Positions 1-64,000 of a stretch of DNA of 64,000 bases are shown one piece after another. The position numbers and the translations under genes are program-made. Where the stretch lies: assembly GCA_030654175.1 (NCBI GenBank), contig JAURXZ010000049.1, forward strand, positions 92,334 through 156,333, given 5' to 3'. Under the pieces are notes generated by a model. That model worked only from the letters and a program-made list of their open reading frames with translations, made no database searches and was not told the DNA's origin. Positions within the stretch are counted from its first letter, which is position 1; the number at the start of each line of letters is the position of its first letter. This DNA comes from Bacteroidia bacterium (GTDB lineage Bacteria; Bacteroidota; Bacteroidia; 2-12-FULL-35-15).

Positions 1-2
1 AA

Positions 3-118
3 AATATTTCGAAAGAGAAGGTTTCAGATAGTAAATTTGAAATTCCAAAAGAAGGTTATATCGTTACCACTGTTGAAGAACTGCAAAATGCAATGATGAA
101 GGAAATGGGCGGGCAATA
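3..118 (+). CDS. 3' end of an upstream gene (partial, ...EELQNAMMKEMGGQ*), function unknown
   Basis: Frame 3 is open from the window edge to TAA at 116-118 and is followed by an intrinsic terminator. Confidence 0.3.
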
Positions 119-146
119 AAAATTCACTCTAATTTTCTAATATAAA

Positions 147-177
147 AGACCAGAGGTTGCTCTCTGGTCTTTTTTTA
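147..177 (+). terminator. Rho-independent terminator (agaccagag-loop-ctctggtct + T7)
   Basis: 9-bp GC-containing stem, 6-nt loop, then a run of 7 T read directly from the sequence. Confidence 0.7.
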
Positions 178-214
178 TTGTTTATGTTCGTTGATTCAAA
201 TCAATATACTTTCA

Positions 215-254
215 GTGCAAGATTTCCAGCTTTTGTGCAAGACTTTGAGCTTTT
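215..254. promoter_or_regulatory. Two tandem 20-bp direct repeats (gtgcaagatttccagctttt / gtgcaagactttgagctttt), candidate operator upstream of the LexA-like gene
   Basis: 17 of 20 positions identical, head-to-tail, about 140 bp upstream of the ORF that starts at 397. Confidence 0.4.
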
Positions 255-396
255 AGAAGATTTTACTTGTATCGCGATTCTCATCTTGTTAGTGCTTTTA
301 CCCTAAAAACCAACCTGTTAATCCTTTGTTAATAAAAAGTTCGGAATTTTTGTACTTTTTAAGTTCTTTTTTGTAGTTTTACCAAAAATTAGCAAT

Positions 397-1056
397 ATGT
401 CAGTACCCAGAAAAGAAAAACATTCCTATATCGGACCCAATTTATTCTTTCTAAGAAAACAAAAAGGCAACACCCTTGAACAAATGGCTGACCTGCTTTT
501 CTTAAAAGGAAAATCCTCCTATAAAGCATACGAGGAAGGACGTTCTTTACCCGATATACATAAACTGATGAAACTCGCATCTTATTTTGATACTTCTCTT
601 GAAGAATTGGTTTATCAGGATATTGAGAATTTAAAAGCAAGTAAAAAAACGGAGGATACTAAATTATTCGAAATTGGAAAAGTTCCTTTAGCCGCAGCAG
701 CAGGTTATGCAAGAAGTTTTGGAGACCTTGGATATATCCGGGAATTGGAAACAATAAAGATCCCATTTCAACCTTATGGTATTGCACGTGCTTTTGATAT
801 TGAAGGCGATTCCATGGAACCTGAAATACCCGATGGAGCTACAGTGGTTGGTATTAAGATCAGCCCATCTGAAATTAAAGATAACAAAGCGTATATAATT
901 GTAACTGTAAACGGTCTTCAATGCAAAAATATAAGTATTGATGAGGATGAGAAAATTATTTACCTGATTTCAAAAAATCAAAAATACCGGATGAAACATA
1001 TAGAAAAATCGGATGTTATGGAGATATGGGAAGTATGGAGAATATTACAAAATTAA
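397..1056 (+). CDS. LexA-like transcriptional repressor: N-terminal XRE-type HTH plus C-terminal S24 (LexA/UmuD-type) peptidase domain
   Basis: N-terminal HTH region (NLFFLRKQKGNTLEQMADLL). Ala-Gly candidate autocleavage site (PLAAAAGY). GDSMEP serine-nucleophile motif with a downstream Lys. Sits directly upstream of bcp-recA. Confidence 0.8.
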   Translation: MSVPRKEKHSYIGPNLFFLRKQKGNTLEQMADLLFLKGKSSYKAYEEGRSLPDIHKLMKLASYFDTSLEELVYQDIENLKASKKTEDTKLFEIGKVPLAAAAGYARSFGDLGYIRELETIKIPFQPYGIARAFDIEGDSMEPEIPDGATVVGIKISPSEIKDNKAYIIVTVNGLQCKNISIDEDEKIIYLISKNQKYRMKHIEKSDVMEIWEVWRILQN

Positions 1057-1203
1057 TACACTTTTCTTTTGATAGTCTGAATTTTAAAGTCTGACCTAAA
1101 TTAAGGAAATAGCATCTTTTTTTTGTCCGGATTTGTTAATAAAAATGCAGAAAACAAATTTTTATTTAGCGTTTAATCGTTTATTTTTGAAAGTAAAATT
1201 AGG

Positions 1204-1671
1204 ATGGCAAATTATAGTACAAGTTTAAAAGAAGGCGATAAAGCTCCTGATTTTAAAGGAATAGATCAGGATGGTAATGTTATTGCTTTAAAAGATTTTA
1301 AAGGTAAGAAATTAGTAATTTATTTTTACCCCAAAGATGATACTCCCGGATGTACGGCCGAAGCGTGTAACCTGCGTGATAATTATGCAGCATTGAAAAA
1401 AGAAGGGTATGCAATAGTTGGAATTAGTGCTGATGATGAAAAAAAACATAAAAAATTCATAGATAAATACAAATTACCTTTCCCATTAATTGCTGACGTT
1501 GATAGGAAAATAATTGAAGCTTACGATGTATGGGGCGAAAAGAAGTTTATGGGGAAAGTGTTTGATGGGATCGTTCGAACCACTTTTGTGATCAATGAAA
1601 AAGGGAAGATTGAAAAAGTGATCTCGAAGGTTAATACTAAAAATCATACGGAGCAGATATTGAATCAATAA
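1204..1671 (+). CDS. bcp: Peroxiredoxin Bcp (thiol peroxidase, AhpC/TSA family)
   Basis: [15 protein letters not shown] peroxidatic-Cys motif; about 155 aa. Confidence 0.9.
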
Positions 1672-1721
1672 TAAATAACAATTATAGAAATAACTCAAAA
1701 ATCACTAAATCCACAAATAAA

Positions 1722-2804
1722 ATGAGCAAAGAAACCAAAGAAGCAAAAGGGACTAAAGGTGCTGATAAAGCAAAAGAGATCAACAAGGAAAAATTAAAAG
1801 CCTTGCAACTTACTCTCGATAAATTAGAAAAAACGTATGGTAAAGGTTCCATCATGAAAATGGGGGATAAGCCGGCTGAAAACGTTGAAGTAATCCCTAC
1901 AGGATCTTTATCATTGGATATTGCTTTAGGCATAGGCGGTTTACCAAAAGGAAGAGTAATTGAAATTTATGGACCGGAATCATCCGGTAAAACAACCTTA
2001 ACATTACATGCTATTGCTGAAGTGCAAAAAGCCGGTGGTATAGCTGCTTTTATTGATGCGGAACATGCATTTGACCGTACTTATGCTGAAAAATTAGGGG
2101 TGGATACCGAAAATCTATTAATTTCTCAACCGGATAATGGTGAGCAAGCATTAGAAATTGCTGAAAACCTGATCCGTTCGGGAGCCATTGACATTATTGT
2201 AATTGACTCCGTAGCTGCATTGGTTCCTAAAAGTGAGATCGAAGGCGAAATGGGCGATTCAAAAATGGGTTTACATGCTCGTTTAATGTCTCAGGCATTG
2301 CGTAAATTAACCGGAACTATAAGCAAAACAGGATGCTGCTGTATTTTTATCAATCAATTACGTGAAAAGATCGGTGTAATGTTCGGTAATCCTGAAACTA
2401 CAACAGGTGGTAACGCTCTAAAATTCTATGCTTCTGTGCGTTTGGATATTCGCAGGATCGGACAAATTAAAGATGGCGATGCAGTGGTTGGTAACCGTAC
2501 CCGTGTTAAAGTTGTTAAAAACAAAGTAGCTCCTCCTTTCCGTCAGGCGGAATTTGACATCATGTATGGCGAAGGAATCTCTAAAGTAGGCGAGATCGTT
2601 GACTTAGGTGTAGAAAACAATATTATCAAAAAAAGCGGTTCATGGTTCAGTTACGGTGAGACCAAATTAGGTCAGGGACGTGATTCTGTGAAGTCATTAT
2701 TTAATGATAATCCTGATCTTACGGAAGAAATTGAATTCAAGATCAGAGAAGCATTAAACAGTGGAACTGAAGTAGCAGCGCTTGAATTAGTAGCAGCTAA
2801 ATAA
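1722..2804 (+). CDS. recA: Recombinase RecA
   Basis: Walker [10 protein letters not shown]. Canonical RecA core blocks ([19 protein letters not shown]). 360 aa. Confidence 0.97.
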
Positions 2805-2819
2805 ATACCTTAGCCCCGG

Positions 2820-2841
2820 CCCCTCTCCATTTGGAGAGGGG
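2820..2841 (+). terminator. GC stem-loop downstream of recA (cccctctcc-attt-ggagagggg), no clear T-tract
   Basis: 9-bp perfect stem read from the sequence. The missing U-run lowers confidence that it terminates. Confidence 0.35.
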
Positions 2842-2949
2842 AGAAGGGACAGGGAAATCAATAGCTTAATATTTTTATAATGTCATCTCAAATGTAATGT
2901 ATCTAATACATTGCAAAAAGAGATGACATTTTTTATTTACTTTTGTTAT

Positions 2950-3987
2950 ATGAAAATCAGATCATTTTTTTATTTATTATCGTCAGTGTTGATCGGTATA
3001 ACTATGCTAACCGCTTGTGGAAGAGATAACACCATTTCCGAAACAAAAAAAACAGATTCAACTTCTCAAAATGTTTCTGAAGAGTTGAAACAATTGGATG
3101 CTCAATTACTTGAACAACCTGATAATGCCGATCTATACCATAAGCGCGCTAAGTATTATTTTGATAAAAAAAAATACAACGAAAGCTTTGGTGATATAAC
3201 AAAGGCTATGAAAATTGACAGTTCAAAAGCCGGATATTATAGTACACTTTCGGATCTTTATTTTGTTACGAACCAAACCGGAAATGCTAAAATGGCCTTG
3301 GAAAAATGTATCAACCTTGATAATAAAAATGTGGATGCAATGCTCAAATTGGCGGAGTTGTATTTATATGTTCGTAAGAATGAGCAATCAATGAAATACA
3401 TTAATATGGCCTTGAAAGTAAATCAATACAATGCAAAGGCGTATTTCATGAAAGGTATGAATTATAAGGAGTTGAAGGATACCGCTAAAGCTATTTCGAG
3501 TATGCAAACGGCTGTGGAACAGGATCAGCAGTATTATAATGCCTATATACAATTAGGAATATTATGCGCTGCGAAAAAAAATCCATTGGCGATACAATAT
3601 TATAAAAATGCCATCAGAATAGATGAAAATAGTACAGAGGCCTGGTATAATTTAGGGAAATGTTATCAAGATATGGGGGAATGGACCAATGCATTGGAAA
3701 CCTATACCAATCTGATACAAATGGATCAGGGTAGCAAAAATGCCCATTATAATATTGGGGTGATACATTTGGTGAATTTTAAAAAATATGATCTTGCAAT
3801 AAGTCATTTTACAGAAGCCATGCGTATTGACCCTAAATATGTACAAGCCTATTACGGACGCGGTGTCTGCTATCAAAGTAAAAGAGATATTAAAAATGCA
3901 GCAATAGATTTTCAAGCTTGTTTGGACATTGATCCGAAATTTGAGCCGGCACAAATAGCATTGAAAGAATTAAGTGGAAGCAAGTGA
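2950..3987 (+). CDS. TPR-repeat lipoprotein
   Basis: Lipoprotein signal MKIRSFFYLLSSVLIGITMLTAC. Multiple TPR-like repeats (AxxYxxxG / YYNLG patterns). Start moved to an internal Met relative to the ORF track. Confidence 0.7.
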   Translation: MKIRSFFYLLSSVLIGITMLTACGRDNTISETKKTDSTSQNVSEELKQLDAQLLEQPDNADLYHKRAKYYFDKKKYNESFGDITKAMKIDSSKAGYYSTLSDLYFVTNQTGNAKMALEKCINLDNKNVDAMLKLAELYLYVRKNEQSMKYINMALKVNQYNAKAYFMKGMNYKELKDTAKAISSMQTAVEQDQQYYNAYIQLGILCAAKKNPLAIQYYKNAIRIDENSTEAWYNLGKCYQDMGEWTNALETYTNLIQMDQGSKNAHYNIGVIHLVNFKKYDLAISHFTEAMRIDPKYVQAYYGRGVCYQSKRDIKNAAIDFQACLDIDPKFEPAQIALKELSGSK

Positions 3988-4203
3988 TTTTTTGAAAAAA
4001 ATGATCAGAAATGGTCAAAATTGGCCGAAATTTTGAATAGAATCAAATAAAAAGTGTTTTTTTGTCGTTTTAGAACATGCCCTGTTTATAGGCGTTTTAA
4101 TAAATTTTGCATAAAATTTACGGAATAAATACTAAGAATTGCCGCTCATTTCATTTTTTTAGTTATCTTTGCAGTATTATTAATCAAAACAATTATTATT
4201 AAA

Positions 4204-4395
4204 ATGAAAAATGGAACTGTAAAGTTTTTTAATGAAACAAAAGGATTTGGATTCATTAAGGCAAATGATTCTGGAGAAGAATTTTTTGTACACGTGTCTG
4301 GCTTGAAAGAAGAAATCCGTCAAAATGACGAGGTAGTTTTCGAAGTACAAGAAGGTAAAAAAGGTTTAAATGCTGTAAATGTAAAATTAGCATAA
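4204..4395 (+). CDS. Cold-shock protein (CspA family, S1-like cold-shock domain)
   Basis: GTVKFFNETKGFGFI and FVHVSG RNP motifs; 63 aa. Confidence 0.9.
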   Translation: MKNGTVKFFNETKGFGFIKANDSGEEFFVHVSGLKEEIRQNDEVVFEVQEGKKGLNAVNVKLA

Positions 4396-4419
4396 TTATA
4401 TTCAGTTATAATTTACCAG

Positions 4420-4456
4420 AAAAGTCCCGTTCTATTAAGATCGGGGCTTTTTTCGT
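4420..4456 (+). terminator. Rho-independent terminator after csp (aaaagucccg-12 nt loop-cggggcuuuu + U-run)
   Basis: 10-bp stem with one G-U wobble pair, followed by a T-tract. Confidence 0.6.
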
Positions 4457-4495
4457 TTTAGGGTGTTTAGTTTATTATTAGATATTTATTCATTT

Positions 4496-4603
4496 GGGCG
4501 TTCCACTTTCTTAAACAAGAAAGTGTCGGGCTTTTCACTTCAATCTTTCCTTTCGCCAGCTGGCGACAGGAAAGGATTTTCGTTTCAATCCCTAACGCAG
4601 CAT
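4496..4603 (-). repeat. Copy A of the dispersed structured intergenic element (about 100 nt), minus orientation
   Basis: Shares GCGTTAGGGATTG..AAATCC..ATTGAAG..AAAGCCCG..hairpin..AACGCCC blocks with copies at 8483, 25198, 33823 and 37758. Confidence 0.8.
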
Positions 4604-4799
4604 ATCCCTGAAAGAACCAACATTTAATATATTTTACTTTTGGGACCAAAAGCTTGCTTTTTTTTATCTTTTTTTGGCTAAAAAATCTACCCCTGACCTG
4701 GATTAAAGTATAAATAAATCCTAATTTTTTTGTACTTTTGTATTCCTAAAAATCAAAATCCCGATAGTTATCAGGATACTAAATTAAAAATTTCACAAA

Positions 4800-6140
4800 A
4801 TGAATATTACTCAAGAGAATGTTGATGAATTAAATGCTGTACTTAGAGTGAAAGTAGCGGCTGAAGATTATTTACCTAAAGTTGAGAGTGCCTTAAAAGC
4901 CCATCAGAAAAAAGCGACTATACCAGGATTTCGTCCGGGAAAAGTTCCTTCAGGAGTGATAAAAAAAATGTATGGTAGGTCTGTATTAGTTGAAGCGATC
5001 AATAAGTTGTTAAACGATTCATTGTATACCTATATAAATGAAAATAAAATTGAAGTATTGGGCAACCCTTTACCAAAATTAGATAGCCATATTGATTGGG
5101 ATAATCAAAAAGACTTTGAATTTTTATATGAAATGGGACTTGCTCCTAAATTTAGTGTTGAACTTTCAGCGAAAGATAAATTCACCTATAAAACTGTGAA
5201 AATTGATGAGGAACTGATAAACAAATATATCTCTGATATTTCTAAACGTTACGGAAAGGTGGAGAATGTTGATGTTTCCGGTGAAAGTGATCTGTTGAAT
5301 GGTGATTTTGTAGAATTGGATGCTAATGGAGAAATTTTAGCGGGTGGTATTTTCAAAACATCATCTATATTTCTTGACAGAGTAAAAGATGAAGCCACCA
5401 AAAAGGCATTGATCGGTTTAAAGAAAGATGATAAAGTAGTATTGGATGCTCAAAAATTAGCTGATAATCCTGTTGATATCGCAACTATGTTGGGTATTGA
5501 AAAAGATGCGGCCGAAAAAATAACATCAAAGATCCAGTTCACAGTAAAAAATATCAGTCGTTTAGCCGGTTCTGATGTTAACCAGGAGTTATTTGATAAA
5601 ATTTATGGTGAAGGAACTATCACCAGTGCAGAAGAATTTAAAGCTAAAATTAAAGATGAATTGACGGGAATGTTCATTAATGACAGCGAACGCAAATTCT
5701 ACAATGACGTAGTTGAATATTTGATGAACAAGATCAATTTTAATTTACCTACCGAATTTTTGAAACGCTGGATAGTTGCGGTAAATGAAAAGCCGGTAAC
5801 ACCTGAACAAGTAGAATCTGAGTTTGAAGGATATTCAAAAGGATTAAAATGGTCGTTGATCGAAAACAAGATCATTAAGGATAATAATATCCAGGTAACC
5901 AATGAGGAAGTTATTGAATCTACCAAACAAATGATCATAGAGCAATTTGGTAAATATGATCCAACTCCAATGGATGCTGAGGCATTGAACTCAACAACAC
6001 AAAGAGTATTATCAAATAAAGACGAAGCAAAAAAAATATACGAAAAATTGTACGGAGAAAAAGTATTGGCTTTCTTTAAATCCAAATTTACATTGGAGAA
6101 CCAGGAACTTTCTTACGATGATTTTTTCAAAAATGCATAA
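4800..6140 (+). CDS. tig: Trigger factor (ribosome-associated PPIase chaperone)
   Basis: PGFRPGKVP signature motif. 446 aa. Conserved tig-clpP-clpX order. Confidence 0.92.
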   Translation: MNITQENVDELNAVLRVKVAAEDYLPKVESALKAHQKKATIPGFRPGKVPSGVIKKMYGRSVLVEAINKLLNDSLYTYINENKIEVLGNPLPKLDSHIDWDNQKDFEFLYEMGLAPKFSVELSAKDKFTYKTVKIDEELINKYISDISKRYGKVENVDVSGESDLLNGDFVELDANGEILAGGIFKTSSIFLDRVKDEATKKALIGLKKDDKVVLDAQKLADNPVDIATMLGIEKDAAEKITSKIQFTVKNISRLAGSDVNQELFDKIYGEGTITSAEEFKAKIKDELTGMFINDSERKFYNDVVEYLMNKINFNLPTEFLKRWIVAVNEKPVTPEQVESEFEGYSKGLKWSLIENKIIKDNNIQVTNEEVIESTKQMIIEQFGKYDPTPMDAEALNSTTQRVLSNKDEAKKIYEKLYGEKVLAFFKSKFTLENQELSYDDFFKNA

Positions 6141-6270
6141 CTGCGATTTTAGATCGTTATAAATTTTTATGCCAAAAAGACATTAAATTTATTGAGGTTT
6201 AATTTTTGCAATCAAAACTATTATAAAAACTTTATAACCTTTTAACCTTTTAAACTTTAAACTCAACTAT

Positions 6271-6945
6271 ATGTTTGATAACAATGAATTCAGAAAATAC
6301 GCTGTAAAGCACCGCGGTATCAGCGGTACTACGTTTGACTCTTACAGCAGACACAATGTAAGTAATGTAACGCCTTATATCATTGAAGAGCGTCAGTTAA
6401 ATGTAACCCAAATGGACGTATTTTCCCGTTTGATGATGGATCGCGTTATTTTCCTTGGAACAGGAATTGACGACCAGGTGGCTAATATCATTCAGGCTCA
6501 GCTTTTATTCTTACAATCGGTGGATGCTAAAAAAGACATCCAGATCTACATGAATAGCCCGGGAGGTTCTGTGTATGCAGGTTTAGGTATTTATGATACC
6601 ATGCAATACATTACGCCTGATGTAGCAACTATTTGTACAGGTATGGCAGCATCAATGGGTGCAGTGCTTATGTGTGCTGGTACAAAAGGTAAACGTGCTG
6701 CATTAAAACACTCACGTGTGATGATTCACCAGCCAATGGGTGGTGCTGAAGGACAAGCTTCTGACATCGAGATCACTGCTCGTGAAATTCAAAAATTGAA
6801 AAAAGAATTGTACGATATTATTGCTAAACACAGCGGACAAACCTATGAAAAAGTTTGGGCTGATAGTGACCGCGATTGTTGGATGACAGCTGAAGAAGCT
6901 AAAGCATACGGCATGGTGGATGAAGTTTTAGCGAAATCTAAATAA
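6271..6945 (+). CDS. clpP: ATP-dependent Clp protease proteolytic subunit
   Basis: Ser/His/Asp catalytic-triad context (GMAASMGA, HQPMGG); 224 aa. Confidence 0.95.
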   Translation: MFDNNEFRKYAVKHRGISGTTFDSYSRHNVSNVTPYIIEERQLNVTQMDVFSRLMMDRVIFLGTGIDDQVANIIQAQLLFLQSVDAKKDIQIYMNSPGGSVYAGLGIYDTMQYITPDVATICTGMAASMGAVLMCAGTKGKRAALKHSRVMIHQPMGGAEGQASDIEITAREIQKLKKELYDIIAKHSGQTYEKVWADSDRDCWMTAEEAKAYGMVDEVLAKSK

Positions 6946-6953
6946 TATTTCAA

Positions 6954-7017
6954 CGAATAACGAATTTCCCGAATAACGAATAAATACAGATTCGTTATTC
7001 GGGAAATTCGTTATTCG
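6954..7017. promoter_or_regulatory. Perfect 28-bp inverted repeat (cgaataacgaatttcccgaataacgaat / attcgttattcgggaaattcgttattcg, 8-nt loop) between clpP and clpX
   Basis: Read directly from the sequence. The arms are also internally repetitive (cgaataacgaat occurs twice per arm). Confidence 0.5.
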
Positions 7018-7036
7018 CTGGAAAATTTGTAAAAAA

Positions 7037-8287
7037 ATGGCAAAAGAAGAAAAAGAAATAAAATGTTCATTCTGTGGACGCAAGAAACAAGAAACGGAAG
7101 TACTCATTGCGGGTATCACCGGGCATATTTGTAATCACTGCGTTACTCAGGCTCAAACCATAGTGCGTGATGAAGCAAGCCAGAATTCAGGTGCTTCCAT
7201 CTTTAATGCATTGCATCTCCTGAAGCCAATGGAGATTAAAAAACATTTGGATGAGTATGTGATCGGCCAGGATGAGGCAAAAAAAGTTCTGTCAGTAGCT
7301 GTTTATAACCATTACAAACGTTTGATTAAAAGTCAGTCGAAAACAGCTCAGAAAGATGAAGTGGAGATCGATAAATCAAATGTGATAATGGTAGGTGAAA
7401 CAGGAACAGGTAAAACATTGTTGGCGCGAACCATTGCAAAAGTACTTAATGTACCTTTTTGCATTGCAGATGCAACAGTGCTTACCGAAGCTGGTTATGT
7501 TGGTGAAGATGTGGAAAGTATTTTATCACGTCTTTTGCAAGCTGCCGATTTTGATGTTACTGCTGCCGAAAGAGGAATTGTATTTATTGATGAGATCGAT
7601 AAGATAGCGCGTAAAAGCGATAATCCTTCTATCACCCGTGATGTTTCAGGTGAAGGTGTTCAGCAAGGTTTATTGAAATTACTGGAAGGTTCAGTTGTAG
7701 GTGTTCCACCACAAGGCGGACGTAAACATCCTGAACAAAAAATGATACAGGTAAATACGAAGAACATATTATTTATTTGTGGCGGAGCTTTTGACGGGAT
7801 CACCAGGAATATCGGAAAACGCTTGCAAACACAAGCTATCGGTTATAATGTAAACAAAGAAAAAGTTAGCATTGATACTGATAATTTATTGCAATATGTT
7901 TCGCCTCAGGATCTAAAAAGTTTTGGTTTAATACCTGAATTAATAGGTCGTTTGCCGGTATTAACTTATTTGAATCCTTTGGATGCGGATACGTTACGCA
8001 GGATTTTGAGCGAGCCCAAAAATGCATTAATAAAACAATATTTGCATTTGTTTGAAATGGATGGTGTAAAAATCACATTTGAAAAAGGTGTGTTGGATTT
8101 TATTGTAGAGAAAGCAATGGAATTTAAGTTAGGTGCACGTGGTTTACGTTCGATTTGCGAGGCTATCATGATGGATCTGATGTTTGATACCCCTTCTGAT
8201 GCAACTGTGAAGGAGGTTAACCTGACACTGCGTTACGCTAAAGATAAACTCAAAAAATCAACTTTGACGAAATTGAAAGTTGCGTAA
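7037..8287 (+). CDS. clpX: ATP-dependent Clp protease ATP-binding subunit ClpX
   Basis: N-terminal C4 zinc finger (CSFCGR...CNHC). Walker [12 protein letters not shown]+ sensor motifs. 416 aa. Confidence 0.95.
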
Positions 8288-8330
8288 AGGAAATTAATAG
8301 TTACTATTCCTGTTTATAATTATTTTATAA

Positions 8331-8358
8331 TGCCCCCTCTTTCAAGGGGGCATTTTTA
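8331..8358 (+). terminator. Rho-independent terminator after clpX (tgccccct-cuuuca-agggggca + T-run)
   Basis: 8-bp GC-rich stem followed by tttttatt. Confidence 0.75.
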
Positions 8359-8482
8359 TTGATATAAATTCGTTAAATTCGTATCAAGAAATTGCGCTAA
8401 CAATTGAAACTTAAAAATCGGAGTCCGATTGTTAAGTTAGGCTAAAGCCCAATAAAAGCTGACAAATTCTCTTTCACTGAAA

Positions 8483-8580
8483 ATGCTGCGTTAGGGATTG
8501 CAGCGTAAATCCTTTTCTGTTTAGAAAAGATTGAAGCGGAAAGCCCGCCCCTTTCTTTTTTCAAAGAAAGGGGAACGCCC
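8483..8580 (+). repeat. Copy B of the dispersed structured intergenic element, plus orientation
   Basis: Same conserved blocks as the other four copies. Confidence 0.8.
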
Positions 8581-8686
8581 TAATGAAAAAGGTTTTAAAC
8601 AAATTATTTTTATTTTATTAATCGAACTCAGCTTAAAAATTAATATCCTATTGGGGAAATTTAATTTGTGATAACAAAAACAAAAA

Positions 8687-11600
8687 ATGAGTGAAAAGAT
8701 TCTGAAAGCATTGATGCGACTGTTCGCTATCATTGCTAAATCTGACGAAAATACTGTTGATGCTAAAAGTGTAGTTGAATCTTATTTGAAACAACAACTT
8801 AATAAAGAGCAGGTGCAAGAGTACCTTGCTATTTATGAAGGTTTTTTAAAATTGCAGGATGAGGGAGCACAGGGGGAGAAGAAAAAAAGACGTTTGGCGG
8901 TTAGTTCTGTTAAAGTAATTGTTATTTGTGATCAGATAAATGAGGAACTGACTCAAAAGCAGAAATTTATTGTTTTGTTGAATCTTATTGAATTTGTAAG
9001 TTCAAATGGTTCCATTTCTGAGCAGGAAATGGAGTTCATATATACTGTTTCTTCCTCATTTAAAATTCCTGATGAAGAATTTAACCAGTGTTTGTCTTTA
9101 GCATCAAAAAATACTATTTCAGAGATTGAAGATTCTCAAAATTTTCTTGTTATCAGTAATCAGAAAAACAGATCGATTGCGCCTTCTCAAATTTCTTTGG
9201 AGGCTAACACGCAAAAGTTATATTCTGAATCCATAATAGGCGATCTGGCTGTTTTACATATTAAAAGTATAGGAATATATCTTATTCGCTATTATGGCGA
9301 TGCAGAACTGTTTTTAAACGGACAAATTATCACTCCTCATAAAATTTATGTTTTATCACAAGGCTCTTCCATTCGAAGTTCAAAAGTTCAGCCAATTTAT
9401 TACAGCGATATTGTATTTGCTTTCTCCAATGATCTTTCGGAAAGTAAAATTGTGTTCGCTGTAAATGATATTGATTTTAAATTTAAAAGTGGACACATAG
9501 GATTGCATAAGCTAAACTTTACTGAAAATTCAGGAAAGCTGATCGGTATTATGGGTGGGAGCGGGGCTGGGAAATCCACGCTGCTTAATATTTTAAATGG
9601 TAACAATACCCCTTCATCAGGAGAGGTCCTGGTAAATGGACATGATCTTCACCAGGATAAAAAAGAGCTGGAAGGTGTAATTGGATATATTCCTCAGGAT
9701 GATCTATTGATTGAAGAACTTACCGTTTATCAAAATTTATTTTATAATTCTAAATTATGTTTTGACGACTATTCGGATGAAAAAATTGATCGGATGGTTA
9801 TTGAAATGCTCAATGATTTGGGCCTCTATGAAACGAAGGACCTAAAAGTTGGTAATTCACTTGATAAAACTATAAGTGGGGGACAACGAAAAAGATTAAA
9901 CATTGCTTTGGAGCTAATTCGGGAGCCTTCAGTATTGTTTGTTGATGAGCCCACCTCGGGGCTGTCTTCAAGGGATTCGGAAAATATAATGGATCTGCTC
10001 AAGGAGCTTTCGCTGAAAGGAAAACTTATTTTCGTTGTGATCCATCAGCCTTCTTCTGAAATTTTTAAAATGTTTGATAAGCTTCTTATCCTTGATGTTG
10101 GTGGTTATCCTATTTACAATGGTAACCCTGTGGAATCGGTGATCTATTTTAAAACCCTTATCAACCAGGTGAATGCGAATGAAAGTGAATGTAATACTTG
10201 CGGTAATGTAAATCCTGAACAGATATTTAATATTATTGAATCAAAAGTATTGGATGAAAATGGCAATCAAACAAGATTAAGAAGAATATCTCCAAAAGAG
10301 TGGAATGAATTTTATATTTCTAAAAACACTGTTAATCCGTCTATTTCAAAGGACACTGCCAAACAACCAATAAAAAACACGTTTAAAAAACCGAATTTTT
10401 TAAACCAATTCAAAGTATTCACTACCCGTGATGTATTATCGAAATTGTCGAATACACAATATCTTTTTATAAATCTTTTAGAGGCGCCTCTGCTTGCCTT
10501 AATTTTAGCCACGCTTATCAAATATTATAAAAACGATCAGAATTATTTATTTTCTGATAATAAAAATATGCCGGCATATATTTTTATGTGTGTGATCGTT
10601 TCTTTATTCATAGGCCTTACCGTTAGTGCGGAGGAAATTATCAGGGACAGGAAAATTTTAAAACGGGAATCGTTTTTGAATTTGAGTAAAGGAAGTTATT
10701 TAACTTCTAAAATACTTATCCTGTTTTTTATTTCCGCCATTCAAACGATAACTTTTGTTTTAATAGGGAATTATATTTTAGAGATCAAAGGAATGTATTT
10801 GGATTATTGGATGGTTTTATTCACTGCTTCTTGTTTTGCAAATATGTTGGGGTTGAATATTTCATCAGCATTTAATTCAGCCGTAACCATTTATATTTTG
10901 ATTCCCTTTTTGTTGATCCCGCAAATATTATTAAGTGGAGTAATTGTGAAGTTCGAAGAATTAAATCCTAAAATCTCCAGCCAGTCGTTGGTGCCATTTT
11001 CAGGAGAGATAATGACCTCACGATGGGCATTTGAGGCTTTGGCTGTTAACCAGTTTGTAGATAATAAGTATGAGAAACAAATTTATAATTATGAAAAAGA
11101 AATAAGCAATGCCAGTTTTAAAAAAGTGTATTGGTTTTCGAAAATGAATGAACTGGTAGATGCTCTTGAAAATAAAAAGGCCGTTTCTTTAAATTTGGAA
11201 ATTTTAAAACACGAAGTAGATCAGGAAATGAAAGCTATTCCGGAAATAATATTTGCTTCTTTGAATAATATGGATGCTGGAAATATTGATGAAAACTTAA
11301 TTAATGAGTTAAAAGAATACCTGGTAAAAGTGAAGGACCACTATTCTCAAAAATATGAAAAGGCCGTTAAGAGCAAGGATGAATGGATGAGTGGATTTCA
11401 AGGAAATGATTTACATAAGGCAGAATATCAGCAGTTGCTGAGCAATTACCAAAATTCAAAAATTGAAGATCTTTTAAAAAATGCAGGTTCTGATCTGGAT
11501 GAGGTCGTTGAAAGTGATGGAAAACTGATCGCTACCGGAGATCCTATTTATAGAGATGGACCCAAGGATCATTTTATACGCTCGCATTTTTTTTCGCCAA

Positions 11601-11755
11601 CTAAAAATGTGTTTGGAAACTTATACAGCACTTATTGGGTTAATATTGGTGTTATTTGGGCCATGTCATTCTTATTATGGTTTACATTGTATTTTGATGT
11701 TTTGAGAAGAATTTTGAATTTGTTTGCTGTGATCCCATGGAAAACAAAAAAATAA
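8687..11755 (+). CDS. Multidomain ABC half-transporter (ABCG/White-like): N-terminal TerB-like domain and possible FHA-like region, ABC ATPase, ABC-2 permease, C-terminal coiled-coil tail with a terminal TM segment
   Basis: Walker A GGSGAGKST. ABC signature LSGGQRKRLNIALEL. Walker B LFVDEPTSGL. H-loop VIHQPS. Six predicted TM helices after residue 590. The first ~270 aa has no ABC motifs. Confidence 0.8.
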   Translation: MSEKILKALMRLFAIIAKSDENTVDAKSVVESYLKQQLNKEQVQEYLAIYEGFLKLQDEGAQGEKKKRRLAVSSVKVIVICDQINEELTQKQKFIVLLNLIEFVSSNGSISEQEMEFIYTVSSSFKIPDEEFNQCLSLASKNTISEIEDSQNFLVISNQKNRSIAPSQISLEANTQKLYSESIIGDLAVLHIKSIGIYLIRYYGDAELFLNGQIITPHKIYVLSQGSSIRSSKVQPIYYSDIVFAFSNDLSESKIVFAVNDIDFKFKSGHIGLHKLNFTENSGKLIGIMGGSGAGKSTLLNILNGNNTPSSGEVLVNGHDLHQDKKELEGVIGYIPQDDLLIEELTVYQNLFYNSKLCFDDYSDEKIDRMVIEMLNDLGLYETKDLKVGNSLDKTISGGQRKRLNIALELIREPSVLFVDEPTSGLSSRDSENIMDLLKELSLKGKLIFVVIHQPSSEIFKMFDKLLILDVGGYPIYNGNPVESVIYFKTLINQVNANESECNTCGNVNPEQIFNIIESKVLDENGNQTRLRRISPKEWNEFYISKNTVNPSISKDTAKQPIKNTFKKPNFLNQFKVFTTRDVLSKLSNTQYLFINLLEAPLLALILATLIKYYKNDQNYLFSDNKNMPAYIFMCVIVSLFIGLTVSAEEIIRDRKILKRESFLNLSKGSYLTSKILILFFISAIQTITFVLIGNYILEIKGMYLDYWMVLFTASCFANMLGLNISSAFNSAVTIYILIPFLLIPQILLSGVIVKFEELNPKISSQSLVPFSGEIMTSRWAFEALAVNQFVDNKYEKQIYNYEKEISNASFKKVYWFSKMNELVDALENKKAVSLNLEILKHEVDQEMKAIPEIIFASLNNMDAGNIDENLINELKEYLVKVKDHYSQKYEKAVKSKDEWMSGFQGNDLHKAEYQQLLSNYQNSKIEDLLKNAGSDLDEVVESDGKLIATGDPIYRDGPKDHFIRSHFFSPTKNVFGNLYSTYWVNIGVIWAMSFLLWFTLYFDVLRRILNLFAVIPWKTKK

Positions 11756-11756
11756 A

Positions 11757-11793
11757 GTTTCACTACTAAGACAATTAGTAGCGAAACTTTATT
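11757..11793. terminator. Bidirectional stem-loop between convergent genes (15-bp stem with one mismatch, 7-nt loop)
   Basis: aaagtttcactacta / tagtagcgaaacttt arms; an A/T run on the minus-strand side. Confidence 0.5.
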
Positions 11794-11819
11794 GATCTAT
11801 CTACAAAGCCTGAACAAAT

Positions 11820-13277
11820 TTAGAAATTGAAATTAACTCCTGCTGTAAATGGATATACTTGTGGCCCTTTATCTTTTTTAAATAACCTGTTCAAGCCATA
11901 ATTTGCAAATAGTGTAACATTATTATAACCAATGCGAGCAGTAGCTGTATAAAGAAAAGGCTCCAGGTTAAAATCATCACGTTGTTTTATTTTGTTATGC
12001 TTATCATTCAGATCATATTTTTGTTTTAATACAGAATGTATACGGTATTCAAATTGTGCACCAACAGCTACATGGAAATTATGATTGGATTTTTTTCCGG
12101 TGTTAAACTCGATCATTAATGGTGCTTTGATATAACTTACATTCAATGTGTTTTTCTTGTACTTTACCGCGTCATTTGAAGCATCCAGATAGGTGGCATC
12201 AGAATTTAATGTTACATTGTTTTTTAATGCATAGTGCTTAAAATCGAAACCAAATCCGGTTACCAGGTTTACATAATTTTTATAGATATGGAAATTTTTT
12301 TCCAGTAGGTTTAGTCCGAAATGAATTGACCTTGCATAGTTCAATTCTAAGAATGTTGCGCCTTCCGGAGCATCTAACTTATTATTGTAATCTAATAAAC
12401 CATTAACTCCTATTTCAAAACCAGTCCAGTGTTTGAACTCTTCGTTATAATTCCTTAAAGAATCTTTTTTACTTATAACTTCTTCATCCTCGTCATCATC
12501 ATCGCCATCACCTATAATTACGTATTTCTTTTTTCCAAGTTTAAGTTTTGTTGTATCAGTGGCAGTTTCTTCACCATTACCACTTCTGCTTTCACGAACC
12601 GATCCAAAACCGGTAATGCTTATATTTCTATCGGTCGGATTCCCTTTGTAAATTACAGAACCAACGCCCGAAACATCTGCATCTAAATTTTGTTTAACAT
12701 TTATCTTTGCATCACCTGCACCGGATACTTTAACTTTTGCTTTATCAACTTCCAGGTTCGATGCACGTAAATTACCTACTCCTGATAAGGTTGCTTCTAA
12801 TATTTGCGCAGCTCCGATCAATACAACATTACCAACCCCGCTAATGTTAGTTTTAACATCACTTGCTTTAATATCCAAATGGATTTTTCCGGCACCATTT
12901 GACGAAATTGTTAATTTGTCACATATTAACTGATTGCCGGACTTTACGTCTGCAGCACCAGTTATATCCAAATTGCTAAGTGATTTAATTCCAATATTTA
13001 TCACTAAAGGTTTATCACTTTTAATATTGTCTACCGCAATAATGGATAATATACCATCTTTTACTTCGGTTTTAATTTGCAGTTGGGATTTTTCATCTGC
13101 ATCAACTTTAACAGTATTTGAGTCGCTTTGCGAAAGAATAATATTAAAATTATCGCCAGCTTTTACTCCGTTGAAATCACCAACGGTTCTTTTTTCTTGA
13201 GCTGTGGAACTAAATATTGAGAAGCCTGTTAATAAAACAAGTCCAACTAATTTTATTTTTATGTTTCCAGTTTTCAT
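11820..13277 (-). CDS. Secreted/outer-membrane protein: N-terminal DUF2807/GIN 'adhesin head' beta-helix repeats, acidic linker, C-terminal putative beta-barrel
   Basis: Signal peptide. Repeated SGVGNV/SGAGD beta-helix motifs. DDDDEDEE linker. C-terminal alternating-hydrophobic region ending in Phe, typical of an outer-membrane beta-barrel. Confidence 0.6.
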   Translation of the reverse strand: MKTGNIKIKLVGLVLLTGFSIFSSTAQEKRTVGDFNGVKAGDNFNIILSQSDSNTVKVDADEKSQLQIKTEVKDGILSIIAVDNIKSDKPLVINIGIKSLSNLDITGAADVKSGNQLICDKLTISSNGAGKIHLDIKASDVKTNISGVGNVVLIGAAQILEATLSGVGNLRASNLEVDKAKVKVSGAGDAKINVKQNLDADVSGVGSVIYKGNPTDRNISITGFGSVRESRSGNGEETATDTTKLKLGKKKYVIIGDGDDDDEDEEVISKKDSLRNYNEEFKHWTGFEIGVNGLLDYNNKLDAPEGATFLELNYARSIHFGLNLLEKNFHIYKNYVNLVTGFGFDFKHYALKNNVTLNSDATYLDASNDAVKYKKNTLNVSYIKAPLMIEFNTGKKSNHNFHVAVGAQFEYRIHSVLKQKYDLNDKHNKIKQRDDFNLEPFLYTATARIGYNNVTLFANYGLNRLFKKDKGPQVYPFTAGVNFNF

Positions 13278-13308
13278 AATTTATTTTTTTAAGATTTCAG
13301 TTTTGTTA

Positions 13309-13481
13309 TGTGACGTTTGTATTTGTAGATTTGTTACAGCTGTAATTTTTTATTGTGGATTTTACTTTATTCTTGTTCTGTGACGAATGCAATAATAGAT
13401 TTGTTACAAAATTAGTTTCAGTATTTATTTTAAATTATCCCATTTTTATGATGTGACGTTTATAAGTATTCATTTGTTACA
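13309..13481. promoter_or_regulatory. Three copies of TGTGAC-N18-GTTACA (13309-13338, 13379-13408, 13452-13481) in the divergent intergenic region
   Basis: Exact 6+18+6 architecture in all three copies, spaced 70 and 73 bp apart. Also readable as a TGTKAC direct repeat offset by 23 bp. Confidence 0.5.
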
Positions 13482-13706
13482 ATAATTTTTTATAAATGAA
13501 ATAAAAAACAAGCAAGTGAGGCTAAAAGTCTTGACCTAATTGATATCTGTTGTAATAAAATAATTATTTATGTCAAAAGGATTTTATCTTTAGAGGGCTA
13601 AAGTAGCATTTTTTAATAAATTTAAAAGATTGCTGTAACTTTAGGGTAACCTATCCGTCATACCACAAACGAAAGCTGCTTTTATCAATTAGAATGCTTA
13701 ATAAGA

Positions 13707-14192
13707 ATGACAGTACAAGAATTTAATAAGACTGTTGATTTATATGCAGATAATCTGTATCGGTTTATCCTTAAAAATATTAAGGATTCTGAAAAAGCGC
13801 GTGATATTGTGCAGGATACTTACGAAAAAATGTGGTTAAAGGTATCTGAGGTGGAATCTACAAATGCCAAATCCTATATGTTCACTGCGGCATACCGCAC
13901 AATGATAGATCGTATCAGACGTGATAAGAAACAAGGTGACCTGTCCGAATCAAATATGCATAGTTTAAGCCATAACAATCATTACAGTGATTTGAAAGAG
14001 ATATTGAATGAAGCTTTAACAAAACTACCCGAAATACAACGTTCTGTTATTTTATTACGCGATTATGAGGGGTACAATTATTCTGAAATAGGTGAAATTA
14101 CCGGATTAAATGAATCTCAGGTTAAGGTGTATATTTTTAGGGCTAGAGGTTTTTTGAAAAATTATATTGGAGCGATGGAGAATGTGATGTAA
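13707..14192 (+). CDS. ECF (group IV, sigma-24 type) RNA polymerase sigma factor
   Basis: Region 2 (DIVQDTYEKMW) and region 4 HTH (VILLRDYEGYNYSEIGEITGLNESQVKV); 161 aa. Confidence 0.85.
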   Translation: MTVQEFNKTVDLYADNLYRFILKNIKDSEKARDIVQDTYEKMWLKVSEVESTNAKSYMFTAAYRTMIDRIRRDKKQGDLSESNMHSLSHNNHYSDLKEILNEALTKLPEIQRSVILLRDYEGYNYSEIGEITGLNESQVKVYIFRARGFLKNYIGAMENVM

Positions 14193-14315
14193 AAAGGGGG
14201 CTCGCTAAATTCCTTTTTTTTAAGAATGAGGTAAATTGAGAGCATGTTAAAATTGAAATCAATAATTAAACGGTTTAAAATTCCTTTTTCCTTTGGAATT
14301 GGATAAATAGATTAA

Positions 14316-15629
14316 ATGAATATCAACAAAAATAACTACGAAGCATATTTCCTTGATTATCACGAGGGAAATCTGACACCTGTTCAGGTGGCGGACTTGC
14401 TGTTTTTTGTTGAACAGCATCCTGAATTAAAAGAGGAATTTGAAAATTTTGAAAATTTTTCACTTGAAGATTTTTCTTCTATTGAATTTGCAAACAAATC
14501 AAGTTTGAAGAAAGAAATCACACTTGATAATAAAGAAGAATATTTTATAAGAGCAGTAGAAAATGAGTTGAATCCTACTGAAATTACCTTATTGAAGAAT
14601 TTCTTAAAACAATATCCTCAATTTTTGGTTGATCTTGAATTGTTTCAAAAAACAAAAATTTCTCTTGATACTTCTATCCTTTTTGAACATAAAAACGGAT
14701 TAAAAAGAGCTGTTTTTACTAAATCCGGGTCCGATTTGTCCGAGGCCGATGAGTTATTGATTAGCTCAATTGAAGGGCTATTAAGTCCAATGGAGATCAA
14801 TTTATTGAATGAACGTTTAGTTGAAGATAAAGAAATAGCGGAAAAATTTGTTTTATTTAATCAAACAAAACTCATTGCTGATAGATCTATCGTTTTTGAA
14901 GGTAAAGAAAGCTTAAAACATAAATCTAATAAACTCATTCCGTTTTACTATTATATTTCAGCAGCGGCAGCTATAATACTATTGTTTGGCTTGTTCTTTT
15001 TATTTAATAATGATACTATCCAACCTGAATTGGCTATTAAACTGCCAGTTATAAACAATAAAAAAACAGAATTAATTGAAAGCCCGGCTTTAGTGGAAAA
15101 TAAAGTTGTAAAAATAAAAACGCAACCAATTAACACCATTGCGTTGGTAGCGAAAAAAGAAAAATCAAAAACAATAAATTTGAATCTTAAGGATTCTCTT
15201 TTGACTTCTCCTGTGGTGGTTCCCGATTTATTAATAGCATCAAATAAAGGGATCGTAGAATCATTTATGGGTACGGATACTTTACTGGTTAAACCTAGCA
15301 AGATTGAGCAATTAGCCGATAATCGAATTGAAGTTGCAAAAGCGGATAAAAAAAGCGAAACGGAGAAACCAACCGAATTCCTTTCTATTCCTGAATTAGC
15401 AGTTGAAAAAATCAAAGAAAAATTATTAGATAAAAATGCAATTGCTGCACAAAAGAAAAGCGGTAATTTAAAAAAAGTTACTGGTTGGGATATCGCACAA
15501 GTGCTTACAACCGGTATAAGTAAACTTACAGGTCGCGAAGTTGAATTAAAACCTTACTATAATGATGAAGGTGCCGTAACCGCTTATGCGCTTAATGCAG
15601 GTGCATTTCAGATTTCAAGAGGGAGATAA
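14316..15629 (+). CDS. Putative anti-sigma factor / single-pass membrane protein cognate to the ECF sigma
   Basis: Immediately downstream of the ECF sigma. One TM helix (LIPFYYYISAAAAIILLFGLFFLF). No recognisable FecR domain. Confidence 0.45.
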   Translation: MNINKNNYEAYFLDYHEGNLTPVQVADLLFFVEQHPELKEEFENFENFSLEDFSSIEFANKSSLKKEITLDNKEEYFIRAVENELNPTEITLLKNFLKQYPQFLVDLELFQKTKISLDTSILFEHKNGLKRAVFTKSGSDLSEADELLISSIEGLLSPMEINLLNERLVEDKEIAEKFVLFNQTKLIADRSIVFEGKESLKHKSNKLIPFYYYISAAAAIILLFGLFFLFNNDTIQPELAIKLPVINNKKTELIESPALVENKVVKIKTQPINTIALVAKKEKSKTINLNLKDSLLTSPVVVPDLLIASNKGIVESFMGTDTLLVKPSKIEQLADNRIEVAKADKKSETEKPTEFLSIPELAVEKIKEKLLDKNAIAAQKKSGNLKKVTGWDIAQVLTTGISKLTGREVELKPYYNDEGAVTAYALNAGAFQISRGR

Positions 15630-15728
15630 ATGTAATATTTAAATTATAGTTTTTTTAAACAATTGAATTTAGGTGTTTGCAGAAAACGTAATTTGCATTA
15701 AATTTCGGAATCTTAATAAATTTATAAC

Positions 15729-15983
15729 ATGATGAAAAAACTACTATTTACTATAATAGTTGTTTTTATTGGTTTTGTAGTAAAGGGTCAAAACAGGTGG
15801 TCACAAAAAATTAACTTTTCTGCTACCGCTAAAATAATTGGTAAGGTTGGAAAAACCGCAGAAAAGGTAAGTAAAAATGCCCCGGGACTAGTTGGGAAAA
15901 CTGCAAAAATAATTAGTACAACAGCAAAAGTAATGAGTGCAAGCGCGCAGAAGGCGAGCGAAGCGAAAAATAGTAAACAATGA
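15729..15983 (+). CDS. Small secreted lysine-rich repeat protein (hypothetical)
   Basis: Signal peptide plus repeated GKTAEKVSK / GKTAKIIS units; 84 aa. Confidence 0.35.
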   Translation: MMKKLLFTIIVVFIGFVVKGQNRWSQKINFSATAKIIGKVGKTAEKVSKNAPGLVGKTAKIISTTAKVMSASAQKASEAKNSKQ

Positions 15984-16039
15984 TCTTCCTGTTTTTTCGA
16001 GAAGTTATTTCTCACTAACTCTTTTCCGGTATTCTGGGT

Positions 16040-18247
16040 TTAAATTCTTATTCCAATCACAAGTATATCATCAATTTGTTCATTTGTATCTTTCCATTTT
16101 TCAATGAAATCCTCAAGGAAAATTCTCTGCTCATCCATTTGTTTTTGTTGAATGCTTAAAAAAATTTCTTTGAATCTTTTTGTCATTAGTTTTTCATCTG
16201 AACTACTAAACTGGTCAGCATATCCATCCGAAAAAATGTAAATGCAATCACCTTTCATTAGTGATACCTTAGTTCTGGTAAATTTCCGTTCTGTTTCCGA
16301 CTGAGCTCCACCAATGGCAAATTTATTTCCTTTTATTTCTGTTAGTTGGTAGTTGTTCTGGAATGAGCCCGTATTGAGTGAAATCGAAGTGCTGGTGGAA
16401 GTCCCATTATCAATTGTTAATTCTCCTTTATCAATTTTTTTAATGATCCACAACGGTCTTTGCGCACCTGCAAATTCAATTTCGGTATTGGTGATAAAAG
16501 TGATCAAAGAAATATCCATTCCATCTTTCGATTCACTTTGCTCTTCCTGCTTTAATGTTTTGCGTATTTCTTTGTGAAGATGATTTAGAATTTCATCGGG
16601 AGAAGTAATTCCTTTTTCATTCACGATCTGATTTAGAATATTGTTGCCGATCATACTCATTAATGCGCCAGGTACTCCATGTCCAGTACAATCGCAGGCT
16701 GCAATTAATTTTCTTCCGTCCTTTTCTGCAAACCAATAAAAATCACCACTTACAGTATCTTTCGGTTTAAATAAAATAAAAGAATCGGGAAACAGGACGT
16801 GTTTGAATTCTTTGGTCGGAAGAATCGCATCCTGAATAGTTTTTGCATAATCTATGCTGTCGGTGATGTCTTTATTTTTTTCTTCAATTATTTTTTTTTG
16901 CTCCACAATTTCCGAGGTTCTTTCTTTAACCTGTATTTCAAGTGTTTCCTTTTGAGTTTCAAGGATTTTTTGTTTTTCTTTCTCCTGTTCAAGGTTCTTT
17001 TTCGAAAGCGATTCTACTTCTGTTAACTTCTTTTTAAGGATCTTATTCGTTGTTGAAAATTGTTTAGCTAAGTATAACGACATCGAAACAGGGATACTCA
17101 TGGTGGCGAAGGTGAATAATATCTGAGGCAGATAGCCGGAAAAATTTCCATCATTAGGTATCAGTGTTATGGCTGCAACAAATAATATGAAAATAGCTAC
17201 GCCAATACCAATGATCGTTGAGCCTTGTTTTTTATTTATAAGAGCAATTATTACCACTCGTATAACTTCTATAATTGTCAGGCCAATAAAAAAATAAGAA
17301 ATTTTGTCAGTGTATTCCCATTGAAATAAAATAAAGAAAAAATTAAGGGCACCAATAACCAGTGGAAACCAAAATGCTTTTGGGATTCGTTCGTAAAAAA
17401 TAGAATAAACAAGCATGATCAGGGATATTAATAAAACCGGAATCAGTTCGCTTGAGAGATTATCAAACCAGTCAAACAACGCTGCATCTTTTACACTTGT
17501 CTGAAAAAAAGGAGCTAGTGCGTAAAAGGAGAGGAGAGACGCAAATAAAAAATAAAAGAAATTACTTTTATTTGCTCTGTAAAATAGAAAGATGAACAGG
17601 TGTGCAATACCAAGTGCAATAATAAAACCAAAAGGGAAGATACTTTTTACATCTGTGTTCACACTTTCATTGAAAGTATTCACAATTTGTTCATTAGCAG
17701 GAAACAGAAAAACCCGAAATCCTTTGCCGTAATTTATATTCCTGTTATAGCCCGATTTGTGGTTGGAATAACGGATCGCTAACACATATTCATTTCCCGG
17801 GATAATATTTAACGCTACAGGAATAAGATTGGGATAATACCTTTCTTCTTCTTCAGGATCTGAACTTACTGTACCAAAGTTTATAAGTTTTTGTCCATTA
17901 AAATAGATCTCTGAAGCACTTGCCTGCAATATACCAATCGCTAAAGGGAAGGATGCCAGTGAGCTGTCAAAATTCAAATGTAAACGAAACCAGCCTATGC
18001 CTTTAAAATTTGTGTCATCAAGGCTGCCAATGTTAATTGTATCCCAGGCTGTGTCGTCAAAATCTTCATTAGCCCATAAAGTGTCATCGCCCTCATGAAA
18101 TTTCCAGTAGGTATCTAATTCAACTCCTGAAGCGTTTTCGCTATCGATTGTAAAAACATTGGTTTCCTGAGCTCCTGATAAATAGAAAGAAGCCAATAGA
18201 ATAAATAAAATGATTTTTTTTATCATTGAGTTTAAAAATAGTTGCAC
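16040..18247 (-). CDS. 7TM receptor with extracellular 7TMR-DISMED2 domain and cytoplasmic PP2C/SpoIIE-type Ser/Thr phosphatase (paralog 1)
   Basis: Signal peptide. N-terminal carbohydrate-binding-like domain. Seven TM helices. Coiled coil. PPM motifs (GDFYWF, ACDCTGHGVPGALMS, SDGYADQF). Confidence 0.8.
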   Translation of the reverse strand: MQLFLNSMIKKIILFILLASFYLSGAQETNVFTIDSENASGVELDTYWKFHEGDDTLWANEDFDDTAWDTINIGSLDDTNFKGIGWFRLHLNFDSSLASFPLAIGILQASASEIYFNGQKLINFGTVSSDPEEEERYYPNLIPVALNIIPGNEYVLAIRYSNHKSGYNRNINYGKGFRVFLFPANEQIVNTFNESVNTDVKSIFPFGFIIALGIAHLFIFLFYRANKSNFFYFLFASLLSFYALAPFFQTSVKDAALFDWFDNLSSELIPVLLISLIMLVYSIFYERIPKAFWFPLVIGALNFFFILFQWEYTDKISYFFIGLTIIEVIRVVIIALINKKQGSTIIGIGVAIFILFVAAITLIPNDGNFSGYLPQILFTFATMSIPVSMSLYLAKQFSTTNKILKKKLTEVESLSKKNLEQEKEKQKILETQKETLEIQVKERTSEIVEQKKIIEEKNKDITDSIDYAKTIQDAILPTKEFKHVLFPDSFILFKPKDTVSGDFYWFAEKDGRKLIAACDCTGHGVPGALMSMIGNNILNQIVNEKGITSPDEILNHLHKEIRKTLKQEEQSESKDGMDISLITFITNTEIEFAGAQRPLWIIKKIDKGELTIDNGTSTSTSISLNTGSFQNNYQLTEIKGNKFAIGGAQSETERKFTRTKVSLMKGDCIYIFSDGYADQFSSSDEKLMTKRFKEIFLSIQQKQMDEQRIFLEDFIEKWKDTNEQIDDILVIGIRI

Positions 18248-18252
18248 CGATT

Positions 18253-20427
18253 TTAAATTCGTATACCGATCACTAATATATCATCGATCTGTTCACGAGC
18301 CCCTCTCCATTTTTCTATAAAATCAGAAAGAAAAATTTCCTGTTCGGTCATTGATTTTCGCTGTACGCCTATAAGAAGCTCTTTGAATCGGGACGTCATT
18401 AATTTATTGTCTATATCGCTGAATTGGTCAGCATATCCATCAGAGGAAATATAAATACATTCTCCTTTCGATAATGAAATTTTATGATTTGTAAATTTCC
18501 TTTCTGTTTCAGATTGCCAGCCACCAATAGCAAATTTGTCACCTTTTGTTTCTGTTAATTGTGGGAGCATTTCATTATCAATTAGTAATTCTCCATTATC
18601 AATTTTTCTTACGATCCACAAAGGTCTTTGTGCACCTGCAAATTCAATTTCTGTTTGGCTATTAAAAGTAATAATGGCAATATCCATTCCGTCCTTCGTT
18701 TCATTTTGTTCTTCCTGATTTAATGTTTTTCGGATTTCTTTGTGCAGGTGATTCAGTATTTCGTCAGGAGAAGTAATTCCTTTTTCATTCACGATCTGAT
18801 TCAGTATATTGTTACCGATCATACTCATCAAAGCTCCAGGTACCCCGTGTCCGGTGCAATCGCAAGCTGCAATTATTTTTTTATTGTTCTTTTCAGCAAA
18901 CCAAAAAAAATCTCCGCTTACAATGTCTTTTGGTTTAAATAATATAAATGAATCCGGAAAAAGTTTGTTTTTCAGTTCATTTGAAGGAAGGATGGCTTCC
19001 TGTATCGTTTTAGCATAGTTGATACTATCAGTAATGTCTTTATTCTTTTCTTCAATAACCTTTTTTTGTTCAACAATTTCCGAAGTACGTTCTTTAACCT
19101 GAATTTCAAGTGTTTCCTTTTGTGTTTCTAATATTTTCTGCTTTTCTTTTTCCTGTTCAATGCTTTTTTCTGAAAGGGTTTCAACTTCAACAAGTTTTTT
19201 CTCCAGATTGTTATTCGTCATTGCGAATTGCCTTGCAAGGTATACCGACATAGAGACAGGAATACTTATCAATGCCAGAAAAATCAAAACAATAAAAAAA
19301 ATGGAATGAATTGAAAAATTGCTATTCGCCATAATTACAATAAGAATAAACCCTAAAAAAAGCAAGAAAATAAGAGATCCTGTTCCAATGATCCATGCAC
19401 CATCTATTTTTTTTCTGATGGACTTGATGACCATAAAGAACGAAGCTACAACTGTACTTATAATGAAACTAAAAAGTAAATATTCTGTAAAATTGTTGTT
19501 ACGGAAAATCAATGCAATGAGCAATGCGATCAAAATTAGAGTCGAGAACCAAAAATATTTGGTGACTGGCCTTTTAAAGAGAGAATAATGCAGTACAAGC
19601 AGGGCATAAAAAAATGAGCTCAGAAAAAACCAAAAATAGTAATTGAGTGTTATGGTGAGCTCGGGGTTAAATGAATTGAAGCTGATTGTTGGAATAAAAA
19701 AAATGGATCCAAATAAAAAAACAAATATGCTATAGTACAGATTTGTTATATGTTTTCTATAAAAGAGAAAAAACAATAGGTGCACAAAACCCAGCGATAA
19801 AAAGAATATTCCAAGTACCACAGCAATTGAAGTAATAATAATGCGGGTAACAAATTTTTCTTTAACGGAATCGTCTTGTTTGGCAATTTTGATTGTGAAG
19901 CCCGGATTATTTGTATGGTATTTTTCAAAATAGTTTTGATAATCTAAATTAGAATACCTTATTGCCAGGATGTGCTCTCCTGCCGTAGCATTACTGAAAG
20001 TAAGAGGGATTTCGTTTGGATTGTATTTTTTTTCTGTATTTGGATTTGCAGAAACCGTTCCCAACGAATGAATAAGTTTACCATCCAGAAAAATTTGTGA
20101 TGCACCATCCTGGTTCACCAATAGGGCCAATGGTGTATCCTTTAAAGAAGAATCTATGTAAATATGAATCCTGAACCAGCCAATGCCTTTGAAATCAGTT
20201 GAATCGTTTTCATCAAATTTTAAACTCGTATTTATTGTACCCCAGGTGCTATCGTTAAAATATGAAGATGCCCAGGTAGAATCATCTCCATTGTGGAATT
20301 TCCAGAATTTATCAAGAGCAATTGTCTCGATAGAATCTATTTTGGGTATCCTTAAAACATTTTTATTTTGAGCCGGCAGTAAAGCAGCGATTGAGAAGAA
20401 ACAAAGTAAGAGAAGGATTTTTTTCAT
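18253..20427 (-). CDS. 7TM receptor with 7TMR-DISMED2 domain and PP2C/SpoIIE phosphatase (paralog 2, tandem duplicate)
   Basis: Same architecture as 16040-18247. The coiled-coil and phosphatase segments are near-identical at the protein and DNA level. Confidence 0.8.
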   Translation of the reverse strand: MKKILLLLCFFSIAALLPAQNKNVLRIPKIDSIETIALDKFWKFHNGDDSTWASSYFNDSTWGTINTSLKFDENDSTDFKGIGWFRIHIYIDSSLKDTPLALLVNQDGASQIFLDGKLIHSLGTVSANPNTEKKYNPNEIPLTFSNATAGEHILAIRYSNLDYQNYFEKYHTNNPGFTIKIAKQDDSVKEKFVTRIIITSIAVVLGIFFLSLGFVHLLFFLFYRKHITNLYYSIFVFLFGSIFFIPTISFNSFNPELTITLNYYFWFFLSSFFYALLVLHYSLFKRPVTKYFWFSTLILIALLIALIFRNNNFTEYLLFSFIISTVVASFFMVIKSIRKKIDGAWIIGTGSLIFLLFLGFILIVIMANSNFSIHSIFFIVLIFLALISIPVSMSVYLARQFAMTNNNLEKKLVEVETLSEKSIEQEKEKQKILETQKETLEIQVKERTSEIVEQKKVIEEKNKDITDSINYAKTIQEAILPSNELKNKLFPDSFILFKPKDIVSGDFFWFAEKNNKKIIAACDCTGHGVPGALMSMIGNNILNQIVNEKGITSPDEILNHLHKEIRKTLNQEEQNETKDGMDIAIITFNSQTEIEFAGAQRPLWIVRKIDNGELLIDNEMLPQLTETKGDKFAIGGWQSETERKFTNHKISLSKGECIYISSDGYADQFSDIDNKLMTSRFKELLIGVQRKSMTEQEIFLSDFIEKWRGAREQIDDILVIGIRI

Positions 20428-20789
20428 TGTTCTTCAAATATAATACATTATAATTTTATGAAGGAAAAAATGGTAGAATTCATTCTCGCTGAAATTTAAT
20501 ATACATTTCAATGCCACTGATTTTACTTATTAGTTTTTATAGGGAATGTTATCCCGATCCTGTTTTTACAGGAGAGGGATCTTGTCAATTATTGGCAGGA
20601 TTATTAAAAAAAAGCAGGATCCCTCCTTAGAAACTAGGGATAAAAGAAGGATACTCTTTCGCGAGATTAGAGCATACGTAGCACATTCAGTGTCAAATTA
20701 AAATAAAAGGGTATTTATCCAACATTATAATTTTTTTCTCGTACAAATGAATAATCTTTTGAAAAGCTCCAAACTTAATCCAGAAAGAT

Positions 20790-23700
20790 ATGAAAAACTC
20801 TACTATTAATTCCCGGATACTTTGTTGCAAATGGTTAATAGGATTGTTACTTGTTGTTTTCTTTTTTAGTGATTTTCAAAAGCTACAAGCGCAATGTACA
20901 GCACCTGTTGCGAACTCATCACCGTCTTCTCAAACTATTTGCTCCGGAACTTCCCCCTCAATTGTTTTGTCAAGTAATATTTCTGGAACCACTTTTTCAT
21001 GGACAGTTCTTCAAAATGGCGTTTCAGGTGGCAATAATTTTTCTTTAATAACATCACAAATTTTAACTGCAACCGGCACTAATGCCGGTACCGCTGTGTA
21101 TACAGTCACTCCCTCTGCTAATGGTTGCACAGGTTCACCCATAACAGTTACTATAACTGTTATGGGCGTAGTAAGCGGTGGTACCATTGCTGCCGCTCAA
21201 ACAATATGCAATGGAGGAGACCCCGCTGCTTTTACAGAAAGTACGCCATCTAGCGGTTCCGGTACACTTACATACGAGTGGAAATTCAGCACCGATGGGT
21301 TTGCTGCGACTTTGGCAACAACTCCAACGTATGATATTCCAGCAGGTGTGAATGCTTCTGCCTATTACAGGCGAATAACTACAAATACATTAAACGGCTT
21401 AAGTTGTACTGTTAACAGTAACGATATAATAGTTACAGTAATTTCAAAACCAACTGTACTTACTGTGAACCAGACTTTATGCCCTCCTGCAACTGCGGAT
21501 ATTACCTCACCATCAGTTACCTTAGGTTCCACTGGTGGCTTAACCTATTCTTACTATACAGATGCCTTGGCAACAATTTCTTATGCCACTCCTTCAGCCG
21601 CAACAGCTGCAACATATTATATTGTTGGCATAGCTGGAGGAGGTTGCTCTGATACAACAGCAGTAAGTGTAACTGCAAGCCAATTTCCTGTTGCTATCGC
21701 TAGCCCTTCTTCTCAAACTATTTGCGATTGCGGTGTAGCTGCGATAGCATTGTCAAGTAATATTTCTGGAACCACTTTTTCCTGGACTGTAATGCAATCA
21801 GGAGTTTCCGGAGCTTCGGCTGGATCTGGGAGTACAATAGCACAAATGTTATGTACAACTGGTCCTTTTGTAAGTAATGCAATTTATACAATTACCCCTA
21901 CTGCTAATGGTTGTGTAGGAAATTCAATAAATGATACGATAACAATTACCCCATCCCTTAATGTTATTGCTACACCTCAGGCACAAACTGTATGCTCTGG
22001 AAATAGCACATTAATTGCTTTAAGCAGTAATGTCTCGGGTACTGTCTTTTCATGGACCGTGGCTCAAACAGGCGTTACAGGTGGTGCTACAGGAACAGGT
22101 AATACAATTTCACAATCATTATCAACCACCGGGACTATTGCAGGAACTGCTGTTTATACTATTACTCCTTCGTTAAACGGATGTGCCGGAACTGCTATTA
22201 ATGTTTCAATTACCATTAATATTAATGATGATGCATCTTTTTCTTACCCATCAGCAACCCATTGCCAAACAGGCACTAACCCAACACCATCTATTACTGG
22301 TTTGGCAGGAGGTGCATTTTCATCAAGCCCAGCTGGTTTACAAATTAATTCATCAACAGGTATAATTGATTTAGCAACAAGTTCACTGGGTACATATTCT
22401 GTTACCTATACAACAAATGGTATTTGCCCGAATACAAATTCAATAACAATGACGATTACGGTCGCACCTTCTGCGAGTTTCAGTTATACAGGTTCTCCGT
22501 TTTGTAAAAATGTAAATAATCCTTTTCCAACATTTGCTTCAGGCGCAAGCGCGGGTGCATTTTCTGCTATTCCTACAGGCTTGGTTTTTGTAAATGTGAA
22601 TACAGGTGAGATTGATTTAGCGGCAAGTATGTCAGGAACCTATACCATTACTAATACCATTCCTGCAAATGGGGGATGTGCCGCTGCAATCGCAACAACT
22701 ACGGTTATAATAAACGCTATGGATGATGCAGCTTTTGCTTATTCATCAGGAACCTATTGTACATCCGGTACTAATCCAAGTCCCACAATAACGGGCTTAG
22801 CCGGAGGAACGTTTTCATCTGTTCCGGCAGGTTTATCAATTAATCCATCAACAGGTACAATCAGTTTATCTACAAGTTCATTGGGTGCATATACCCTTAC
22901 CTATACAACAAATGGTAATTGCCCAAATACTAATTCATCAACTAATACTGTTATAGCCACACCATCCGCTAATTTTAGTTATTCGGGTTCTCCATTTTGT
23001 CAAAATGCAAATAATTCATTTCCAACATTCGGTTCAGGTGCAAGCGCTGGTACATTTTCATCTACTCCTTCAGGCTTGGCTTTTGTAAATGTGAATACTG
23101 GCGAGATTGATTTATTTGTAAGCCTACCGGGAACCTATACAATTACAAATACAATACCTGCAAATGGTGGATGTGCCGGTGTAATCGCGACAACTACAAC
23201 TACTATAATTCCTATGGATGATGCTTCTTTTACATATTCTTCAGGAACCCATTGCACATCAGGCAATAACCCAAGTGCAACAATAACTGGATTACCCGGA
23301 GGCTCGTTTTCATCTGTTCCGGCAGGTTTAACAATTAATCCATCAACGGGCATGATTGATTTAGCACTAAGTGCAGCAGGCACATATTCTGTTACCTATA
23401 CAACAAATGGTAATTGCCCCAATACAAATTCTATAACTATTACTATTACAGTTGCTCCTTCTACAAATTTCAGTTATTTCGGTTCTCCGTACTGCCAATA
23501 TTCAAATAATCCATTGCCAGGATTCGGCTTTGGTGCAAGCGCAGGTATATTTTCAGCCACTCCTTCAGGTTTAGTATTTGTAAACGTGAATACCGGCCTG
23601 ATTGATATAGTTTTAAGCGCCCCCGGCATTTATACTATTACAAATAACATTCCTGCAAATGGAGGATGTGCCTCTGCAAGTTCAACGGCTATGATTCAAA

Positions 23701-25109
23701 TTAACAGTTGCGGTATAATAACCGGTTCTGTGTATAAAGACAATAATGCCAATTGTATAATGGATTCAGGCGATCTAGGCATGTATCATATTCCTGTAAA
23801 GCTATATGACAATAATAATAATTTCTTAAGCATAAGATACCCTTGGAATGGTAGTTATCAATTTTTAGCACCTTTAGGAACTTACTCAGTTAAAATTGAT
23901 ACTGCAAACCTTCCATTTACGGTTCAATGTCTTTATCCGGGAATTGATACTATCCTTAACTTAACCGGTGGAAATCCAGCAGCTACCAATGTTAATTTTG
24001 GAATTGTTTGTAAATCAGGGTTTGATGTGGGGGTTGGTGGGGTGTTTCCATCTGGAACTGTTTTTCCTGGAGTACAGCATAAATTGCAGATTGGCGCAGG
24101 TGATATGGTCCAAATGAATTGGTATTGGTATAATTTTAGTTGTGCAGCAGCAATTAGTGGCCAGGTGCAGGTTACAGTGACTGGTCCTGTCACATATAAT
24201 GGCATTGTTCCAGGGGCACTTACGCCATCTGTATCTGCTAATGTCTTTACTTACTCCATAGCAGACTTTGACCAAATAAATAATTGGCAAGATTTCAGAT
24301 TAAAGTTTACCACAAATACTTCTGCACAAGCAGGAGACCAAATATGTGTGAATGTTGTCGTTACGCCAACCATTGGAGATAATAATGTAAGTAACAATAC
24401 CTTTTACTTTTGCTACCTCGTTGGGAACTCCTACGATCCCAATATGAAAGAAGTATATCCTGTAAATGTAGCACCAGCTTACCAGGATTGGTTTACCTAT
24501 ACTATTCACTTTCAAAACACAGGCAATGCTCCTGCTATGAATATTCGTTTAGCAGATACACTGGATGCTAATTTAGATTTTGAAACATTCGAGGTAATTA
24601 ATTACAGTGATTCAATAGACGTTTCATTGGATAATAATTTGCTGAATTTCCATTTTCCAAATATTATGTTACCTGATAGTACCAGTGATCCTGAAGGTTC
24701 TAAAGGCTATGTACAATATCGTGTAAAGCCGAAAGCAAATTTACCGGCCGGTACACAAATAAAAAATACAGCCTATATTTATTTTGATTACAATGCCCCT
24801 ATTGTGACCAACACTACAATAAATGAATTTGTAGAGCCTGCTTCAATAAGTGAAAATAAATCATCAGGTACTTTAAGTGTATATCCAAATCCCGGTAATG
24901 GTAAGTTTAAAATACAAATGGACAATGGACAATTATCAATGGACAATTATCAATTATCAATTTATAGTGTTCTCGGAGAGAAAATTTTTCAATCTGAGAT
25001 CAAAAATCTGAAATCCGAAATTGATATAAGCCATCAGCCGAATGGCATTTATATCATAAGAGTAAATGATGGTATTCAATCGCTAAATCATCGTTTAATA
25101 AAGCAGTAG
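20790..25109 (+). CDS. Large repeat-rich secreted protein with C-terminal T9SS type-A sorting domain
   Basis: Signal peptide. At least eight Cys-containing Ig/PKD-like repeats. DUF11-like 'conserved repeat' region (YDPNMKEVYP...HFQNTGNAPA). C-terminal T9SS sorting domain (SVYPNPGNG...GIYIIRV). Confidence 0.8.
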   Translation: MKNSTINSRILCCKWLIGLLLVVFFFSDFQKLQAQCTAPVANSSPSSQTICSGTSPSIVLSSNISGTTFSWTVLQNGVSGGNNFSLITSQILTATGTNAGTAVYTVTPSANGCTGSPITVTITVMGVVSGGTIAAAQTICNGGDPAAFTESTPSSGSGTLTYEWKFSTDGFAATLATTPTYDIPAGVNASAYYRRITTNTLNGLSCTVNSNDIIVTVISKPTVLTVNQTLCPPATADITSPSVTLGSTGGLTYSYYTDALATISYATPSAATAATYYIVGIAGGGCSDTTAVSVTASQFPVAIASPSSQTICDCGVAAIALSSNISGTTFSWTVMQSGVSGASAGSGSTIAQMLCTTGPFVSNAIYTITPTANGCVGNSINDTITITPSLNVIATPQAQTVCSGNSTLIALSSNVSGTVFSWTVAQTGVTGGATGTGNTISQSLSTTGTIAGTAVYTITPSLNGCAGTAINVSITININDDASFSYPSATHCQTGTNPTPSITGLAGGAFSSSPAGLQINSSTGIIDLATSSLGTYSVTYTTNGICPNTNSITMTITVAPSASFSYTGSPFCKNVNNPFPTFASGASAGAFSAIPTGLVFVNVNTGEIDLAASMSGTYTITNTIPANGGCAAAIATTTVIINAMDDAAFAYSSGTYCTSGTNPSPTITGLAGGTFSSVPAGLSINPSTGTISLSTSSLGAYTLTYTTNGNCPNTNSSTNTVIATPSANFSYSGSPFCQNANNSFPTFGSGASAGTFSSTPSGLAFVNVNTGEIDLFVSLPGTYTITNTIPANGGCAGVIATTTTTIIPMDDASFTYSSGTHCTSGNNPSATITGLPGGSFSSVPAGLTINPSTGMIDLALSAAGTYSVTYTTNGNCPNTNSITITITVAPSTNFSYFGSPYCQYSNNPLPGFGFGASAGIFSATPSGLVFVNVNTGLIDIVLSAPGIYTITNNIPANGGCASASSTAMIQINSCGIITGSVYKDNNANCIMDSGDLGMYHIPVKLYDNNNNFLSIRYPWNGSYQFLAPLGTYSVKIDTANLPFTVQCLYPGIDTILNLTGGNPAATNVNFGIVCKSGFDVGVGGVFPSGTVFPGVQHKLQIGAGDMVQMNWYWYNFSCAAAISGQVQVTVTGPVTYNGIVPGALTPSVSANVFTYSIADFDQINNWQDFRLKFTTNTSAQAGDQICVNVVVTPTIGDNNVSNNTFYFCYLVGNSYDPNMKEVYPVNVAPAYQDWFTYTIHFQNTGNAPAMNIRLADTLDANLDFETFEVINYSDSIDVSLDNNLLNFHFPNIMLPDSTSDPEGSKGYVQYRVKPKANLPAGTQIKNTAYIYFDYNAPIVTNTTINEFVEPASISENKSSGTLSVYPNPGNGKFKIQMDNGQLSMDNYQLSIYSVLGEKIFQSEIKNLKSEIDISHQPNGIYIIRVNDGIQSLNHRLIKQ

Positions 25110-25197
25110 AGGGCGAAGCGAAAAAAATGTTGAACTAAGATATTCAAAGTTGTTGGCAAGTATATATTAATGTATTCGAACTTTCTTTCAATGTAAA

Positions 25198-25319
25198 ATG
25201 CTGCGTTAGGGATTCCTTCGACAAGCGCTCAGGATAAATTTCGCGGAAATCCTTTTCTCCTTAGAAAAGATTGAAGCGTAAAGCCCGCCCCTTTCTTTTT
25301 TCAAGAAAGGAGAACGCCC
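25198..25319 (+). repeat. Copy C of the dispersed structured intergenic element, plus orientation, with a 33-nt insertion in the first hairpin loop
   Basis: Conserved blocks retained; the insertion sits between GGGATT and AAATCC. Confidence 0.8.
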
Positions 25320-25392
25320 AAAGAATTAAAATTTAACAGTCGGAATTATTTCCTAAAATTTTAAATCAAATTATATTTGATAATATATAATT

Positions 25393-26676
25393 TTACGAAT
25401 AAAAAATATATTCCTGCAACATATAGCACAAAGCCCCGGCAAAGTAACCAATGGCCGCTAACCATGCTATTTTTTTTAAATACCACATAAAATCAATTCT
25501 TTCCATACCCATGGCTGCAACACCTGCTGCAGAACCAATAATTAAAATACTTCCACCTGTACCGGCACAATATGCTAAAAATTCCCAAATGTATGAATCA
25601 GTAGGATAAGAAGTTAGATCATACATCCCCATTGAAGCAGCTACAAGTGGCACATTATCAACAATTGCTGATAATAATCCGATGGCAGGAACTATAATAT
25701 TGAGGTTACCTATTCTTTCATTCATTACTTGTGCAAGTGTTGCAAGTTGTCCGGTTGATTGCAATGCAGCAATGGCGATCAATATTCCCAGAAAAAATAA
25801 AATGCTTGGAACATCTATTCTGCGTAATGCGTGCACTACTGATAAGGCATCCTTTTCTTCTTCATCTTTTTGACTATGTATCATTTCAGTTACAACCCAT
25901 AAAATACCTAGAGATAATAAAACTCCCATGAATGGAGGGAGATGGGTAATTGTTTTAAAAACCGGAACAAAGATTAATCCGCCTAATCCGGTGAAAAATA
26001 TAATATTTCTTTCATTTAATGTTAGGGTTATGCCTGTTTTTATTGGTGTTAAAACAGATTTAGTGATGTTTCCTTTTAATTTAAATGAAGCAATGATCAA
26101 TGGAACAATTAAACATATTAAACTAGGTGCAATAAGTTTTGCAATTATATTTGATGCTGAAACTTGTCCTCCAATCCAAAGCATGGTGGTGGTCACATCT
26201 CCAATAGGGCTCCAGGCTCCGCCTGCATTTGCAGCAATTATAACCATCCCTATAAAAAATAAACGATCCTCCCTGTTGTCAATTAATTTTCGCAGCAGCG
26301 AAACCATCACAATGGCTGTTGTTAAATTATCAAGTAAAGCGGATAGAATAAAGGTGATGAAGCAGATGATCCAAAGTAATTTACGTTTATTGAGGGTGGT
26401 AATGTTTGTGGTTATTATATCAAAACCATCATGTGCATCAATCAATTCTACAATGGTCATTGCACCCATCAGGAAGAAAAGAATTCCGGATAATTCGCCT
26501 AAATGTCCAGTAAGCTGTTCGGTTATCAGGTGTTTATCGCTGCCAAAAAGGATATAAACTGTCCAGCAAAATACTCCTGTAAGCAAAGCGGTTGCCGTTT
26601 TGTTTATTTTTATTGAGTGCTCAAAGGCAATTGCTAAGTACCCTAGAATAAATATGCTGATAATGATCAAATGCAT
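25393..26676 (-). CDS. NhaD/ArsB-superfamily ion transporter (probable Na+/H+ antiporter)
   Basis: 427 aa, polytopic. Two internally repeated transporter halves typical of the ArsB/NhaD/CitMHS fold. Confidence 0.6.
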   Translation of the reverse strand: MHLIIISIFILGYLAIAFEHSIKINKTATALLTGVFCWTVYILFGSDKHLITEQLTGHLGELSGILFFLMGAMTIVELIDAHDGFDIITTNITTLNKRKLLWIICFITFILSALLDNLTTAIVMVSLLRKLIDNREDRLFFIGMVIIAANAGGAWSPIGDVTTTMLWIGGQVSASNIIAKLIAPSLICLIVPLIIASFKLKGNITKSVLTPIKTGITLTLNERNIIFFTGLGGLIFVPVFKTITHLPPFMGVLLSLGILWVVTEMIHSQKDEEEKDALSVVHALRRIDVPSILFFLGILIAIAALQSTGQLATLAQVMNERIGNLNIIVPAIGLLSAIVDNVPLVAASMGMYDLTSYPTDSYIWEFLAYCAGTGGSILIIGSAAGVAAMGMERIDFMWYLKKIAWLAAIGYFAGALCYMLQEYIFYS

Positions 26677-26792
26677 TGCTTAATAGTATTTTTTGTTTGT
26701 AAAAATAGTAAAACTGAATCCATATTTTTGGATTTATAAATAAAACTTGTATATATTTGGAATTCATTCAAAAATTTTAAAATCAATATTCT

Positions 26793-28286
26793 ATGGCAAA
26801 CATAAACATTAAAAAACCTCTTCATAAACTGATGGTGGAAGCCTCTGATGATGAAAAGGGATTGAAACGTACACTTACAGCCGGAAATTTAATTGCATTA
26901 GGTATTGGAGCAATTATTGGGGCGGGCTTGTTTGTGAGAACAGCATCAGCAGCTGCTAATAATGCCGGTCCATCAGTAACAATAGGTTTTATTGTTGCAG
27001 CAATTGGTTGTGCATTAGCCGGTCTGTGTTATGCTGAGTTTGCTTCTATGATACCTATTGCTGGTAGTGCTTATACTTATTCTTATGCAACGATGGGTGA
27101 ATTGGTTGCCTGGATCATCGGTTGGGATCTGGTGCTGGAATACGCTTTGGGGGCAGCAACTGTTGGGATCGCCTGGAGTGAATACCTGAATAAGCTGTTG
27201 GAATATTTCGGGATGCGAATACCCTATGAATGGTGCCATTCTCCTTTTGAAAAGTTAACAGATGCGGCCGGAGTGGTAACCAGTCATGGTATGATGAATA
27301 TTCCTGCGTTGTTTATTATTATTTTACTTTCATTCCTCCTTATAAAAGGTACAAAAGAATCAGCATGGGTAAACGGTATAATTGTAATTACTAAAGTTGC
27401 AATTGTAATATTGTTTATTCTTTTTGGCTGGTCATATATTAATCCGCTTAATCATACTCCATATATTCCTGAAGCTACTATTTACACTGATTCATCGGGA
27501 CTAGACCATAGTTATGGTGGAATAATGGGAATATTAGGTGCTGCAGGTGTTGTGTTTTTTGCCTTCATTGGTTTTGATGCTGTTTCAACGGCTGCTCAGG
27601 AAGCAAAGAATCCTAAGCGTGATATGCCTATTGGTATATTAGGTTCATTGGCAATTTGTACTATATTATATATTTTATTTGCACACGTTTTAACAGGCGT
27701 TGCATCGGTTGATGATTTTAGAAATAACGGACGTGAAGCATCTGTTACCTATGCTATAAATACATATATGCTTGAGTATGGTTGGCTTGCTAAATTAGTA
27801 ACTGTTGCAATTTTGGCAGGTTTTTCTTCTGTTATTTTGGTAATGTTAATGGGGCAATCCCGTGTGTTTTATTCAATGAGTGTGGATGGTCTTGTGCCTA
27901 AAATGTTTTCTGATCTGCATCCTAAGTACAGAACCCCTTATAAATCTAATTTATTCTTTTTAGGATTTGTAGGAATATTCGCAGCTTTTGTACCGGGTGA
28001 TATTGTTGGAGATATGACAAGTATCGGAACTTTATTTGCCTTCATTTTAGTATGTGCAGGGGTATGGATCATGCGTGTGAAAAATCCGGATGTTCCCCGT
28101 CAATTCAAAACACCTTTAGTACCTCTTGTTCCAATTTTAGGAATAATTGTTTGTGGTGCAATGATCTTTGGATTAGGCTGGCCAAATTGGGTAAGATTAG
28201 GTATTTGGATGGTGATAGGCATCATCATTTATTTTGCTTACGGTATAAAAAACAGTAAATTAAATAATCCGGATAAGGATAAATAG
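26793..28286 (+). CDS. APC-superfamily amino acid permease (cationic amino acid transporter-like)
   Basis: 12 predicted TM helices; glycine-rich TM1 (ALGIGAIIGAGLFV); 497 aa. Confidence 0.85.
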   Translation: MANINIKKPLHKLMVEASDDEKGLKRTLTAGNLIALGIGAIIGAGLFVRTASAAANNAGPSVTIGFIVAAIGCALAGLCYAEFASMIPIAGSAYTYSYATMGELVAWIIGWDLVLEYALGAATVGIAWSEYLNKLLEYFGMRIPYEWCHSPFEKLTDAAGVVTSHGMMNIPALFIIILLSFLLIKGTKESAWVNGIIVITKVAIVILFILFGWSYINPLNHTPYIPEATIYTDSSGLDHSYGGIMGILGAAGVVFFAFIGFDAVSTAAQEAKNPKRDMPIGILGSLAICTILYILFAHVLTGVASVDDFRNNGREASVTYAINTYMLEYGWLAKLVTVAILAGFSSVILVMLMGQSRVFYSMSVDGLVPKMFSDLHPKYRTPYKSNLFFLGFVGIFAAFVPGDIVGDMTSIGTLFAFILVCAGVWIMRVKNPDVPRQFKTPLVPLVPILGIIVCGAMIFGLGWPNWVRLGIWMVIGIIIYFAYGIKNSKLNNPDKDK

Positions 28287-28346
28287 TATTAGTGAAATTT
28301 TAAAAAAAGGACGGTTCATTCCGTCCTTTTTAATTTATCAATAAAT

Positions 28347-29804
28347 ATGTCAGAAGAAAAAACAGAATTAAAGCGTTCATTGGGGCTCATTGATGCTACC
28401 AGTATTGTTGCAGGTTCAATGATCGGTTCAGGGATTTTTATTGTAACAGCTTCCATGTCAAGGGATGTAGGTTCAGCCGGTTGGATGCTTGTGCTTTGGC
28501 TTATTACAGGGTTGATCACTGTATCTGCTGCTTTAAGCTATGGCGAACTTGCCGGTATGATGCCCAATGCAGGCGGACAATATGTATATCTGCAACGAGC
28601 TTATGGAAGAATGATTTCTTTTCTTTATGGTTGGACTGTATTTACTGTTATTCAAACCGGTGTAATTGCAGCTGTTGCTGTGGCATTTGCAAAATATTCT
28701 TCTGTGTTTTTTCCTGAATTGAATGATGTTTTATTTACGATCAGTAAATCATTTCAAATTACTTATGCCCAAATCCTTGCTATGGCAAGTATTGTGTTGC
28801 TTTCCTATATTAATAGCAGGGGGGTACAAAGCGGAAAAAACATTCAGTTGATATTTACATCGGCAAAGTTATTTGCCTTGTTTGCATTGATAATATTAGG
28901 TTTGGCCGTTGGACTAAAAGGTGATACAATAGCTCAGAATTTTCATGATATGTGGAGCGCAAGTAAAACCACTGTTACTGATGGGGTTGTAAATGTTGCT
29001 CCATTAGTAGGTTTTGCATTAATGGGTGCAATGGGGGCAACCATTATCAATTCATTATTTTCGAGTGATGCCTGGAATAATGTAACATTTATAGCCGGTG
29101 AAATTAAAGACCCGAAAAAAAACATTCCACGTAGTCTGTTTTTAGGAACTTTTATCGTTACCATCATTTATATTTTAGCCAATATTGCTTATTTGGCTTT
29201 GTTACCAATGAAAGGAAGCCCAACAGCCACTGATGTATTAGGACAAGGCATTATGTTTCCCAGTAATGATAGGGTAGGGGCTGCTGCTGCATCTGTAATT
29301 TTTGGAAATCCCGGAGTTTACATTATGGCCGCTTTAATTATGGTTTCAACATTTGGATGTAATAATGGTATTGTGCTTGCCGGTTCACGTTTGTTTTATG
29401 CAATGGCTAAAGATGGTTTGTTTTTTAAGAAAGCAGAAACATTAAATAAAAATCAGGTACCTGCAAAAGCATTGTGGTTTCAGTGTATTTGGGCTTGTGT
29501 ATTATGTTTATCAGGTAAGTATAACGACTTATTGACGTATGCTACTTTTGCTTCATTGATATTTTATATATTAACTATTGCAGGAGTTTTTATTCTTCGT
29601 AAAAAAGAACCTGATACCGAACGCCCTTATAAAGCATTTGGTTATCCGGTTATCCCCGCTTTATATATAATAGTTACAACAGCTATTTGTATCGATTTAT
29701 TAATTTATGATACTAAAAATACAGGATTTGGTTTGTTGATAGTATTGCTTGGGATCCCTGTATATTATTTAACTCAAAAAAAATCGCCTGATTCAAATTT
29801 GTAA
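28347..29804 (+). CDS. APC-superfamily amino acid permease (second, distinct paralog)
   Basis: TM1 motif SIVAGSMIGSGIF; 485 aa polytopic. Confidence 0.85.
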   Translation: MSEEKTELKRSLGLIDATSIVAGSMIGSGIFIVTASMSRDVGSAGWMLVLWLITGLITVSAALSYGELAGMMPNAGGQYVYLQRAYGRMISFLYGWTVFTVIQTGVIAAVAVAFAKYSSVFFPELNDVLFTISKSFQITYAQILAMASIVLLSYINSRGVQSGKNIQLIFTSAKLFALFALIILGLAVGLKGDTIAQNFHDMWSASKTTVTDGVVNVAPLVGFALMGAMGATIINSLFSSDAWNNVTFIAGEIKDPKKNIPRSLFLGTFIVTIIYILANIAYLALLPMKGSPTATDVLGQGIMFPSNDRVGAAAASVIFGNPGVYIMAALIMVSTFGCNNGIVLAGSRLFYAMAKDGLFFKKAETLNKNQVPAKALWFQCIWACVLCLSGKYNDLLTYATFASLIFYILTIAGVFILRKKEPDTERPYKAFGYPVIPALYIIVTTAICIDLLIYDTKNTGFGLLIVLLGIPVYYLTQKKSPDSNL

Positions 29805-29928
29805 AGTGCTCGGATTACGCAAATATCAATACAGACAGACCTTCCGGTTTTTTTAACCCAGTAAGTAGGTGTAATTTTGGTGTAATTATTTAGTTTCATA
29901 AATTCGTAAACATTCGTTATCTGTAACC

Positions 29929-30879
29929 ATGAAACAATTCATTCGTGATTATTTAACATTCAATAAACGGGAACGAAACGGGCTATTTGTATTGCTATCC
30001 ATTATTACCTTATTGATCATTTATTTAAATATTTCGGATAAATTTGTTGAACCTGTAAAGGTTGATTTTACTAAATTTGAAAAAGAAATTGAACAGTTTA
30101 ATGCATCTGTAAAACTGATCAATGATTCTTTAAAAAACGAAAGTCAGAATAAATATACCCATCTGAATGAAGAATCCCGGGAAACGAAAACACCGGATAA
30201 TACTCTTAATAAACAACCTGAGCATTTTAATTTTAATCCGAATAATTTATCCAATACTGATTGGCAGCGTTTGGGTTTGGCTGAAAAACAAATTCAAACA
30301 ATAAAGAATTATGAATCAAAAGGTGGAAAATTCAGATACAAAGAAGATGTAAAAAAAATGTATTGTATCTCTGAAAAGCAATATTTATCACTGGAGCCTT
30401 ATATCCAGATCCCGATTGCAAAGAAAATTTTCAAAGAGTTTGAAACTGCAAAATCTGCAAACAAAAATCCGAAAACTTCATTTACAATTGTGGAACTTAA
30501 TTCAGCTGATTCCACTCAACTAACCCATATAAAAGGTATTGGCTCTTTTTATGCAAAAACAATTATTAAATACCGGAATTCACTTGGTGGTTTTGTAGCT
30601 AAAGTACAATTAATGGAGATGTGGAAATTTGACTTCGATAAGTTTGAAGAAGTAGAAAAATATATAATTCTGGATGTATCACAAGTGAAAAAAATAAATA
30701 TAAACACTTGTACAGCAGCGGAATTAAAACATCCATACATCAGTTGGAATGCGGCAAATGGCATCTTTAACTATCGAACCAATCATGGTAAATACAAAAC
30801 ACTTGAAGAGATAAAAAAAACCGATTTGGTTGATGACGAAACATACCGTAAAATTGCACCTTATTTAATTCTTGAATAA
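29929..30879 (+). CDS. Membrane-anchored helix-hairpin-helix DNA-binding protein (ComEA-like)
   Basis: N-terminal TM segment. HhH motifs (ELNSADSTQLTHIKGIGSFYAKTII and NINTCTAAELKHPYIS). Confidence 0.55.
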   Translation: MKQFIRDYLTFNKRERNGLFVLLSIITLLIIYLNISDKFVEPVKVDFTKFEKEIEQFNASVKLINDSLKNESQNKYTHLNEESRETKTPDNTLNKQPEHFNFNPNNLSNTDWQRLGLAEKQIQTIKNYESKGGKFRYKEDVKKMYCISEKQYLSLEPYIQIPIAKKIFKEFETAKSANKNPKTSFTIVELNSADSTQLTHIKGIGSFYAKTIIKYRNSLGGFVAKVQLMEMWKFDFDKFEEVEKYIILDVSQVKKININTCTAAELKHPYISWNAANGIFNYRTNHGKYKTLEEIKKTDLVDDETYRKIAPYLILE

Positions 30880-30987
30880 GTAATTCGAAAACACAAATCT
30901 CCCCATTTTCTGTTATCTTTATGATGAATATTGCTGAAGCACTGAGCTGAAGAAAATAAAAATAATTTATTTTATAATACAAATACT

Positions 30988-31515
30988 ATGTTGGAACAAA
31001 AATTGAAAACCGGAATTCGTGATGTGCCTGATTTCCCTAAGCCTGGCATACTTTTTAAAGATATCACACCCATATTACACAATCCAAAGCTTTGTGATGA
31101 AATTGTAGAAGTATTCTCTAAGTATTGCGCAGATAAAAACATTCATGCCATTGTGGGGGTGGAGAGTCGTGGATTTTTGTTTGGTTTTGCGCTGGCTAAC
31201 AAATTAAATATCCCTTTTGTATTGGTTCGTAAGGCTGGTAAATTGCCCTATAAAACGATTTCATACGAATATGATCTGGAGTACGGCAGTGCGAAAGTGG
31301 AGATGCAGGTGGATGAAATTAAACCGGGCTGGAATGTAATGATACACGATGACTTGCTTGCTACCGGAGGTACAGCCGAAGCTGCTGCAAAATTAATTCA
31401 GATGCAAAATGGCACTGTTGCTGGTTTTGCCTTTGTAGTAGAATTAGATTTTTTGAAAGGTAAAGAAAGGTTAAGCCAATATTCTGAAAATATTATTAGT
31501 TTGGTAAATTACTAA
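30988..31515 (+). CDS. apt: Adenine phosphoribosyltransferase
   Basis: PRPP-binding motif VMIHDDLLATGGT; VGVESRGF; 175 aa. Confidence 0.9.
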   Translation: MLEQKLKTGIRDVPDFPKPGILFKDITPILHNPKLCDEIVEVFSKYCADKNIHAIVGVESRGFLFGFALANKLNIPFVLVRKAGKLPYKTISYEYDLEYGSAKVEMQVDEIKPGWNVMIHDDLLATGGTAEAAAKLIQMQNGTVAGFAFVVELDFLKGKERLSQYSENIISLVNY

Positions 31516-31653
31516 ATTCATTTGGCTTCTCAAAAAGCCTTTCTTCCCGTCATTTCGAGCGGAGTCGAGAAATCTTGTTACTTGATTAACAATATGCCTC
31601 GGCTCCGTTCAGTGTGACATTTAGGAAAAATTAATTTTATTTAGCCTCAAAGA

Positions 31654-32541
31654 TTACTTATAAGCCTTTACCAATACCTCCAAAGCATTTTGAGTAACCT
31701 TATTTACTTTTACCAAAGGTAAACGAAGATTTGCCTTACAAATACCAAATAATTCCAACACCGCTTTAATTCCCGCAGGATTTCCATCTGCAAATAATTG
31801 TTCGGTGATATCAGTTAATTTATAATGTAATTTCTGTGCTTCTTTTACATTACCCGCTAAGATCTGGCGCGTCATTTCTGAAAAATCTTTTGGAAAAGCA
31901 TTTGCTATAACGGAGATTACACCATCAGCACCACTTGCTATCATTGGTAAAGAAAGCATATCATCACCTGAGATCACTAAAAACTCTTTCGGTTTGTATT
32001 TAATGATCTTCATGCATTGTTCTAAATTACCGGACGCTTCTTTAATAGCAATAATGTTTTTAAAATCATTTGCTAATTTAATAGTTGTTTCAGCGGTCAT
32101 GTTTGAGCAGGTGCGTCCCGGAACGTTATATAATATGATAGGGACAGGACAAGCTTCTGCAATAGCTTTATAATGCTGATAAATACCTCTTTGATTCGGC
32201 TTGTTGTAAGCAGGTGATACCGAAAGAATTGCATCTATACCATTAAAATCAGTAGTTTTAAGACTGTTTACAATTTCCAGTGTATCATTTCCGCCTAAAC
32301 CAAGAACTATAGGCACACGTTTATTAACGCTTTCAATAACTTGTGCTACTACCGATTTTTTTTCATCTTTCGATAATGTAACAGATTCACCGGTTGTACC
32401 TAATACAACAACGTATTCGCATCCACCTTTAATAATATGATTAACAAGCTTGTTTAACGATTTATAATCAACACTATTATCTTTATTGAATGGAGTTACT
32501 ATTGCAACCCCTGTACCTTTAAATTTATTGTTATTGCTCAT
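31654..32541 (-). CDS. dapA: 4-hydroxy-tetrahydrodipicolinate synthase
   Basis: GTTGES motif and conserved Schiff-base lysine context; 295 aa. Confidence 0.9.
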   Translation of the reverse strand: MSNNNKFKGTGVAIVTPFNKDNSVDYKSLNKLVNHIIKGGCEYVVVLGTTGESVTLSKDEKKSVVAQVIESVNKRVPIVLGLGGNDTLEIVNSLKTTDFNGIDAILSVSPAYNKPNQRGIYQHYKAIAEACPVPIILYNVPGRTCSNMTAETTIKLANDFKNIIAIKEASGNLEQCMKIIKYKPKEFLVISGDDMLSLPMIASGADGVISVIANAFPKDFSEMTRQILAGNVKEAQKLHYKLTDITEQLFADGNPAGIKAVLELFGICKANLRLPLVKVNKVTQNALEVLVKAYK

Positions 32542-32620
32542 GTTTGATATGTTTTTTTTTCGATTAAAAGATGTGAAGATAAATCAAAGAATTTGTTAAT
32601 TATCAAATTTTCAAATTGTT

Positions 32621-33739
32621 TTAGCCCTTGTATAATGAAATCAATTGTTTTGTAATATTTTGCGGGTTAAATTTTTGCGCGTATTCAAAACCGCGTTCCG
32701 ACATTTGTTTACGATCGCTTTCAGAACTTAAAAGTAAATTTACCTTTTCGGCCAGTTCATTTTCATCTTCCGGATTAATATAAATGCTGTCAGGCCCACC
32801 TGCTTCAGGAAAGCAACCGCCTCTTGTTGTAATAACAGGAGTTTTACTTGTTAATGCTTCAATGATAGGAATACCAAAACCTTCCAGTACTGAAGGAAAA
32901 ATAAATACTGTTGCCAGTTTGTATATTACCGGCAGGTCAGCATTAGTAACGTATTCAAGAAATTTAACACGATTTTCTAATTTGTTTTTAGTGATATATT
33001 CCATCACCGTTTTGAAATAATTTTTCTTCTTTCCAACGATTACTAAAGGAATATCTTTTATTTGTTTTAATGCCTTTATTATGGTTAATAAATTTTTACG
33101 CTCCTCTACCGTACCAACATATAACAAGAAATTATCAGGTAAATGATGTTTGGCAATTACTTCCTGAATATGCTCTGCAGAAGGTTGTTGATAATATAAC
33201 TCATCACAACTTTGGTAAATGACCTGAATTTTATTTTCTGGAATAAAATAATATTTTTCTATATCGCGTTTGGTTTCTTCGCTGATAGCAACAATTACAT
33301 CAGCCGTATCACAAGCGTGACGAAATTTTTTGTTGTAAATTTTACTATCTAAAAAAGGATATAATTTAGGGTAACGTAAAAAAATAAGATCATGAATAGT
33401 AACGATCTTTTTTCCTTTAAAGTTCTTTATATTAAACGGCAGTTCATTGCTAAGGCCATGATACACATTGATTTGTTGCTCACTTAACAGTTCCGTAATT
33501 CCAAAAGAACGCCAGCGTGATCGCAACGTTTTATCAATAAAACCATGAGGTTCCTGAACATTTATATTTTTTTGTGTAGCAATATATTTTTGAAAATCAG
33601 TATCAGGCTGATGAGTAGTGAATAACGTATACTTATTTTCCGGATAATAATGGTGCAATGATTTAACAAGTGTACGTGCATAATTACCCAATCCACTAGT
33701 ATTCAGAAAAGCCCTTTTGGCATCAAATGCAATGTTCAT
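32621..33739 (-). CDS. GT4-family glycosyltransferase (group 1)
   Basis: C-terminal EGFGIPIIEAL retaining-GT motif; 372 aa. Confidence 0.8.
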   Translation of the reverse strand: MNIAFDAKRAFLNTSGLGNYARTLVKSLHHYYPENKYTLFTTHQPDTDFQKYIATQKNINVQEPHGFIDKTLRSRWRSFGITELLSEQQINVYHGLSNELPFNIKNFKGKKIVTIHDLIFLRYPKLYPFLDSKIYNKKFRHACDTADVIVAISEETKRDIEKYYFIPENKIQVIYQSCDELYYQQPSAEHIQEVIAKHHLPDNFLLYVGTVEERKNLLTIIKALKQIKDIPLVIVGKKKNYFKTVMEYITKNKLENRVKFLEYVTNADLPVIYKLATVFIFPSVLEGFGIPIIEALTSKTPVITTRGGCFPEAGGPDSIYINPEDENELAEKVNLLLSSESDRKQMSERGFEYAQKFNPQNITKQLISLYKG

Positions 33740-33822
33740 AATACTCTACGAATTACTATTTTAACGAATTACTATTTTAACGAATTAAAAATTTGTATTA
33801 AATTGCTACTCTCCAGGCTAAT

Positions 33823-33912
33823 GTCGCGTTAGGGATTGCAACGAAAATCCTTTTCTGTTTAGAAAAGATTGAAGTGTAAAGCCCGCCCTTTCTTTTTCAA
33901 GAAAGGAACGCC
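33823..33912 (+). repeat. Copy D of the dispersed structured intergenic element, plus orientation
   Basis: Conserved blocks as in the other copies; lies between two minus-strand genes. Confidence 0.8.
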
Positions 33913-33925
33913 CAAATCCCATTAA

Positions 33926-34732
33926 TTAAACTGCAACATCATACTCTCTCAAAGCATTATTCAGAGAGGTTTTTAAATCAGTACTTTCTTTACGTTGTCC
34001 AATAATTAATGCGCAGGGAACCTGAAAGTCACCAGCCGGAAATTTTTTGGTGTAAGAACCTGGAATAACCACAGAACGGGGAGGAACAATTCCTTTATAT
34101 TCTTTAGGTTCGGAAGATGTTACATCAATAATTTTTGTTGATTTAGTAAGTACAACGTTGGCACCAAGTACCGCTTCTTTTTGAACTCTTACACCTTCTA
34201 CCACTATACAGCGTGAACCAATAAAACAACCATCCTCAATAATAACAGGAGCCGCTTGTACAGGTTCCAGCACCCCGCCAATTCCAACCCCACCGCTTAA
34301 ATGCACATCTTTACCAATTTGGGCGCAAGAGCCAACAGTGGCCCATGTATCTACCATTGTACCACTGTCCACATAAGCACCAATATTTACATAGCTCGGC
34401 ATCATGATCACGCCTTTAGCTAAATATGCTCCGTATCGGGCAACAGCATTAGGAACAACGCGCACGCCAAGTGCTTCATAATTTGTCTTTAACTTCATTT
34501 TATCATGATACTCAAAAATTCCAACTTCAATAGTTTGCATTTTTTGAATTGGAAAATAAAGTATCACTGCTTTTTTGATCCATTCATTTACTTTCCAGTC
34601 GTTTCCGATAGGCTCCGCAACACGCAGCTTACCTTTATCAAGCATTTCAATTACTTCATGTATCGTATTTTTTGTTTTTTCGTCTTTTAGTAATTCCCGG
34701 TTTTCCCAGGCAGCTTCAATTATTTGTTGCAT
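33926..34732 (-). CDS. dapD: 2,3,4,5-tetrahydropyridine-2,6-dicarboxylate N-succinyltransferase
   Basis: Left-handed beta-helix hexapeptide repeats; 268 aa. Confidence 0.8.
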   Translation of the reverse strand: MQQIIEAAWENRELLKDEKTKNTIHEVIEMLDKGKLRVAEPIGNDWKVNEWIKKAVILYFPIQKMQTIEVGIFEYHDKMKLKTNYEALGVRVVPNAVARYGAYLAKGVIMMPSYVNIGAYVDSGTMVDTWATVGSCAQIGKDVHLSGGVGIGGVLEPVQAAPVIIEDGCFIGSRCIVVEGVRVQKEAVLGANVVLTKSTKIIDVTSSEPKEYKGIVPPRSVVIPGSYTKKFPAGDFQVPCALIIGQRKESTDLKTSLNNALREYDVAV

Positions 34733-34982
34733 GTTTATTGATTTCTAAAATGTTTGTTCCTACAAATGTATTGAATATTTATTTTAAAAGATCTAATTCT
34801 CTGTGATCTAAAATTGGTTTTAAAAGTATGGAATTAGAATTTAAGGGATCATTGTTTTTTAAGGATAAAAATGGTCAGCAGATTTAATTTGGCGCTTAAT
34901 TGAAGAACTCAGTCTAAAAGGAGAATTTACAGATTTAGAAATTAGAATTTAATACTTGAATCTTTTTCATTATTTTTGTGCG

Positions 34983-35393
34983 ATGGCTCGTATAATGGCA
35001 ATTGATTATGGTAGCAAACGCGTTGGGATTGCTGTTACAGATCCTTTTCAAATTATTGCCACGGGGCTTACAACTGTTCATTCAAAGGATTTGATTGAAT
35101 TTTTGAAAAACTATGTGCTGAAGGAAGAAGTGGAATGCATTGTGGTGGGGGAGCCAAAGCGCTTGAATAATGAGCCTTCCGATTCGGCTCGTTTTATTGA
35201 ACCTTTTGTACTGCATTTAAAACGTACATTCCCGGGTATAAAAGTTGAACGGATGGATGAGCGCTTTACCTCAAAGATGGCATTTCAGACAATGATCGAT
35301 AGTGGGTTAAAGAAGAAAGCAAGACAAAATAAAGAGTTGGTAGATGAAATTAGCGCTACCATTATTTTGCAGAGCTATATGAATAAGAAATGA
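34983..35393 (+). CDS. ruvX: Putative pre-16S rRNA nuclease / Holliday junction resolvase-like YqgF
   Basis: MARIMAIDYGSKRVGIAVTD N-terminal motif. Start chosen at the internal Met of the ORF-track frame. Confidence 0.85.
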   Translation: MARIMAIDYGSKRVGIAVTDPFQIIATGLTTVHSKDLIEFLKNYVLKEEVECIVVGEPKRLNNEPSDSARFIEPFVLHLKRTFPGIKVERMDERFTSKMAFQTMIDSGLKKKARQNKELVDEISATIILQSYMNKK

Positions 35394-35475
35394 TTACGGA
35401 TTGCGGATTTATGATTGCGGATTAGGTGATTATCAATCCGAAATCGACAATCCGAAATCCTAAATTTTATAAAAA

Positions 35476-36075
35476 ATGATATTACCAGTTATCGCTTATG
35501 GCGACCCCGTTTTGCGCAAAATAGGAGAGGAGATCACTAAAGATTATCCCGGTTTGCAGGATACAATTGCGAATATGTTTGAAACGATGCACAATGCACT
35601 TGGCGTTGGTTTAGCTGCTCCACAAATTGGCAAATCTATCCGTTTGTTTGTTATTGAAACCAAGCCATTCACCGAAAGGGAAGAAAATGACGAAGATGAG
35701 GATGAATTTTCTCCTGAAGAACGTGAACAATTAGCAAATTTTCGCAAAGTATTTATTAACGCAAAAGTTATTGAAGAAGAGGGGAAAGAATGGGTTTTTA
35801 ATGAAGGATGCCTGAGTATTCCAAAGATACGTGAAGATGTTTTGCGTAAGCCTAAAATACACATTCAATATTATGATGAAAACTTTAACTTCTTTGATGA
35901 AACGTATGAAGGGCTTGCAGCAAGAGTTATTCAGCATGAGTTCGATCATATTGAAGGTAAATTATTCACCGATAGGATCAGTCCTTTGCGCAGACGTTTA
36001 TTACAAGGTAAACTTACAGATATATCAAAAGGTAAAGTAAAGATAGGTTATAAGATGCGCTTTCCGAGCAGGTAG
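35476..36075 (+). CDS. def: Peptide deformylase
   Basis: GVGLAAPQIG, EGCLS and HEFDHIEG metal-binding motifs. Confidence 0.92.
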   Translation: MILPVIAYGDPVLRKIGEEITKDYPGLQDTIANMFETMHNALGVGLAAPQIGKSIRLFVIETKPFTEREENDEDEDEFSPEEREQLANFRKVFINAKVIEEEGKEWVFNEGCLSIPKIREDVLRKPKIHIQYYDENFNFFDETYEGLAARVIQHEFDHIEGKLFTDRISPLRRRLLQGKLTDISKGKVKIGYKMRFPSR

Positions 36076-36222
36076 TTTTAAGGGATTTAGCAATTTTAAG
36101 ACAGACAATTAAATAAACAGTGAAATAACGATTTAGAAAAGTGTTAACTTTAAATTCAATCATTTTTGTAATTAGCAAAACCTACAAATCAATTAATCTC
36201 CAAATCAATAATTAAAAAAGAT

Positions 36223-36777
36223 ATGAAAGACTTAAAATTAGCTTTAATAGTGGGCCTGATGGTTTTTATTGCATCATGTGGAAATGAGCAAAATGCTGAA
36301 AAAAGCGCAACAGGAGAACAGCCACTTCGCGAGCAATACATTTCTCAAATAAAAAATCTGGAGAAAGAAATGCACCAATCTACAGAAATGAATAATACCA
36401 CAGCAAATCTGGCTATCAAAGCCTATACCGATTTTGTGATTATTTTCCCAACTGATTCCCTGGCTCCTGATTATTTATTTAAGGCGGGCGAAATTGCTAC
36501 AGCAACAAAAAAATACAAGCAGGCTTTAATGCATTATCAAGCCATTACAACTAAATATCCTGATTATAAATATTTTAGAGAAAGCCTTTATTTACAAGGT
36601 TTTTTACTGGATAATTTTTTGAATGATGATGCAGGTGCCAAGATCATTTACGAAGAAATTGTTGCCAAATATCCTGACACAAATTATGCAAAAGATGCTA
36701 AAGCTGCCATCAATAATTTAGGCAAAACGGATGAACAATTGATAGAGGAGTTTAAGAAGAAAAACGAAAAAAAGTAA
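36223..36777 (+). CDS. TPR-like lipoprotein (hypothetical)
   Basis: Lipobox LMVFIASCG. Repeated YPDxxY/AKDA motifs. Confidence 0.5.
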   Translation: MKDLKLALIVGLMVFIASCGNEQNAEKSATGEQPLREQYISQIKNLEKEMHQSTEMNNTTANLAIKAYTDFVIIFPTDSLAPDYLFKAGEIATATKKYKQALMHYQAITTKYPDYKYFRESLYLQGFLLDNFLNDDAGAKIIYEEIVAKYPDTNYAKDAKAAINNLGKTDEQLIEEFKKKNEKK

Positions 36778-36795
36778 GTAAGTACTAATAAAATC

Positions 36796-36872
36796 GCCAC
36801 AGATTTCACAGATTTAAGTTTCACTTTTGGGGAACCATTTTTAATCTGTGTAATCTGTGGCAATTTTTTTTT
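36796..36872. terminator. Long bidirectional hairpin (19-bp arms gccacagatttcacagatt / aatctgtgtaatctgtggc, about 28-nt loop) plus T-run, between convergent genes
   Basis: Arms differ at one position. T9 tract on the plus side. Confidence 0.6.
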
Positions 36873-36877
36873 GGTCC

Positions 36878-37675
36878 TTAACTAAATTCTTTCTCAAGCA
36901 ATTCTCTCAATCGTTGAGGCGTTAGGGCATGTTTCAGATTACCTTCCTTCGAAACTGAAATTTCTCCTGTTTGTTCAGAAACCACAATTGCAATGGCATC
37001 CGTATTTTCAGTGATGCCTACTGCAGCGCGGTGGCGCATTCCCAGGTGGGCCGGGAAGTTCGAATCTTCTGTAACAGGCAAAACACATCGTGCACCGGTT
37101 ATTATATTGTTGGATATTATTACCGCTCCATCATGTAATGGAGAATTTTTATAAAAAATACTTTCAATTATCCGTACCGAAACCTTTGCATGGATAGCAT
37201 CACCGGTATTGGCATAAAACTTCAGATCATTATTTTTTGTGATAATAATAATTGCTCCTGTTTTGCTTTCGCTCATATTTTTACAAGCCTTAACAATGGC
37301 ATTGATATCCAGAACCTGTTCCTTATTTACCTGCCACTTAAAATCAAAGATCCCTTTACTTAATTTCCCTTTTGTAAAAATATCGCTGGTACCAATAAAT
37401 AGTAAAAAACGCCTTAATTCCTGTTGAAAAACAATGAGTAAAGCAATAAATCCAACATCAATAAATTTAGCCAATATGCTTCCAAACAGGTGCATATTAA
37501 GGGTTTTTACAACCAGCCATAATAAATAAAATAAAAGAATACCAATGAATATATTAATAGCAACTGTCCCTTTTATCAAATAATACAATTGATAAATCAA
37601 CAGGGCTACCAATAAAATATCCACCACATCAATCCAGCGAACAGTAATAAAGCCTTGAATGAATAGATTTAACAT
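36878..37675 (-). CDS. cdaA: Diadenylate cyclase CdaA (c-di-AMP synthase, DAC domain)
   Basis: Three N-terminal TM helices. DGA and RHRAA DAC motifs (HDGAVIIS...GMRHRAAVGITE). Confidence 0.75.
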   Translation of the reverse strand: MLNLFIQGFITVRWIDVVDILLVALLIYQLYYLIKGTVAINIFIGILLFYLLWLVVKTLNMHLFGSILAKFIDVGFIALLIVFQQELRRFLLFIGTSDIFTKGKLSKGIFDFKWQVNKEQVLDINAIVKACKNMSESKTGAIIIITKNNDLKFYANTGDAIHAKVSVRIIESIFYKNSPLHDGAVIISNNIITGARCVLPVTEDSNFPAHLGMRHRAAVGITENTDAIAIVVSEQTGEISVSKEGNLKHALTPQRLRELLEKEFS

Positions 37676-37757
37676 GGTACAAGTATAAGAATTTTAAGTT
37701 TTGTTAGCTGAGTTCGATTAATAAAACAACAACAATTGGTTTAAAATATGCGAATTT

Positions 37758-37855
37758 GGGCGTTTCCTTTCTTAAAAGAGAAAGGACCGGGCTTTCCGCT
37801 TCAATCTTTTTGAGAAGAACAAAAAGGATTTCTGCTGCAATCCCTAACGCAGCAT
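37758..37855 (-). repeat. Copy E of the dispersed structured intergenic element, minus orientation
   Basis: Conserved blocks as in the other copies. Hairpin stems differ from them by compensatory substitutions. Confidence 0.8.
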
Positions 37856-38022
37856 CGTCACTGAAAAAGGCCTTTTCACTTTCGGGCCTTATACGACAAG
37901 GATTAAAGAACAGATTTGTGAGACAAGAATGGTTGGAACACAAACGTGCAGATAATTGTTGAGTATAGTTATCTTATCAAAATAGACTTATCAAAATACT
38001 CCATCTTAATATTCAAATTAAT

Positions 38023-39159
38023 TTATGCAGTAACAGCAGCCTTTTTTTCCATCTTTTTAACAGAAGCGATCATTGCTATAAAATCATCAAACAAATAACG
38101 GGAGTCATAAGGGCCTGGGCAAGCTTCGGGATGATGTTGAACAGAAAATACATTTCTGTCGGTATAACGTAAACCTTCAATGGTTTTATCATTCAGGTTT
38201 ATGTGAGTGATCTCCATATTTTTTATTTTAGCAACATCTTCTGCTTTCACACCAAAACCGTGATTTTGCGAAGTGATCTCACATTTCCCTGTTATCAGGT
38301 TTTTCACAGGGTGGTTGATACCACGGTGTCCTTTATGCATTTTAAAAGTTGATATTCCGGATGCTTCAGCAATTAACTGGTGTCCTAAACAAATGCCGAA
38401 TGTAGGAACCGCAGAATTTATTATTTTTTTAATCGTTGCAACTTCCTCTATCATTATACCGGGATCGCCAGGGCCGTTTGAGATCAAAAAGCCATCGGGG
38501 TTCCATTTCATCATTTCTTCAAATGAAGTTTTCATCGGGAATACTTGCACATAACATCCGCGTTCCACCAGGCAACGTATAATATTTTTCTTAACACCAT
38601 AATCGGTAAGTGCTACTTTATAATCAGCAGCCGGATCTCCCATAAAATAAGGTTCCTTAGTACTCACTTTTGAGGATAGTTCCAAACCGATCATGGAAGG
38701 TACTTTTGAAAGTTTTTCCTGCAAAACAGCGATATCCTGCGTTTCGGATGATATAATACAGTTCATAGCACCTTTATCACGGATATAACGAACGATTGCG
38801 CGTGTATCTACATCTGAAATGGCAACTATGTTATCATGCAAAAAATAATCCTTTAAAGAGCCGTTAGATCGTTTTCTCGAATGAAAATCATTAAATTGTT
38901 TGCATATTAAACCTGCAATTTTTATAGAATCAGATTCTACTTCATCATTATTTACACCATAGTTACCAATATGTACATTGGTGGCCACTATTATTTGTCC
39001 AAAATACGAAGGATCAGTGAATATTTCCTGGTAACCGGTCATACCGGTATTAAAGCAAATTTCACCTGTAGCAGTACCAATTTTTCCGGCCGCTTTTCCG
39101 TAAAATACTTTTCCATCTTCAAGTAGTAAGATGGCTGGGGCTTTAGCTGTGTATTTCAT
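38023..39159 (-). CDS. carA: Carbamoyl-phosphate synthase small (glutamine amidotransferase) subunit
   Basis: GATase catalytic GICLGHQL and HH motifs; 378 aa. Confidence 0.9.
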   Translation of the reverse strand: MKYTAKAPAILLLEDGKVFYGKAAGKIGTATGEICFNTGMTGYQEIFTDPSYFGQIIVATNVHIGNYGVNNDEVESDSIKIAGLICKQFNDFHSRKRSNGSLKDYFLHDNIVAISDVDTRAIVRYIRDKGAMNCIISSETQDIAVLQEKLSKVPSMIGLELSSKVSTKEPYFMGDPAADYKVALTDYGVKKNIIRCLVERGCYVQVFPMKTSFEEMMKWNPDGFLISNGPGDPGIMIEEVATIKKIINSAVPTFGICLGHQLIAEASGISTFKMHKGHRGINHPVKNLITGKCEITSQNHGFGVKAEDVAKIKNMEITHINLNDKTIEGLRYTDRNVFSVQHHPEACPGPYDSRYLFDDFIAMIASVKKMEKKAAVTA

Positions 39160-39217
39160 GTTAAAATATTTTATTCTTCTTCATCTTCTCAGGGAGAAGG
39201 GTGGGAGTGAGGTGCAT

Positions 39218-39248
39218 AAAAAAAGGATAAAGCAAAATTACTTTATCC
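39218..39248 (-). terminator. Rho-independent terminator after rplQ (ggataaag-loop-ctttatcc + U7 on the minus strand)
   Basis: 8-bp stem read from the sequence. The A7 run on the plus strand is U7 on the minus strand. Confidence 0.55.
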
Positions 39249-39278
39249 TTTTTAAATATAAAAACTTAATTCAAAAAA

Positions 39279-39788
39279 TTATTCACCTTTAGGTTCATCT
39301 GTTGCTTCATCAGTTGCTCCTTTTTCAGAAGTAGCTTTAGGTGCTTTTGCAGTTCCTTCAGTTGTTTTTTTCTTAGTACTACGTCTTGCAGCTTTTGCTT
39401 TTACAGGAGCTTTAGCAACTAACATATTTTCGTTGTAATCAACTAATTCAATAAAGCACATATCAGCTCTATCACCTAAGCGATTACCGGTTTTTAAAAT
39501 TCTGGTGTATCCACCCGGACGATCAGCAATTTTAGCTGCAACATCTTTGAACAACATATCCACAGCTTCTTTGCTTTTTAAATAAGCAAAGACAGTACGT
39601 CTTGAATGTGTAGAATCATCTTTTGATTTAGTTAAAAGTGGTTCAACATATAGTCTTAACGCTTTTGCTTTAGCTACAGTAGTAGAAATGCGTTTGTGAA
39701 GAATAAGTGAGCTAGCCATATTCGCCAACATCGATTTACGATGTGCTGTCTTTCTTCCTAAATTATTTAATTTATCTCCGTGTCTCAT
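39279..39788 (-). CDS. rplQ: 50S ribosomal protein L17
   Basis: [18 protein letters not shown]-terminus plus a basic C-terminal tail. Confidence 0.95.
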
Positions 39789-39865
39789 TTTATTTTTAGT
39801 ATTAAGATGTTAGATTTTTAGATATTAGATGTTAAACATCCATTATCTAATATCCAAAATCTAAT

Positions 39866-40858
39866 TTATTCTTTATCTAATTTATATTTTGCTAAGTTCA
39901 TTCCAAAGGTTAAACCTTTGTTTGCTACAAGATCTTCTAACTCTGTTAATGATTTTTTACCGAAGTTACGGAATTTTAATAAATCATGTTTAGCGAAAGA
40001 AACTAAATCAGCAAGAGTATCAACATCAGCAGCTTTTAAGCAATTTAATGCACGCACTGAAAGATCCATATCAACTAATTTCGTTTTTAATAACTGACGC
40101 ATGTGTAATGATGTTTCATCAAATTCTTCAGTCGCCATTTTTTCTTCAGTATCCAATGTGATACGCTCGTCAGAGAATAACATAAAGTGGTGAATAAGAA
40201 TTTTAGCTGCTTCTTTTAATGCTTCTTTCGGGTGAATAGAACCATCAGTAACAATGTTCATTATTAGTTTCTCGTAATCTGTTTTTTGTTCAACACGGAA
40301 GTTCTCAATGCTGTACTGAACATTTTTGATTGGAGTGTAAATAGAGTCGATCGGAATTAAACCCAAACTTGCGTTAACCGGCTTGTTCTCTTCTGCAGGA
40401 ACATAACCACGGCCTTTGTCAATTGTTAATTCTAATCTTAATTTTACATTTGGCTCCATGTTACAGATAACAAGATCTGAATTCAAAACCTGGAATCCTG
40501 AAGTAAATTTACCGATATCACCAGCAGTTAACTGAGTTTTACCAGTAACAGTAACAGTTACTTTTTCAAAATCTGTAGTTTCAATTTGCTTTTTAAAACG
40601 AACCTGCTTTAAGTTAAGGATTATTTCTGTTACATCTTCAGTAACACCTTTAAGTGTAGAAAATTCATGATCAACACCTTCAATTTTCATTGTAGTGATT
40701 GCGTGACCTTCAAGTGATGACAATAAAATTCTTCTTAAAGCATTACCTACGGTAATACCATAGCCAGGCTCTAAAGGACGGAATTCAAATTGTCCTTCAG
40801 TTTCACTGGAGTTAATCATAATAACCTTATCAGGTTTTTGAAAAGCTAAAATTGCCAT
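39866..40858 (-). CDS. rpoA: DNA-directed RNA polymerase subunit alpha
   Basis: 330 aa. Conserved N-terminal-domain and C-terminal-domain blocks. Position between rpsD and rplQ. Confidence 0.95.
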
Positions 40859-40953
40859 GTGTGTGTATAGTTATTAGTTTATAGTTAATTGTTAATTGTC
40901 TTGAGCAGGGGAAATTTAAAGTGGAGACTTTCTCCAAACTTCCAACTCAGGGC

Positions 40954-41559
40954 TTATTTAGAGTACAACTCGACAATTAGTTGTTCTTTTATATTTTCTG
41001 GTATTTGAACTCTTTCAGGAATTGAAATAAATTTACCTACCATACTTGTTTTATCAAAATCCATCCAAGGAAACTGATTGCTTGAAGATAATACATTTTT
41101 GCTGATCACTTCTAATGTTTTTGAACGCTCACGTACTCCAACAGCATCACCTGGTTTTAATACATAAGATGCAATGTTTACAACATTACCATTAACTGTG
41201 ATATGACCATGACCAACTAATTGACGCGCACCGCTGCGAGTAGGAGCAATGCCCATACGATAAACAACATTATCCAAACGGGATTCGATCAACTGAAGTA
41301 AAACTTCACCAGTAACACCATGTGCAGTTTGAGCCATCGCGTAAATTTTTGCAAACTGACGCTCTAATATACCATAAGTATATTTTGCTTTTTGTTTTTC
41401 ACGTAACTGTACAGAGTATTCCGATTGCTTAGAACGTTTTTTAGATAAACCATGCATTCCCGGAGGATAATTCTTTTTTTCTAATGCCTTATCAGGACCG
41501 AATATTGGTTCTTTAAACTTTCTTGCAATTTTTGACTTGGGGCCGATGTATCTTGCCAT
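40954..41559 (-). CDS. rpsD: 30S ribosomal protein S4
   Basis: [15 protein letters not shown]. Confidence 0.95.
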
Positions 41560-41675
41560 TTTATTTTGTTATTGATTGTTAGTTGTTGGTTGTTAGTTGT
41601 CAGATAAATTTTTGACTTCGAACTTTCAAACTTTGAACTTTCTAACTCTGAACTTTCAAACTTTGAACTATAATA

Positions 41676-42086
41676 TTATACTCTTCTGCGTTTTGGAGGA
41701 CGGCAACCATTGTGTGGAATTGGTGTGATATCCATGATTTCACTTACTTCAATACCTGCACCGGAAATAGTACGTATCGCTGATTCACGACCTGCACCAG
41801 GACCTTTAACAAATACTTTTACTTTTCTTAATCCGGCAGCGTGAGCTACTTTTGCACAATCCGAAGCTGCTAACTGAGCGGCATAAGGTGTGTTCTTTTT
41901 TGAACCACGGAATCCCATTTTACCAGCACTCGACCATGATATCACCTGTCCGGTAATGTTGGTTAAGGAAATAATAATGTTGTTAAATGTAGCGTTGATA
42001 TGAGCTTCCCCAATTGCATCTACTTTTACAACTCTTTTTTTAGCAACTGCTTTAGCTGCAGTTGTTGATTGATTTTGTTTAGCCAT
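41676..42086 (-). CDS. rpsK: 30S ribosomal protein S11
   Basis: Conserved C-terminus ...[18 protein letters not shown]. Confidence 0.95.
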
Positions 42087-42167
42087 TTTTTTTTGAGTTT
42101 AAAGCTTAAAGTTTAAAGTTGTTGGTATTAACTTTCCAACTTTGAACTTTCGAACTTTAAATTAATT

Positions 42168-42545
42168 TTATTTCGTTACTTTTTTCTTGTTTGCAACTGT
42201 TTTACGTTTACCTTTTCTGGTACGTGCATTGTTTTTAGTTGTTTGACCACGCACAGGTAAGCCTAAACGGTGACGAATACCTCTGTAAGCACCAATATCC
42301 ATCAAACGTTTGATGTTTAATTGAACTTCAGAACGTAAAGAACCTTCTAATTTGTACTTATCATTAAGGATAGTACGGATAGCAGTTAACTGGTCATCAT
42401 TCCAGTCTTGAACTTTGGTATTCCAATCGATACCAGCTTCAGTTAATACTTTCTGAGCACTGCTACGACCTATTCCGTAAATGTAAGTTAAGCCAATTTC
42501 GCCTCTTTTGTTGTTTGGTAAATCAATACCTGCAATTCTTGCCAT
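42168..42545 (-). CDS. rpsM: 30S ribosomal protein S13
   Basis: [11 protein letters not shown]-terminus. Confidence 0.95.
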
Positions 42546-42648
42546 TGTTTATTTAGTTTAAAGTTTTTTAGTTTAAAGTTTTAAAGTTTTTAGTTTCAAA
42601 GTTTTGCAACTTTTTAACTTTTAACTTTCTAACTTTTAACCCTATTTA

Positions 42649-42765
42649 TTACCCTTGTCTTTGTTTAAACTTAGGATTTTTTTTGTTGATCACATACAAA
42701 ACGCCATTTCTACGAACTATTTTGCAGTCAACACTTCTTTTTTTGATTGATGTTCTTACTTTCAT
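42649..42765 (-). CDS. rpmJ: 50S ribosomal protein L36 (38 aa; absent from the 60-aa ORF track)
   Basis: Hand translation gives [38 protein letters not shown]. Zinc-ribbon Cys/His pattern. Canonical infA-rpmJ-rpsM position. Confidence 0.85.
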
Positions 42766-42843
42766 TTTAATTTAGATTTGAGTCCTGAGATTTGAGATTT
42801 GAGATTTCTAACATCTCTTATCTAATATCTCATATCTGTTTTT

Positions 42844-43062
42844 TTATTTGTATCTATATGTTATTCTTCCTTTTGTTAAATCATAAGGCGACATTTCAAT
42901 TTTTACTTTGTCACCGGTTAAAATTTTAATATAATGCATACGCATCTTTCCTGAAATATGCGCTGTAATCACGTGTCCGTTCTCAAGCTCAACGCGAAAC
43001 ATTGCATTCGACAATGCCTCTAAAATAATTCCGTCCTGCTCAATTGACGCTTGTTTAGCCAT
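42844..43062 (-). CDS. infA: Translation initiation factor IF-1
   Basis: 72 aa S1-like fold; ...[12 protein letters not shown]. Confidence 0.95.
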
Positions 43063-43128
43063 ATATTTTTATTCCATTTAATAATTTAGCCGGTTTGGAA
43101 GTCCGCAAAGGTACAAATTCCTAACTAA

Positions 43129-43923
43129 TTACTGTAAATTATTTTTATTTAGTGCTTTTTCTATATAATCGAAGCTCGATAGTATATCAGCTTTATCTTT
43201 TCCAATAGCAATTGTATGCTCAAAATGTGCTGAAGCTAAGTTATCAGCAGTACGTATTGTCCAACCATCTTTTTCCTGGATAATTGCTTTTTTTCCCAAA
43301 TTGATCATTGGTTCAATTGCAATAACTAAACCTTCCTGAAGCTTAAGTCCTGTTCCTTTTTTACCATAATTAGGTACTTCAGGTGCTTCGTGAAGGTTTT
43401 GGCCTATTCCATGTCCAACCAATTCGCGTACTATAGAATAACCATTCTTTTCAGCGTGATATTGAACAGCATCTCCGATATCTCCCAAACGATTGCCAAC
43501 TATTGCCACTTCAATTGCTTTGTAAAGGCTTTCTTTGGTAATCTTTAAAAGATTGAGGATCTCCGGTTTTACTTCACCGATCGCAAAAGTATATGCTGAG
43601 TCGCCAAAATATTTATTTTTAACTACTCCACAGTCTACTGAAACAATATCACCATCTTTTAAAATATAGTTACTTGGTATACCGTGTACTACGTGTGAAT
43701 TTAATGAAATACACAATGTATTCGGAAAACCGCTGTATCCTTTAAAAGCAGGTATTGCGTTGTTATCTTTAATAAACTCTTCAGCAATTTTATCCAAAGA
43801 TAAACTTGTAATTCCGGGTTTAATAATTTTAGCAACCTCTGCTAATGTTTTTCCAACAAGTAAAGAACTTTCTCGTATTAACTCTATTTCCTCTTTAGTC
43901 TTATAAAAAACGCCTTTTGACAC
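43129..43923 (-). CDS. map: Methionine aminopeptidase, type I
   Basis: Metal-ligand motifs (VDCG, HGIGQNLHE, EPM). Confidence 0.9.
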   Translation of the reverse strand: MSKGVFYKTKEEIELIRESSLLVGKTLAEVAKIIKPGITSLSLDKIAEEFIKDNNAIPAFKGYSGFPNTLCISLNSHVVHGIPSNYILKDGDIVSVDCGVVKNKYFGDSAYTFAIGEVKPEILNLLKITKESLYKAIEVAIVGNRLGDIGDAVQYHAEKNGYSIVRELVGHGIGQNLHEAPEVPNYGKKGTGLKLQEGLVIAIEPMINLGKKAIIQEKDGWTIRTADNLASAHFEHTIAIGKDKADILSSFDYIEKALNKNNLQ

Positions 43924-44014
43924 TCTTTGATTTGTTGATTTAGTGATTTTATGATCTGGAGATTTGCTTAATTTTAATTCTCCAACTTTTAAATTTCCAA
44001 CTTCCCAACTCTCT

Positions 44015-44061
44015 AACTTTCTAATTTTCTAACTTTCTAACTTTCTAACTTTCTAACTTTT
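44015..44061. repeat. Micro-tandem repeat (AACTTTCT)x6, imperfect, directly downstream of the secY stop
   Basis: Units aactttct/aattttct/aactttct/aactttct/aactttct/aactttt read directly from the sequence. Confidence 0.8.
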
Positions 44062-44062
44062 A

Positions 44063-45403
44063 TTAGGCCGTTGTCATACTCATAGAAGAACGACCTTTTA
44101 TTTTTCCGGTTTTCATTAATCCATCATAATGACGCATTAATAAATGACTTTCAATTTGTTGCAAAGTATCCAATACTACCCCAACTAAAATCAACAATGA
44201 AGTTCCTCCGTAGAATTGTGCAAATTCCTCATTAATGTTTATTTTAACAGCAAATGCAGGTAAAATAGCTATTAGTGCAAGAAAAATAGATCCTGGTAAA
44301 GTAATTCTTGACATTACAAGATCAATAAATTCAGCAGTTTTTTTACCCGGCTTTATTCCCGGTACAAAGCCACCATTACGTTTCATATCTTCCGCCATTT
44401 GGTTTGGATTAACAGTAATGGCAGTATAGAAATAAGTAAAAATAATGATCAAAAGGGCAAATACAAGGTTATACCAAAATCCGTAGTGGTTAGAAAACGT
44501 CCCTACAAATCCGGTTAATGCTTCAGACTGAGAAAAACCAACAATAGTTAATGGGATGAACATGATTGCCTGAGCAAAAATGATCGGCATAACTCCTGCA
44601 GCATTCACTTTTAATGGAATGTACTGACGAACGCCACCGTATTGTTTATTCCCAACTATCTTTTTAGCGAACTGAACCGGTATTTTACGGGTTCCCTGTA
44701 CTAACATAATTGTTCCCATTATTACTAATAATAACAAAACAAGTTCTATTAATAACATGATCAATCCACCACCTTCACCACCTAAACGTGAACCAAATTC
44801 AGAAACAAATGCAAACGGTAAACGAGCGATAATACCGATCATGATGATAATAGAAATACCGTTACCAATACCTTTGTCAGTAATTTTTTCTCCTAACCAC
44901 ATTACAAACATTGTTCCTGTGATCAAAATCAATACCGATTGAATGTACCAGAATGTGCTTGGATCAGAAACAACACCAGCTTTATTTGTAATTTGAGAAG
45001 CAATATATCCAGGTGCCTGTAACATTGTAATTACAACAGTTAAGAACCTTGTGATCTGATTTATTTTTTTACGTCCGCTTTCACCTGACATTTGCAACTT
45101 GCGGAAATAGGGGAGGGCCATACCCAATAACTGAATTACAATTGATGCAGAAATGTAAGGCATAATACCTAAACCAAAAACCGAAGCACGTGAAAACGCA
45201 CCACCTGCAAAAATATTGATTAAGCCAACAATTCCTTCGTTAGCACCTTTGCTAGCTGCAGAAAGTACTTCAGAGTTGACTCCGGGAAGTACAATATATG
45301 AACCCAAACGGTAAATTAAAATAAATCCAAGAGTGTTAAGAATACGCACTCTCAGATCGTCAATTTTCCAGATGTTTTTTAATGTATTTATTAAGTTCTT
45401 CAT
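44063..45403 (-). CDS. secY: Preprotein translocase subunit SecY
   Basis: 446 aa, 10 TM helices, conserved SecY blocks. Confidence 0.95.
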   Translation of the reverse strand: MKNLINTLKNIWKIDDLRVRILNTLGFILIYRLGSYIVLPGVNSEVLSAASKGANEGIVGLINIFAGGAFSRASVFGLGIMPYISASIVIQLLGMALPYFRKLQMSGESGRKKINQITRFLTVVITMLQAPGYIASQITNKAGVVSDPSTFWYIQSVLILITGTMFVMWLGEKITDKGIGNGISIIIMIGIIARLPFAFVSEFGSRLGGEGGGLIMLLIELVLLLLVIMGTIMLVQGTRKIPVQFAKKIVGNKQYGGVRQYIPLKVNAAGVMPIIFAQAIMFIPLTIVGFSQSEALTGFVGTFSNHYGFWYNLVFALLIIIFTYFYTAITVNPNQMAEDMKRNGGFVPGIKPGKKTAEFIDLVMSRITLPGSIFLALIAILPAFAVKININEEFAQFYGGTSLLILVGVVLDTLQQIESHLLMRHYDGLMKTGKIKGRSSMSMTTA

Positions 45404-45462
45404 AAAATTTTAAATCCCAAATTCTAAATTCTAACTAATAACTCCCAACTCCTCAGTCAGAA

Positions 45463-45912
45463 CTAAATTTCTACTGCTGTTCCGCCTTGAGCTTCAATAG
45501 CTGATTTTGCAGTTGCAGAAAAAGCATGTACTTTTATTTCAACTTTTGATTTTAACTCACCACGACCTAATACTTTTATCTTGTCGTTCTTATGTGCTAA
45601 TCCTTTTGAAATTAAGAAAGCGATATCAATTGTGCTTAATTTATTTTCTTCAACCAATGATTGAATAATATCTAAATTAATTCCACGATATTCAACACGG
45701 TTAATGTTTTTAAATCCGAATTTAGGAACACGTCTTTGTAATGGCATCTGTCCACCTTCGAAACCTCTTTTTGCTGAGTATCCTGAACGGGACTGAGCAC
45801 CTTTATGTCCTTTTGTTGATGTTCCACCTTTACCCGATCCCTGACCTCTACCTATACGTTTTTTGGCATTTTTAACCGAACCTTCTGCTGGAGTTAATTT
45901 ACTTAAATTCAT
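45463..45912 (-). CDS. rplO: 50S ribosomal protein L15
   Basis: Gly-rich basic N-terminus KRIGRGQGSGKGGTSTKGHKG. Confidence 0.95.
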   Translation of the reverse strand: MNLSKLTPAEGSVKNAKKRIGRGQGSGKGGTSTKGHKGAQSRSGYSAKRGFEGGQMPLQRRVPKFGFKNINRVEYRGINLDIIQSLVEENKLSTIDIAFLISKGLAHKNDKIKVLGRGELKSKVEIKVHAFSATAKSAIEAQGGTAVEI

Positions 45913-46003
45913 CTTTTTATATTTTTTAATTATTGATTTGTTGATTTAGTGATCTGAAGATTTAATAATTTTAAATTCTTCATTTCTCCATTTCTCAAAT
46001 TCT

Positions 46004-46180
46004 CTATTTTATAACTGTAATCAAATGTGCAACTTTTGCAATCATTCCATTAATTTGGGCATTAACTTCTTTTTCAATAGTTTGGTTCATTTTTGTAAAA
46101 CCAAGAGCACGTAATGTACGTTTTTGACGTTCAGGACGGTTAATACCACTTTTTGTTTGTTTAATTTTAATTGTTGCCAT
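46004..46180 (-). CDS. rpmD: 50S ribosomal protein L30 (58 aa; absent from the ORF track)
   Basis: Hand translation gives MATIKIKQTKSGINRPERQKRTLRALGFTKMNQTIEKEVNAQINGMIAKVAHLITVIK*. Canonical rpsE-rpmD-rplO position. Confidence 0.8.
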   Translation of the reverse strand: MATIKIKQTKSGINRPERQKRTLRALGFTKMNQTIEKEVNAQINGMIAKVAHLITVIK

Positions 46181-46266
46181 TTTGTTTTTTAGTTTAAAGT
46201 TTTTTAGTTTAAAGTTTAAAGTCGGCTTTCTTTTCCAACTTTGAACTTTCTAACTTCTAACTTATT

Positions 46267-46785
46267 TTATCCGTTAAATACTTTATCCATTGAAATACCA
46301 CGATGTTGAGCAACAGTTGCTGCATCACGCATTTTCATCAACGCATCCATAGTAGCTTTTACCACGTTGTGAGGGTTTGACGAACCTTTTGATTTTGCCA
46401 ATACATCAGTAACACCAACACTTTCCAATACTGCACGCATTGCACCACCAGCTATAACTCCTGTACCATGAGCAGCAGGCTTTAAGAATACTAATGCACC
46501 ACCAAATTTACCATATTGTTCGTGAGCAACACTTCCTTTAACAAGTGCAACTTTAATCAAATTCTTTTTAGCATCATCAATTCCTTTAGTGATTGCATCA
46601 GTAACTTCTTTAGCTTTACCTAAACCGTAACCTACAATACCTTTTTCGTTTCCAACTACAACAATAGCTGAAAATGTAAAGTTTCTACCACCTTTAGTAA
46701 CTTTAGTTACACGTTGGATGCTAACAAGCTTATCTTTAAGTTCGATGTCGCTTGATTTTACTCTTTTAATGTTTTCGTTTGACAT
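46267..46785 (-). CDS. rpsE: 30S ribosomal protein S5
   Basis: [19 protein letters not shown] motif. Confidence 0.95.
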
Positions 46786-46865
46786 TCTATTTATTTTTAG
46801 ATTTAGGATTTAGGATTCAGGATATTATCCTATCATCTTCAATCTTTAATTTTTTAATTTAATTA

Positions 46866-47222
46866 TTAAAACTTTAATCCTGCTTCACGAGCACCTTCTG
46901 CCAATGATTTAACACGGCCGTGATATAAGTAACCGTTTCTATCAAAACGAACAGTTGAAATACCTGCTTTTGTAGCTTTTTCAGCGATTGCTTTACCAAC
47001 TAATTTAGCCTGATCAATTTTGTTTCCTTTTGCTTCAGCAATTCCTTTATCTGTTGAAGAAGCTGCAACAAGTGTTTTACCTGTAACATCATCGATCAAC
47101 TGAACATAAATTCCTTTATTGCTTCTAAAAACAGATAATCTTGGATTTCCAGCTTCTCCGTGAACTACTTTACGGATGCGTTGTTTAATTCTGTTTCTTC
47201 TGAATTCTTTTGTAATAGCCAT
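46866..47222 (-). CDS. rplR: 50S ribosomal protein L18
   Basis: 118 aa. Conserved position in the spc operon and composition match L18. Confidence 0.93.
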
Positions 47223-47274
47223 TTTATTTATCTTATTGCTATCGGTTTATGCCGATAATTATGAATTCTTTATA

Positions 47275-47829
47275 TTATTTACCTGCTGATTTACCAGCTT
47301 TCTTTCTTAAAATTTCACCGGCAAACTTAATACCTTTTCCTTTATATGGTTCAGGTTTACGTAATGAACGTATTTTTGCAGCAACAGCACCTATCAATTG
47401 TTTATCGGCACACTCCAAAATAATCGTTGGATTTTTACCTTTTTCTGTAGTTGTAGTTACTTTAATTTCAGCTGGCAATTCAAAAGAAATATTGTGAGAA
47501 AAACCTAAAGTTAATTCTAACAACTGACCTTTGTTTGCAGCACGGAAACCAACACCAACAAGTTCTTGTTCGGTTTTGTATCCTTCGCTAACACCTTTAA
47601 CCATTGAAGCTATCAATGCGCGGTATAAACCATGCATTGCTTTGTGGCGTTTTTGTTCAGTAGCACGTTCAACTGTAATTACTCCACCTTCATTTTTGAT
47701 GGTAATAGCAGCATCTAGTTTTTGAGTTAAAGTACCTTTAGCACCTTTAACTGTTACTACATTTTTATCTGAAACATTTACATCTACTCCTTTTGGAAGT
47801 GCGATTGGTAATTTACCTATTCTTGACAT
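47275..47829 (-). CDS. rplF: 50S ribosomal protein L6
   Basis: MSRIGKLPIALPKGV N-terminus. Confidence 0.95.
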   Translation of the reverse strand: MSRIGKLPIALPKGVDVNVSDKNVVTVKGAKGTLTQKLDAAITIKNEGGVITVERATEQKRHKAMHGLYRALIASMVKGVSEGYKTEQELVGVGFRAANKGQLLELTLGFSHNISFELPAEIKVTTTTEKGKNPTIILECADKQLIGAVAAKIRSLRKPEPYKGKGIKFAGEILRKKAGKSAGK

Positions 47830-47912
47830 TTTTCTTTCCTCCTGAATTTACTACGAATTACGAATTTTAACGAATTACGAATCTGTGTGTTGTATTTATG
47901 TTTATTAAAAGA

Positions 47913-48308
47913 TTAATAAACATAGCATAATACTTCACCACCCACTTTTTGAGTTTTCGCTTCTTTATCAGTCATTACACCTTTAGAAGTAGAAATGATG
48001 GCAACACCCAAACCATTTAAAACGCGGGGTAATTTTGTTGACCCTGCATATTGTCTTAAACCCGGAGTACTAATTCTTGTTAAATTTTTAATAGCTGATT
48101 GTTTACTTACCGGATGGTATTTCAAAGCAATTTTAATAACGCCCTGAACGGTTGTAGTCTCGAATTTGTAGCTTAAAATGTAGCCTTTTTCGAAAAGGAT
48201 TTTTGTGATCTCTTTTTTTAGATTGGAAGAAGGGATTTCTACAATTCTGTGGTTTGCTTTAATAGCATTTCTTACTCTTGTAAGGTAATCTGCAATGGTA
48301 TCTGTCAT
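47913..48308 (-). CDS. rpsH: 30S ribosomal protein S8
   Basis: MTDTIADYLTRVRNA N-terminus. Confidence 0.95.
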   Translation of the reverse strand: MTDTIADYLTRVRNAIKANHRIVEIPSSNLKKEITKILFEKGYILSYKFETTTVQGVIKIALKYHPVSKQSAIKNLTRISTPGLRQYAGSTKLPRVLNGLGVAIISTSKGVMTDKEAKTQKVGGEVLCYVY

Positions 48309-48384
48309 TTTTTTTGGTTTTATATCTTATCCCGCACGCAGGATAATTATATATTAATACTCTTTTTATTTCAATTTGGTAAAA

Positions 48385-48654
48385 CTACCAGCTTGATTTC
48401 GTGATGCCCGGGATCAAACCATCCAAAGCCATTTCGCGAAATGAATTTCTGGAAAGTCCAAACTGGCGCATGTAGCCTCTTGGACGACCGGTTAATTTAC
48501 AACGGTTACGTTGACGACCCGGAGAAGATGCTCTAGGAAGTTTTTGTAATCCAACTGAATCACCTGCTGCTTTTAAAGCAGCTCTTCTGTCAGCGTATAG
48601 GTCAGCAAGTCTTTTTCTTTTAACTTCTCTTGCCTTCATTGATTCTTTTGCCAT
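48385..48654 (-). CDS. rpsN: 30S ribosomal protein S14 (long, non-zinc form)
   Basis: 89 aa; conserved C-terminus ...[10 protein letters not shown]. Confidence 0.93.
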
Positions 48655-48728
48655 CTTTTTCTTATTTAGAATTTAGGATTTTTGATTTAGGATTTTTAAT
48701 TCCTGAATCCATAAATCCTTAATATTTT

Positions 48729-49286
48729 TTATTTCTTCTGATTCTTAAAAGGTAATCCAAATTCGCTTAACAAAGCTAATGCTTCATCATCGCTACCTGC
48801 AGTAGTTACGAATGTAATGTCCATACCCATTATTTTATTTACTTTGTCAATATCAATTTCAGGGAAAATGATTTGCTCAGTAACACCTAATGTATAGTTT
48901 CCACTTCCGTCAAATCCTTTTTCATTGATTCCTCTAAAATCACGAATCCGGGGCAAAGCTACGGAAATTAATCGATCTAAAAACTCATACATCATATCTC
49001 CACGTAAAGTAACTCTAACTCCGATAGGAACTCCTTTACGAAGTTTGAAGTTAGAAATGTCTTTTTTAGAGATAGTTGCAACTGCCTTTTGCCCACTGAT
49101 AGTGGTCATTTCCTTGATTGCACCTTCTATTAATTTTTTGTCAGAAACAGCCTCACCAACTCCTTGGTTAAGGCATATTTTTGTTATTTTTGGTACCTGC
49201 ATTGAACTGCTATAACCAAATTTTTTCTGTAAAGCAGGTACTACATCTGCTTTATACTTGTCTTTTAAGCGTGGTGAATAAGCCAT
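48729..49286 (-). CDS. rplE: 50S ribosomal protein L5
   Basis: 185 aa; spc-operon position between rplX and rpsN. Confidence 0.95.
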
Positions 49287-49612
49287 TATTTAATTACCTC
49301 CCCTGATTTTTTTGAGTAACGTACTAGTTTTTTGCTTTTGTCATCTAATTTACGACCAACACGGGTAGCTTTACCTGTTCCTGGTTCAATCACCATTAGA
49401 TTAGAAATATGGACTGAAGCCTCTTGCTTTACAATTCCACCTTGTGGGCTTTTAGTGTTTGGTTTAGTATGTTTCGATACTAAATTAACGCCTTCCACAA
49501 TTGCACGGCTTTTTACTCTATCAATAGATAGAACTTTGCCTTCCTGATTCTTTGAATCACCGGCAATAACTTTAACAGAATCGCCTTTTTTGATGTGTAA
49601 CTTTACTTGCAT
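49286..49612 (-). CDS. rplX: 50S ribosomal protein L24
   Basis: KOW-motif N-terminus ([22 protein letters not shown]). Confidence 0.93.
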
Positions 49613-49633
49613 TGTTATTTATTGATTATTCAC

Positions 49634-50002
49634 TTACAGAACTTCTGGAGCGAGTGAAATTATTTTCATAAATTGTTTATCTCTTAATTCGCGGGCAACT
49701 GGTCCGAAAATACGAGTTCCTCTTAGTTCGTCAGAAGCATTTAACAGAACTACTGCATTATCATCAAAACGAATGTATGAACCATCAGCACGTCTTACTT
49801 CTTTTCTGGTTCTTACTACTACTGCTTTTGAAACAGCACCCTTTTTGATATTACCTGATGCTAATGCATGTTTAACTGTTACTACTACTTTATCACCAAT
49901 AGAAGCATATCTTTTCTTTGTTCCGCCAAGTACGCGTATAACAAGTACTTCTTTTGCACCACTGTTATCTGCAACTAATAATCTTGATTCTTGTTGTACC
50001 AT
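49634..50002 (-). CDS. rplN: 50S ribosomal protein L14
   Basis: [18 protein letters not shown]-terminus. Confidence 0.95.
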
Positions 50003-50118
50003 TTGTTTTATATTTCGGATTTCGGATTTTCGATGTCGGATTTATTCCTTATCGCTTCCTAAATCTATTGTTTTAATTTTAAAATCCGCAATCGCACATC
50101 CGCAATCCGTATTTTGTA

Positions 50119-50376
50119 TTATTTCACTTTCTCAAGAACTTCAACAAGTCTCCAGCATTTATTTTTGCTGATAGGGCGAGTTTCCATAATTTTCACAGTA
50201 TCACCAATACTGCAAGTGTTAGCTTCATCGTGGGCAACAAATTTAGTAGTTTTTTTTAGGAACTTACCATATTTCGGATGTTTTACTTTACGTTCAACTG
50301 AAACAACAATTGACTTATCCATTTTATTGCTGGTCACTAAACCAATTTTTTCTTTTCTTAAATTTCTATCTTCCAT
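50119..50376 (-). CDS. rpsQ: 30S ribosomal protein S17
   Basis: 85 aa OB-fold; [15 protein letters not shown]. Confidence 0.93.
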
Positions 50377-50458
50377 TTTTGTTAGATTTAAGATTTAAGA
50401 TTCAAGATTCAGGATTTAAAACGTTACCGTCTTATATCTTGCGTCTTGCATCTCGCAT

Positions 50459-50662
50459 CTATTTTTTTGCTTCTGCTATTTCTCTCGTGCGAAGTTCGGT
50501 TTGTAATCTTGCTACTGTTTTTCTGCTGAAAGTAATTTTCAGTGGGTTTTCAATAGGGGACACTGCATGATTAAGCTTTAATTTAGCCAATGTGCCTTTT
50601 TCTTCTTTTACTCTCTCGCGAAGATCGCTTGTAGAAAGTTGTTTGATGTCTGCTTGGTTCAT
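50459..50662 (-). CDS. rpmC: 50S ribosomal protein L29
   Basis: 67 aa helical; position between rplP and rpsQ. Confidence 0.9.
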   Translation of the reverse strand: MNQADIKQLSTSDLRERVKEEKGTLAKLKLNHAVSPIENPLKITFSRKTVARLQTELRTREIAEAKK

Positions 50663-50698
50663 ATTATTTATTATAATAATTCTCTCAATTAATTTTTG

Positions 50699-51133
50699 TT
50701 AAGCACTTGCAACTTCAGCAGCGTAATCTCTTCTTACAACAAACTGGGTTGTTAATGGTAATTTCTGAGCTGCTAATCTTAATGCTTCTTTAGCAACTTC
50801 TACCGGTACACCATCTGCTTCGAAAATAACACGTCCTGGTTTTACCACGGCCACCCAATATTCAGGGGCTCCTTTACCTTTACCCATACGAACTTCGGCA
50901 GGTTTAGAGGTAATTGGTTTGTCAGGGAAAATACGGATCCAGATCTGACCTTCACGTTTCATGAAACGTGTTACTGCAACTCTGGCAGCTTCTATCTGGC
51001 GTGCTGTAACCCAGCAACCTTCTGTTGCCTTTAGCCCAAATGAACCGAATGAAAGTTGGTCGCCACGCTTAGCGTTGCCTTTCATTTTCATTTTGTGCAT
51101 TTTTCTGTATTTGGTTCTTTTAGGCTGTAACAT
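50699..51133 (-). CDS. rplP: 50S ribosomal protein L16
   Basis: [12 protein letters not shown]-terminus. Confidence 0.95.
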
Positions 51134-51211
51134 CTTTTCTTTCTTTATTTAGGATTTAGAATTTAGGATTTAGAATTTTTTAATTCCTTATTCCTTATTC
51201 CTTAATTTTTT

Positions 51212-52003
51212 TTATTTTCTTGGTTCTCTTCTTTTATCGTTTCTGTCGTTTCCACCTTTTGATGGTCCGCCTGGTCCACGTTTATCGAATTTTGGGTTTC
51301 CGCCTGTTGGTGGTCCACTTTTTTTACCATCTTTTGCTCCAACTGCAGAAGCTCCAACATTTGGTGATAAATCACGTTTACCATAGATCTCACCTTTGCA
51401 TATCCAAACTTTTACACCGATACGGCCATAAGTAGTATGTGCTTCACCAAGTGCATAATCAATATCAGCACGTAATGTATGTAATGGAGTACGACCTTCT
51501 TTATATCCTTCAACACGAGCCATCTCTGCACCAGCCAAACGACCGGAACATTTAACTTTGATACCTTCTGCACCCATGCGCATTGTTGAAGCTACCGCCA
51601 TTTTAACTGCTCTACGAAAAGAGATACGTCCTTCAATCTGACGAGCAATACTATCAGCAACTAAACGAGCATCTAATTCAGGACGTTTAATTTCAAAAAT
51701 ATTGATCTGGATATCTTTCTTAGTGATCTTTTTCAACTCTTCCTTGATCTTATCAACTTCCTGACCACCTTTGCCAATAATAATTCCGGGACGAGATGTG
51801 TTAATCGTAACAGTAATTATTTTTACTGTTCTTTCAATCACAATTTTTGAAATGCTGGCTTTCGCAAGACGAGCTTTCAAGTAAGTTCTGATTTTATGAT
51901 CTTCTACTAATTTGTCAGAAAAATTTTTTCCACCGTACCAGTTTGAATCCCATCCTTTAATGATGCCTAAACGTAAGCCTATTGGATTTGCTTTTTGTCC
52001 CAT
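51212..52003 (-). CDS. rpsC: 30S ribosomal protein S3, with Gly/Pro/Lys-rich C-terminal extension
   Basis: [14 protein letters not shown]-terminus. KH domain. About 45-aa low-complexity tail. Confidence 0.95.
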
Positions 52004-52014
52004 TGAAAATATTA

Positions 52015-52446
52015 TTATTTAGATGTTTCTTCTTGTTTTTTACTGTCAACAACAATTTTTTTGCTGTCTACTATTAATGTAACGTGGTTAGAACGTTTTC
52101 TGATCCTGTTAGCACGACCTTGTGGAGCAGTTCTTAAACGCTTCATTTGAAGTGCACTATCAACAAAAACTTCTTTCACTACCAAGTTACTATCTTCAGG
52201 TTTTTGACCTGTTTTCGCTTCGAAATTTGAAATTGCTGATGTCAACAATTTCTCTAATCTTACAGAAGCTTCTTTTGGATTGAATTTCAAAATGTTCAAA
52301 GCCATATATACTTCTTTACCTCTGATAAGATCAGCTAGTAATCTCATTTTACGGGGAGATGTAGGGCAATTTTTCAAAACAGCAAAATATATGCTTTTGT
52401 TTGCCTCTTTCCGTGCGTCTGCTGCGTTCTTTTTTCTAACACCCAT
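52015..52446 (-). CDS. rplV: 50S ribosomal protein L22
   Basis: 143 aa; position between rpsS and rpsC. Confidence 0.92.
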
Positions 52447-52542
52447 TGTTATTTCTTGTATTTCGGATTTTGGTTTTCGAGTTTATTTCTAAATCGTTTC
52501 CTAAATCTATTATTTTTATTTCTGCTTAATCAGTTCTATATT

Positions 52543-52821
52543 TTATTTAGAAGCTTTATCTCTGTTACCAGAGTGACCTCTGAAAGTTCTGGTTGGTGCA
52601 AATTCACCGAATTTATGTCCTACCATATTTTCTGTTACATATACAGGAATAAATTTATTACCATTATGTACTGCTACTGTTAAACCTACGAATTCCGGAG
52701 AGATCATTGATCTGCGAGACCAGGTTTTGATTACTGTTTTTTTTCCTGATGCTTGTAGGTCGAGTAATCTCTTCTCTAACTTCCAATCGATAAAAGGACC
52801 TTTTTTTAATGAACGTGCCAT
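52543..52821 (-). CDS. rpsS: 30S ribosomal protein S19
   Basis: [13 protein letters not shown]-terminus. Confidence 0.95.
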
Positions 52822-52882
52822 TTCTGTTGTTTTTTAGTTGTGAACCATTCCAAAAATGGAAGGGCCATTAAACTAGGTTAAA

Positions 52883-53707
52883 TTATTTCTTTCTTCCTTC
52901 TATAATGTATTTATTCGAAGCTTTTTTAGGGTAACGGGTTTTGAAACCTTTAGATGGTAAACCTTTGCGTGAACGAGGGTGACCTCCGGATGCTCTTCCT
53001 TCACCACCACCCATTGGGTGATCGACAGGATTCATTGCTACCGGACGAGTTCTCGGTCTGCGACCTTGCCAACGGCTACGTCCAGCTTTACCGCTGATCT
53101 CTAAATTATGATCAGCATTTGAAACAGCTCCAATTGTAGCCATACAAGTAATAAGTATCATACGCGTTTCGCCAGAAGGCATTTTAACTATCGCATATTT
53201 ACCATCTCTTGCGCTTAACTGTGCTGCAGATCCAGCACTACGTGCCATAATAGCACCTTGTCCCGGACGTAATTCAATATTATGGATTGTTGTACCTAAT
53301 GGAATATCAGATAGATACATTGCGTTACCTATAGAAGGGGTTGCATCTTTACCAGATACAATTTTTTGTCCAACAAGAAGTCCGGTTGGAGCAACAATAT
53401 AACGTTTTTCGCCATCAGCATAAACAACTAAAGCGATACGTGCAGTACGATTTGGATCGTACTCAATAGTTTTTACAGTTCCCGGTACACCAATTTTATC
53501 TCTTTTGAAATCGATAATACGGTATTGTTGTTTGTGACCACCACCGATATAACGCATTGTCATTTTACCTGTGTTATCACGTCCACCCGATTTTTTTATC
53601 GGAACCAATAAACTCTTTTCAGGTTTACCTGCAGTAATATCAGCGTTATCACTAACTAATTTAAAACGTTGCCCCGGTGTTAAGGGTCTTAATTTCTTTA
53701 AAGCCAT
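52883..53707 (-). CDS. rplB: 50S ribosomal protein L2
   Basis: 274 aa; conserved ...[14 protein letters not shown]. Confidence 0.95.
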
Positions 53708-53759
53708 CTCAGTTTATTTTATTATCACCCCGACTGCTCGGGGTATAGTTACTTTTCTA

Positions 53760-54050
53760 TTAAATGCTTGCGTAAAAATCAATTGTTTCTCCTTTTTTAA
53801 GAGTAACAATAGCTCTTTTATGTTGATTGGTTCTACCAATTGCAATTCCTTTTGTTGTATTACGGGTTTTTACTTTACCAACGTAATTTTGTGTATTAAC
53901 TGAATCAACAGTAACACTGTAAAGTTTCTCAACAGCTCCTTTAATCTGAACTTTGTTAGCTGTTTTATTTACAACAAATCCATAGCGATTAAATTTATCG
54001 CCCTGGGCTGTCATTTTTTCGGTTATAACCGGTTTAATTATTATGCTCAT
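53760..54050 (-). CDS. rplW: 50S ribosomal protein L23
   Basis: 96 aa; position between rplD and rplB. Confidence 0.92.
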   Translation of the reverse strand: MSIIIKPVITEKMTAQGDKFNRYGFVVNKTANKVQIKGAVEKLYSVTVDSVNTQNYVGKVKTRNTTKGIAIGRTNQHKRAIVTLKKGETIDFYASI

Positions 54051-54155
54051 CTTTTTTATTTGTTGATCCAGTTAATTGCAGAATTTATGATTTTTTCGGA
54101 TTTTTTTATTAAATCTTTTAATTTCTAAATCTTCAATTTTCTAACTCTTTTTTAA

Positions 54156-54785
54156 TTAATTGCCTAATAAACTCTCAATTTCCTTTACTGAACTTTCTAC
54201 AAGCAAAAGATTATTTGCATTCAAAATATCGTAAGTGTTTAAATCCGAAGCAGTTACAACTTTTGCGTTGCCTATATTTCGGGAGGACAAATATATGTTT
54301 TTATTTGATTCCCCCAACACTAATAAGGTTTTTTTATCTGAAAGCTTTAAATTATTTATCAAATCAGCATATTTTTGTGTTTTAGGAGAGTCAAAAATGA
54401 AATCTTCTAAAATTGTGATATTGCTTTCTTTTGCTTTATAAGTTAAAGCTGATATACGAGCTAAACGTTTTAGTTTTTTATTCAACTTAAAAGAGTAATC
54501 TCTTGGACGAGGACCGAATGCTCTACCTCCACCAACTCTAGTTGGAGATTTATCGTTACCAACACGTGCACCACCGGTACCTTTTTGTTTCTTTAATTTT
54601 TTAGACGAACCTCTAACTTCAGCTCTTTCTTTTGATTTGTGTGTTCCCTGACGTTTATTAGCTAAATGTTGTTTAACATCTAAATAAATGGCATGGTCAT
54701 TTGGGTCGATAGCAAAGATTGCATCGTTTAGGCTAACTTTCTTTGAAGTTGCTTTACCGCTTATATTTAATACTGATACTTCCAT
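54156..54785 (-). CDS. rplD: 50S ribosomal protein L4 (start moved to internal Met [11 protein letters not shown])
   Basis: The ORF-track N-terminal 27 aa is atypical. The internal Met gives a canonical ~209-aa L4. Confidence 0.9.
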
Positions 54786-54869
54786 TGTTAATTGTTGTGT
54801 TTTGTAGAATTGTTGAATTATTGATTTTTCTGATTCCCGGTTTGAGCCTGAAATTTTAAAATTCAAAAA

Positions 54870-55487
54870 TTATTTTTCAATTGTAACGTATGAACCTTTT
54901 GCACCTGCGATAGAACCTTTAATAATAATAAGGTTTTTCTCAGCAATTACTTTAATTACTTCTAAATTTTGAATAGTAACACGGTCACCACCCATTCTTC
55001 CACCCATTCTCATTCCTTTGAATACGCGGGAAGGCCAAGATGATGCACCTAAAGATCCAGGGGCACGTAAACGATCATGCTGACCGTGAGTAGTACCACC
55101 TACACCACCAAAACCATGACGTTTTACAACACCTTGAAAACCTTTACCTTTAGAAGTTCCAACGATATCAACGAAATCGCCTTCGGCAAATAAGTCAACA
55201 GTTACTGCTTCACCAAGAGTTTTTTCGGTTGCAAAGTCTTTGAATTCAACAATTTTACGTTTAGGAGTAGTACCTGCTTTAGCAAAATGACCTTTCATTG
55301 CAGAAGAAGTGTTTTTTTCTTTCTTCTCATCATAAGCCAATTGTACTGAAGCGTATCCGTCTTTCTCCAAGGTTTTTACTTGCGTAACCACGCAAGGACC
55401 GGCCTCAATAACTGTGCATGGCATATATTTACCATTGGCACTGAAGACACTAGTCATTCCAACTTTTTTACCTATTATTCCAGACAT
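54870..55487 (-). CDS. rplC: 50S ribosomal protein L3
   Basis: [13 protein letters not shown]-terminus. Confidence 0.95.
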
Positions 55488-55608
55488 TTTAATATATTTT
55501 TGATTTATTGATATTTTGTTTGTTAAATTTTTGATTAGATAATCTCTGATCCTACAAACACTTTAATTCTATTTATTATTTAATTGACACAAGTCAACTC
55601 CTTGATTA

Positions 55609-55917
55609 TTAGGAAGCTTTGATCTCAACTTCAACACCACTTGGTAACTCAAGTTTCATTAGCGCATCTACTGTTTTTGAAGTAGAGTTGTAAATGTCTA
55701 ACAATCTTTTGTAAGAACACAACTGAAATTGCTCACGTGCTTTTTTGTTAACGTGTGGGGAACGTAAAACAGTGTAGATTTTTTTGTGAGTTGGCAATGG
55801 AATCGGTCCACTAACAACGGCACCCGTTAATTTTACAGTTTTAACAATTTTCTCTGCTGACTTGTCAACTAGGTTGAAGTCGTAAGATTTTAATTTGATT
55901 CTGATTTTCTGGCTCAT
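55609..55917 (-). CDS. rpsJ: 30S ribosomal protein S10 (start at internal Met [13 protein letters not shown])
   Basis: The longer ORF would overlap the fusA 3' end. The internal Met gives a canonical 102-aa S10. Confidence 0.92.
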
Positions 55918-55945
55918 AGTTATTATAATAAAGAACGTTAAAATA

Positions 55946-58066
55946 TTATACTTTTTCTGCTTTTCCTTTAGCTTTTGCAATTACTTCATCTGCTGTATTA
56001 CGCGGAGCTTCTGCATAATGAGAAAATTCCATTGTTGAAGTAGCACGTCCGGAAGTAATTGTACGTAAGGTTGTAACATAACCAAACATTTCCGACAAAG
56101 GCACTTTAGCTTTGATTACCTGAGAACCAGCTCTGGTATCCATACCTTCTATCATACCTCTGCGTTTGTTCAAATCACCTACTACATCACCCATGTTGTG
56201 CTCCGGAGTAAGAACTTCTACTTTCATAATAGGCTCTAATAATACAGGTTTTGCTTTTGGCATAGCCTCACGGAAAGCGGAACGTGCACAAATTTCAAAG
56301 GATAAAGCATCCGAATCCACATTGTGGTAAGAACCATCCAATAAACGAACTTTTAAAGTATCAACCGGGTAACCAGCTAATACACCGTTTACCATTGCTG
56401 ATTTAAAGCCTTTTTCAACGGCTGGGATAAATTCACGAGGAATGTTACCACCTGAAATTTCATTTATAAATTGCAATCCACCTGCTTTGGTTGTTGTATC
56501 AAAATCAGCATCTACTGGAGAGATAACAACTTGTATATCAGCAAATTTACCACGTCCACCAGATTGTTTTTTGTAAACTTCGCGGTGAGAAACAGTACCA
56601 TTAATAGTTTCTTTGTAAGAAACCTGAGGAGGACCTTGGTTCACCTCTACTTTAAATTCTCTTCTTAAACGATCAACAATGATCTCCAAGTGAAGCTCAC
56701 CCATACCACTTATAATGGTTTGTCCGCTATCACTATCCGTTTTAACACGGAAGGTTGGATCTTCTTCTGCTAATTTAGATAAACCATTACCTAATCTATC
56801 TAAGTCAGCTTGAGTTTTTGGCTCAATAGCAACACCGATAACAGGCTCAGGGAAATTCATCGACTCAAGAATGATCGGAAATTTCTCGTCACAAAGTGTA
56901 TCTCCTGTTTTGATATCTTTAAATCCTACTGCTGCACCGATGTCTCCCGCTTCAATAGCATCAATTGCATTTTGTTTATTAGCATGCATTTGGAAGATAC
57001 GTGAAATACGTTCTTTATTGCCGCTACGAGTATTAAACACATAAGAGCCAGCATCTAAACGACCAGCATAAACACGGAAGAAACACAAACGACCAACGAA
57101 AGGATCGGTTGCAATTTTAAATGCTAATGCAGTAAAAGGTTCTTTAACATCTGGTTTACGGGAAATTTCTTCGCCCGTATCAGGGTGGGTTCCTTTTGTA
57201 TTTTCTTTATCCATTGGGCTTGGCATTAATTCCATTACCAAGTCTAACATTGTTTGAACACCTTTATTTTTAAAAGCTGATCCACAAACCATTGGAACAA
57301 TTTTATTAGCGATACATGCTTTACGAAGAGCTGTTAATATTTCTAATTCAGTGATTGAATTAGGGTCTTCGAAAAATTTCTCCATGATGGCATCATCAAA
57401 TTCGGAGATCGCTTCCAGTAATTTTTCTCTCCACACTTTTGCTTCTTCAAGCATATCGGCAGGAATAGGAATTACTTTATAAGTCATCCCCTGATCATGC
57501 TCATTCCACTCAATTCCACGGAAGTTGATCAAATCAACAACCCCAACAAATGTTTCTTCAGCACCAATTGGTAATTGTAAAGGAATTGGATTTCCACCCA
57601 ACACTTCTTTCACCTGAGCTACAACCTTTAAAAAATCTGCACCCGAACGGTCCATTTTATTTACAAACCCTATACGGGTTACGTTATAGTTATTCGCTAA
57701 ACGCCAGTTAGTTTCTGATTGAGGCTCAACACCATCAACAGCAGAAAATAAAAACACTAAACCATCAAGGATACGTAATGAGCGATTCACCTCAACTGTA
57801 AAGTCAACGTGGCCCGGGGTATCAATAATGTTTACTTTGTATTGTTCGTTCTTGTACTTCCAAAAACAAGTGGTAGCTGCAGAAGTGATTGTTATACCAC
57901 GTTCTTGCTCTTGTACCATCCAGTCCATTGTAGCAGCACCATCATGTACTTCACCAATTTTGTGATTAACTCCGGTGTAATATAGAATACGCTCAGTACA
58001 GGTAGTTTTACCTGCATCAATGTGAGCTGCAATTCCAATATTTCTTGTATATCTTAAATCTGCCAT
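55946..58066 (-). CDS. fusA: Elongation factor G
   Basis: GTPase G1 [10 protein letters not shown]3 DTPGHVDF, G4 NKMD. 706 aa. Confidence 0.97.
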
Positions 58067-58175
58067 TTTGTTTAGTTGATAGTTGTTAGTTTATAATTGT
58101 TAGTTCTTGTTTTTTTGTTGTTGGTTATCTTCTATCAACCATCAACAGTTAACTAACAATTATTAACTTTATTTG

Positions 58176-58643
58176 TTAGAATCTAAAGTGTGAAAATGCT
58201 TTGTTAGCTTCTGCCATTTTATGAACATCTTCTTTCTTTTTGAAAGCGGCTCCTTCTTCTTTAGCAGCTGCGATAATTTCACCTGCTAATTTAGCACTCA
58301 TGGATTTTTCATTTCTCTTGCGAGCATATAAAATCATCCATTTAATACCCATTGACGTTTTTCTTTCCGGACGGATCTCAGAAGGAATCTGAAAAGTAGC
58401 TCCACCAACTCTACGGCTACGAACCTCAACTGCCGGTGTGATATTACTCAATGCTTTTTTAAACATTTCAAGTCCGTCTTGTTCTGTTCTTTTCTTTATG
58501 ATCTCAATAGCATCATAAAAAACATCATAAGATGTACTTTTTTTACCATCGTACATTAGATTGTTTACAAAACGAGTAACGAGCATGTCGTTAAATTTCG
58601 GATCAGGTAACAGAATTCTCTTTTTTGCTTTACTTTTTCTCAT
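58176..58643 (-). CDS. rpsG: 30S ribosomal protein S7
   Basis: [18 protein letters not shown]-terminus. Confidence 0.95.
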
Positions 58644-58721
58644 TGCTTATTAAGTTTGGAGCCGGGAGTTTGGAGTTGGGAGTTTTTCTCCTTTCCACTC
58701 TCGCTTCTCAGTTCTCTTTTC

Positions 58722-59138
58722 TTATTTCTTTTTACCTGCAGCTGCTGGTGCAGCTCCTTTAGCTCCTGGCTTCGGTTTTTTAGTTCCGTATTTAGAGCGT
58801 CTTTGATTACGACCTGCAACACCTGAAGTATCCAATGCACCACGAACGATGTGGTAACGAACACCCGGTAAATCTTTTACTCTACCACCACGAATTAATA
58901 CAATAGAGTGCTCTTGCAAGTTATGTCCCTCTCCCGGAATGTAAGCATTCACTTCTTTTTTGTTGGTTAACCTTACCCTTGCAACTTTTCTCATTGCGGA
59001 GTTTGGTTTTTTAGGAGTTGTTGTGTAAACACGAATACATACTCCACGTTTTTGAGGACATGATTCTAGTGCTGCTGACTTGCTTTTGTTAGCCGCTTTT
59101 ACTCTTCCTTTACGAACTAATTGCGATATAGTAGGCAT
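58722..59138 (-). CDS. rpsL: 30S ribosomal protein S12 (start at internal Met [12 protein letters not shown]), with Lys/Ala-rich C-terminal tail
   Basis: Canonical S12 N-terminus; 138 aa including a ~15-aa basic tail. Confidence 0.93.
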
Positions 59139-59719
59139 TATTTTTTGTATTAAATTTTTATCAATTCTTTTGTGAATAAACACAACTCCCCTTTTTTAGG
59201 GAGGGCAAAGATATGAAATATTTGTTATAAACAATGGCAGTTTGAAAAAAAATCAATTATTTTCAAATTTGTTTGTCCATAATATCGAAAAAATGTTGAA
59301 AATCGAATATTAATAACAGTTTAGCGGGTTTTTAGAAGTGGATCAAAATCTTTCAAAATCCGATAATTTTGCTGTTTTTAAGATTTTTTTTTACCGTTGC
59401 CCGACAAATTGGTACATTTTTTTATTTTTTTGCATAAACAGATCCAAAGATATTGTTTAAAATATTCCCCAAAGGGGCAGTGCATAAAATTTGAAGCATT
59501 GCTCATGAAAATACAATTATAACTTTGGCTGTAGATTATCAGAATTTGAAAAAACAGATTTGTTTTTCCTAGACTAAAAATTACAGTTTTTGTAATTTTA
59601 GTGTATTACCTGTGTACTTATCTTGAGGGCGATATGAATAAAAGGTGGTGAATTAAAAAAAGTAAGTTGTTCGGAAATTTCTGGAGGTTAATTAAAAGGT
59701 AAAAAAATAGAATTATTGC

Positions 59720-60409
59720 TTAATTCAATAATTCTATTCTATTCATTAAATCTTTTTGTTTAGCTCTGCTAATAGGAACAGTTTGTTTGCCAATATATAG
59801 ATTGTTGCCTTCAATTGAAGAAATTTTGTCAACTCTTACAATATATGAATTATGAACACGTATATAGTCGTTTTTGGGAAGTTTATTTAAAACATCCTTC
59901 ATTGTTGAATGGACAATATATTTTTGTTTTAGGGTATGAACAGCAATATAATCGGCTAATGCTTCAATTAAAAAGATATCTTCCATATTGATCTTAACTA
60001 AAATGGAATTGAATTTTACAAAAAACGTATCTTTGGGTTTTTCATTTTCCTTGTCACCGGTTAGTTTTTTTGCTTTTGAAACAGCTCTTAGAAATCGCGA
60101 ATGAGTGATAGGTTTTACAATAAAATCGCATACTTCAAAATCAAAAGCTTCGGCAGCAAATTCTTTGTTAGCGGTAATCATAATTACCAGAGGTTTCTCC
60201 CCTTCCAGTGTTTTTAGGAACTCCATGCCTGACATTCCTGGCATCATCACATCCAAAAATATTAAATCAATTTTTTCTTTTAACAAAATATTAGATGCTT
60301 CCAAAGCTGTGCTACAACTTTTTACAAGGTGCAATGCATCCGATTCCTTAACTAATGTTTCCATCAGGAATCTTATTTGGTCATCATCATCAACAATAAT
60401 ACAGTTCAT
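59720..60409 (-). CDS. LytTR-family response regulator (REC + LytTR DNA-binding domain)
   Basis: Receiver Asp context (DLIFLDVMMPGMSG). C-terminal LytTR fold (IFLIEALADYIAVHT...RVHNSYIV). Confidence 0.85.
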   Translation of the reverse strand: MNCIIVDDDDQIRFLMETLVKESDALHLVKSCSTALEASNILLKEKIDLIFLDVMMPGMSGMEFLKTLEGEKPLVIMITANKEFAAEAFDFEVCDFIVKPITHSRFLRAVSKAKKLTGDKENEKPKDTFFVKFNSILVKINMEDIFLIEALADYIAVHTLKQKYIVHSTMKDVLNKLPKNDYIRVHNSYIVRVDKISSIEGNNLYIGKQTVPISRAKQKDLMNRIELLN

Positions 60410-60703
60410 TTCAGTTCAGAATTTAGATTTGAGTATCTTTCTTTTATTTTTTTCAAAATATATTTTGGAAAATTTAAGTTTTCCAGTATGCTAAACAAAA
60501 GTCAGCCGATTGAAAAATACGGTGGTGCATTTAAGCGGTGTGATTTTAAATTCAAGTAAATATTTATGTAAAAAATACTTTCCAAGAACGAAGTTATAAA
60601 AAAAGCATTTAAGTGTTTTAAAATATTTGGAAAATTTTTATGAATTTTGGTAATTTGCTTCCAAGGCTTTTTTGCCACAGATTTCATAGATTTGTTATTC
60701 CTA

Positions 60704-61084
60704 TCAGGCTATATTATAATTTTTTTCCAATTCTTCACTTAATTCTTTATTAGCCTGAAGTAATGAACTTTCAAGTTTTATCAATAAAGCCGGAATTAAA
60801 TCGGAATTCTCTTTTAGTTTAGCGTATTCTTCAATTTTTCGGGCAATATCCCTATATTCTTTTTGGATGCCCAAACAATCAAAATGAGAACCAATTTTGT
60901 GAGCATTATATTGTAATCCTGTCCAATCGGAATTTGAATGGTGCTTATTCAGTTCTTCAATAAAAACAGGAACTTGTTTCAAAAATAGTTGAATTACCTC
61001 CACCATAAATTTGGGGTTTTCGGGTGAAAGGCTTTTCAAATAATTTAAGTCATAAATTTTCATGGGCAAAATCATTTTAGTCAT
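60704..61084 (-). CDS. HPt (histidine phosphotransfer) domain protein, paralog 1
   Basis: About 126 aa, all-helical; NAHKIGSHFDCLGI phospho-His motif. Confidence 0.65.
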   Translation of the reverse strand: MTKMILPMKIYDLNYLKSLSPENPKFMVEVIQLFLKQVPVFIEELNKHHSNSDWTGLQYNAHKIGSHFDCLGIQKEYRDIARKIEEYAKLKENSDLIPALLIKLESSLLQANKELSEELEKNYNIA

Positions 61085-61457
61085 TAGTATCTTGCAGTTT
61101 TTTGTTTATTCCATAAGTACTCAACTCTTTTTCCAATTCAATATATGCCTGTAAAAGTATTGTTTCAAGTGTTAACACTAATCCTGGTATTAAATCAAAA
61201 TTTTCTTGCAACTTAGCATATTCTTCAATCTGTTTTGCTATATTTCCATAAACTTTTGGTATTCCCATGCAATTGATATCTGATCTTATCTTATGGGAAT
61301 GATGTTGTAAGCTGTTCCAATCCCCTGTTATTTTAAAATTTTTCATTGCTTCAATTGAAACCGGCACATTTTTCAAAAATAGTTGAATCATTTGTGTAAC
61401 AAATTTTTCATCATTTGGTGAAATACTTCTCAAATATTTGAAGTTGCAAAGTTCCAT
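61077..61457 (-). CDS. HPt (histidine phosphotransfer) domain protein, paralog 2 (tandem duplicate)
   Basis: HHSHKIRSDINCMGI motif. Clearly homologous to the adjacent ORF. Overlaps it by 8 bp. Confidence 0.65.
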   Translation of the reverse strand: MELCNFKYLRSISPNDEKFVTQMIQLFLKNVPVSIEAMKNFKITGDWNSLQHHSHKIRSDINCMGIPKVYGNIAKQIEEYAKLQENFDLIPGLVLTLETILLQAYIELEKELSTYGINKKLQDTND

Positions 61458-61565
61458 TGTAAAATGAATTTATTTATGAATTTACGAATCTAAGTTTTTT
61501 AATTTAAAGTATTGCCATTCTTTTTCTTTTAAAAGTAATATTTGTTCATTTTTCTAAAAAAAGCC

Positions 61566-64000
61566 CTATGTTTTCTTTACCAGGGAAATGATCTTATTTA
61601 ATAAGTCTGTTTGATCAAAAGGTTTTAAAATAAAATCGTTTATTCCGGACTCTTTGAATAAATCTAAATCTGCTTTGGTAACATCAGCAGTGATGGCAAT
61701 AATCGGTATTATCGATTTTGGCGGTAGCATTTGTGTACGAATATAATGTGCGGCTTCGAATCCATCCATTTCGGGCATTTTCAGATCCATGAGAATAATA
61801 TCATAAGTGCTTTTATTTAATAATTCAATAGCTATTTTACCATTTTCAGCACTATCCACTTCAAATCCTAATTTAAGTAAGATGGTTTGTGCCAGGAGTT
61901 GATTGATCTCATTATCGTCTGCAACCAAAACATTTAAGTGTCCAATTTTTGCAAGGTCATCGGACAATAGAGGAACGTCTTTTTTTATTGAAACCACTTT
62001 TGCAGCGTCTTTTTTTAATGAGATAGTAAAAGTTACAGTAGAGCCTTTGTTCACTTCGCTATTTATTGATATTGTCCCATTCATGAGGCCAACCAATCGT
62101 CTCACAATGCTTAACCCCAGTCCTGTTCCTTCGTATTTGTAATTAGGTCCATTGTCTGCCTGAACAAATGGTTCGAAGATGGCTTCTAATTTTTCTTTTG
62201 GAATTCCAATACCTGTATCTGTTATGCTAAACTCAATAATTGCTTTTTCATTATCCTCTTCCAGTAAATTCACATTCACATTAATTTGCCCACCATTATT
62301 GGTGAATTTTTTTGAATTGTTTATCAAATTAATAAGTATTTGAGATATCCGAATAGGGTCACCAATTAATACGTTGGGAATGTTTTCATCATATTTCGAA
62401 AACATTTTCAGATCTTTTTCATCAATACGTAATTCAAAAGAAATAAGAATATCATTGATTAATTCGGATAAATTGAATACGGATTCTTCAAGTTCTATTT
62501 TGCCTTCATTAATTTTTGCCAGATCAAGAATATCATTTATCAGTACCATTAAAATGTTGCCGGAGGTTTTAATGATCTCTACCTGTTTTTTTTGTTTCGG
62601 GGGCAGGTCACTTTGCAACAGTATATTTGTAAAACCTATAATTCCATTGAGGGGAGTACGTATTTCGTGGCTCATGTTCGATAAAAAACGATCTTTTGCA
62701 CCTGCTAATTCTTCAGCTCTGTTTTTTGCAATAATAAGATCTTGTTCTATGCGTTTTTTTTCAGTGATATCCTGGGCAATTCCTAATACATATTTAGGTT
62801 TTCCGTTAGTATCTGAAATTGAAATTTTTTGTACATGAACTATTCTCTGCCCACGGAATCTTGTTTGCATAATTTGTTCCGGTATATCAATTATTTGGTT
62901 GCTTTTTAGTGCTTCCATGTCTTTGCTTGTAAAAAAGTCAGCATCAGATTTTGTAAAAAAGTCGTAGTCGTTTTTATTTATTAATTCATTTCTGCTGATA
63001 CCGATTAATTCTTCTGCAGCTTTATTAACTTTAATATATCGAAACTCTTCCGCATCTTTTGCGTAGATCGCAATAGGGATATTTTCGATGATGTTTGTTA
63101 TAAATTTCTCATTTTCTTTCAAAATGTTTTCTGCATTTATACGTTCTGTAATATCACGGGCTACGCCCATAACGGAAGTTGTATTTCCACTGCTATCTTT
63201 AAGAGCAACCAAATTGGTTCCAAGAAATTTTAAATCCCCACCAAGTATAGTACGATCCTCAACATAAGCAGACTGACCACTTTTGAAAACTTTTTGAATG
63301 TTTTCCCATTGGCGGTCAGTTATTTCAGGTGGGAATAGGTCTGCCATTTGTTTTCCAACCAAAGCATCAGATGCTTTTCCGAATTGCCTGGCAGCGAAAT
63401 CATTTAAATAATCAATTGTTCCTTTTGGACTGATTATATAAATTATGTCTTCACTGGCTTCAGCCAGAGTCCGATATCGTAATTCGCTTAGACGAAGGAT
63501 TTCCTCCTCTTTTTTTCTTAATGTAATATCCTGAATAGTTCCTCTTAACCCTATTATTTTTCCCTGCTCATTTTTAATAGCGTGTCCAATACCTATGACG
63601 TATTTTATATTTTTATTACTGCATACTACTCTATGCACAAAATTAAACCCTTCCCCAAATTCAATTGCATTTTTTACAAATGTATCAAGCATAGTAATAT
63701 CATCAGGATGAATTTTTCTTCTATATGCTTTAAAAAGCATATCAGAAGGCGTCCCCTCTAATTCAGAAATTTGATAAAGCTCTTTGGACCAGGTTGACTC
63801 CAATGTAGCGAAGATAAATTCCCAGCTGCCGATTTTGGCAAGTTGCTGGGCGTCATTGAGCTGTTTTTCATTTTTGATGAGAAGCTCTTCAACTTGTTTG
63901 CGTTCTGAAATATCGCGTGTATTTATCGTCAATCCAATAATCTTTCCTTCATTGTCATAAGTGAAATTACCAGCTGATTCCACCCAGCAATAAGTGCCAT
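61566..64000 (-). CDS. Hybrid sensor histidine kinase (multiple PAS domains, HisKA, HATPase_c, C-terminal REC); N-terminus runs past the window edge
   Basis: H-box SHEIRTPLNGI. N/G1/G2 boxes (LINNSKKFT, DTGIGIP, GTGLGLSIV). Receiver Asp DIILMDLKMPEMDG. The frame is open to position 64000. Confidence 0.9.
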   Translation of the reverse strand, partial: GTYCWVESAGNFTYDNEGKIIGLTINTRDISERKQVEELLIKNEKQLNDAQQLAKIGSWEFIFATLESTWSKELYQISELEGTPSDMLFKAYRRKIHPDDITMLDTFVKNAIEFGEGFNFVHRVVCSNKNIKYVIGIGHAIKNEQGKIIGLRGTIQDITLRKKEEEILRLSELRYRTLAEASEDIIYIISPKGTIDYLNDFAARQFGKASDALVGKQMADLFPPEITDRQWENIQKVFKSGQSAYVEDRTILGGDLKFLGTNLVALKDSSGNTTSVMGVARDITERINAENILKENEKFITNIIENIPIAIYAKDAEEFRYIKVNKAAEELIGISRNELINKNDYDFFTKSDADFFTSKDMEALKSNQIIDIPEQIMQTRFRGQRIVHVQKISISDTNGKPKYVLGIAQDITEKKRIEQDLIIAKNRAEELAGAKDRFLSNMSHEIRTPLNGIIGFTNILLQSDLPPKQKKQVEIIKTSGNILMVLINDILDLAKINEGKIELEESVFNLSELINDILISFELRIDEKDLKMFSKYDENIPNVLIGDPIRISQILINLINNSKKFTNNGGQINVNVNLLEEDNEKAIIEFSITDTGIGIPKEKLEAIFEPFVQADNGPNYKYEGTGLGLSIVRRLVGLMNGTISINSEVNKGSTVTFTISLKKDAAKVVSIKKDVPLLSDDLAKIGHLNVLVADDNEINQLLAQTILLKLGFEVDSAENGKIAIELLNKSTYDIILMDLKMPEMDGFEAAHYIRTQMLPPKSIIPIIAITADVTKADLDLFKESGINDFILKPFDQTDLLNKIISLVKKT

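Follow-up and report, generated by a model that had tools for sequence, protein, structure and literature searches.

The window (the whole stretch of DNA analysed here, 64 kb in length) carries five intergenic copies of an element that is alignable over ~100 nt, with 60 invariant columns. The copies were first reported in an earlier note, and all five are real and lie where it had placed them; nhmmer on the window recovered precisely these five and no others. The neighbouring genes that it named (csp, clpX, a T9SS cargo gene, dapD and carA) were borne out, and the overlapping open reading frames at 4467-4649, 8521-8733, 37704-37943 and 37756-37962 exist. In the following list, copy coordinates extend from the start of the closing stem through the last base of the tail; P0 to P3 are helices, and R1 and R2 direct repeats.

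4492-4598, minus strand: copy A, type I Flavo-1, RF01705 56.4 bits; P0 5' strand 4598-4594, R1 4590-4574, P2 4573-4546, R2 4545-4527, P3 4526-4503, P0 3' strand 4502-4498, tail CCAAAT 4497-4492
8488-8584, plus strand: copy B, type I Flavo-1, the reference copy, RF01705 52.3 bits; P0 5' strand GCGTT 8488-8492, A 8493, GG 8494-8495, R1 8496-8512, P2 8513-8528, R2 8529-8547, P3 8548-8573, P0 3' strand AACGC 8574-8578, tail CCTAAT 8579-8584
8585-8632, plus strand: 3' extension (..TTTTAAAC.AATT...TTTTATTAATCGAACTCAGCT) after copy B
25203-25323, plus strand: copy C, type I Flavo-1 with nested insertion, RF01705 29.3 bits, partial; P0 25203-25207, R1 interrupted 25211-25252, P2 25253-25268, R2 25269-25287, P3 25288-25312, P0 3' strand 25313-25317, tail 25318-25323
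25215-25240, minus strand: second small repeat, TTTATCCTGAGCGCTTGTCGAAGG, in R1 of copy C
33826-33917, plus strand: copy D, type I Flavo-1, RF01705 53.0 bits; P0 33826-33830, R1 33834-33850, P2 33851-33866, R2 33867-33885, P3 33886-33906, P0 3' strand 33907-33911, tail 33912-33917
37705-37753, minus strand: the same 3' extension after copy E
37754-37850, minus strand: copy E, type I Flavo-1, RF01705 51.3 bits; P0 37850-37846, R1 37842-37826, P2 37825-37807, R2 37806-37788, P3 37787-37765, P0 3' strand 37764-37760, tail 37759-37754

Copy A lies antisense between csp (+) and tig (+), ~40 nt past the csp terminator hairpin. Copy B is placed sense, 130 nt past the clpX terminator (8329-8354) and ~100 nt ahead of the ATG of an ABC-transporter gene at 8687. 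Copy C occupies the convergent gap between the T9SS cargo gene (+, Por_Secre_tail) and a CitMHS transporter gene (-). Copy D is antisense, flanked by two minus-strand genes, and its P0 3' strand is separated by 14 nt from the dapD stop codon (33926-33928), which lies 8 nt beyond the tail. Finally, copy E is sense; it starts ~12 nt past a terminator-like carA hairpin (37890-37863) and lies ~80 nt ahead of the cdaA start codon.

Copies A, B, D and E match Rfam RF01705 at 51-56 bits (E = 1e-8 to 1e-9), above the curated threshold of 42 bits, while copy C, interrupted by another small repeat, for that reason stays below it with a partial match of 29.3 bits. Since four copies match one Rfam model and nhmmer recovers the same five, chance is excluded. 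The copies align to RF01705 and are, with near certainty, the Flavo-1 motif, in a form that we term type I. Flavo-1 is a structured repeat of Bacteroidota, catalogued in 2010 and placed in the Rfam class 'Gene; sRNA' (Weinberg 2010, Genome Biol 11:R31, PMC2864571). The Rfam search thus removes the novelty claimed earlier for the family. The published motif has the same two conserved blocks, a long-range helix with internal loops (P1) and a variable apical hairpin (P2), as well as the same range (Bacteroidota and a few Spirochaetes), multiple copies and no gene association. New relative to the catalogue are the additional closing helix, the second hairpin and the occurrence in small single-stranded-DNA phages: the closing helix, the optional second hairpin and the CCAAA tail of the window copies lie outside both the 76-nt Rfam model and the 2010 consensus. 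The Rfam consensus resembles another architecture, type II (UAGCCCC...GCGGGAAAUAGCUCC); type I comprises 79 of 124 sampled copies (89 under a looser classifier). The insertion in copy C is a member of a second repeat family, whose TTTATCCTGAGCGCTTGTCGAAGG module also interrupts R2 of Flavo-1 copies at loci L005 and L133 and is solitary at L002. It adds 25 nt net, not 33 as first thought, and interrupts the first conserved block rather than a hairpin loop.

One strand of the element folds into a three-way junction. P0 is a 5-bp closing helix, GCGUU/AACGC. In the long helix P1, the direct repeats R1 (GAUUGNAGNGNAAAUCC) and R2 (GAUUGNAGNGNAAAGCC) pair with each other in short Watson-Crick steps split by five invariant G/A oppositions, including two GNA/GNA internal loops, an arrangement that gives the helix a near two-fold symmetry. 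P1 is capped by the hairpin P2, free in sequence and length; P3 is a second free hairpin, optional in other genomes, and the CCAAA tail is single-stranded, 3' of the junction. Across 86 type I copies of other genomes, pairing was found in 97.5% of cells versus 84.6% in shuffles, and 212 cells had changed on both sides versus 45.5. The closing stem found a perfect Watson-Crick partner in 69 of 87 copies versus 3 of 87 controls, with 11 distinct stem sequences, and the G/A oppositions were kept in 80-86 of the 86 copies. Compensatory stems with invariant linkers, as proposed in the earlier note, are upheld by this covariation, and the block order with two variable hairpins is as described there. 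Its fold stands in part: the GCGUU/AACGC stem and both variable hairpins covary in more than 100 genomes, whereas a local GGAUU...AAUCC stem can be drawn but covariation favours long-range pairing between blocks 1 and 2.

The covariation also bears on the idea of a double-stranded DNA operator, in which two direct quasi-palindromic boxes (GATTG-N6-AAATC) would be bound by a dimeric DNA-binding protein. Two 17-nt boxes are indeed conserved phylum-wide, each quasi-palindromic, and a duplex site would account for indifference to gene orientation. However, the bases at positions 7-8 of the two boxes covary as reverse complements of each other and not as repeats, the dinucleotide that precedes box 1 covaries with the one that follows box 2, and P0, P2 and P3 keep pairing, not sequence. 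Moreover, G-U outnumbers A-C in P2 by 23:4, where a duplex site predicts 1:1. An operator, already strongly disfavoured by this covariation pattern, is thus hardly credible. The G-U excess is found on one strand irrespective of gene orientation (8:1 in sense-placed and 11:3 in antisense-placed copies), with G-U pairs scarce overall, at about 2-3% of pairs.

No gene family is linked to Flavo-1: the 171 flanking open reading frames yielded 236 Pfam families, none with more than three occurrences. Type I copies are co-directional sense in 19 cases, co-directional antisense in 31, convergent in 12 and divergent in 10. Neither a promoter motif at a fixed distance from the copies nor a terminator of their own was found, and csp, clpX and carA each have their own terminator upstream of copies A, B and E, respectively. 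Given the lack of Pfam recurrence, the mixed orientation, the lack of a positioned promoter and these upstream terminators, we tentatively infer that Flavo-1 is free-standing, neither a regulator of its neighbours nor an ordinary small-RNA gene.

Some copies do hug the ends of genes. In 18 of 86 copies, among them copy D (14 nt from its P0 3' strand), the tail lies ≤25 nt from an opposite-strand stop codon, and in some it overlaps that codon; distances have a median of 45 nt versus 98 nt in the other orientation (p = 0.006). This antisense stop-adjacent arrangement also occurs after a homologous phage open reading frame that has diverged to 27% identity, and after the Rep gene of microvirus L135. 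The complement of Flavo-1 could serve after a stop codon as an mRNA 3' stabiliser or weak terminator; stop-adjacent copies are 97% Watson-Crick paired, and a pattern scan of the antisense strand returned a weak terminator-like site in B and in C. Such a role appears quite improbable, as the complete structure lacks a following U-tract on both strands, many copies lie in the other orientation or in divergent intergenic regions, antisense-placed copies still show a wobble bias towards the Flavo-1 sense strand (11:3), and the strict conservation of purine-rich loops is left unexplained.

Transcription can be assessed in Flavobacterium psychrophilum, whose 2.8-Mb genome contains 128 Flavo-1 copies (PMC9723704 supplement). 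Strand-specific arrays gave sense-strand signal from several copies. Six of 11 sampled features rose from about 6-8 in exponential broth to 10-14 on agar or in late stationary phase; these six share an expression cluster with tRNA-Cys, and three of them are antisense to operons. The opposite-strand segment N_0297 showed no such rise, and three of the 11 features are silent (0001 nearly so). According to the transcriptome authors, hits occur in both sense and antisense orientation to transcribed regions, and many are not transcribed. Cross-hybridisation among the 128 similar copies is possible for these signals.

An sRNA family, trans-acting or protein-binding, would have all or some copies yield a stable ~100-nt sense RNA; this RNA would offer its three-way junction and G/A helix to a protein, e.g., as a sponge or RNP component, and would become more abundant in slow growth. 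The six induced features agree with this, as do the covariation and G-U excess on the annotated strand, the symmetric G/A-rich internal loops, the GNRA loops of some P3 hairpins and the orthologous copies kept with compensatory changes. Nevertheless, we regard an sRNA as somewhat unlikely. Promoters at a conserved distance and terminators are lacking, copy E begins ~12 nt after a terminator, and some antisense copies are wedged between two coding sequences with spacers of ~10 nt. Silent and untranscribed copies, possible cross-hybridisation and the low share of G-U pairs also weigh against it.

Phages carry the motif as well. Flavo-1 occurs in at least three Microviridae lineages plus another phage-like group, and Microviridae make up about half of the motif-bearing viral contigs. 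In one Microviridae clade (8 IMG/VR contigs and several GenBank microviruses), a compact type I copy on the packaged (+) strand lies directly 3' of a highly conserved non-coding module with several hairpins, and P0 covaries among these phages (GCGTC/GACGC, GCGTT/AACGC, GTGTT/AACAC). In phiX174-type phages, an intergenic region that follows the major capsid gene contains the origin, and the microvirus Flavo-1 copies sit at the same location. Flavo-1 could therefore be a folded single-stranded DNA site for a host replication or recombination factor, comparable to complementary-strand origins or priming signals of single-stranded-DNA phages and rolling-circle plasmids, with microviruses having borrowed a host recognition structure. 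Beyond the phage copies, a strand asymmetry independent of transcription direction would suit such a site, which needs no promoter, and many short hairpins end in C:G-closed GNA triloops, a kind of loop that is stable in DNA. Like the phiX174 primosome assembly site, the G4 origin, the M13 minus origin and ssoA, Flavo-1 is strand-specific and multi-hairpin with conserved unpaired bases, although it is not known to have priming activity. We nonetheless consider this unlikely. Microviruses L135 and L147 have the motif antisense to genes, on the non-packaged strand; the window has three plus-strand and two minus-strand copies within 34 kb; and copy coordinates in F. psychrophilum show no replichore bias, albeit in small samples. 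Moreover, the microvirus + strand is also the mRNA strand, so that DNA and RNA are not separated.

We tentatively favour a dispersed, REP-like repeat whose active form is a folded single strand, although at less than even confidence. The element would be copied to new intergenic sites and phage genomes via a single-stranded intermediate, in which the conserved G/A-studded helix would provide a handle for a putative trans-acting protein. After insertion in tolerated gaps, past terminators or beside stop codons, copies could persist, some of them apparently kept by selection; the five window copies sit in such gaps. Dispersal is indicated by the copy numbers, by hairpin subtypes shared within one genome or lineage, by nesting with other repeats, by a head-to-head pair at L112, by copies in Spirochaete MAGs and phages, and by the patchy occupation of sites: copy presence differs between close relatives, site A being filled in 4 of 11 loci with identical Csp (the window and 10 other contigs) and site D empty in L130 despite an identical DapD. 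Dependence on a single strand is suggested by the predominance of G-U over A-C in both placements and by the lack of a target-site duplication at any boundary tested.

The earlier note had left open a structured RNA family or a REP/BIME-like DNA element; the structure is confirmed, and after our tests either may apply. REP/BIME elements of enterobacteria and pseudomonads, associated with RAYT transposases, are likewise extragenic, multi-copy and in either orientation. Both families are palindromic with compensatory variation, lack target-site duplications, occupy sites between a terminator and the promoter that follows or immediately behind stop codons, and form inverted pairs, mosaics with other repeats and positions persisting across related species. 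In contrast, Flavo-1 is a three-way junction of ~100 nt and not a hairpin of ~35 nt, with marked strand asymmetry and conserved G/A mismatches, and its core sequence is conserved phylum-wide, where REPs are species-specific, which counts against the REP-like reading. So does the missing mobilising enzyme: no RAYT/Y1 gene was found near copies, either as a recurrent transposase family among the 171 flanking frames or by tblastn of 1.07 Mb around copies with two Y1-transposase query sequences. Flavo-1 had no match among 72,556 plasmids, and no insertion junction could be pinned down, the empty sites being too diverged. The sense signal in F. psychrophilum fits an RNA role. Finally, there are signs of selection on some copies at their present sites, which would not be expected of a purely selfish repeat: at site A, relatives share 89-90% identity in the element but 45-56% in its flanks, and orthologous Dokdonia and Algibacter copies have a rare P0 variant in common, with compensatory differences.

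Other mobile or replicative systems offer partial parallels. MITEs (Correia/NEMIS, RUP, ERIC) are also short, non-coding, dispersed, intergenic and foldable with lineage-specific subfamilies, but the sole terminal inverted repeat of Flavo-1 is the 5-bp P0, without target-site duplication at tested boundaries. Unlike complementary-strand origins, chromosomal copies have no replication orientation bias (small samples), and two microviruses carry the motif on the non-packaged strand. Integron attC sites resemble Flavo-1 in that structure is conserved over sequence, mismatched boxes pair with each other and the terminal hairpin varies; they also function in the form of a folded single strand, as proposed here for Flavo-1. 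However, Flavo-1 has no cassette arrays or adjacent integrase, and on inspection its core-site sequences do not present RYYYAAC/GTTRRRY in the required order.

The ~50-nt 3' extension is common to copies B and E and to copy 2 of L005. A matching upstream inverted repeat is absent at copy E; in B and L005 copy 2, the end of the extension is an inverted repeat of GAGTYCGATT, located ~60-80 nt upstream of the element.

The dispersed intergenic element is the known family Flavo-1 (RF01705), in a sub-architecture that we call type I, and its identity is settled. At the curated thresholds of Rfam 15, Flavo-1 was the only family returned for the window, with four matches (copies A, D, B and E at 56.4, 53.0, 52.3 and 51.3 bits, respectively; the gathering threshold of the curated covariance model is 42 bits). 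Copy C yielded a partial match of 29.3 bits (E = 2e-4) because of a nested insertion, its first conserved block being interrupted by 25 extra bases.

4492-4598, minus strand: Flavo-1 copy A
8488-8584, plus strand: Flavo-1 copy B
25203-25323, plus strand: Flavo-1 copy C
33826-33917, plus strand: Flavo-1 copy D
37754-37850, minus strand: Flavo-1 copy E

The five sequences are present where the earlier note had read them, align over ~100 nt with 60 invariant columns, and are exactly those found in the 64-kb window by nhmmer with a profile from related copies. The neighbours it had named (Csp, ClpX, DapD, CarA and a Por_Secre_tail T9SS cargo protein) were recovered together with trigger factor, and the small overlapping ORFs exist as well; these spurious frames are accounted for by the Flavo-1 copies. 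The same note had put the element forward as new, unless it matched a family already catalogued; since the Rfam scan finds it catalogued as RF01705, that novelty falls. Flavo-1 was originally described with 239 members and graded "probably RNA, not cis-regulatory," the sole comment being on its range: nearly all Flavobacteria, plus a few other Bacteroidetes and Spirochaetes (Weinberg et al., 2010; PMC2864571). The papers found to mention the motif assign it no function, and a large MITE census draws no link to it. The window element shares the family traits of being intergenic, multi-copy and from Bacteroidota, as seen from the encoded T9SS Por_Secre_tail protein and from identical proteins in Bacteroidota MAGs. 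For the window the result is one of annotation only, and ordinary as such; leads on a 15-year-old orphan motif come from the extension of the fold, from the strand test and from the copies in microviruses.

A pattern fixing only parts of the core was used to fetch 118 loci of other genomes, which originate from Flavobacteriaceae, Weeksellaceae, Sphingobacteriales, Chitinophagaceae, several Spirochaete MAGs and one MAG labelled Saccharibacteria. Two architectures occur among them, and all window copies are type I, which reads in order Y-GCGUU-A-GG, block R1 (GAUUGNAGNGNAAAUCC), the apical hairpin P2, block R2 (GAUUGNAGNGNAAAGCC) and CG, a second hairpin P3 or nothing, AACGC, and the tail CCAAA. 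Type II has UAGCCCC before R1 and GGGAAAUAGCUCC after R2, lacks P3, and matches the Rfam consensus.

For the covariation test, 86 type I copies were cut to fixed-length blocks and assessed on a structure made of the 5-bp closing helix P0, the long-range helix P1 (R1 with R2) and P2. Standard pairs fill 97.5% of cells, compared with 84.6% after shuffling and no more than 53% once the partners have been shifted by 1-3 columns; both sides have changed in 212 cells versus 45.5 in shuffles, with compensatory changes at 12 pairs. Such both-side changes affect pairs 16:46 and 17:45 in 15/86 and 38/86 copies, and pairs 7:55 and 8:54 in 9/86 and 16/86; the pairs of P2 covary too. As the 3' strand of P0 had been found by complementarity, a control was run: of 87 copies, 69 have within 100 nt a fully Watson-Crick-complementary 5-mer with C directly after it, against 3/87 for a neighbouring 5-mer and 3/87 for a shuffled one, and P0 exists in eleven sequence variants. 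The closing stem and the two variable hairpins proposed in the earlier note are, on these figures, real. Its local GGAUU/AAUCC stem can be drawn, yet only the long-range R1 x R2 pairing carries covariation of its own, and the local hairpin is not the pairing that the data support. Positions 7-8 of R1 covary with positions 7-8 of R2 as their reverse complement, and the two bases preceding R1 with the two bases following the AAAGC of R2. This pairing is the published P1 helix, and the structure agrees with the 2010 SS_cons, a long-range helix capped by a hairpin of variable length.

Within P1, five G/A oppositions are retained in 80-86 of the 86 copies; the junction adds another, retained in 78. 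Of the five, four combine into two GNA/GNA internal loops, so that the helix is nearly two-fold symmetric. Neither the 76-nt Rfam model nor the 2010 consensus structure includes P0, P3 or the tail, an extension that constitutes a modest new detail. The CUUUCUU/AAGAAAG form of P3 is found only in the window and a few relatives, the P2 loop GAGGNACGA recurs in 17 of 89 type I copies, and hairpin subtypes are common to members of the same genome or lineage.

Which strand is selected can be read from the wobble pairs. P2, whose pairs are set by position alone, contains 23 G-U against 4 A-C, and P1 and P2 together give 8:1 in sense-placed and 11:3 in antisense-placed copies; counts for P3 were set aside as unreliable, because its long inserts are mis-registered. 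A duplex or cruciform site predicts 1:1; what is selected is therefore a single strand folded alone, and reading Flavo-1 as a duplex DNA operator is most improbable. Selection acts on the annotated Flavo-1 strand irrespective of the direction of the host genes. The G-U excess is compatible alike with RNA and with single-stranded DNA and does not tell them apart.

Type I copies are found co-directional with their neighbours in sense (19) or antisense (31), between convergent genes (12) and between divergent ones (10), and the 171 flanking ORFs match 236 Pfam families with at most three per family. A cis-regulatory leader or riboswitch is ruled out by these mixed orientations and by the lack of a recurrent flanking gene family. 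No U-tract follows the element on either strand, and csp, clpX and carA possess their own terminator hairpins upstream of copies A, B and E, which rules out an intrinsic terminator. In 18 of 86 copies, no more than 25 nt separate the 3' tail from an opposite-strand stop codon (14 nt for copy D), and in two cases the tail overlaps that codon; the median distance from the tail to that stop is 45 nt, against 98 nt from the sense gene's stop to the 5' end of the element (p = 0.006). Such spacing would suit an antisense 3'-end element, a reading that we consider quite unlikely; the stop-adjacent copies are 97% Watson-Crick paired, and their wobbles, at 3:3, show no bias.

Aminoacyl-tRNA synthetase genes recur beside the copies, accounting for at least 4 of the 171 flanking ORFs (fetched loci L054 and L124 among them). 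The 5' UTRs of alaS and valS in F. psychrophilum carry the motif on the opposite strand, and ftsY is also listed among the flanking genes. The recurrence of synthetase genes may reflect chance or the long intergenic regions of these genes. In three Flavobacterium species, a type II copy is located 23-33 nt upstream, in sense, of an orthologous gene whose 123-aa product has a predicted signal peptide, and the P2 of the copy differs between species:

L011, 4492-4582: type II copy by the 123-aa-protein gene
L014, 6083-6180: type II copy by the 123-aa-protein gene
L089, 5239-5336, minus strand: type II copy by the 123-aa-protein gene

Published data from F. psychrophilum, which has 128 Flavo-1 copies in 2.8 Mb, place the matches sense or antisense to transcribed regions, many of them not being transcribed (PMC9723704 and supplement). 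We sampled 11 Flavo-1 features from the strand-specific array table of that study. Six rise from ~6-8 in exponential broth to 10-14 on agar or in late stationary phase; these belong to the expression cluster of tRNA-Cys, and three of them are antisense to operons. Three others are silent or nearly so, one tracks its operon and one resembles a 3' UTR. Such readings suggest a stable sense RNA; similar copies may also have cross-hybridised. A stable protein-binding small RNA, the reading to which the arrays lend themselves, is possible but doubtful; no positional peak of the sigma-A-type promoter motifs TAnnTTTG or TTTG was detected upstream of the copies, and no terminator belonging to Flavo-1 was found. 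On agar, array values of the 82-nt intergenic segment THC0290_N_0001 (LT670843.1 3409-3490) climb to 16-17, and its profile across samples matches that of the Flavo-1 features and of tRNA-Cys (PMC9723704 supplement); the segment may represent a further small stable RNA or reflect an RNA-extraction effect.

Flavo-1 shows signs of dispersal and, at some sites, of conservation in place. Copy density is one per 13 kb in the window and about one extra copy per 87 kb in the other fetched loci. The csp-tig site is filled in 4 of 11 loci with identical Csp (the window and 10 fetched contigs), one filled contig having a second, rearranged copy, and the dapD site of copy D is empty in L130, a contig with identical DapD that holds a GATTTTTT tandem repeat there (2008-2097). 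No exact insertion boundaries were obtained from empty sites: those at csp-tig and dapD have diverged or hold other repeats, and contigs with ClpX, CdaA and CitMHS were too few. Among relatives, identity at site A is 89-90% for the element and 45-56% for the flanking intergenic DNA. Dokdonia and Algibacter carry an orthologous copy, antisense and wedged between two coding sequences, which has in common the rare P0 GAGUU/AACUC and displays compensatory differences in P1 and P3. The reading that covers the largest share of the evidence is a REP-like dispersed repeat, which would spread, be recognised as a folded single strand and have some of its copies retained by selection; we favour it tentatively, at somewhat less than even confidence.

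Flavo-1 was compared with the established classes of such elements. REP/BIME sequences of the RAYT type are GC-rich imperfect palindromes of 20-40 nt with a 5' GTAG-type tetranucleotide, whereas Flavo-1 spans 92-121 nt, folds into a three-way junction with AT-rich stems and lacks a GTAG-type motif. REPs with a RAYT flank the gene of this Y1 HUH transposase; no Y1 transposase was found among the 171 flanking ORFs, nor, as a weak negative, by tblastn with two Y1-transposase queries in 1.07 Mb of fetched DNA. MITEs have terminal inverted repeats of at least 10 bp and a target-site duplication. A classical MITE is ruled out, as the sole inverted repeat is the 5-bp P0 and, at any boundary offset tested, no more than 5 of 86 copies have direct repeats of 4-8 nt. 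IS200/IS605-derived elements (PATEs) have subterminal hairpins without terminal inverted repeats or target-site duplications, are strand-specific, show replication-tied orientation and have TnpA in the genome. Flavo-1 is strand-specific and lacks both kinds of repeat; no orientation bias is seen in small samples (three plus and two minus in the window), and TnpA was not found nearby by the same tblastn, again a weak negative. Integron attC sites are cassette boundaries with R''/R' core sites in an array beside intI; they are ruled out, the copies being scattered among housekeeping genes. Phage_integrase accounts for only 3 of the 171 flanking ORFs, and an integrase link of the GCGGC/AAC subfamily is likewise ruled out, its neighbours being housekeeping genes.

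Small repeats of other kinds nest inside Flavo-1 copies. One such family, GGAnTTTATCCTGAGCGnnnGnCGAAGGGC, enters the central part of R1 or R2 and is also found alone:

Window 25215-25240, minus strand: GGAnTTTATCCTGAGCGnnnGnCGAAGGGC repeat nested in copy C
L005 ~3490-3530: GGAnTTTATCCTGAGCGnnnGnCGAAGGGC repeat
L133 ~935-952: GGAnTTTATCCTGAGCGnnnGnCGAAGGGC repeat
L002 ~3470-3500: GGAnTTTATCCTGAGCGnnnGnCGAAGGGC repeat

L023 has a string resembling CTGAGC..GTCGAAG in its P2 loop, and L014 and L108 have such strings in their flanks. In the csp-tig region of L002 and L003, copy A is absent and another repeat, GCCACAAAGGCACAAAGAC..., is present instead; this intergenic region collects several repeat families. 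Copy B and the second copy of L005 are bracketed by an inverted repeat, CTGAGTTCGATTnTTAAT ... ATTAATCGAACTCAG, like a tRNA T-arm, of which copy E has the 3' half only. The bracketed unit could be a larger composite element of ~250 nt carrying Flavo-1:

Window 8416-8440 and 8612-8632, plus strand: bracketing inverted repeat, copy B
Window 37705-37727, minus strand: 3' half of the repeat, copy E
L005 3560-3900: bracketing inverted repeat

Just downstream of an HU (Bac_DNA_binding) gene, L112 (~1890-2150) contains two type I copies head to head, ~45 nt apart, an arrangement like that of a BIME. Type I copies in Spirochaete MAGs (L017, L024, L034, L044, L055, L059) are intact, with GC-rich P0 and P3 and an identical core. 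An intact type I copy also occurs in L065, labelled Candidatus Saccharibacteria, and may be a binning error.

Two scans of IMG/VR yielded 18 viral contigs with the motif, about half of them Microviridae by their Phage_F capsid and HUH Rep domains; 72,556 plasmid records yielded no Flavo-1 match. One Microviridae clade (seven IMG/VR contigs and a GenBank record) has a compact type I copy, located on the packaged strand, the one that also bears the genes. Further relatives in GenBank are bajarodmic virus 65 and 585 and Tortoise microvirus 1 and 97. This minimal version of ~75 nt has CUC-GAA-GAG as P2 and an absent or tiny P3, and its P0 covaries (GCGUC/GACGC, GCGUU/AACGC, GUGUU/AACAC); in two clade members, P1 is reduced to its outer half and has a single GNA/GNA loop. 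Directly before the copy lies a highly conserved non-coding module of several hairpins (e.g., TGCGTGAAACGCA, GCAACTnTGTTGC); depending on the genome, this module follows the capsid gene or precedes the Rep gene.

L144 1405-1580 (ON840028.1): Microviridae module with compact Flavo-1, gut-associated clade
L145, L146, L148-L150, L152, L153: the same module and copy
L154-L156: the same module and copy

Phages of the phiX174 type have their complementary-strand origin in the region after the capsid gene, and for this reason a host-factor site on single-stranded DNA is kept among the readings; we nonetheless regard it as unlikely, since in two further microviruses the motif runs opposite to the genes (its tail, in one of the two, overlapping the stop codon of Rep). 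A broader proposal, possible but doubtful, is that Flavo-1 would be a structured single-stranded DNA element rather than a small RNA. A host replication or recombination protein would read its sense strand, as a priming or single-strand-initiation signal or as the substrate of an HUH or tyrosine enzyme; it would number hundreds per Bacteroidota chromosome and be built into the non-coding replication module of microviruses of these hosts.

Flavo-1 is among the most abundant "sRNA" entries of Rfam, and has spent 15 years without a function. The choice between RNA and DNA is made testable by the closed three-way junction, the near-symmetric G/A helix and a strand choice independent of gene direction; it is also served by the lack of promoter, terminator, target-site duplication and gene association, by conservation of some copies at the same sites in different genera and by the ~75-nt version kept in a non-coding module of Microviridae. 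Should a single-stranded DNA signal or a new mobile repeat prove true, thousands of loci would have to be re-annotated in Rfam.

Within a separate phage-like group, homologous ORFs whose identity has fallen to 27% each have an antisense copy 0-8 nt beyond the stop codon. The encoded proteins, of 541-572 aa, had no Pfam or PHROG match and are 27-65% identical across three contigs:

L140 6100-6200: antisense Flavo-1 after the 541-572 aa protein gene
L137 8650-8750: antisense Flavo-1 after the 541-572 aa protein gene
L143 8665-8765: antisense Flavo-1 after the 541-572 aa protein gene

Follow-up and report, generated by a model that had tools for sequence, protein, structure and literature searches.

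Exporters of the ABCG type are well studied in eukaryotes and barely in bacteria. ABCG1, ABCG2, ABCG5/G8 and Cdr1/Pdr5 share an NBD followed by a TMD of the ABC2_membrane family, re-entrant helices after TM5 and an EL3 loop between TM5 and TM6. The same layout is predicted for a 1022-aa protein encoded in the 64-kb stretch of Bacteroidia DNA analysed here (the window). It differs from the eukaryotic ABCG/PDR proteins in that its EL3 has grown to a helical domain of ~190 aa with no fold match in the PDB, in that it adds a 255-aa N terminus with TerB and FHA-like domains as well as an invariant CxxC after the NBD, and in that its family is bacterial and lies in a conserved operon with two envelope proteins.

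The precedent for an exporter controlled through N-terminal FHA domains is Rv1747 of Mycobacterium tuberculosis (FHA-FHA-ABC), which is regulated by PknF (PMC3138270). Both proteins are NBD-TMD half-transporters with an FHA-type module or modules N-terminal to the NBD and with Ser/Thr phospho-signalling genes adjoining. However, both FHA domains of Rv1747 are canonical pThr binders, its linker carries phospho-acceptor threonines and its operon includes a Hanks kinase, whereas the window protein has one degenerate FHA-like domain plus TerB, and the signalling genes of its family are SiaB, SiaC and PP2C. The FHA domains of the secretion ATPases EssC/YukA are non-canonical and lack the pThr-binding residues (PMC4925161). 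Here, too, a predicted FHA-fold beta-sandwich without those residues stands at the cytoplasmic N terminus of a membrane ATPase; EssC/YukA are FtsK/SpoIIIE ATPases with a full-length FHA domain, whereas ours is an ABC protein with a shorter domain and its own GSSIRSSK..PIYYSD patch. The TerB family, including PG1108 of Porphyromonas gingivalis (2h5n), shares the helical bundle and the Pfam match, but TerB domains elsewhere stand alone or in a ter operon, in contrast to the fusion to an ABC exporter seen here. In the literature searched, we found no description of a TerB-FHA-ABC transporter architecture, also under the term "TerB domain". Finally, relatives of the window locus resemble SiaABCD of Pseudomonas aeruginosa in holding SiaC, a SiaB-like DUF6272 protein and a sensor PP2C in one operon. 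The output of SiaABCD is the diguanylate cyclase SiaD, whereas the recurrent neighbour in the Bacteroidota family is an ABC exporter, linked by gene neighbourhood only. Outputs based on c-di-GMP are uncommon in Bacteroidota.

The features of the locus are as follows (window coordinates and strand; residues refer to the ABC protein).

8329..8354, plus strand: terminator-like hairpin after clpX
8480..8554, plus strand: Flavo-1 RNA motif, intergenic, 5' of the ABC gene (Rfam RF01705; score 52.3 bits, gathering threshold 42)
8687..11755, plus strand: ABC gene, 1022 aa, ATG start; order TerB, FHA-like, ABCG-type NBD, TMD with a large EL3 insertion
8687..9106, plus strand: TerB domain, residues 1-140, seven helices (Pfam PF05099, AF2, Foldseek)
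9107..9211, plus strand: linker, residues 141-175, variable and partly disordered, with a lone conserved strand at 153-157
9212..9436, plus strand: predicted degenerate FHA-like beta-sandwich, residues 176-250 (AF2, Foldseek, hhalign, conservation)
9458..10171, plus strand: NBD, residues 258-495 (Pfam ABC_tran PF00005 at 273-424, E 2.5e-34)
10190..10201, plus strand: CxxC motif, residues 502-505, 100% conserved (n=194 family members), just before NPEQ(I/V)FN
10394..11062, plus strand: connecting helix, TM1-TM5 and re-entrant helices, residues 570-792 (Pfam ABC2_membrane, hydropathy, ABCG2 alignment, AF2)
11063..11629, plus strand: predicted EL3 helical domain, residues 793-981 (AF2 pLDDT 91, pTM 0.84)
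11630..11752, plus strand: TM6 (982-1004) and short cytoplasmic tail, residues 982-1022; the tail is basic (5 K/R, 0 D/E)
11820..13277, minus strand: DUF2807 and OMP beta-barrel gene, convergent with the ABC gene
16040..20427, minus strand: two tandem 7TMR-DISM and PP2C (SpoIIE) receptor genes, candidate upstream signalling input

Transport core and EL3 insertion

The ABC protein is deposited at NCBI as MDO9187950.1 with the same sequence, and its N terminus, MSExILKALM, is the conserved start throughout the family. A full set of ATPase motifs can be read directly from the translation: Walker A (GGSGAGKST, G290-T298), the Q-loop at Q337, the ISGGQ signature at 396-400, Walker B (VLFVD, V416-D420) followed by E421, and the H-loop at H453. 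C-terminal to the NBD lies a match to ABC2_membrane (PF01061, residues 574-790, E 1.1e-20), and TIGR00955 covers residues 274-799 with an E of 7e-78, under its subfamily cut-off. Among solved structures, ABCG1, ABCG2 and Cdr1/Pdr5 match best (E 1e-39 to 1e-57); the ABCG1 and ABCG2 alignment spans residues 276-792, with profile positions 257-755, and so takes in both the NBD and the TMD. When the TMD and tail were searched alone against the PDB with phmmer, no match was returned. From sequence, we assign the protein as an ABCG-type half-transporter with an intact core, in agreement with the preliminary description, which had claimed an ABCG-type core with all ATPase motifs preceded by about 270 aa. 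Homology and gene neighbourhood lead us to predict ATP-driven export. In databases, family members are labelled "ABC-type multidrug transport system ATPase subunit" or "ATP-binding cassette domain-containing protein". The segment NPEQ(I/V)FN directly after the CxxC is conserved as well.

The membrane topology departs from what had been described. Six TM helices had been placed in the core, ahead of a charged C-terminal coiled-coil tail ending in a hydrophobic helix. Hydropathy gives five before the helical segment (592-613, 628-648, 670-697, 705-727 and 730-755), followed by re-entrant helices at 771-791, and the sixth is that final hydrophobic helix. The alignment to ABCG2 ends at ABCG2 residue 588 or 566 (ABCG2 75-588 or 76-566), which corresponds to TM5. 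Because just five TM helices precede it and the last hydrophobic helix is TM6, the helical segment is not a C-terminal tail; we assign it, from sequence and model, as a ~190-aa insertion between TM5 and TM6, at the position of EL3 in ABCG proteins. The helical nature and the charge (~30% of residues 795-980) and the hydrophobic helix (983-1004) stand, while the tail does not. The structure prediction that had been proposed for this part confidently yields a helical domain, and after it a TM helix. Residues 793-981 are predicted to be extracytoplasmic, based on homology and the positive-inside rule. In the model, the domain consists of four long helices and two beta-hairpins. A Foldseek search of the PDB gave no credible match for it, only generic coiled coils at a probability <0.3, and no similarity to the periplasmic domains of MacB, FtsX or LolC.

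In a collection with one genome per species, we confirmed 595 matches to the family, which is Bacteroidota-specific, with ~600 species representatives. Columns of the NBD are 90-99% identical across the family, and those of the NBD and TM2-TM5 together 85-99% identical, although homologues are ~56% identical overall. Such near-fixed columns speak against multidrug promiscuity and in favour of a fixed substrate. Over hundreds of species, the N-terminal and EL3 decorations also keep their length and sequence, and the extreme N terminus and a patch at G226-D241 are conserved as strongly as the catalytic motifs.

TerB and FHA-like modules at the N terminus

A TerB-like helical bundle had been proposed for residues 1-130, and this call is borne out. 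PF05099 matches residues 8-134, scoring 25.9 bits in a scan of the whole protein and 30.8 bits once the scan is confined to residues 1-159; both scores exceed the cut-off of 24.4, and matches to this model are precomputed for many homologues. Structure prediction of the N-terminal region, named by the preliminary description as the check on its domain calls, returned both a TerB fold and matches to FHA-like folds. The AF2 model of the module (pLDDT 84) has seven helices within residues 3-140, and its fold matches are FHA domains and the TerB-like PG1108 (2h5n, Foldseek probability 0.95-0.99, TM-score 0.52-0.58 normalised to target). The best-conserved blocks of the TerB domain are residues 1-17 and 74-103. 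The linker that follows has pLDDT <50 at 165-171 and 36% gaps in the family alignment.

The second module is less straightforward. When the modelled segment is searched with Foldseek, FHA domains make up almost the whole of the top 50 PDB matches, among them that of EssC (5fwh); probabilities are mostly 0.9-1.0, but E is 0.02-0.3 and just 45-56 columns are aligned at an rmsd of 1.7-3.3 Å. AF2 gives 7-8 short strands, compared with the 11-strand beta-sandwich of FHA domains. At the sequence level, the FHA domain of Mek1 is the sole PDB profile match, and hhalign against Rad53 FHA1 (P = 9.5e-4, probability 22%) covers beta7-beta10 only; no more than the C-terminal half aligns. Pfam FHA (PF00498) finds no match in residues 145-266 even at E <= 10, and is touched by 3 of 44 homologues, all sub-threshold (best E 0.0019). 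An exhaustive HMMER search with the FHA-like profile recovered the same architecture only (400 representatives), with no bridge to canonical FHA domains among the 150 matches listed. One high scorer in that search, P0205, is a tandem-repeat artefact, and matches of residues 145-266 alone to PDB sequences were chance antibody hits, which we discarded.

The residues that bind pThr in canonical FHA domains are missing throughout the family. The position after G185, where the Arg would lie, is E/Q/D; S194 is 86% conserved, but the position +3 from it, expected to hold the His, is M/I/L; and position 206, equivalent to the Asn, is S/A/T. The loops that would bear these residues are shortened, with 9 residues from G185 to S194 compared with 16 in Rad53. 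The beta-rich region (residues 176-230) does contain the conserved Gly...Asn-Gly pattern (G204, N211, G212) that had been cited in favour of an FHA domain, but its counterpart in FHA domains is the second "NG", in strand beta8, and not the phosphate-binding Asn. Instead, the family carries an invariant patch, G226-SSIRSSKVxPIYYSD241, ahead of a short helix (239-248). This patch aligns with the FHA beta10/beta11 loop on the peptide-binding face, where S227, S228, R230, K233, Y238 and Y239 would form a conserved basic and hydroxyl surface. We therefore keep the FHA-like fold from the original claim, as modelled by AF2 and matched by Foldseek, and describe residues 176-250 as a shortened, degenerate version that lacks the canonical pThr residues; the partial alignment and the failure of Pfam FHA to match tell against an FHA domain proper.

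Gene neighbourhood in the window and in relatives

Since a terminator-like hairpin lies downstream of clpX, the ABC gene is probably transcribed alone. The dispersed element that had been noted upstream of the gene as copy B is present and is the Flavo-1 RNA motif; we considered and dropped the idea of a mobile element behind rearrangement of the locus. Two PP2C-type receptors had been reported about 4 kb from the gene, and we find both. Neither SiaB nor SiaC is encoded within the 64-kb window, as judged by HMM and tblastn, and c1 and c2 (described below) are also missing from it. The surrounding recA, TPR, tig, clpP, clpX, ECF sigma and anti-sigma genes were rejected as partners, as their synteny is not kept outside the immediate clade. 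In contrast, the DUF2807 OMP gene keeps its place beside the ABC gene in two close relatives, L081 and L082.

Across 80 related loci, the ABC gene is found in a c1-c2-ABC operon in 66-67 despite varied flanks, with a median c2-ABC gap of 84 bp. The c1 gene encodes a ~300-aa lipoprotein and c2 a small secreted protein of ~140 aa; neither has Pfam, NCBIfam or PDB relatives that would give a functional clue. In addition, genes for SiaC (PF09345, E 7e-35) or a SiaB-like DUF6272 protein (E 2.6e-43) lie within 10 kb in 26 of the 80 loci; more than half of the related loci have neither inside that distance. Where they do occur, they are close: the nearest is at most 750 bp from the ABC gene in 16 of the 26 (binomial 1e-10 versus uniform placement, a statistic of positional clustering near the ABC gene and not of enrichment over the genome-wide SiaB/SiaC frequency). 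When lineages are delimited at <=70% identity, 14 of 35 show this proximity within 750 bp; at 60%, 7 of 8 have SiaB/SiaC within 10 kb. A PP2C receptor gene often accompanies them near the ABC gene, and in some relatives a single operon encodes a sensor PP2C phosphatase together with SiaC and the SiaB-like DUF6272 protein. In L001, which shares 72% identity with the window protein over the N-terminal residues 1-280, the genes run on one strand in the order DUF2807-OMP, 7TMR-DISM-PP2C, SiaC, c1, ABC, PP2C, PP2C. The DUF2807 OMP gene thus lies upstream on the same strand, and the orthologue of the window's PP2C receptor stands directly before SiaC-c1-ABC. A gene of 193-198 aa adjoining the PP2C receptor in close relatives was considered as SiaB/SiaC and rejected, as it encodes a secreted beta-rich protein.

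By comparison, the window locus appears to have been rearranged, with the PP2C receptors and the DUF2807 OMP still near and SiaC, SiaB, c1 and c2 absent from the 64 kb. If these four are obligatory, they must be encoded elsewhere; otherwise this lineage works without them. No Hanks-type kinase was found in the window or in the 80 loci with a regular expression (HRDxKxxN...DFG...APE, not an HMM), and among those recurrent neighbours that were scanned against Pfam or otherwise identified, we noted none of the GGDEF type. The suspicion that the nearby phosphatases matter gains comparative support, in that relatives recurrently adjoin SiaC, SiaB-like and PP2C genes, but this support points to a partner switch and not to classical pThr reading by FHA. 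The authors of the SiaC structure have proposed DUF1987 proteins as general modulators of adjacent proteins (PMC8457831).

A proposed regulated envelope exporter and its alternatives

Taken together, these data slightly favour, in our view, a homodimeric ABCG-type (type V fold) exporter with a regulatory TerB/FHA-like module, a periplasmic EL3 domain and SiaC-type control. The EL3 helical domain would project into the periplasm above the substrate exit, in the place of the EL3 "roof" of ABCG2. In most lineages it would act together with the c1 lipoprotein and the secreted c2 protein to pass on a conserved envelope substrate, which is specific and probably lipid-like. The TerB/FHA-like module would serve as a regulatory handle on NBD dimerisation, not as a canonical pThr reader. 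A partner-switch protein of the SiaC type would probably dock on this module, and the phosphorylation state of that protein would be set by the SiaB-like kinase and the sensor PP2C phosphatases. We infer the connection between SiaB/SiaC and the exporter from gene neighbourhood.

The preliminary description had envisaged a true FHA domain that reads pThr marks made by Hanks kinases and removed by the neighbouring PP2C phosphatases, gating the exporter as in Rv1747 (PMC3138270). The FHA-like fold recovered by Foldseek, the Mek1 profile match, hhalign and the sub-threshold Pfam matches, as well as the PP2C receptors 4 kb away and the PP2C genes that recur near relatives, are in line with this idea, and the patch at S227-Y239 leaves room for a non-canonical phosphate site. 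Against it stand the family-wide loss of the canonical Arg, His and Asn from shortened loops, the Pfam result and the lack of a Hanks kinase motif in the window or the 80 loci; moreover, the kinase that does co-occur is the GHKL-type SiaB-like protein, whose known substrate is SiaC. Gating in the Rv1747 sense thus lacks support, and we consider it quite improbable.

Two other readings are unlikely to a similar degree. That the protein is an ordinary ABCG-type efflux pump, with decorations that are structural only and a PP2C/SiaBC neighbourhood that is coincidental, would suit its plain database label as a multidrug transport ATPase subunit and the window gene, which stands alone behind a terminator without a conserved partner and with synteny to clpX, the ECF sigma factor and others not kept. 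Yet a promiscuous drug pump would not be expected to have so conserved a TMD, nor decorations that persist over hundreds of species with an N terminus and patch as constrained as the catalytic motifs, and the c1-c2-ABC operon is seen in many independent contexts, as is the close spacing to SiaB/SiaC. Alternatively, the protein might strictly speaking be no transmembrane exporter but a mechanotransmitter like FtsEX, LolCDE and MacB. Cytoplasmic ATP hydrolysis would then move the periplasmic helical tower, and this would power or control an event in the periplasm or outer membrane for which c1, c2 or the DUF2807 OMP is responsible. In line with this, the model shows the EL3 domain, with good confidence, as large and rigid; c1 is a lipoprotein and c2 is secreted; and synteny with the DUF2807 OMP gene holds in the window's clade and in L001. 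However, the TMD is of the ABCG/ABC-2 type, whose characterised members move lipids and hydrophobic compounds, and not of the type VII MacB/FtsX fold; the EL3 domain bears no likeness in Foldseek to the periplasmic domains of those systems, and c1 and c2 are missing from the window.

A bolder version of the regulated exporter, which we put forward tentatively and consider rather doubtful, is that the family is the missing output of the SiaB/SiaC switch in Bacteroidota. PP2C receptors of the 7TMR-DISM, TPR or Y_Y_Y kind would sense envelope signals, which would set the phosphorylation state of SiaC. SiaC would dock on the TerB/pseudo-FHA module and turn the exporter on or off, and the EL3 tower with c1 and c2 would carry a conserved lipid, or something linked to a lipid, across the envelope by a route not recognised before.

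The family occurs in hundreds of Bacteroidota species and its transport core hardly varies, which suggests that it does something important in the envelope. Three of its features would be new for an ABC exporter: the modelled TerB and degenerate FHA regulatory module, the predicted large helical periplasmic domain grown from the EL3 loop, and the recurrent genetic link to a SiaB/SiaC/PP2C partner switch. Should that link not be functional, a widespread protein with a generic annotation would still gain a corrected topology and domain calls. If it is functional, it would provide a concrete output for partner-switch signalling in Bacteroidota and a second ABC pump, after Rv1747, under Ser/Thr phospho-signalling, by a different mechanism.

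The ABCG-type core and the region after TM5

The 1022-aa open reading frame at 8687–11755 (+), hereafter the ABC gene, is real. Its translation matches NCBI MDO9187950.1 at 100% identity, an entry from a 553,868-bp contig that carries the annotation 'MAG: ATP-binding cassette domain-containing protein [Bacteroidia bacterium]'. The start codon is right, since every full-length homologue begins with the conserved sequence MSExILKALM.

Features of the ABC protein, by residue
3–140: seven helices (AlphaFold2)
8–134: TerB (Pfam)
153–157: strand (AlphaFold2)
165–171: low-confidence linker (AlphaFold2)
between 176 and 230: seven short strands (AlphaFold2)
239–248: helix (AlphaFold2)
273–424: ABC_tran (Pfam, E 2.5e-34)
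453–491: ABC2_membrane_7 (Pfam)
574–790: ABC2_membrane (Pfam, E 1.1e-20)
592–613, 628–648, 670–697, 705–727, 730–755: five TM helices (hydropathy)
first in the 756–1022 model: re-entrant helices (AlphaFold2)
796–828, 833–850, 869–902, 908–931: four long helices (AlphaFold2)
after the four long helices: two beta-hairpins (AlphaFold2)
982–1002: TM helix (AlphaFold2); hydropathy places this sixth hydrophobic helix at 983–1004

The catalytic motifs are complete in the translation (Walker A 290–298, Q337, signature 396–400, Walker B with E421, and H453), and the nearest solved relatives are ABCG1, ABCG2 and the fungal Cdr1/Pdr5. The protein thus belongs to the ABCG/ABC-2 group, as the preliminary description had proposed, and at the level of sequence its ATPase and transmembrane domain are shown to be intact. 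Column identity in the family alignment reaches 85–99% in the NBD and TM2–TM5, even between proteins that are ~56% identical overall. Directly after the NBD, ahead of a conserved NPEQ(I/V)FN segment, lies a CxxC-G motif (residues 502–505, window 10190–10201; C502, C505 and G506) that is 100% conserved in the 194 family members. With two cysteines per protomer, we speculate that a homodimer could coordinate a metal through all four, or that they could act as a redox switch.

The preliminary description had envisaged six TM helices and, after them, a charged coiled-coil tail, an arrangement that the predicted topology does not bear out: hydropathy places five TM helices ahead of the 'tail' and one after it, and the final 18 residues contain five K/R and no D/E. 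Alignments to ABCG2 end at ABCG2 residue 588 (phmmer) or 566 (family profile), a point corresponding to TM5 and the re-entrant helices, ahead of EL3 (the extracellular TM5–TM6 loop) and TM6. When residues 756–1022 were modelled with AlphaFold2 (82 sequences; pLDDT 91, pTM 0.84), the result showed a helical domain and then a TM helix. Most simply, the charged helical segment of ~190 aa can be read as an enlarged EL3, which would therefore be extracytoplasmic, with the 'final hydrophobic helix' as TM6 of the ABCG fold. Throughout the family this EL3 domain keeps its length and its membrane-proximal motif (DPIYRDG...HFFxPxK). A fold search of the domain against the PDB found no credible relative, the best matches being generic coiled coils (E 0.5, probability <0.3).

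A TerB domain and a degenerate FHA-like domain

An N-terminal extension of ~270 aa does precede the core, and the TerB-like and FHA-like domains suggested for it fared differently. TerB scores above Pfam's own cut-off of 24.4 bits, with 30.8 bits for residues 1–159 alone and 25.9 bits for the whole protein. An AlphaFold2 model of residues 1–280 from 49 homologues (pLDDT 84, pTM 0.76) yields the helices, linker and strands listed above for this region. When this model was compared with the PDB by Foldseek, almost all of the best 50 matches were FHA domains, among them Rad53 FHA1, Mek1, CEP170, PNKP, aprataxin, KIF1A, DgcB and EssC; the sole exception was the TerB-like PG1108 (2h5n). Probabilities are mostly 0.9–1.0, yet the E-values are just 0.02–0.3 and no more than 45–56 columns superpose well.

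Three independent sequence tests agree, weakly, on a correspondence with FHA β7–β10. A 44-sequence profile of residues 172–272 gives a single, weak match in the PDB, the Mek1 FHA domain (E 0.65); Pfam FHA touches 3 of the 44 family members (best E 0.0019); and hhalign aligns 44 columns (P = 9.5e-4) with a Rad53 FHA1 sequence whose numbering agrees with the published R70, S85, H88 and N107. These alignments pair the family's '(L/Y)LNGQ...YxL(S/T)QGSSI' with the β7–β10 segment 'WLNGQ...LLSQGDEI'. In the Gly...Asn-Gly pattern noted earlier, the conserved 'NG' is the counterpart of the second NG in FHA domains.

The pThr-binding residues of FHA domains were not found in the 194 family members: the residue following G185 is E/Q/D instead of Arg, the His position is M/I/L and the Asn-equivalent position S/A/T, while S194 is 86% conserved. 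The loops bearing the canonical residues are also far shorter than in Rad53. Because these residues are missing and the loops shortened, we describe the domain as a shortened, degenerate FHA-like sandwich, which resembles FHA in fold but falls outside the FHA family when judged by Pfam and by pThr-binding residues. In the hhalign alignment a near-invariant patch of the 194 members, G226-S-S-I-R-S-S-K-V-x-P-I-Y-Y-S-D241, stands in place of the β10/β11 loop, which in Rad53 FHA1 forms part of the peptide-binding face; given this replacement, the patch is a plausible candidate for a ligand-binding face with new chemistry. The FHA domains of EssC likewise lack the pThr residues (PMC4925161) and are comparable in status to the degenerate domain described here.

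An exhaustive HMMER search with the FHA-like domain returned 400 representative clusters. Among the 150 matches listed, full-length proteins are ~1000–1160 aa with the domain at ~150–250, and the rest are fragments. One match, P0205 (867 aa, 13 near-identical ~63-aa repeats, 1.4e-29 against the FHA-like profile), apparently arises by translation of a tandem DNA repeat and was regarded as a false positive.

Genomic context in the window and in relatives

Features around the ABC gene and further Flavo-1 copies in the window
4520–4606 (−): Flavo-1 RNA motif
8480–8554 (+): Flavo-1 RNA motif
11820–13277: DUF2807-OMP gene
13707–15629: ECF sigma factor (161 aa) and 437-aa protein
16040–18247 and 18253–20427 (−): tandem paralogous 7TMR-DISM + PP2C (SpoIIE) receptors, 735 and 724 aa
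20790–25109 (+): 1439-aa repetitive secreted protein
33821–33892 (+): Flavo-1 RNA motif
37781–37852 (−): Flavo-1 RNA motif

In a scan with a single genome for each species, at least 595 matches to the family were confirmed, and full-length homologues of 1000–1040 aa are abundant. All 80 loci kept for comparison are from Bacteroidota, in Flavobacteriales (including Vicingaceae, Crocinitomicaceae and Parvicellaceae) and also Bacteroidales. Clustering of all ORFs in these loci defined two frequent partners, encoded on the strand of the ABC gene and immediately before it: c1, a ~300-aa lipoprotein with the motif FSIPSP.QTA (67 of 80 loci), and c2, a ~140-aa secreted protein with the motif ISDGQxYR (66 of 80; median gap to the ABC gene 84 bp), exemplified by loci L004 (6200–7654), L011 and L013. 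Because the outer flanks differ greatly between loci, c1-c2-ABC qualifies as a true operon. No relative of either partner turned up in Pfam, NCBIfam or the PDB, and neither was found anywhere in the 64-kb window.

After c1 and c2, the commonest neighbouring genes encode a SiaC-family phosphoprotein (PF09345, E 7e-35) and a SiaB-like protein with DUF6272 (E 2.6e-43); a gene for a sensor PP2C phosphatase often comes next. SiaB/SiaC genes occur within 10 kb of the ABC gene in 26 of the 80 loci, and in 16 of these 26 the nearest is at most 750 bp away; under uniform placement in the flanks, such a result would have a probability of 1e-10. When ABC lineages are drawn at ≤70% identity, 14 of 35 show this tight adjacency; at 60% identity, seven of eight lineages have SiaB/SiaC within 10 kb. 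The association extends to loci from Bacteroidales in which c1 and c2 are missing.

Close relatives of the window (83–89% identity) share the order recA-TPR-tig-clpP-clpX-ABC(+), DUF2807-OMP(−), PP2C receptor(−). In the next clade out (locus L001; residues 1–280 72% identical), DUF2807-OMP, 7TMR-DISM-PP2C, SiaC, c1, ABC, PP2C and PP2C follow one another on one strand, so the window's DUF2807-OMP and PP2C receptors are homologues of genes that cluster there with the ABC gene. The window lineage has been rearranged, with SiaC and c1 lost or relocated. Receptor copies number one in the relatives' loci L081 and L082 and three in L001; the two in the window are nearly identical in their coiled-coil and phosphatase parts and different in their sensor parts. 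The link to PP2C phosphatases suspected earlier thus gains comparative support, although the partner that it points to is a SiaB/SiaC switch, not Hanks kinase/FHA signalling.

Between DUF2807-OMP and the receptors, the ECF sigma gene and the gene for the 437-aa protein (perhaps an anti-sigma factor, with a single hydrophobic segment and no Pfam match) look like a local insertion: both are missing in L081 and L082, where a PP2C receptor directly follows the OMP gene. The 1439-aa protein encoded next to the receptors contains numerous repeats rich in Ser, Thr and Gly, and its C-terminal segment is similar to a T9SS sorting domain. The dispersed element described upstream of the ABC gene is indeed present there, between the clpX terminator and the start codon, and is the Flavo-1 RNA motif (Rfam RF01705; 51–56 bits against a gathering score of 42), one of four intergenic copies in the window. 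L081, unlike L082, has a related copy (332–436) immediately before its ABC gene.

In Vicingus-type loci, the ABC gene is followed, in the same orientation, by a gene for a 740-aa membrane protein with the patatin-like phospholipase motifs GGGSR and GSSGG (L004 10875–13100; L012 13135–15360; ~16 further loci), and a Patatin + Omp85-like gene lies nearby in L081 (8224–10725). The patatin-motif neighbours are a possible hint, from one clade only, at a lipid substrate.

A proposed mechanism and its alternatives

We somewhat favour an overall picture of a decorated ABCG-type exporter with a regulatory N-terminal module. A homodimer would export a conserved envelope molecule, probably lipid-like, with EL3 forming a tower above the exit that would cooperate with c1 and c2 where present. 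The TerB/FHA-like module may control NBD closure, and SiaC, in one phosphorylation state, might bind it. DUF1987 proteins have been proposed as general modulators of adjacent proteins (SiaC structural paper, PMC8457831), and Rv1747 is a precedent for control of an ABC exporter by way of N-terminal FHA modules (PMC3138270); even so, SiaC as the ligand of the module is a tentative assignment that we consider rather doubtful.

Canonical pThr reading by the FHA-like domain is very unlikely here: the binding residues are missing in the 194 members, and no Hanks-type kinase motif occurs in the window or in any of the 80 loci. With neither such a kinase nor a canonical FHA domain, regulation of the Rv1747 type is not supported. 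A plain efflux pump with inert decorations is improbable, as the near-invariant core favours a specific conserved function over a promiscuous drug pump; we likewise give little credence to a mechanotransmitter instead of an exporter.

The architecture is not described in the literature that we found, and database labels are generic; the combination of cytoplasmic and periplasmic additions on an ABCG exporter with a recurrent partner-switch neighbourhood is unprecedented. Although the window lacks the most informative partners, and substrate and regulation are inferred, the ABC family is widespread and unstudied and its context is suggestive.

Follow-up and report, generated by a model that had tools for sequence, protein, structure and literature searches.

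A tandem pair of SiaA-like receptor phosphatases from a Bacteroidia bacterium, likely an old duplication with output modules conserved by selection

Two minus-strand open reading frames lie side by side in the 64-kb stretch of DNA analyzed here (the window), at 16040-18247 (735 aa from a GTG) and 18253-20427 (724 aa) in the list of open reading frames. They encode receptor-like phosphatases that are far more alike in their C-terminal than in their N-terminal halves, which raises the question of whether DNA was copied between them recently or whether the protein was held constant over a long time. We consider it likely that they are sensor-phosphatases from an old tandem duplication in a MAG chromosome, with an output likeness kept by purifying selection and a presumed substrate of the SiaC/STAS type. 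The resemblance would then reflect selection preserving the protein and not recent DNA copying, which makes the finding an ordinary one.

18253..20427, minus strand: gene B, 724-aa 7TM receptor/SiaA-like PPM phosphatase with a B-type sensor, leading the tandem (open reading frame; Pfam SpoIIE and 7TMR-DISM_7TM; NCBIfam SiaA; full-length AF2 model; orthologs)
16040..18226, minus strand: gene A, 728-aa paralog with an A-type sensor (open reading frame; P0032; Pfam; NCBIfam SiaA; orthologs)

For gene A, the ATG at 18226 (728 aa) is a more likely start than the GTG at 18247, because the resulting protein is 100% identical to an NCBI MAG protein (P0032, 728 aa) and the orthologs start with MIKKI. 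Gene A lies 26 nt downstream of gene B, and the two are probably co-transcribed. Upstream, gene B borders on a divergently oriented gene for a T9SS-secreted protein of 1439 aa. Orthologs of gene B were found in the related loci L085, L086, L084, L087, and L081 (94-64% identity), and those of gene A in L086 (93%), L082, L081, and L083.

Pfam, hydropathy, and the AF2 model agree on the same order of parts in both proteins: signal peptide, a jelly-roll ectodomain facing the periplasm, a seven-TM block, a long helix that continues TM7, and a C-terminal PPM/SpoIIE phosphatase. In the full-length model of gene B, a signal helix and a beta-sandwich ectodomain precede a membrane domain of exactly seven TM helices; TM7 extends to about aa 434, and a second helix (aa 449-479) and a PP2C fold follow. 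The receptor halves comprise the following parts.

19849..20370, minus strand: gene B ectodomain (aa 20-193), a galactose-binding-domain-like jelly roll, predicted carbohydrate sensor (GH2 profile match, AF2, Foldseek)
17681..18169, minus strand: gene A ectodomain (aa 20-182), fold as in B and about 40% identical to it (alignment with invariant D29/W43/F60/W65/R67 and others; identity profile)
19234..19848, minus strand: gene B seven-TM block (aa ~194-398; AF2 helices from H184-222 through H376 onward; hydropathy; PF07695)
17066..17680, minus strand: gene A seven-TM block (aa ~183-387; seven hydrophobic segments in aa 196-387; PF07695 above cut-off)

The 7TMR-DISM_7TM model (PF07695) scored 35.9 bits for gene A, above the Pfam gathering cut-off of 29, and 23.9 bits for gene B, below it. 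An initial annotation of this DNA had described the shared architecture correctly as to signal peptide, extracellular domain, seven TM helices, and phosphatase, but its label "7TMR-DISMED2-like" for the extracellular domain has to be dropped. Neither DISMED1 nor DISMED2 of Pfam matched the ectodomains, even at E<=10, and both sequence and fold are nearest to the N-terminal sugar-binding domain of GH2 enzymes. The profile comparison with this domain gave E 5.7e-11, and a Foldseek search of the PDB with the modeled gene B ectodomain (pLDDT 90.2) returned GH2 N-domains for all of the best 50 matches (best E 3.5e-8). Judging by this likeness, the ligand is probably a glycan. The A-type and B-type sensors are distinct, phylogenetically old types.

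18253..19266, minus strand: gene B conserved output module, with TM7 end, signaling/dimerization helices, and PP2C domain (79.5% aa/77.4% nt identity to the module of gene A; 6K4E homology)
16040..17098, minus strand: gene A conserved output module (identity to the module of gene B; 6K4E; metal-site motifs)

Both proteins match SpoIIE (PF07228; 49 bits, cut-off 25). The closest characterized relative of the output module is SiaA, the PP2C phosphatase of the SiaABCD switch of Pseudomonas aeruginosa: helical linker and PP2C domain are homologous, and the match to its structure (SiaA-PP2C, PDB 6K4E, E=5.8e-32) begins in the linker. In 6K4E, the homodimer interface is built by the helices that precede the catalytic core. 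The NCBIfam SiaA model (NF038263, model positions 380-657) scored 181 bits for gene A and 191 bits for gene B, both below its equivalog cut-off of 700. The N-terminal halves show no relationship: A and B have a jelly-roll ectodomain and seven TM helices, SiaA a membrane and HAMP region of its own. Metal-site residues are shared with SiaA, including the unusual DC(T/A)GHG with C475. All metal-site motifs (SGDF[YF], DCTGHG, GMD, DGYADQ, DD) are complete in A and B, with an invariant DD pair, and the counterparts of SiaA D457, D474/C475, D534, and D600/D604 are kept in both and in 119-120 of 120 relatives. The PPM phosphatase reading, for which the initial annotation had singled out the metal-binding Asp residues as the point to check, is thereby upheld, and both domains look catalytically competent by their sequence. 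That one or both proteins are catalytically dead and signal through binding alone is scarcely credible, given these motifs and the strong purifying selection; nothing specific speaks for it beyond moderate SpoIIE scores.

Identity between A and B is strongly non-uniform. The N-modules share 46.3% of nucleotides and about 31% of amino acids, the C-modules 77.4% and 79.5%, and the switch sits at the end of TM7 (SIPVSMS; A 17098, B 19266), in agreement with the earlier description of sensor regions more diverged than the coiled-coil and phosphatase regions. The C-modules contain an identical peptide, also noted initially and present in both proteins:

16892..16990, minus strand: gene A copy of a 33-aa identical helix, EQEKEKQKILETQKETLEIQVKERTSEIVEQKK (85/99 nt identical to the B copy)
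19060..19158, minus strand: gene B copy of EQEKEKQKILETQKETLEIQVKERTSEIVEQKK, at the TM7-extension helix

In the monomer model of gene B, this peptide falls at a low-confidence break (aa 424-456), as expected of a dimeric coiled coil. It is conserved family-wide: 43 of 120 relatives carry it with <=4 mismatches. The claim that the region is almost identical even at the DNA level did not survive realignment. The pairing of 16890-17000 with 19060-19170 is shifted by 2 nt; with the offset corrected to +2168, 93 of 111 positions in 16890-17000 are identical (83.8%), and a quoted string said to contain only two differences has nine in 63 nt, among them AGA/CGT, ACC/ACT, and GTG/GTT. The two copies of the 33-codon stretch differ at 14 of 99 nucleotides, in every case synonymously.

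Recent duplication or ongoing gene conversion, by which the output modules would be kept alike while the sensors diverge, had been the initial explanation. We now regard it as very improbable. The abrupt rise in identity at the end of TM7 (46% to 77% nt), a longest exact A/B match of 35 nt, a local pS dip to 0.34-0.5 near alignment columns 560-620, and the longest run in a naive column shuffle (P=0.038) would fit such copying, but permutation tests for runs and windows with amino acid conservation held fixed detected no conversion tract (P=0.11 and 0.15). The purely synonymous differences in the 33-codon stretch also stand against it. Across the C-module, pN is 0.12 and pS 0.64 (0.643), the plateau of deep orthologs (0.58-0.64; close orthologs, 0.30-0.39), and synonymous sites are saturated. 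At conserved degenerate residues, the fraction of identical codons is 0.595 between A and B, no more than among deep orthologs (0.61-0.65). Uniform divergence along the gene had been named as an argument against conversion: amino acid and nucleotide identity is non-uniform, whereas synonymous sites are uniformly diverged (saturated), which argues against conversion.

The comparison with orthologs points the same way. The B+A tandem recurs with the same flanks in L086 and L081, and C-modules of orthologs are 92% and 91% identical, as opposed to 79% for paralogs. Informative sites of C-module quartets favor same-type grouping (same-type:same-genome:cross = 35:1:1; 22:0:2 in a second quartet), as do nucleotide quartet sites against L086 in all 50-codon bins. 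Separate A and B clades of C-modules received NJ bootstraps of 91% and 86%; the deep A/B split is weak, with only 21% for an all-A clade and 2:6:4 (same-genome:same-type:cross) in the L081 quartet. The duplication is older than the split of at least three MAG lineages. Because orthologs keep the tandem order, C-modules group by type, and the 33-mer is found family-wide, we conclude that the pair is an old duplication and that its output halves are about 80% identical through strong purifying selection on the protein, not through recent duplication or ongoing conversion. The A-B distance in the C-module is about 2.5-fold below that predicted from the N-module distance (ortholog calibration), and therefore purifying selection alone may not explain everything.

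Separate phylogenies of sensor and phosphatase, suggested initially as a check, gave no sign of recent conversion in the window, where the C-modules group by type, but left room for a weaker, deep-time version in the distant relative L088. There, N-modules cluster according to sensor type (43:6:3 sites; L083_C+L088_C, bootstrap 100%) and C-modules according to genome (23:1:3; L088_B+L088_C, bootstrap 100%), with the switch at alignment columns ~400-450, corresponding to TM7 and the helix. This discordance indicates ancient module exchange or co-evolution. In a mosaic family of this kind, episodic ancient conversion of output modules, or sensor replacement by recombination in the conserved output/TM7 region, would give the C-modules of A and B a younger common ancestor than their sensors. 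Similar patterns occur elsewhere: P0018 and P0038 are mutual best C-modules (79.6%), yet share 27.6% in the N-module; in the TPR arrays, the members L039_8851 and L055_4510 share 84.8% in C versus 54.6% in N; and the quartet of the window and L081 is undecided in the C-module (2:6:4) versus 3:85:3 in the N-module. The upstream slot of the tandem is occupied by a B-type sensor or, in other genomes, by a third kind, the C-type. However, all of these pairs have saturated synonymous sites (L088_B/L088_C pS 0.77), few same-contig pairs were available, the trees are NJ on ~340 sites, and the C-modules of P0075 and P0076, from one contig, match at only 58.6%. Clustering by genome could also arise if both output modules had converged while co-evolving with a single substrate common to them in each genome. 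We regard ancient exchange as a tentative idea and lean slightly against it; it is partly compatible with our main reading.

What the phosphatases act on has to be approached through relatives. In line with the initial annotation, which had reported no STAS or anti-sigma-antagonist partner nearby, profile searches and tblastn found no STAS-type partner, SiaB, SiaC, or HATPase_c_2-type gene in the 64-kb window, and the +/-7 kb around the orthologs in eight related contigs likewise contain none of these. Because of this, we infer the substrate class only from more distant relatives. SiaA, SiaB, and SiaC form an experimentally shown partner switch (PMC7647112). While siaBCD are not adjacent to A and B, about 10 of 88 Bacteroidota loci encode, beside PP2C genes homologous to them, a kinase of the SiaB family (NF038262, 176 bits vs cut-off 85) and a SiaC-like protein (NF038265, 99 bits, under the equivalog cut-off of 150); tandem arrays of 4-5 sensor-phosphatases are among these loci. 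The sensors at these loci are TPR, beta-propeller, or PAS/GAF domains, not 7TMR-DISM, and no diguanylate cyclase was present next to them among the genes examined. The arrays in L039 and L055 (4-5 TPR-PP2C genes, a SiaC-like gene, and a double-DUF6272 protein) resemble the pair in their SiaA-like output module (~43-45% identical), their tandem paralogs with diverged sensors, and their mosaic N/C relations; they differ in having TPR sensors instead of jelly-roll/7TM receptors and adjacent partner genes, which are absent beside A and B.

We propose that a ligand, probably a glycan, would be bound at each ectodomain and that the signal would pass through the 7TM bundle and a dimeric helix to switch the Mn2+/Mg2+-dependent phosphatase. 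The phosphatase would remove phosphate from Thr or Ser of a SiaC/STAS-type switch protein, which a kinase of the SiaB/DUF6272 type, with its gene at another place in the genome, may hold phosphorylated. In this scheme, A and B would feed a single partner switch with two inputs. Phosphatase activity, ligand class, what this substrate is and where it is encoded, and the convergence of both paralogs on it are inferred; if the substrate is indeed shared, this would be why the output modules are held so similar. A comparable convergence exists in Bacillus subtilis, where several input phosphatases, RsbU and RsbP (and RsbX), converge on the anti-anti-sigma factor RsbV. RsbU and RsbP are soluble, and their genes lie with those of their partners in the switch. 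The likeness lies in SpoIIE/PPM phosphatases with varied N-terminal inputs and a conserved output, many sensors acting on one phospho-switch protein; A and B differ in being 7TM receptors with no partners nearby, and their convergence on one substrate is presumed.

Three further open reading frames lie past the 3' end of gene A:

13707..14192, plus strand: ECF sigma factor (Pfam Sigma70_r2/r4; near NF058625, GFO_1088/PG0214 family, 118 bits vs cut-off 130)
14316..15629, plus strand: anti-sigma candidate, a 437-aa membrane protein (open reading frame next to the sigma gene)
15729..15983, plus strand: 84-aa secreted Lys/Ala-rich open reading frame, convergent with gene A (beside the A-type gene in L081, L082, L083, and L086; missing along with A in L085)

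The sigma/anti-sigma pair had been placed immediately upstream of the phosphatase genes; it lies downstream and convergent. It is a syntenic neighbor in L081, L083, L085, L086, and L088, not in L082, L084, and L087, and a functional link with the phosphatases is unproven. We consider it unlikely that the phosphatases act on this ECF system, for example on the sigma factor or on the cytoplasmic portion of the anti-sigma protein, instead of a SiaC/STAS-type protein. Both genes of the pair, together with a DUF2807-OMP, are syntenic with the phosphatases in the window and in the same five loci, and no alternative candidate substrates are found nearby, but shared ancestry alone predicts such synteny among close relatives. 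Further, the convergent orientation means that they do not form one operon, the three loci without the sigma pair retain the phosphatase, the nearest characterized homolog of the output module acts on SiaC, and there are no kinase genes nearby. The 84-aa open reading frame had no match in family searches.

The receptor halves belong with the 7TMR-DISM receptors, such as RetS, LadS, NicD, and RgsP (Anantharaman & Aravind 2003). Several paralogs per genome are typical of this group (PMC6107284). The signaling-helix paper names PP2C among the catalytic outputs of that helix and gives 7TMR-DISM in a separate list of detected domains; a fusion of both is not stated there (PMC1592074). Like these receptors, A and B have a signal peptide and an all-beta extracellular domain for which carbohydrate binding is predicted, followed by seven TM helices (PF07695) and a variable signaling module on the cytoplasmic side, although their ectodomain lies outside the Pfam DISMED1/DISMED2 models and closest to the GH2 domain. 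Characterized members end in a kinase or GGDEF/EAL, whereas A and B end in a PP2C phosphatase.

Two adjacent genes on the minus strand share one architecture, and both the pair and this architecture, which had been read from the sequence in the initial annotation, were recovered by ORF prediction, Pfam, an AF2 model of gene B and the hydropathy of gene A.

16040-18247, minus strand: gene A, ORF as listed
18253-20427, minus strand: gene B, adjacent to gene A

For gene A, the ATG at 18226 is the most likely start judging from homologs, resulting in a product of 728 aa (16040-18226). This product is 100% identical to the MAG protein P0032, which NCBI lists as "SpoIIE family protein phosphatase [Bacteroidia bacterium]", and gene A orthologs start like the 728-aa version. 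Since only 26 nt separate the stop codon of B from the start of A, the genes are probably co-transcribed with B leading. The SpoIIE family (PF07228) matched gene A with 49.2 bits and gene B with 49.3 bits (cut-off 25). The 7TMR-DISM_7TM family (PF07695) matched gene A with 35.9 bits (cut-off 29); gene B remained below the cut-off (23.9 bits), yet is homologous to gene A over its full length. In the full-length AF2 model of gene B (mean pLDDT 79.8), a signal helix is followed by a beta-sandwich ectodomain (aa ~24-183) and by exactly seven TM helices. TM7 runs on as a helix to about aa 434; after a break of low confidence come a further helix at aa 449-479 and an alpha/beta PP2C fold. The hydropathy profile of gene A also shows seven TM helices, in agreement with this model. 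Both genes belong to an already known kind, the 7TMR-DISM-type receptor with a PPM output, and as it stands the finding carries small weight: a recognisable sensor-phosphatase pair, already annotated as SpoIIE family by NCBI. What is usefully refined is the nature of the two ends: a SiaA-like output and a sensor with a GH2-type sugar-binding fold.

As had been claimed, the divergence between the two genes is uneven. In the N-module (ectodomain plus 7TM, through the end of TM7), A and B share 46.3% of their nucleotides and about 31% of their amino acids, compared to 77.4% and 79.5%, respectively, from the end of TM7 to the stop codon (the C-module, output helices plus PP2C). The switch is located at the end of TM7, at the motif SIPVSMS (17098 in A, 19266 in B). 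A tract in the output half had further been described as nearly identical, even at the DNA level.

16892-16990, minus strand: 33-residue peptide EQEKEKQKILETQKETLEIQVKERTSEIVEQKK in gene A
19060-19158, minus strand: the same peptide in gene B, identical in both proteins

The identity of the peptide was confirmed, the near-identity of the DNA was not. In the 33 codons, 14 of 99 nucleotides differ, all 14 synonymously. The coordinates of the 111-nt interval originally compared were shifted by 2 nt; with the proper offset (+2168), identity over this interval is 83.8%. The DNA string quoted for it contains 9 differences in 63 nt, of which 2 had been marked, and the longest exact DNA match between A and B is 35 nt. 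Judging from its relatives, the 33-mer is also found beyond this pair. Several other 90%-cluster representatives carry it unchanged, 43 of 120 relatives have it with at most four mismatches, and an alignment of 29 sequences shows no variation at the majority of its positions.

The uneven divergence had been attributed to recent duplication or to ongoing gene conversion homogenising the output modules. Windowed Nei-Gojobori pS and pN, the longest exact run, permutation, ortholog/paralog quartets and bootstrapped NJ trees were used, and five independent tests spoke against this explanation, namely pS, codon identity, permutation, the orthologs (with quartets and NJ) and the family-wide 33-mer. 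For the C-modules of A and B, pN is 0.12 and pS 0.643 (N-module pS 0.786), so that pS in the tract is not much below that of its flanks or of orthologs. Close orthologs (window versus L086 and L085, contigs of relatives) have a C-module pS of 0.30-0.39 and deep orthologs (versus L081 and L087) of 0.58-0.64; with a paralog pS of 0.64 at the level of deep orthologs, the C-modules of A and B are at the saturation plateau. Identical codons were found at 59.5% of conserved degenerate residues between A and B, at 61-65% between deep orthologs and at 81% between close orthologs. Under permutations with the amino-acid conservation pattern held fixed, neither the 35-nt run (P = 0.11) nor the best 30-codon synonymous window (P = 0.15) was significant.

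The B+A tandem with the same flanking genes is also present in GCA_040384245.1 (L086) and GCA_036170475.1 (L081), and C-module identity is 92% and 91% for orthologs and 79% for paralogs. Informative sites in quartets (same-genome : same-type : cross) were distributed 1:35:1 against L086 and 0:22:2 against L082/L087, nucleotide informative sites favoured same-type in each 50-codon bin, and NJ bootstrapping placed the C-modules of the two window genes in separate clades (91% for A and 86% for B). By the quartets, paralogs within a genome are not closer than orthologs in the lineage of the window; they are so only in the distant L088 pair (23:1:3). Recent conversion is rejected by the saturated pS, the permutations, the quartets and the NJ trees. 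Instead, the likeness of the two outputs is the pattern expected of strong purifying selection on the output module, which also accounts for the eye-catching "identical tract".

At deeper time, a weaker echo of gene conversion is left in the discordance between the two modules in L088. The family is a mosaic, and its sensor halves fall into three sharply separate types, A, B and C, with about 30% identity between and 45-94% within types. The N-modules of L088 cluster by type (43:6:3; bootstrap of 100% for the C-type genes of L083 and L088), the C-modules of its tandem genes cluster together instead (bootstrap 100%), and the switch is located around the TM7/helix junction. The C-module does not resolve the deep A/B split (L081 quartet 2:6:4 versus 3:85:3 for the N-module; all-A clade with 21% bootstrap in the C-module tree), and by arithmetic on identities, the A-B distance in the C-module is about 2.5 times smaller than the ortholog-calibrated expectation from the N-module. 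An ancient module exchange, either conversion of the output half or a swap of the sensor half, is plausible. Since synonymous sites are saturated in all discordant pairs, both outputs may alternatively have co-evolved with a single common substrate, which could also have led the L088 C-modules to cluster by genome. In the phosphatase gene arrays of two further contigs, L039 and L055, one ortholog pair is 84.8% identical in the C-module and 54.6% in the N-module, which suggests sensor replacement. With this module-level discordance, the family could become a case study of sensor arrays evolving around a fixed output.

The best solved relative of the C-module is PDB 6K4E (E 5.8e-32), the PP2C domain of SiaA from P. 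aeruginosa. There, the cyclase SiaD is under the control of the SiaA/SiaB/SiaC partner switch, in which SiaA is the phosphatase (PMC7647112). The NCBIfam model for SiaA (NF038263) aligned to A and B at positions 380-657 only, with 181 and 191 bits, far under the 700-bit cut-off for a full-length SiaA equivalog because the N-terminal halves are unrelated. The helices, the PP2C domain and the metal-site residues are shared with SiaA. Homology to 6K4E already sets in ahead of the catalytic core, in the N-terminal helices that constitute the dimer interface of 6K4E and in which the 33-mer lies. All metal-site motifs (SGD-F[YF], D-CTGHG, GMD, DGYADQ and a C-terminal DD) are found in A and B and align to D457, D474/C475, D534 and D600/D604 of SiaA; the metal-site residues, including the C-terminal DD, are kept in both proteins and in 119-120 of 120 relatives. 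A and B are predicted to be PPM/SpoIIE-family Ser/Thr phosphatases. A conserved signalling helix joining sensory domains to catalytic outputs, including PP2C, was described previously (PMC1592074).

The extracellular domain had been called DISMED2-like. The isolated ectodomains of A and B gave no Pfam match at E ≤ 10, DISMED1 and DISMED2 included, and DISMED2 membership was rejected on these grounds. With the ectodomain family profile, the N-terminal sugar-binding domain of GH2 glycosidases was hit at E 5.7e-11. The top 50 PDB structure matches of the ectodomain AF2 model (pLDDT 90.2) are GH2 N-domains only and include many Bacteroides proteins (best E 3.5e-8, TM about 0.5-0.6). According to this model, the ectodomain is a predicted galactose-binding-domain-like jelly roll with the GH2 sugar-binding domain as nearest relative. 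A jelly roll is also the general fold class predicted for DISMED2. The fold is consistent with the published prediction that 7TMR-DISM ectodomains bind carbohydrate (PMC6107284). The GH2-type jelly roll suggests glycan sensing that feeds Ser/Thr phospho-signalling. Glycan sensing is central to the biology of Bacteroidota, and its well-known routes are hybrid two-component systems or SusR/ECF.

The SiaA-like output points to a SiaB/SiaC-type phospho-switch, not to the classical RsbV/SpoIIAA, as search target in Bacteroidota. No STAS, SiaB, SiaC or RsbW-type gene was detected in the 64 kb by Pfam and NCBIfam on the scanned ORFs of at least 100 aa, and tblastn with 18 Bacteroidota SiaB/SiaC-like queries returned nothing from the window, in line with the initial annotation, which had seen no STAS partner nearby. 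Pfam scans of the same ORFs detected no GGDEF domain. By these scans, no siaB/siaC/siaD operon as known for SiaA was found in the window, and no STAS, SiaB, SiaC or RsbW-type partner was found within ±7 kb in eight related contigs. Otherwise the window consists of housekeeping loci (recA, tig-clpP-clpX, permeases, the operon for ribosomal proteins and a locus with a PAS hybrid kinase).

A scan of genome contigs yielded no close relatives (best full-length match 46%) and was useless for ortholog tests, but it served for SiaB/SiaC neighbourhoods. Among 88 Bacteroidota loci fetched, two small-gene clusters recur beside homologous phosphatase modules: a SiaB-family kinase (NF038262, 176 bits, cut-off 85; Pfam DUF6272) and a SiaC-like protein (NF038265, 99 bits, under the 150-bit cut-off). 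SiaB/SiaC-like genes are present in about 10 of the 88 loci, beside phosphatases with TPR, Reg_prop/Y_Y_Y beta-propeller or HAMP-GAF-PAS sensors. L039 (894-12428) and L055 (144-11543) carry 4-5 tandem TPR-sensor/SiaA-like phosphatase genes with a SiaC-like gene at the end, followed in L039 by a gene whose 361-aa product has two DUF6272 (SiaB-like) domains. In several loci, a gene of about 280 aa lies between the sensor-phosphatase and the SiaB/SiaC-like genes (L015 8982-9812, L031 880-1725, L079 8879-9748). Two of these are without Pfam match and the L079 copy is a universal stress protein; they are candidates for the output of a Bacteroidota SiaABC-like switch. A literature search on partner-switching, SpoIIE or SiaA in Bacteroidetes returned nothing specific.

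By analogy to SiaA, the best-supported reading of the pair is a multi-input partner switch, in which each paralog would sense a different ligand, probably a glycan, and both would dephosphorylate a common SiaC/STAS-fold phosphoprotein encoded elsewhere. More speculatively, and in our view rather doubtfully, A and B could be two glycan inputs of a widespread Bacteroidota SiaABC-like switch served by sets of sensor-phosphatases (7TM/jelly-roll, TPR, beta-propeller, PAS/GAF), with sensors and outputs recombined at the TM7/helix junction and outputs uniform per genome. SiaD-type cyclases are mostly absent from Bacteroidota. The uniform output and the dimerisation helix would let all inputs fit one SiaC-like substrate, and inputs sharing this helix could perhaps heterodimerise.

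The gene pair is flanked by the following features:

13707-14192, plus strand: ECF sigma factor
14316-15629, plus strand: putative anti-sigma factor; like the sigma gene, located past the 3' end of gene A and convergent with it
15729-15983, plus strand: 84-aa ORF with signal peptide and Lys/Ala-rich repeat-like tail
20790-25109, plus strand: 1439-aa T9SS-secreted PKD/DUF7619 protein, upstream of gene B, divergent

The ECF pair, previously placed immediately upstream, is in fact downstream of gene A, and the upstream neighbour of gene B is the T9SS protein. A functional link between A/B and the neighbouring ECF sigma system is possible and weakly suggested, the genes being convergent with gene A and the sigma pair being lost in three relatives. 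Beyond close relatives, an ECF sigma factor near a PP2C gene was found in only three further loci with a differently built PP2C, and this linkage was discarded as not specific. The 437-aa membrane protein encoded after the sigma factor (14316-15629) has no Pfam or NCBIfam match and accompanies the sigma factor in five related loci. About three repeats of ~45 aa are visible by eye in its cytoplasmic N-terminus (..L.P.E...L..FL...P....E...F..TK), two of which only were matched by a simple regex (aa 28 and 92). A sigma-70 promoter and terminator scan of 15500-20900, with a model not suited to Bacteroidota promoters, gave no more sites than shuffled sequence.

Gene content at this locus varies among relatives, a further observation in line with ancient module exchange. 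In L085, the closest relative, gene B is 94% identical and directly adjoins the anti-sigma gene, without gene A or the 84-aa ORF in between (L085 7001-10722 versus window 14316-20427). An origin of this gene as an A/B chimera by unequal crossover was rejected, its C-module being B-type throughout (95.5% identity to B versus 78.9% to A). L084 and L087 carry B without A, L082 carries A without B, and L083 and L088 have a C-type gene in tandem. The 84-aa ORF, for which no Pfam or NCBIfam match was found, adjoins the A-type gene in every relative having one and has a second copy in L083:

L081 9251-9505
L082 9339-9593
L083 9165-9419 and 13420-13674
L086 11447-11701

The slot upstream of gene B is variable for T9SS-secreted proteins, with a NIDO-domain protein in L083 (278-3781) and an M43 peptidase in L085 (3840-6818); in L086 it is empty and CitMHS abuts gene B. 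Near the single A-type gene of L082, a 695-aa protein (11303-13390, minus strand) combines a GldL_N/GldM_1st-like region (gliding/T9SS motor-related) with a SpoIIE domain.

Further features were observed elsewhere in the window:

4520-4606, minus strand: Flavo-1 RNA motif (RF01705), intergenic
8480-8554, plus strand: Flavo-1 RNA motif, intergenic
33821-33892, plus strand: Flavo-1 RNA motif, intergenic
37781-37852, minus strand: Flavo-1 RNA motif, intergenic
60704-61084, minus strand: Hpt-like ORF, 126 aa
61077-61457, minus strand: second Hpt-like ORF, 126 aa, in tandem
26793-28286, plus strand: amino-acid permease
28347-29804, plus strand: amino-acid permease, tandem paralog of the former

All four Flavo-1 copies score over the gathering threshold (51-56 bits), and none is near the phosphatase genes. 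The Hpt-like ORFs are 51% identical and overlap by 8 nt. On one side they are flanked by a LytTR response regulator (59720-60409), on the other by a PAS hybrid histidine kinase (61566-63983); the Hpt matches of both are under the Pfam cut-off. The permeases, the second tandem paralog pair, are 28% identical to each other and conserved as a pair in L084, L086 and L087.
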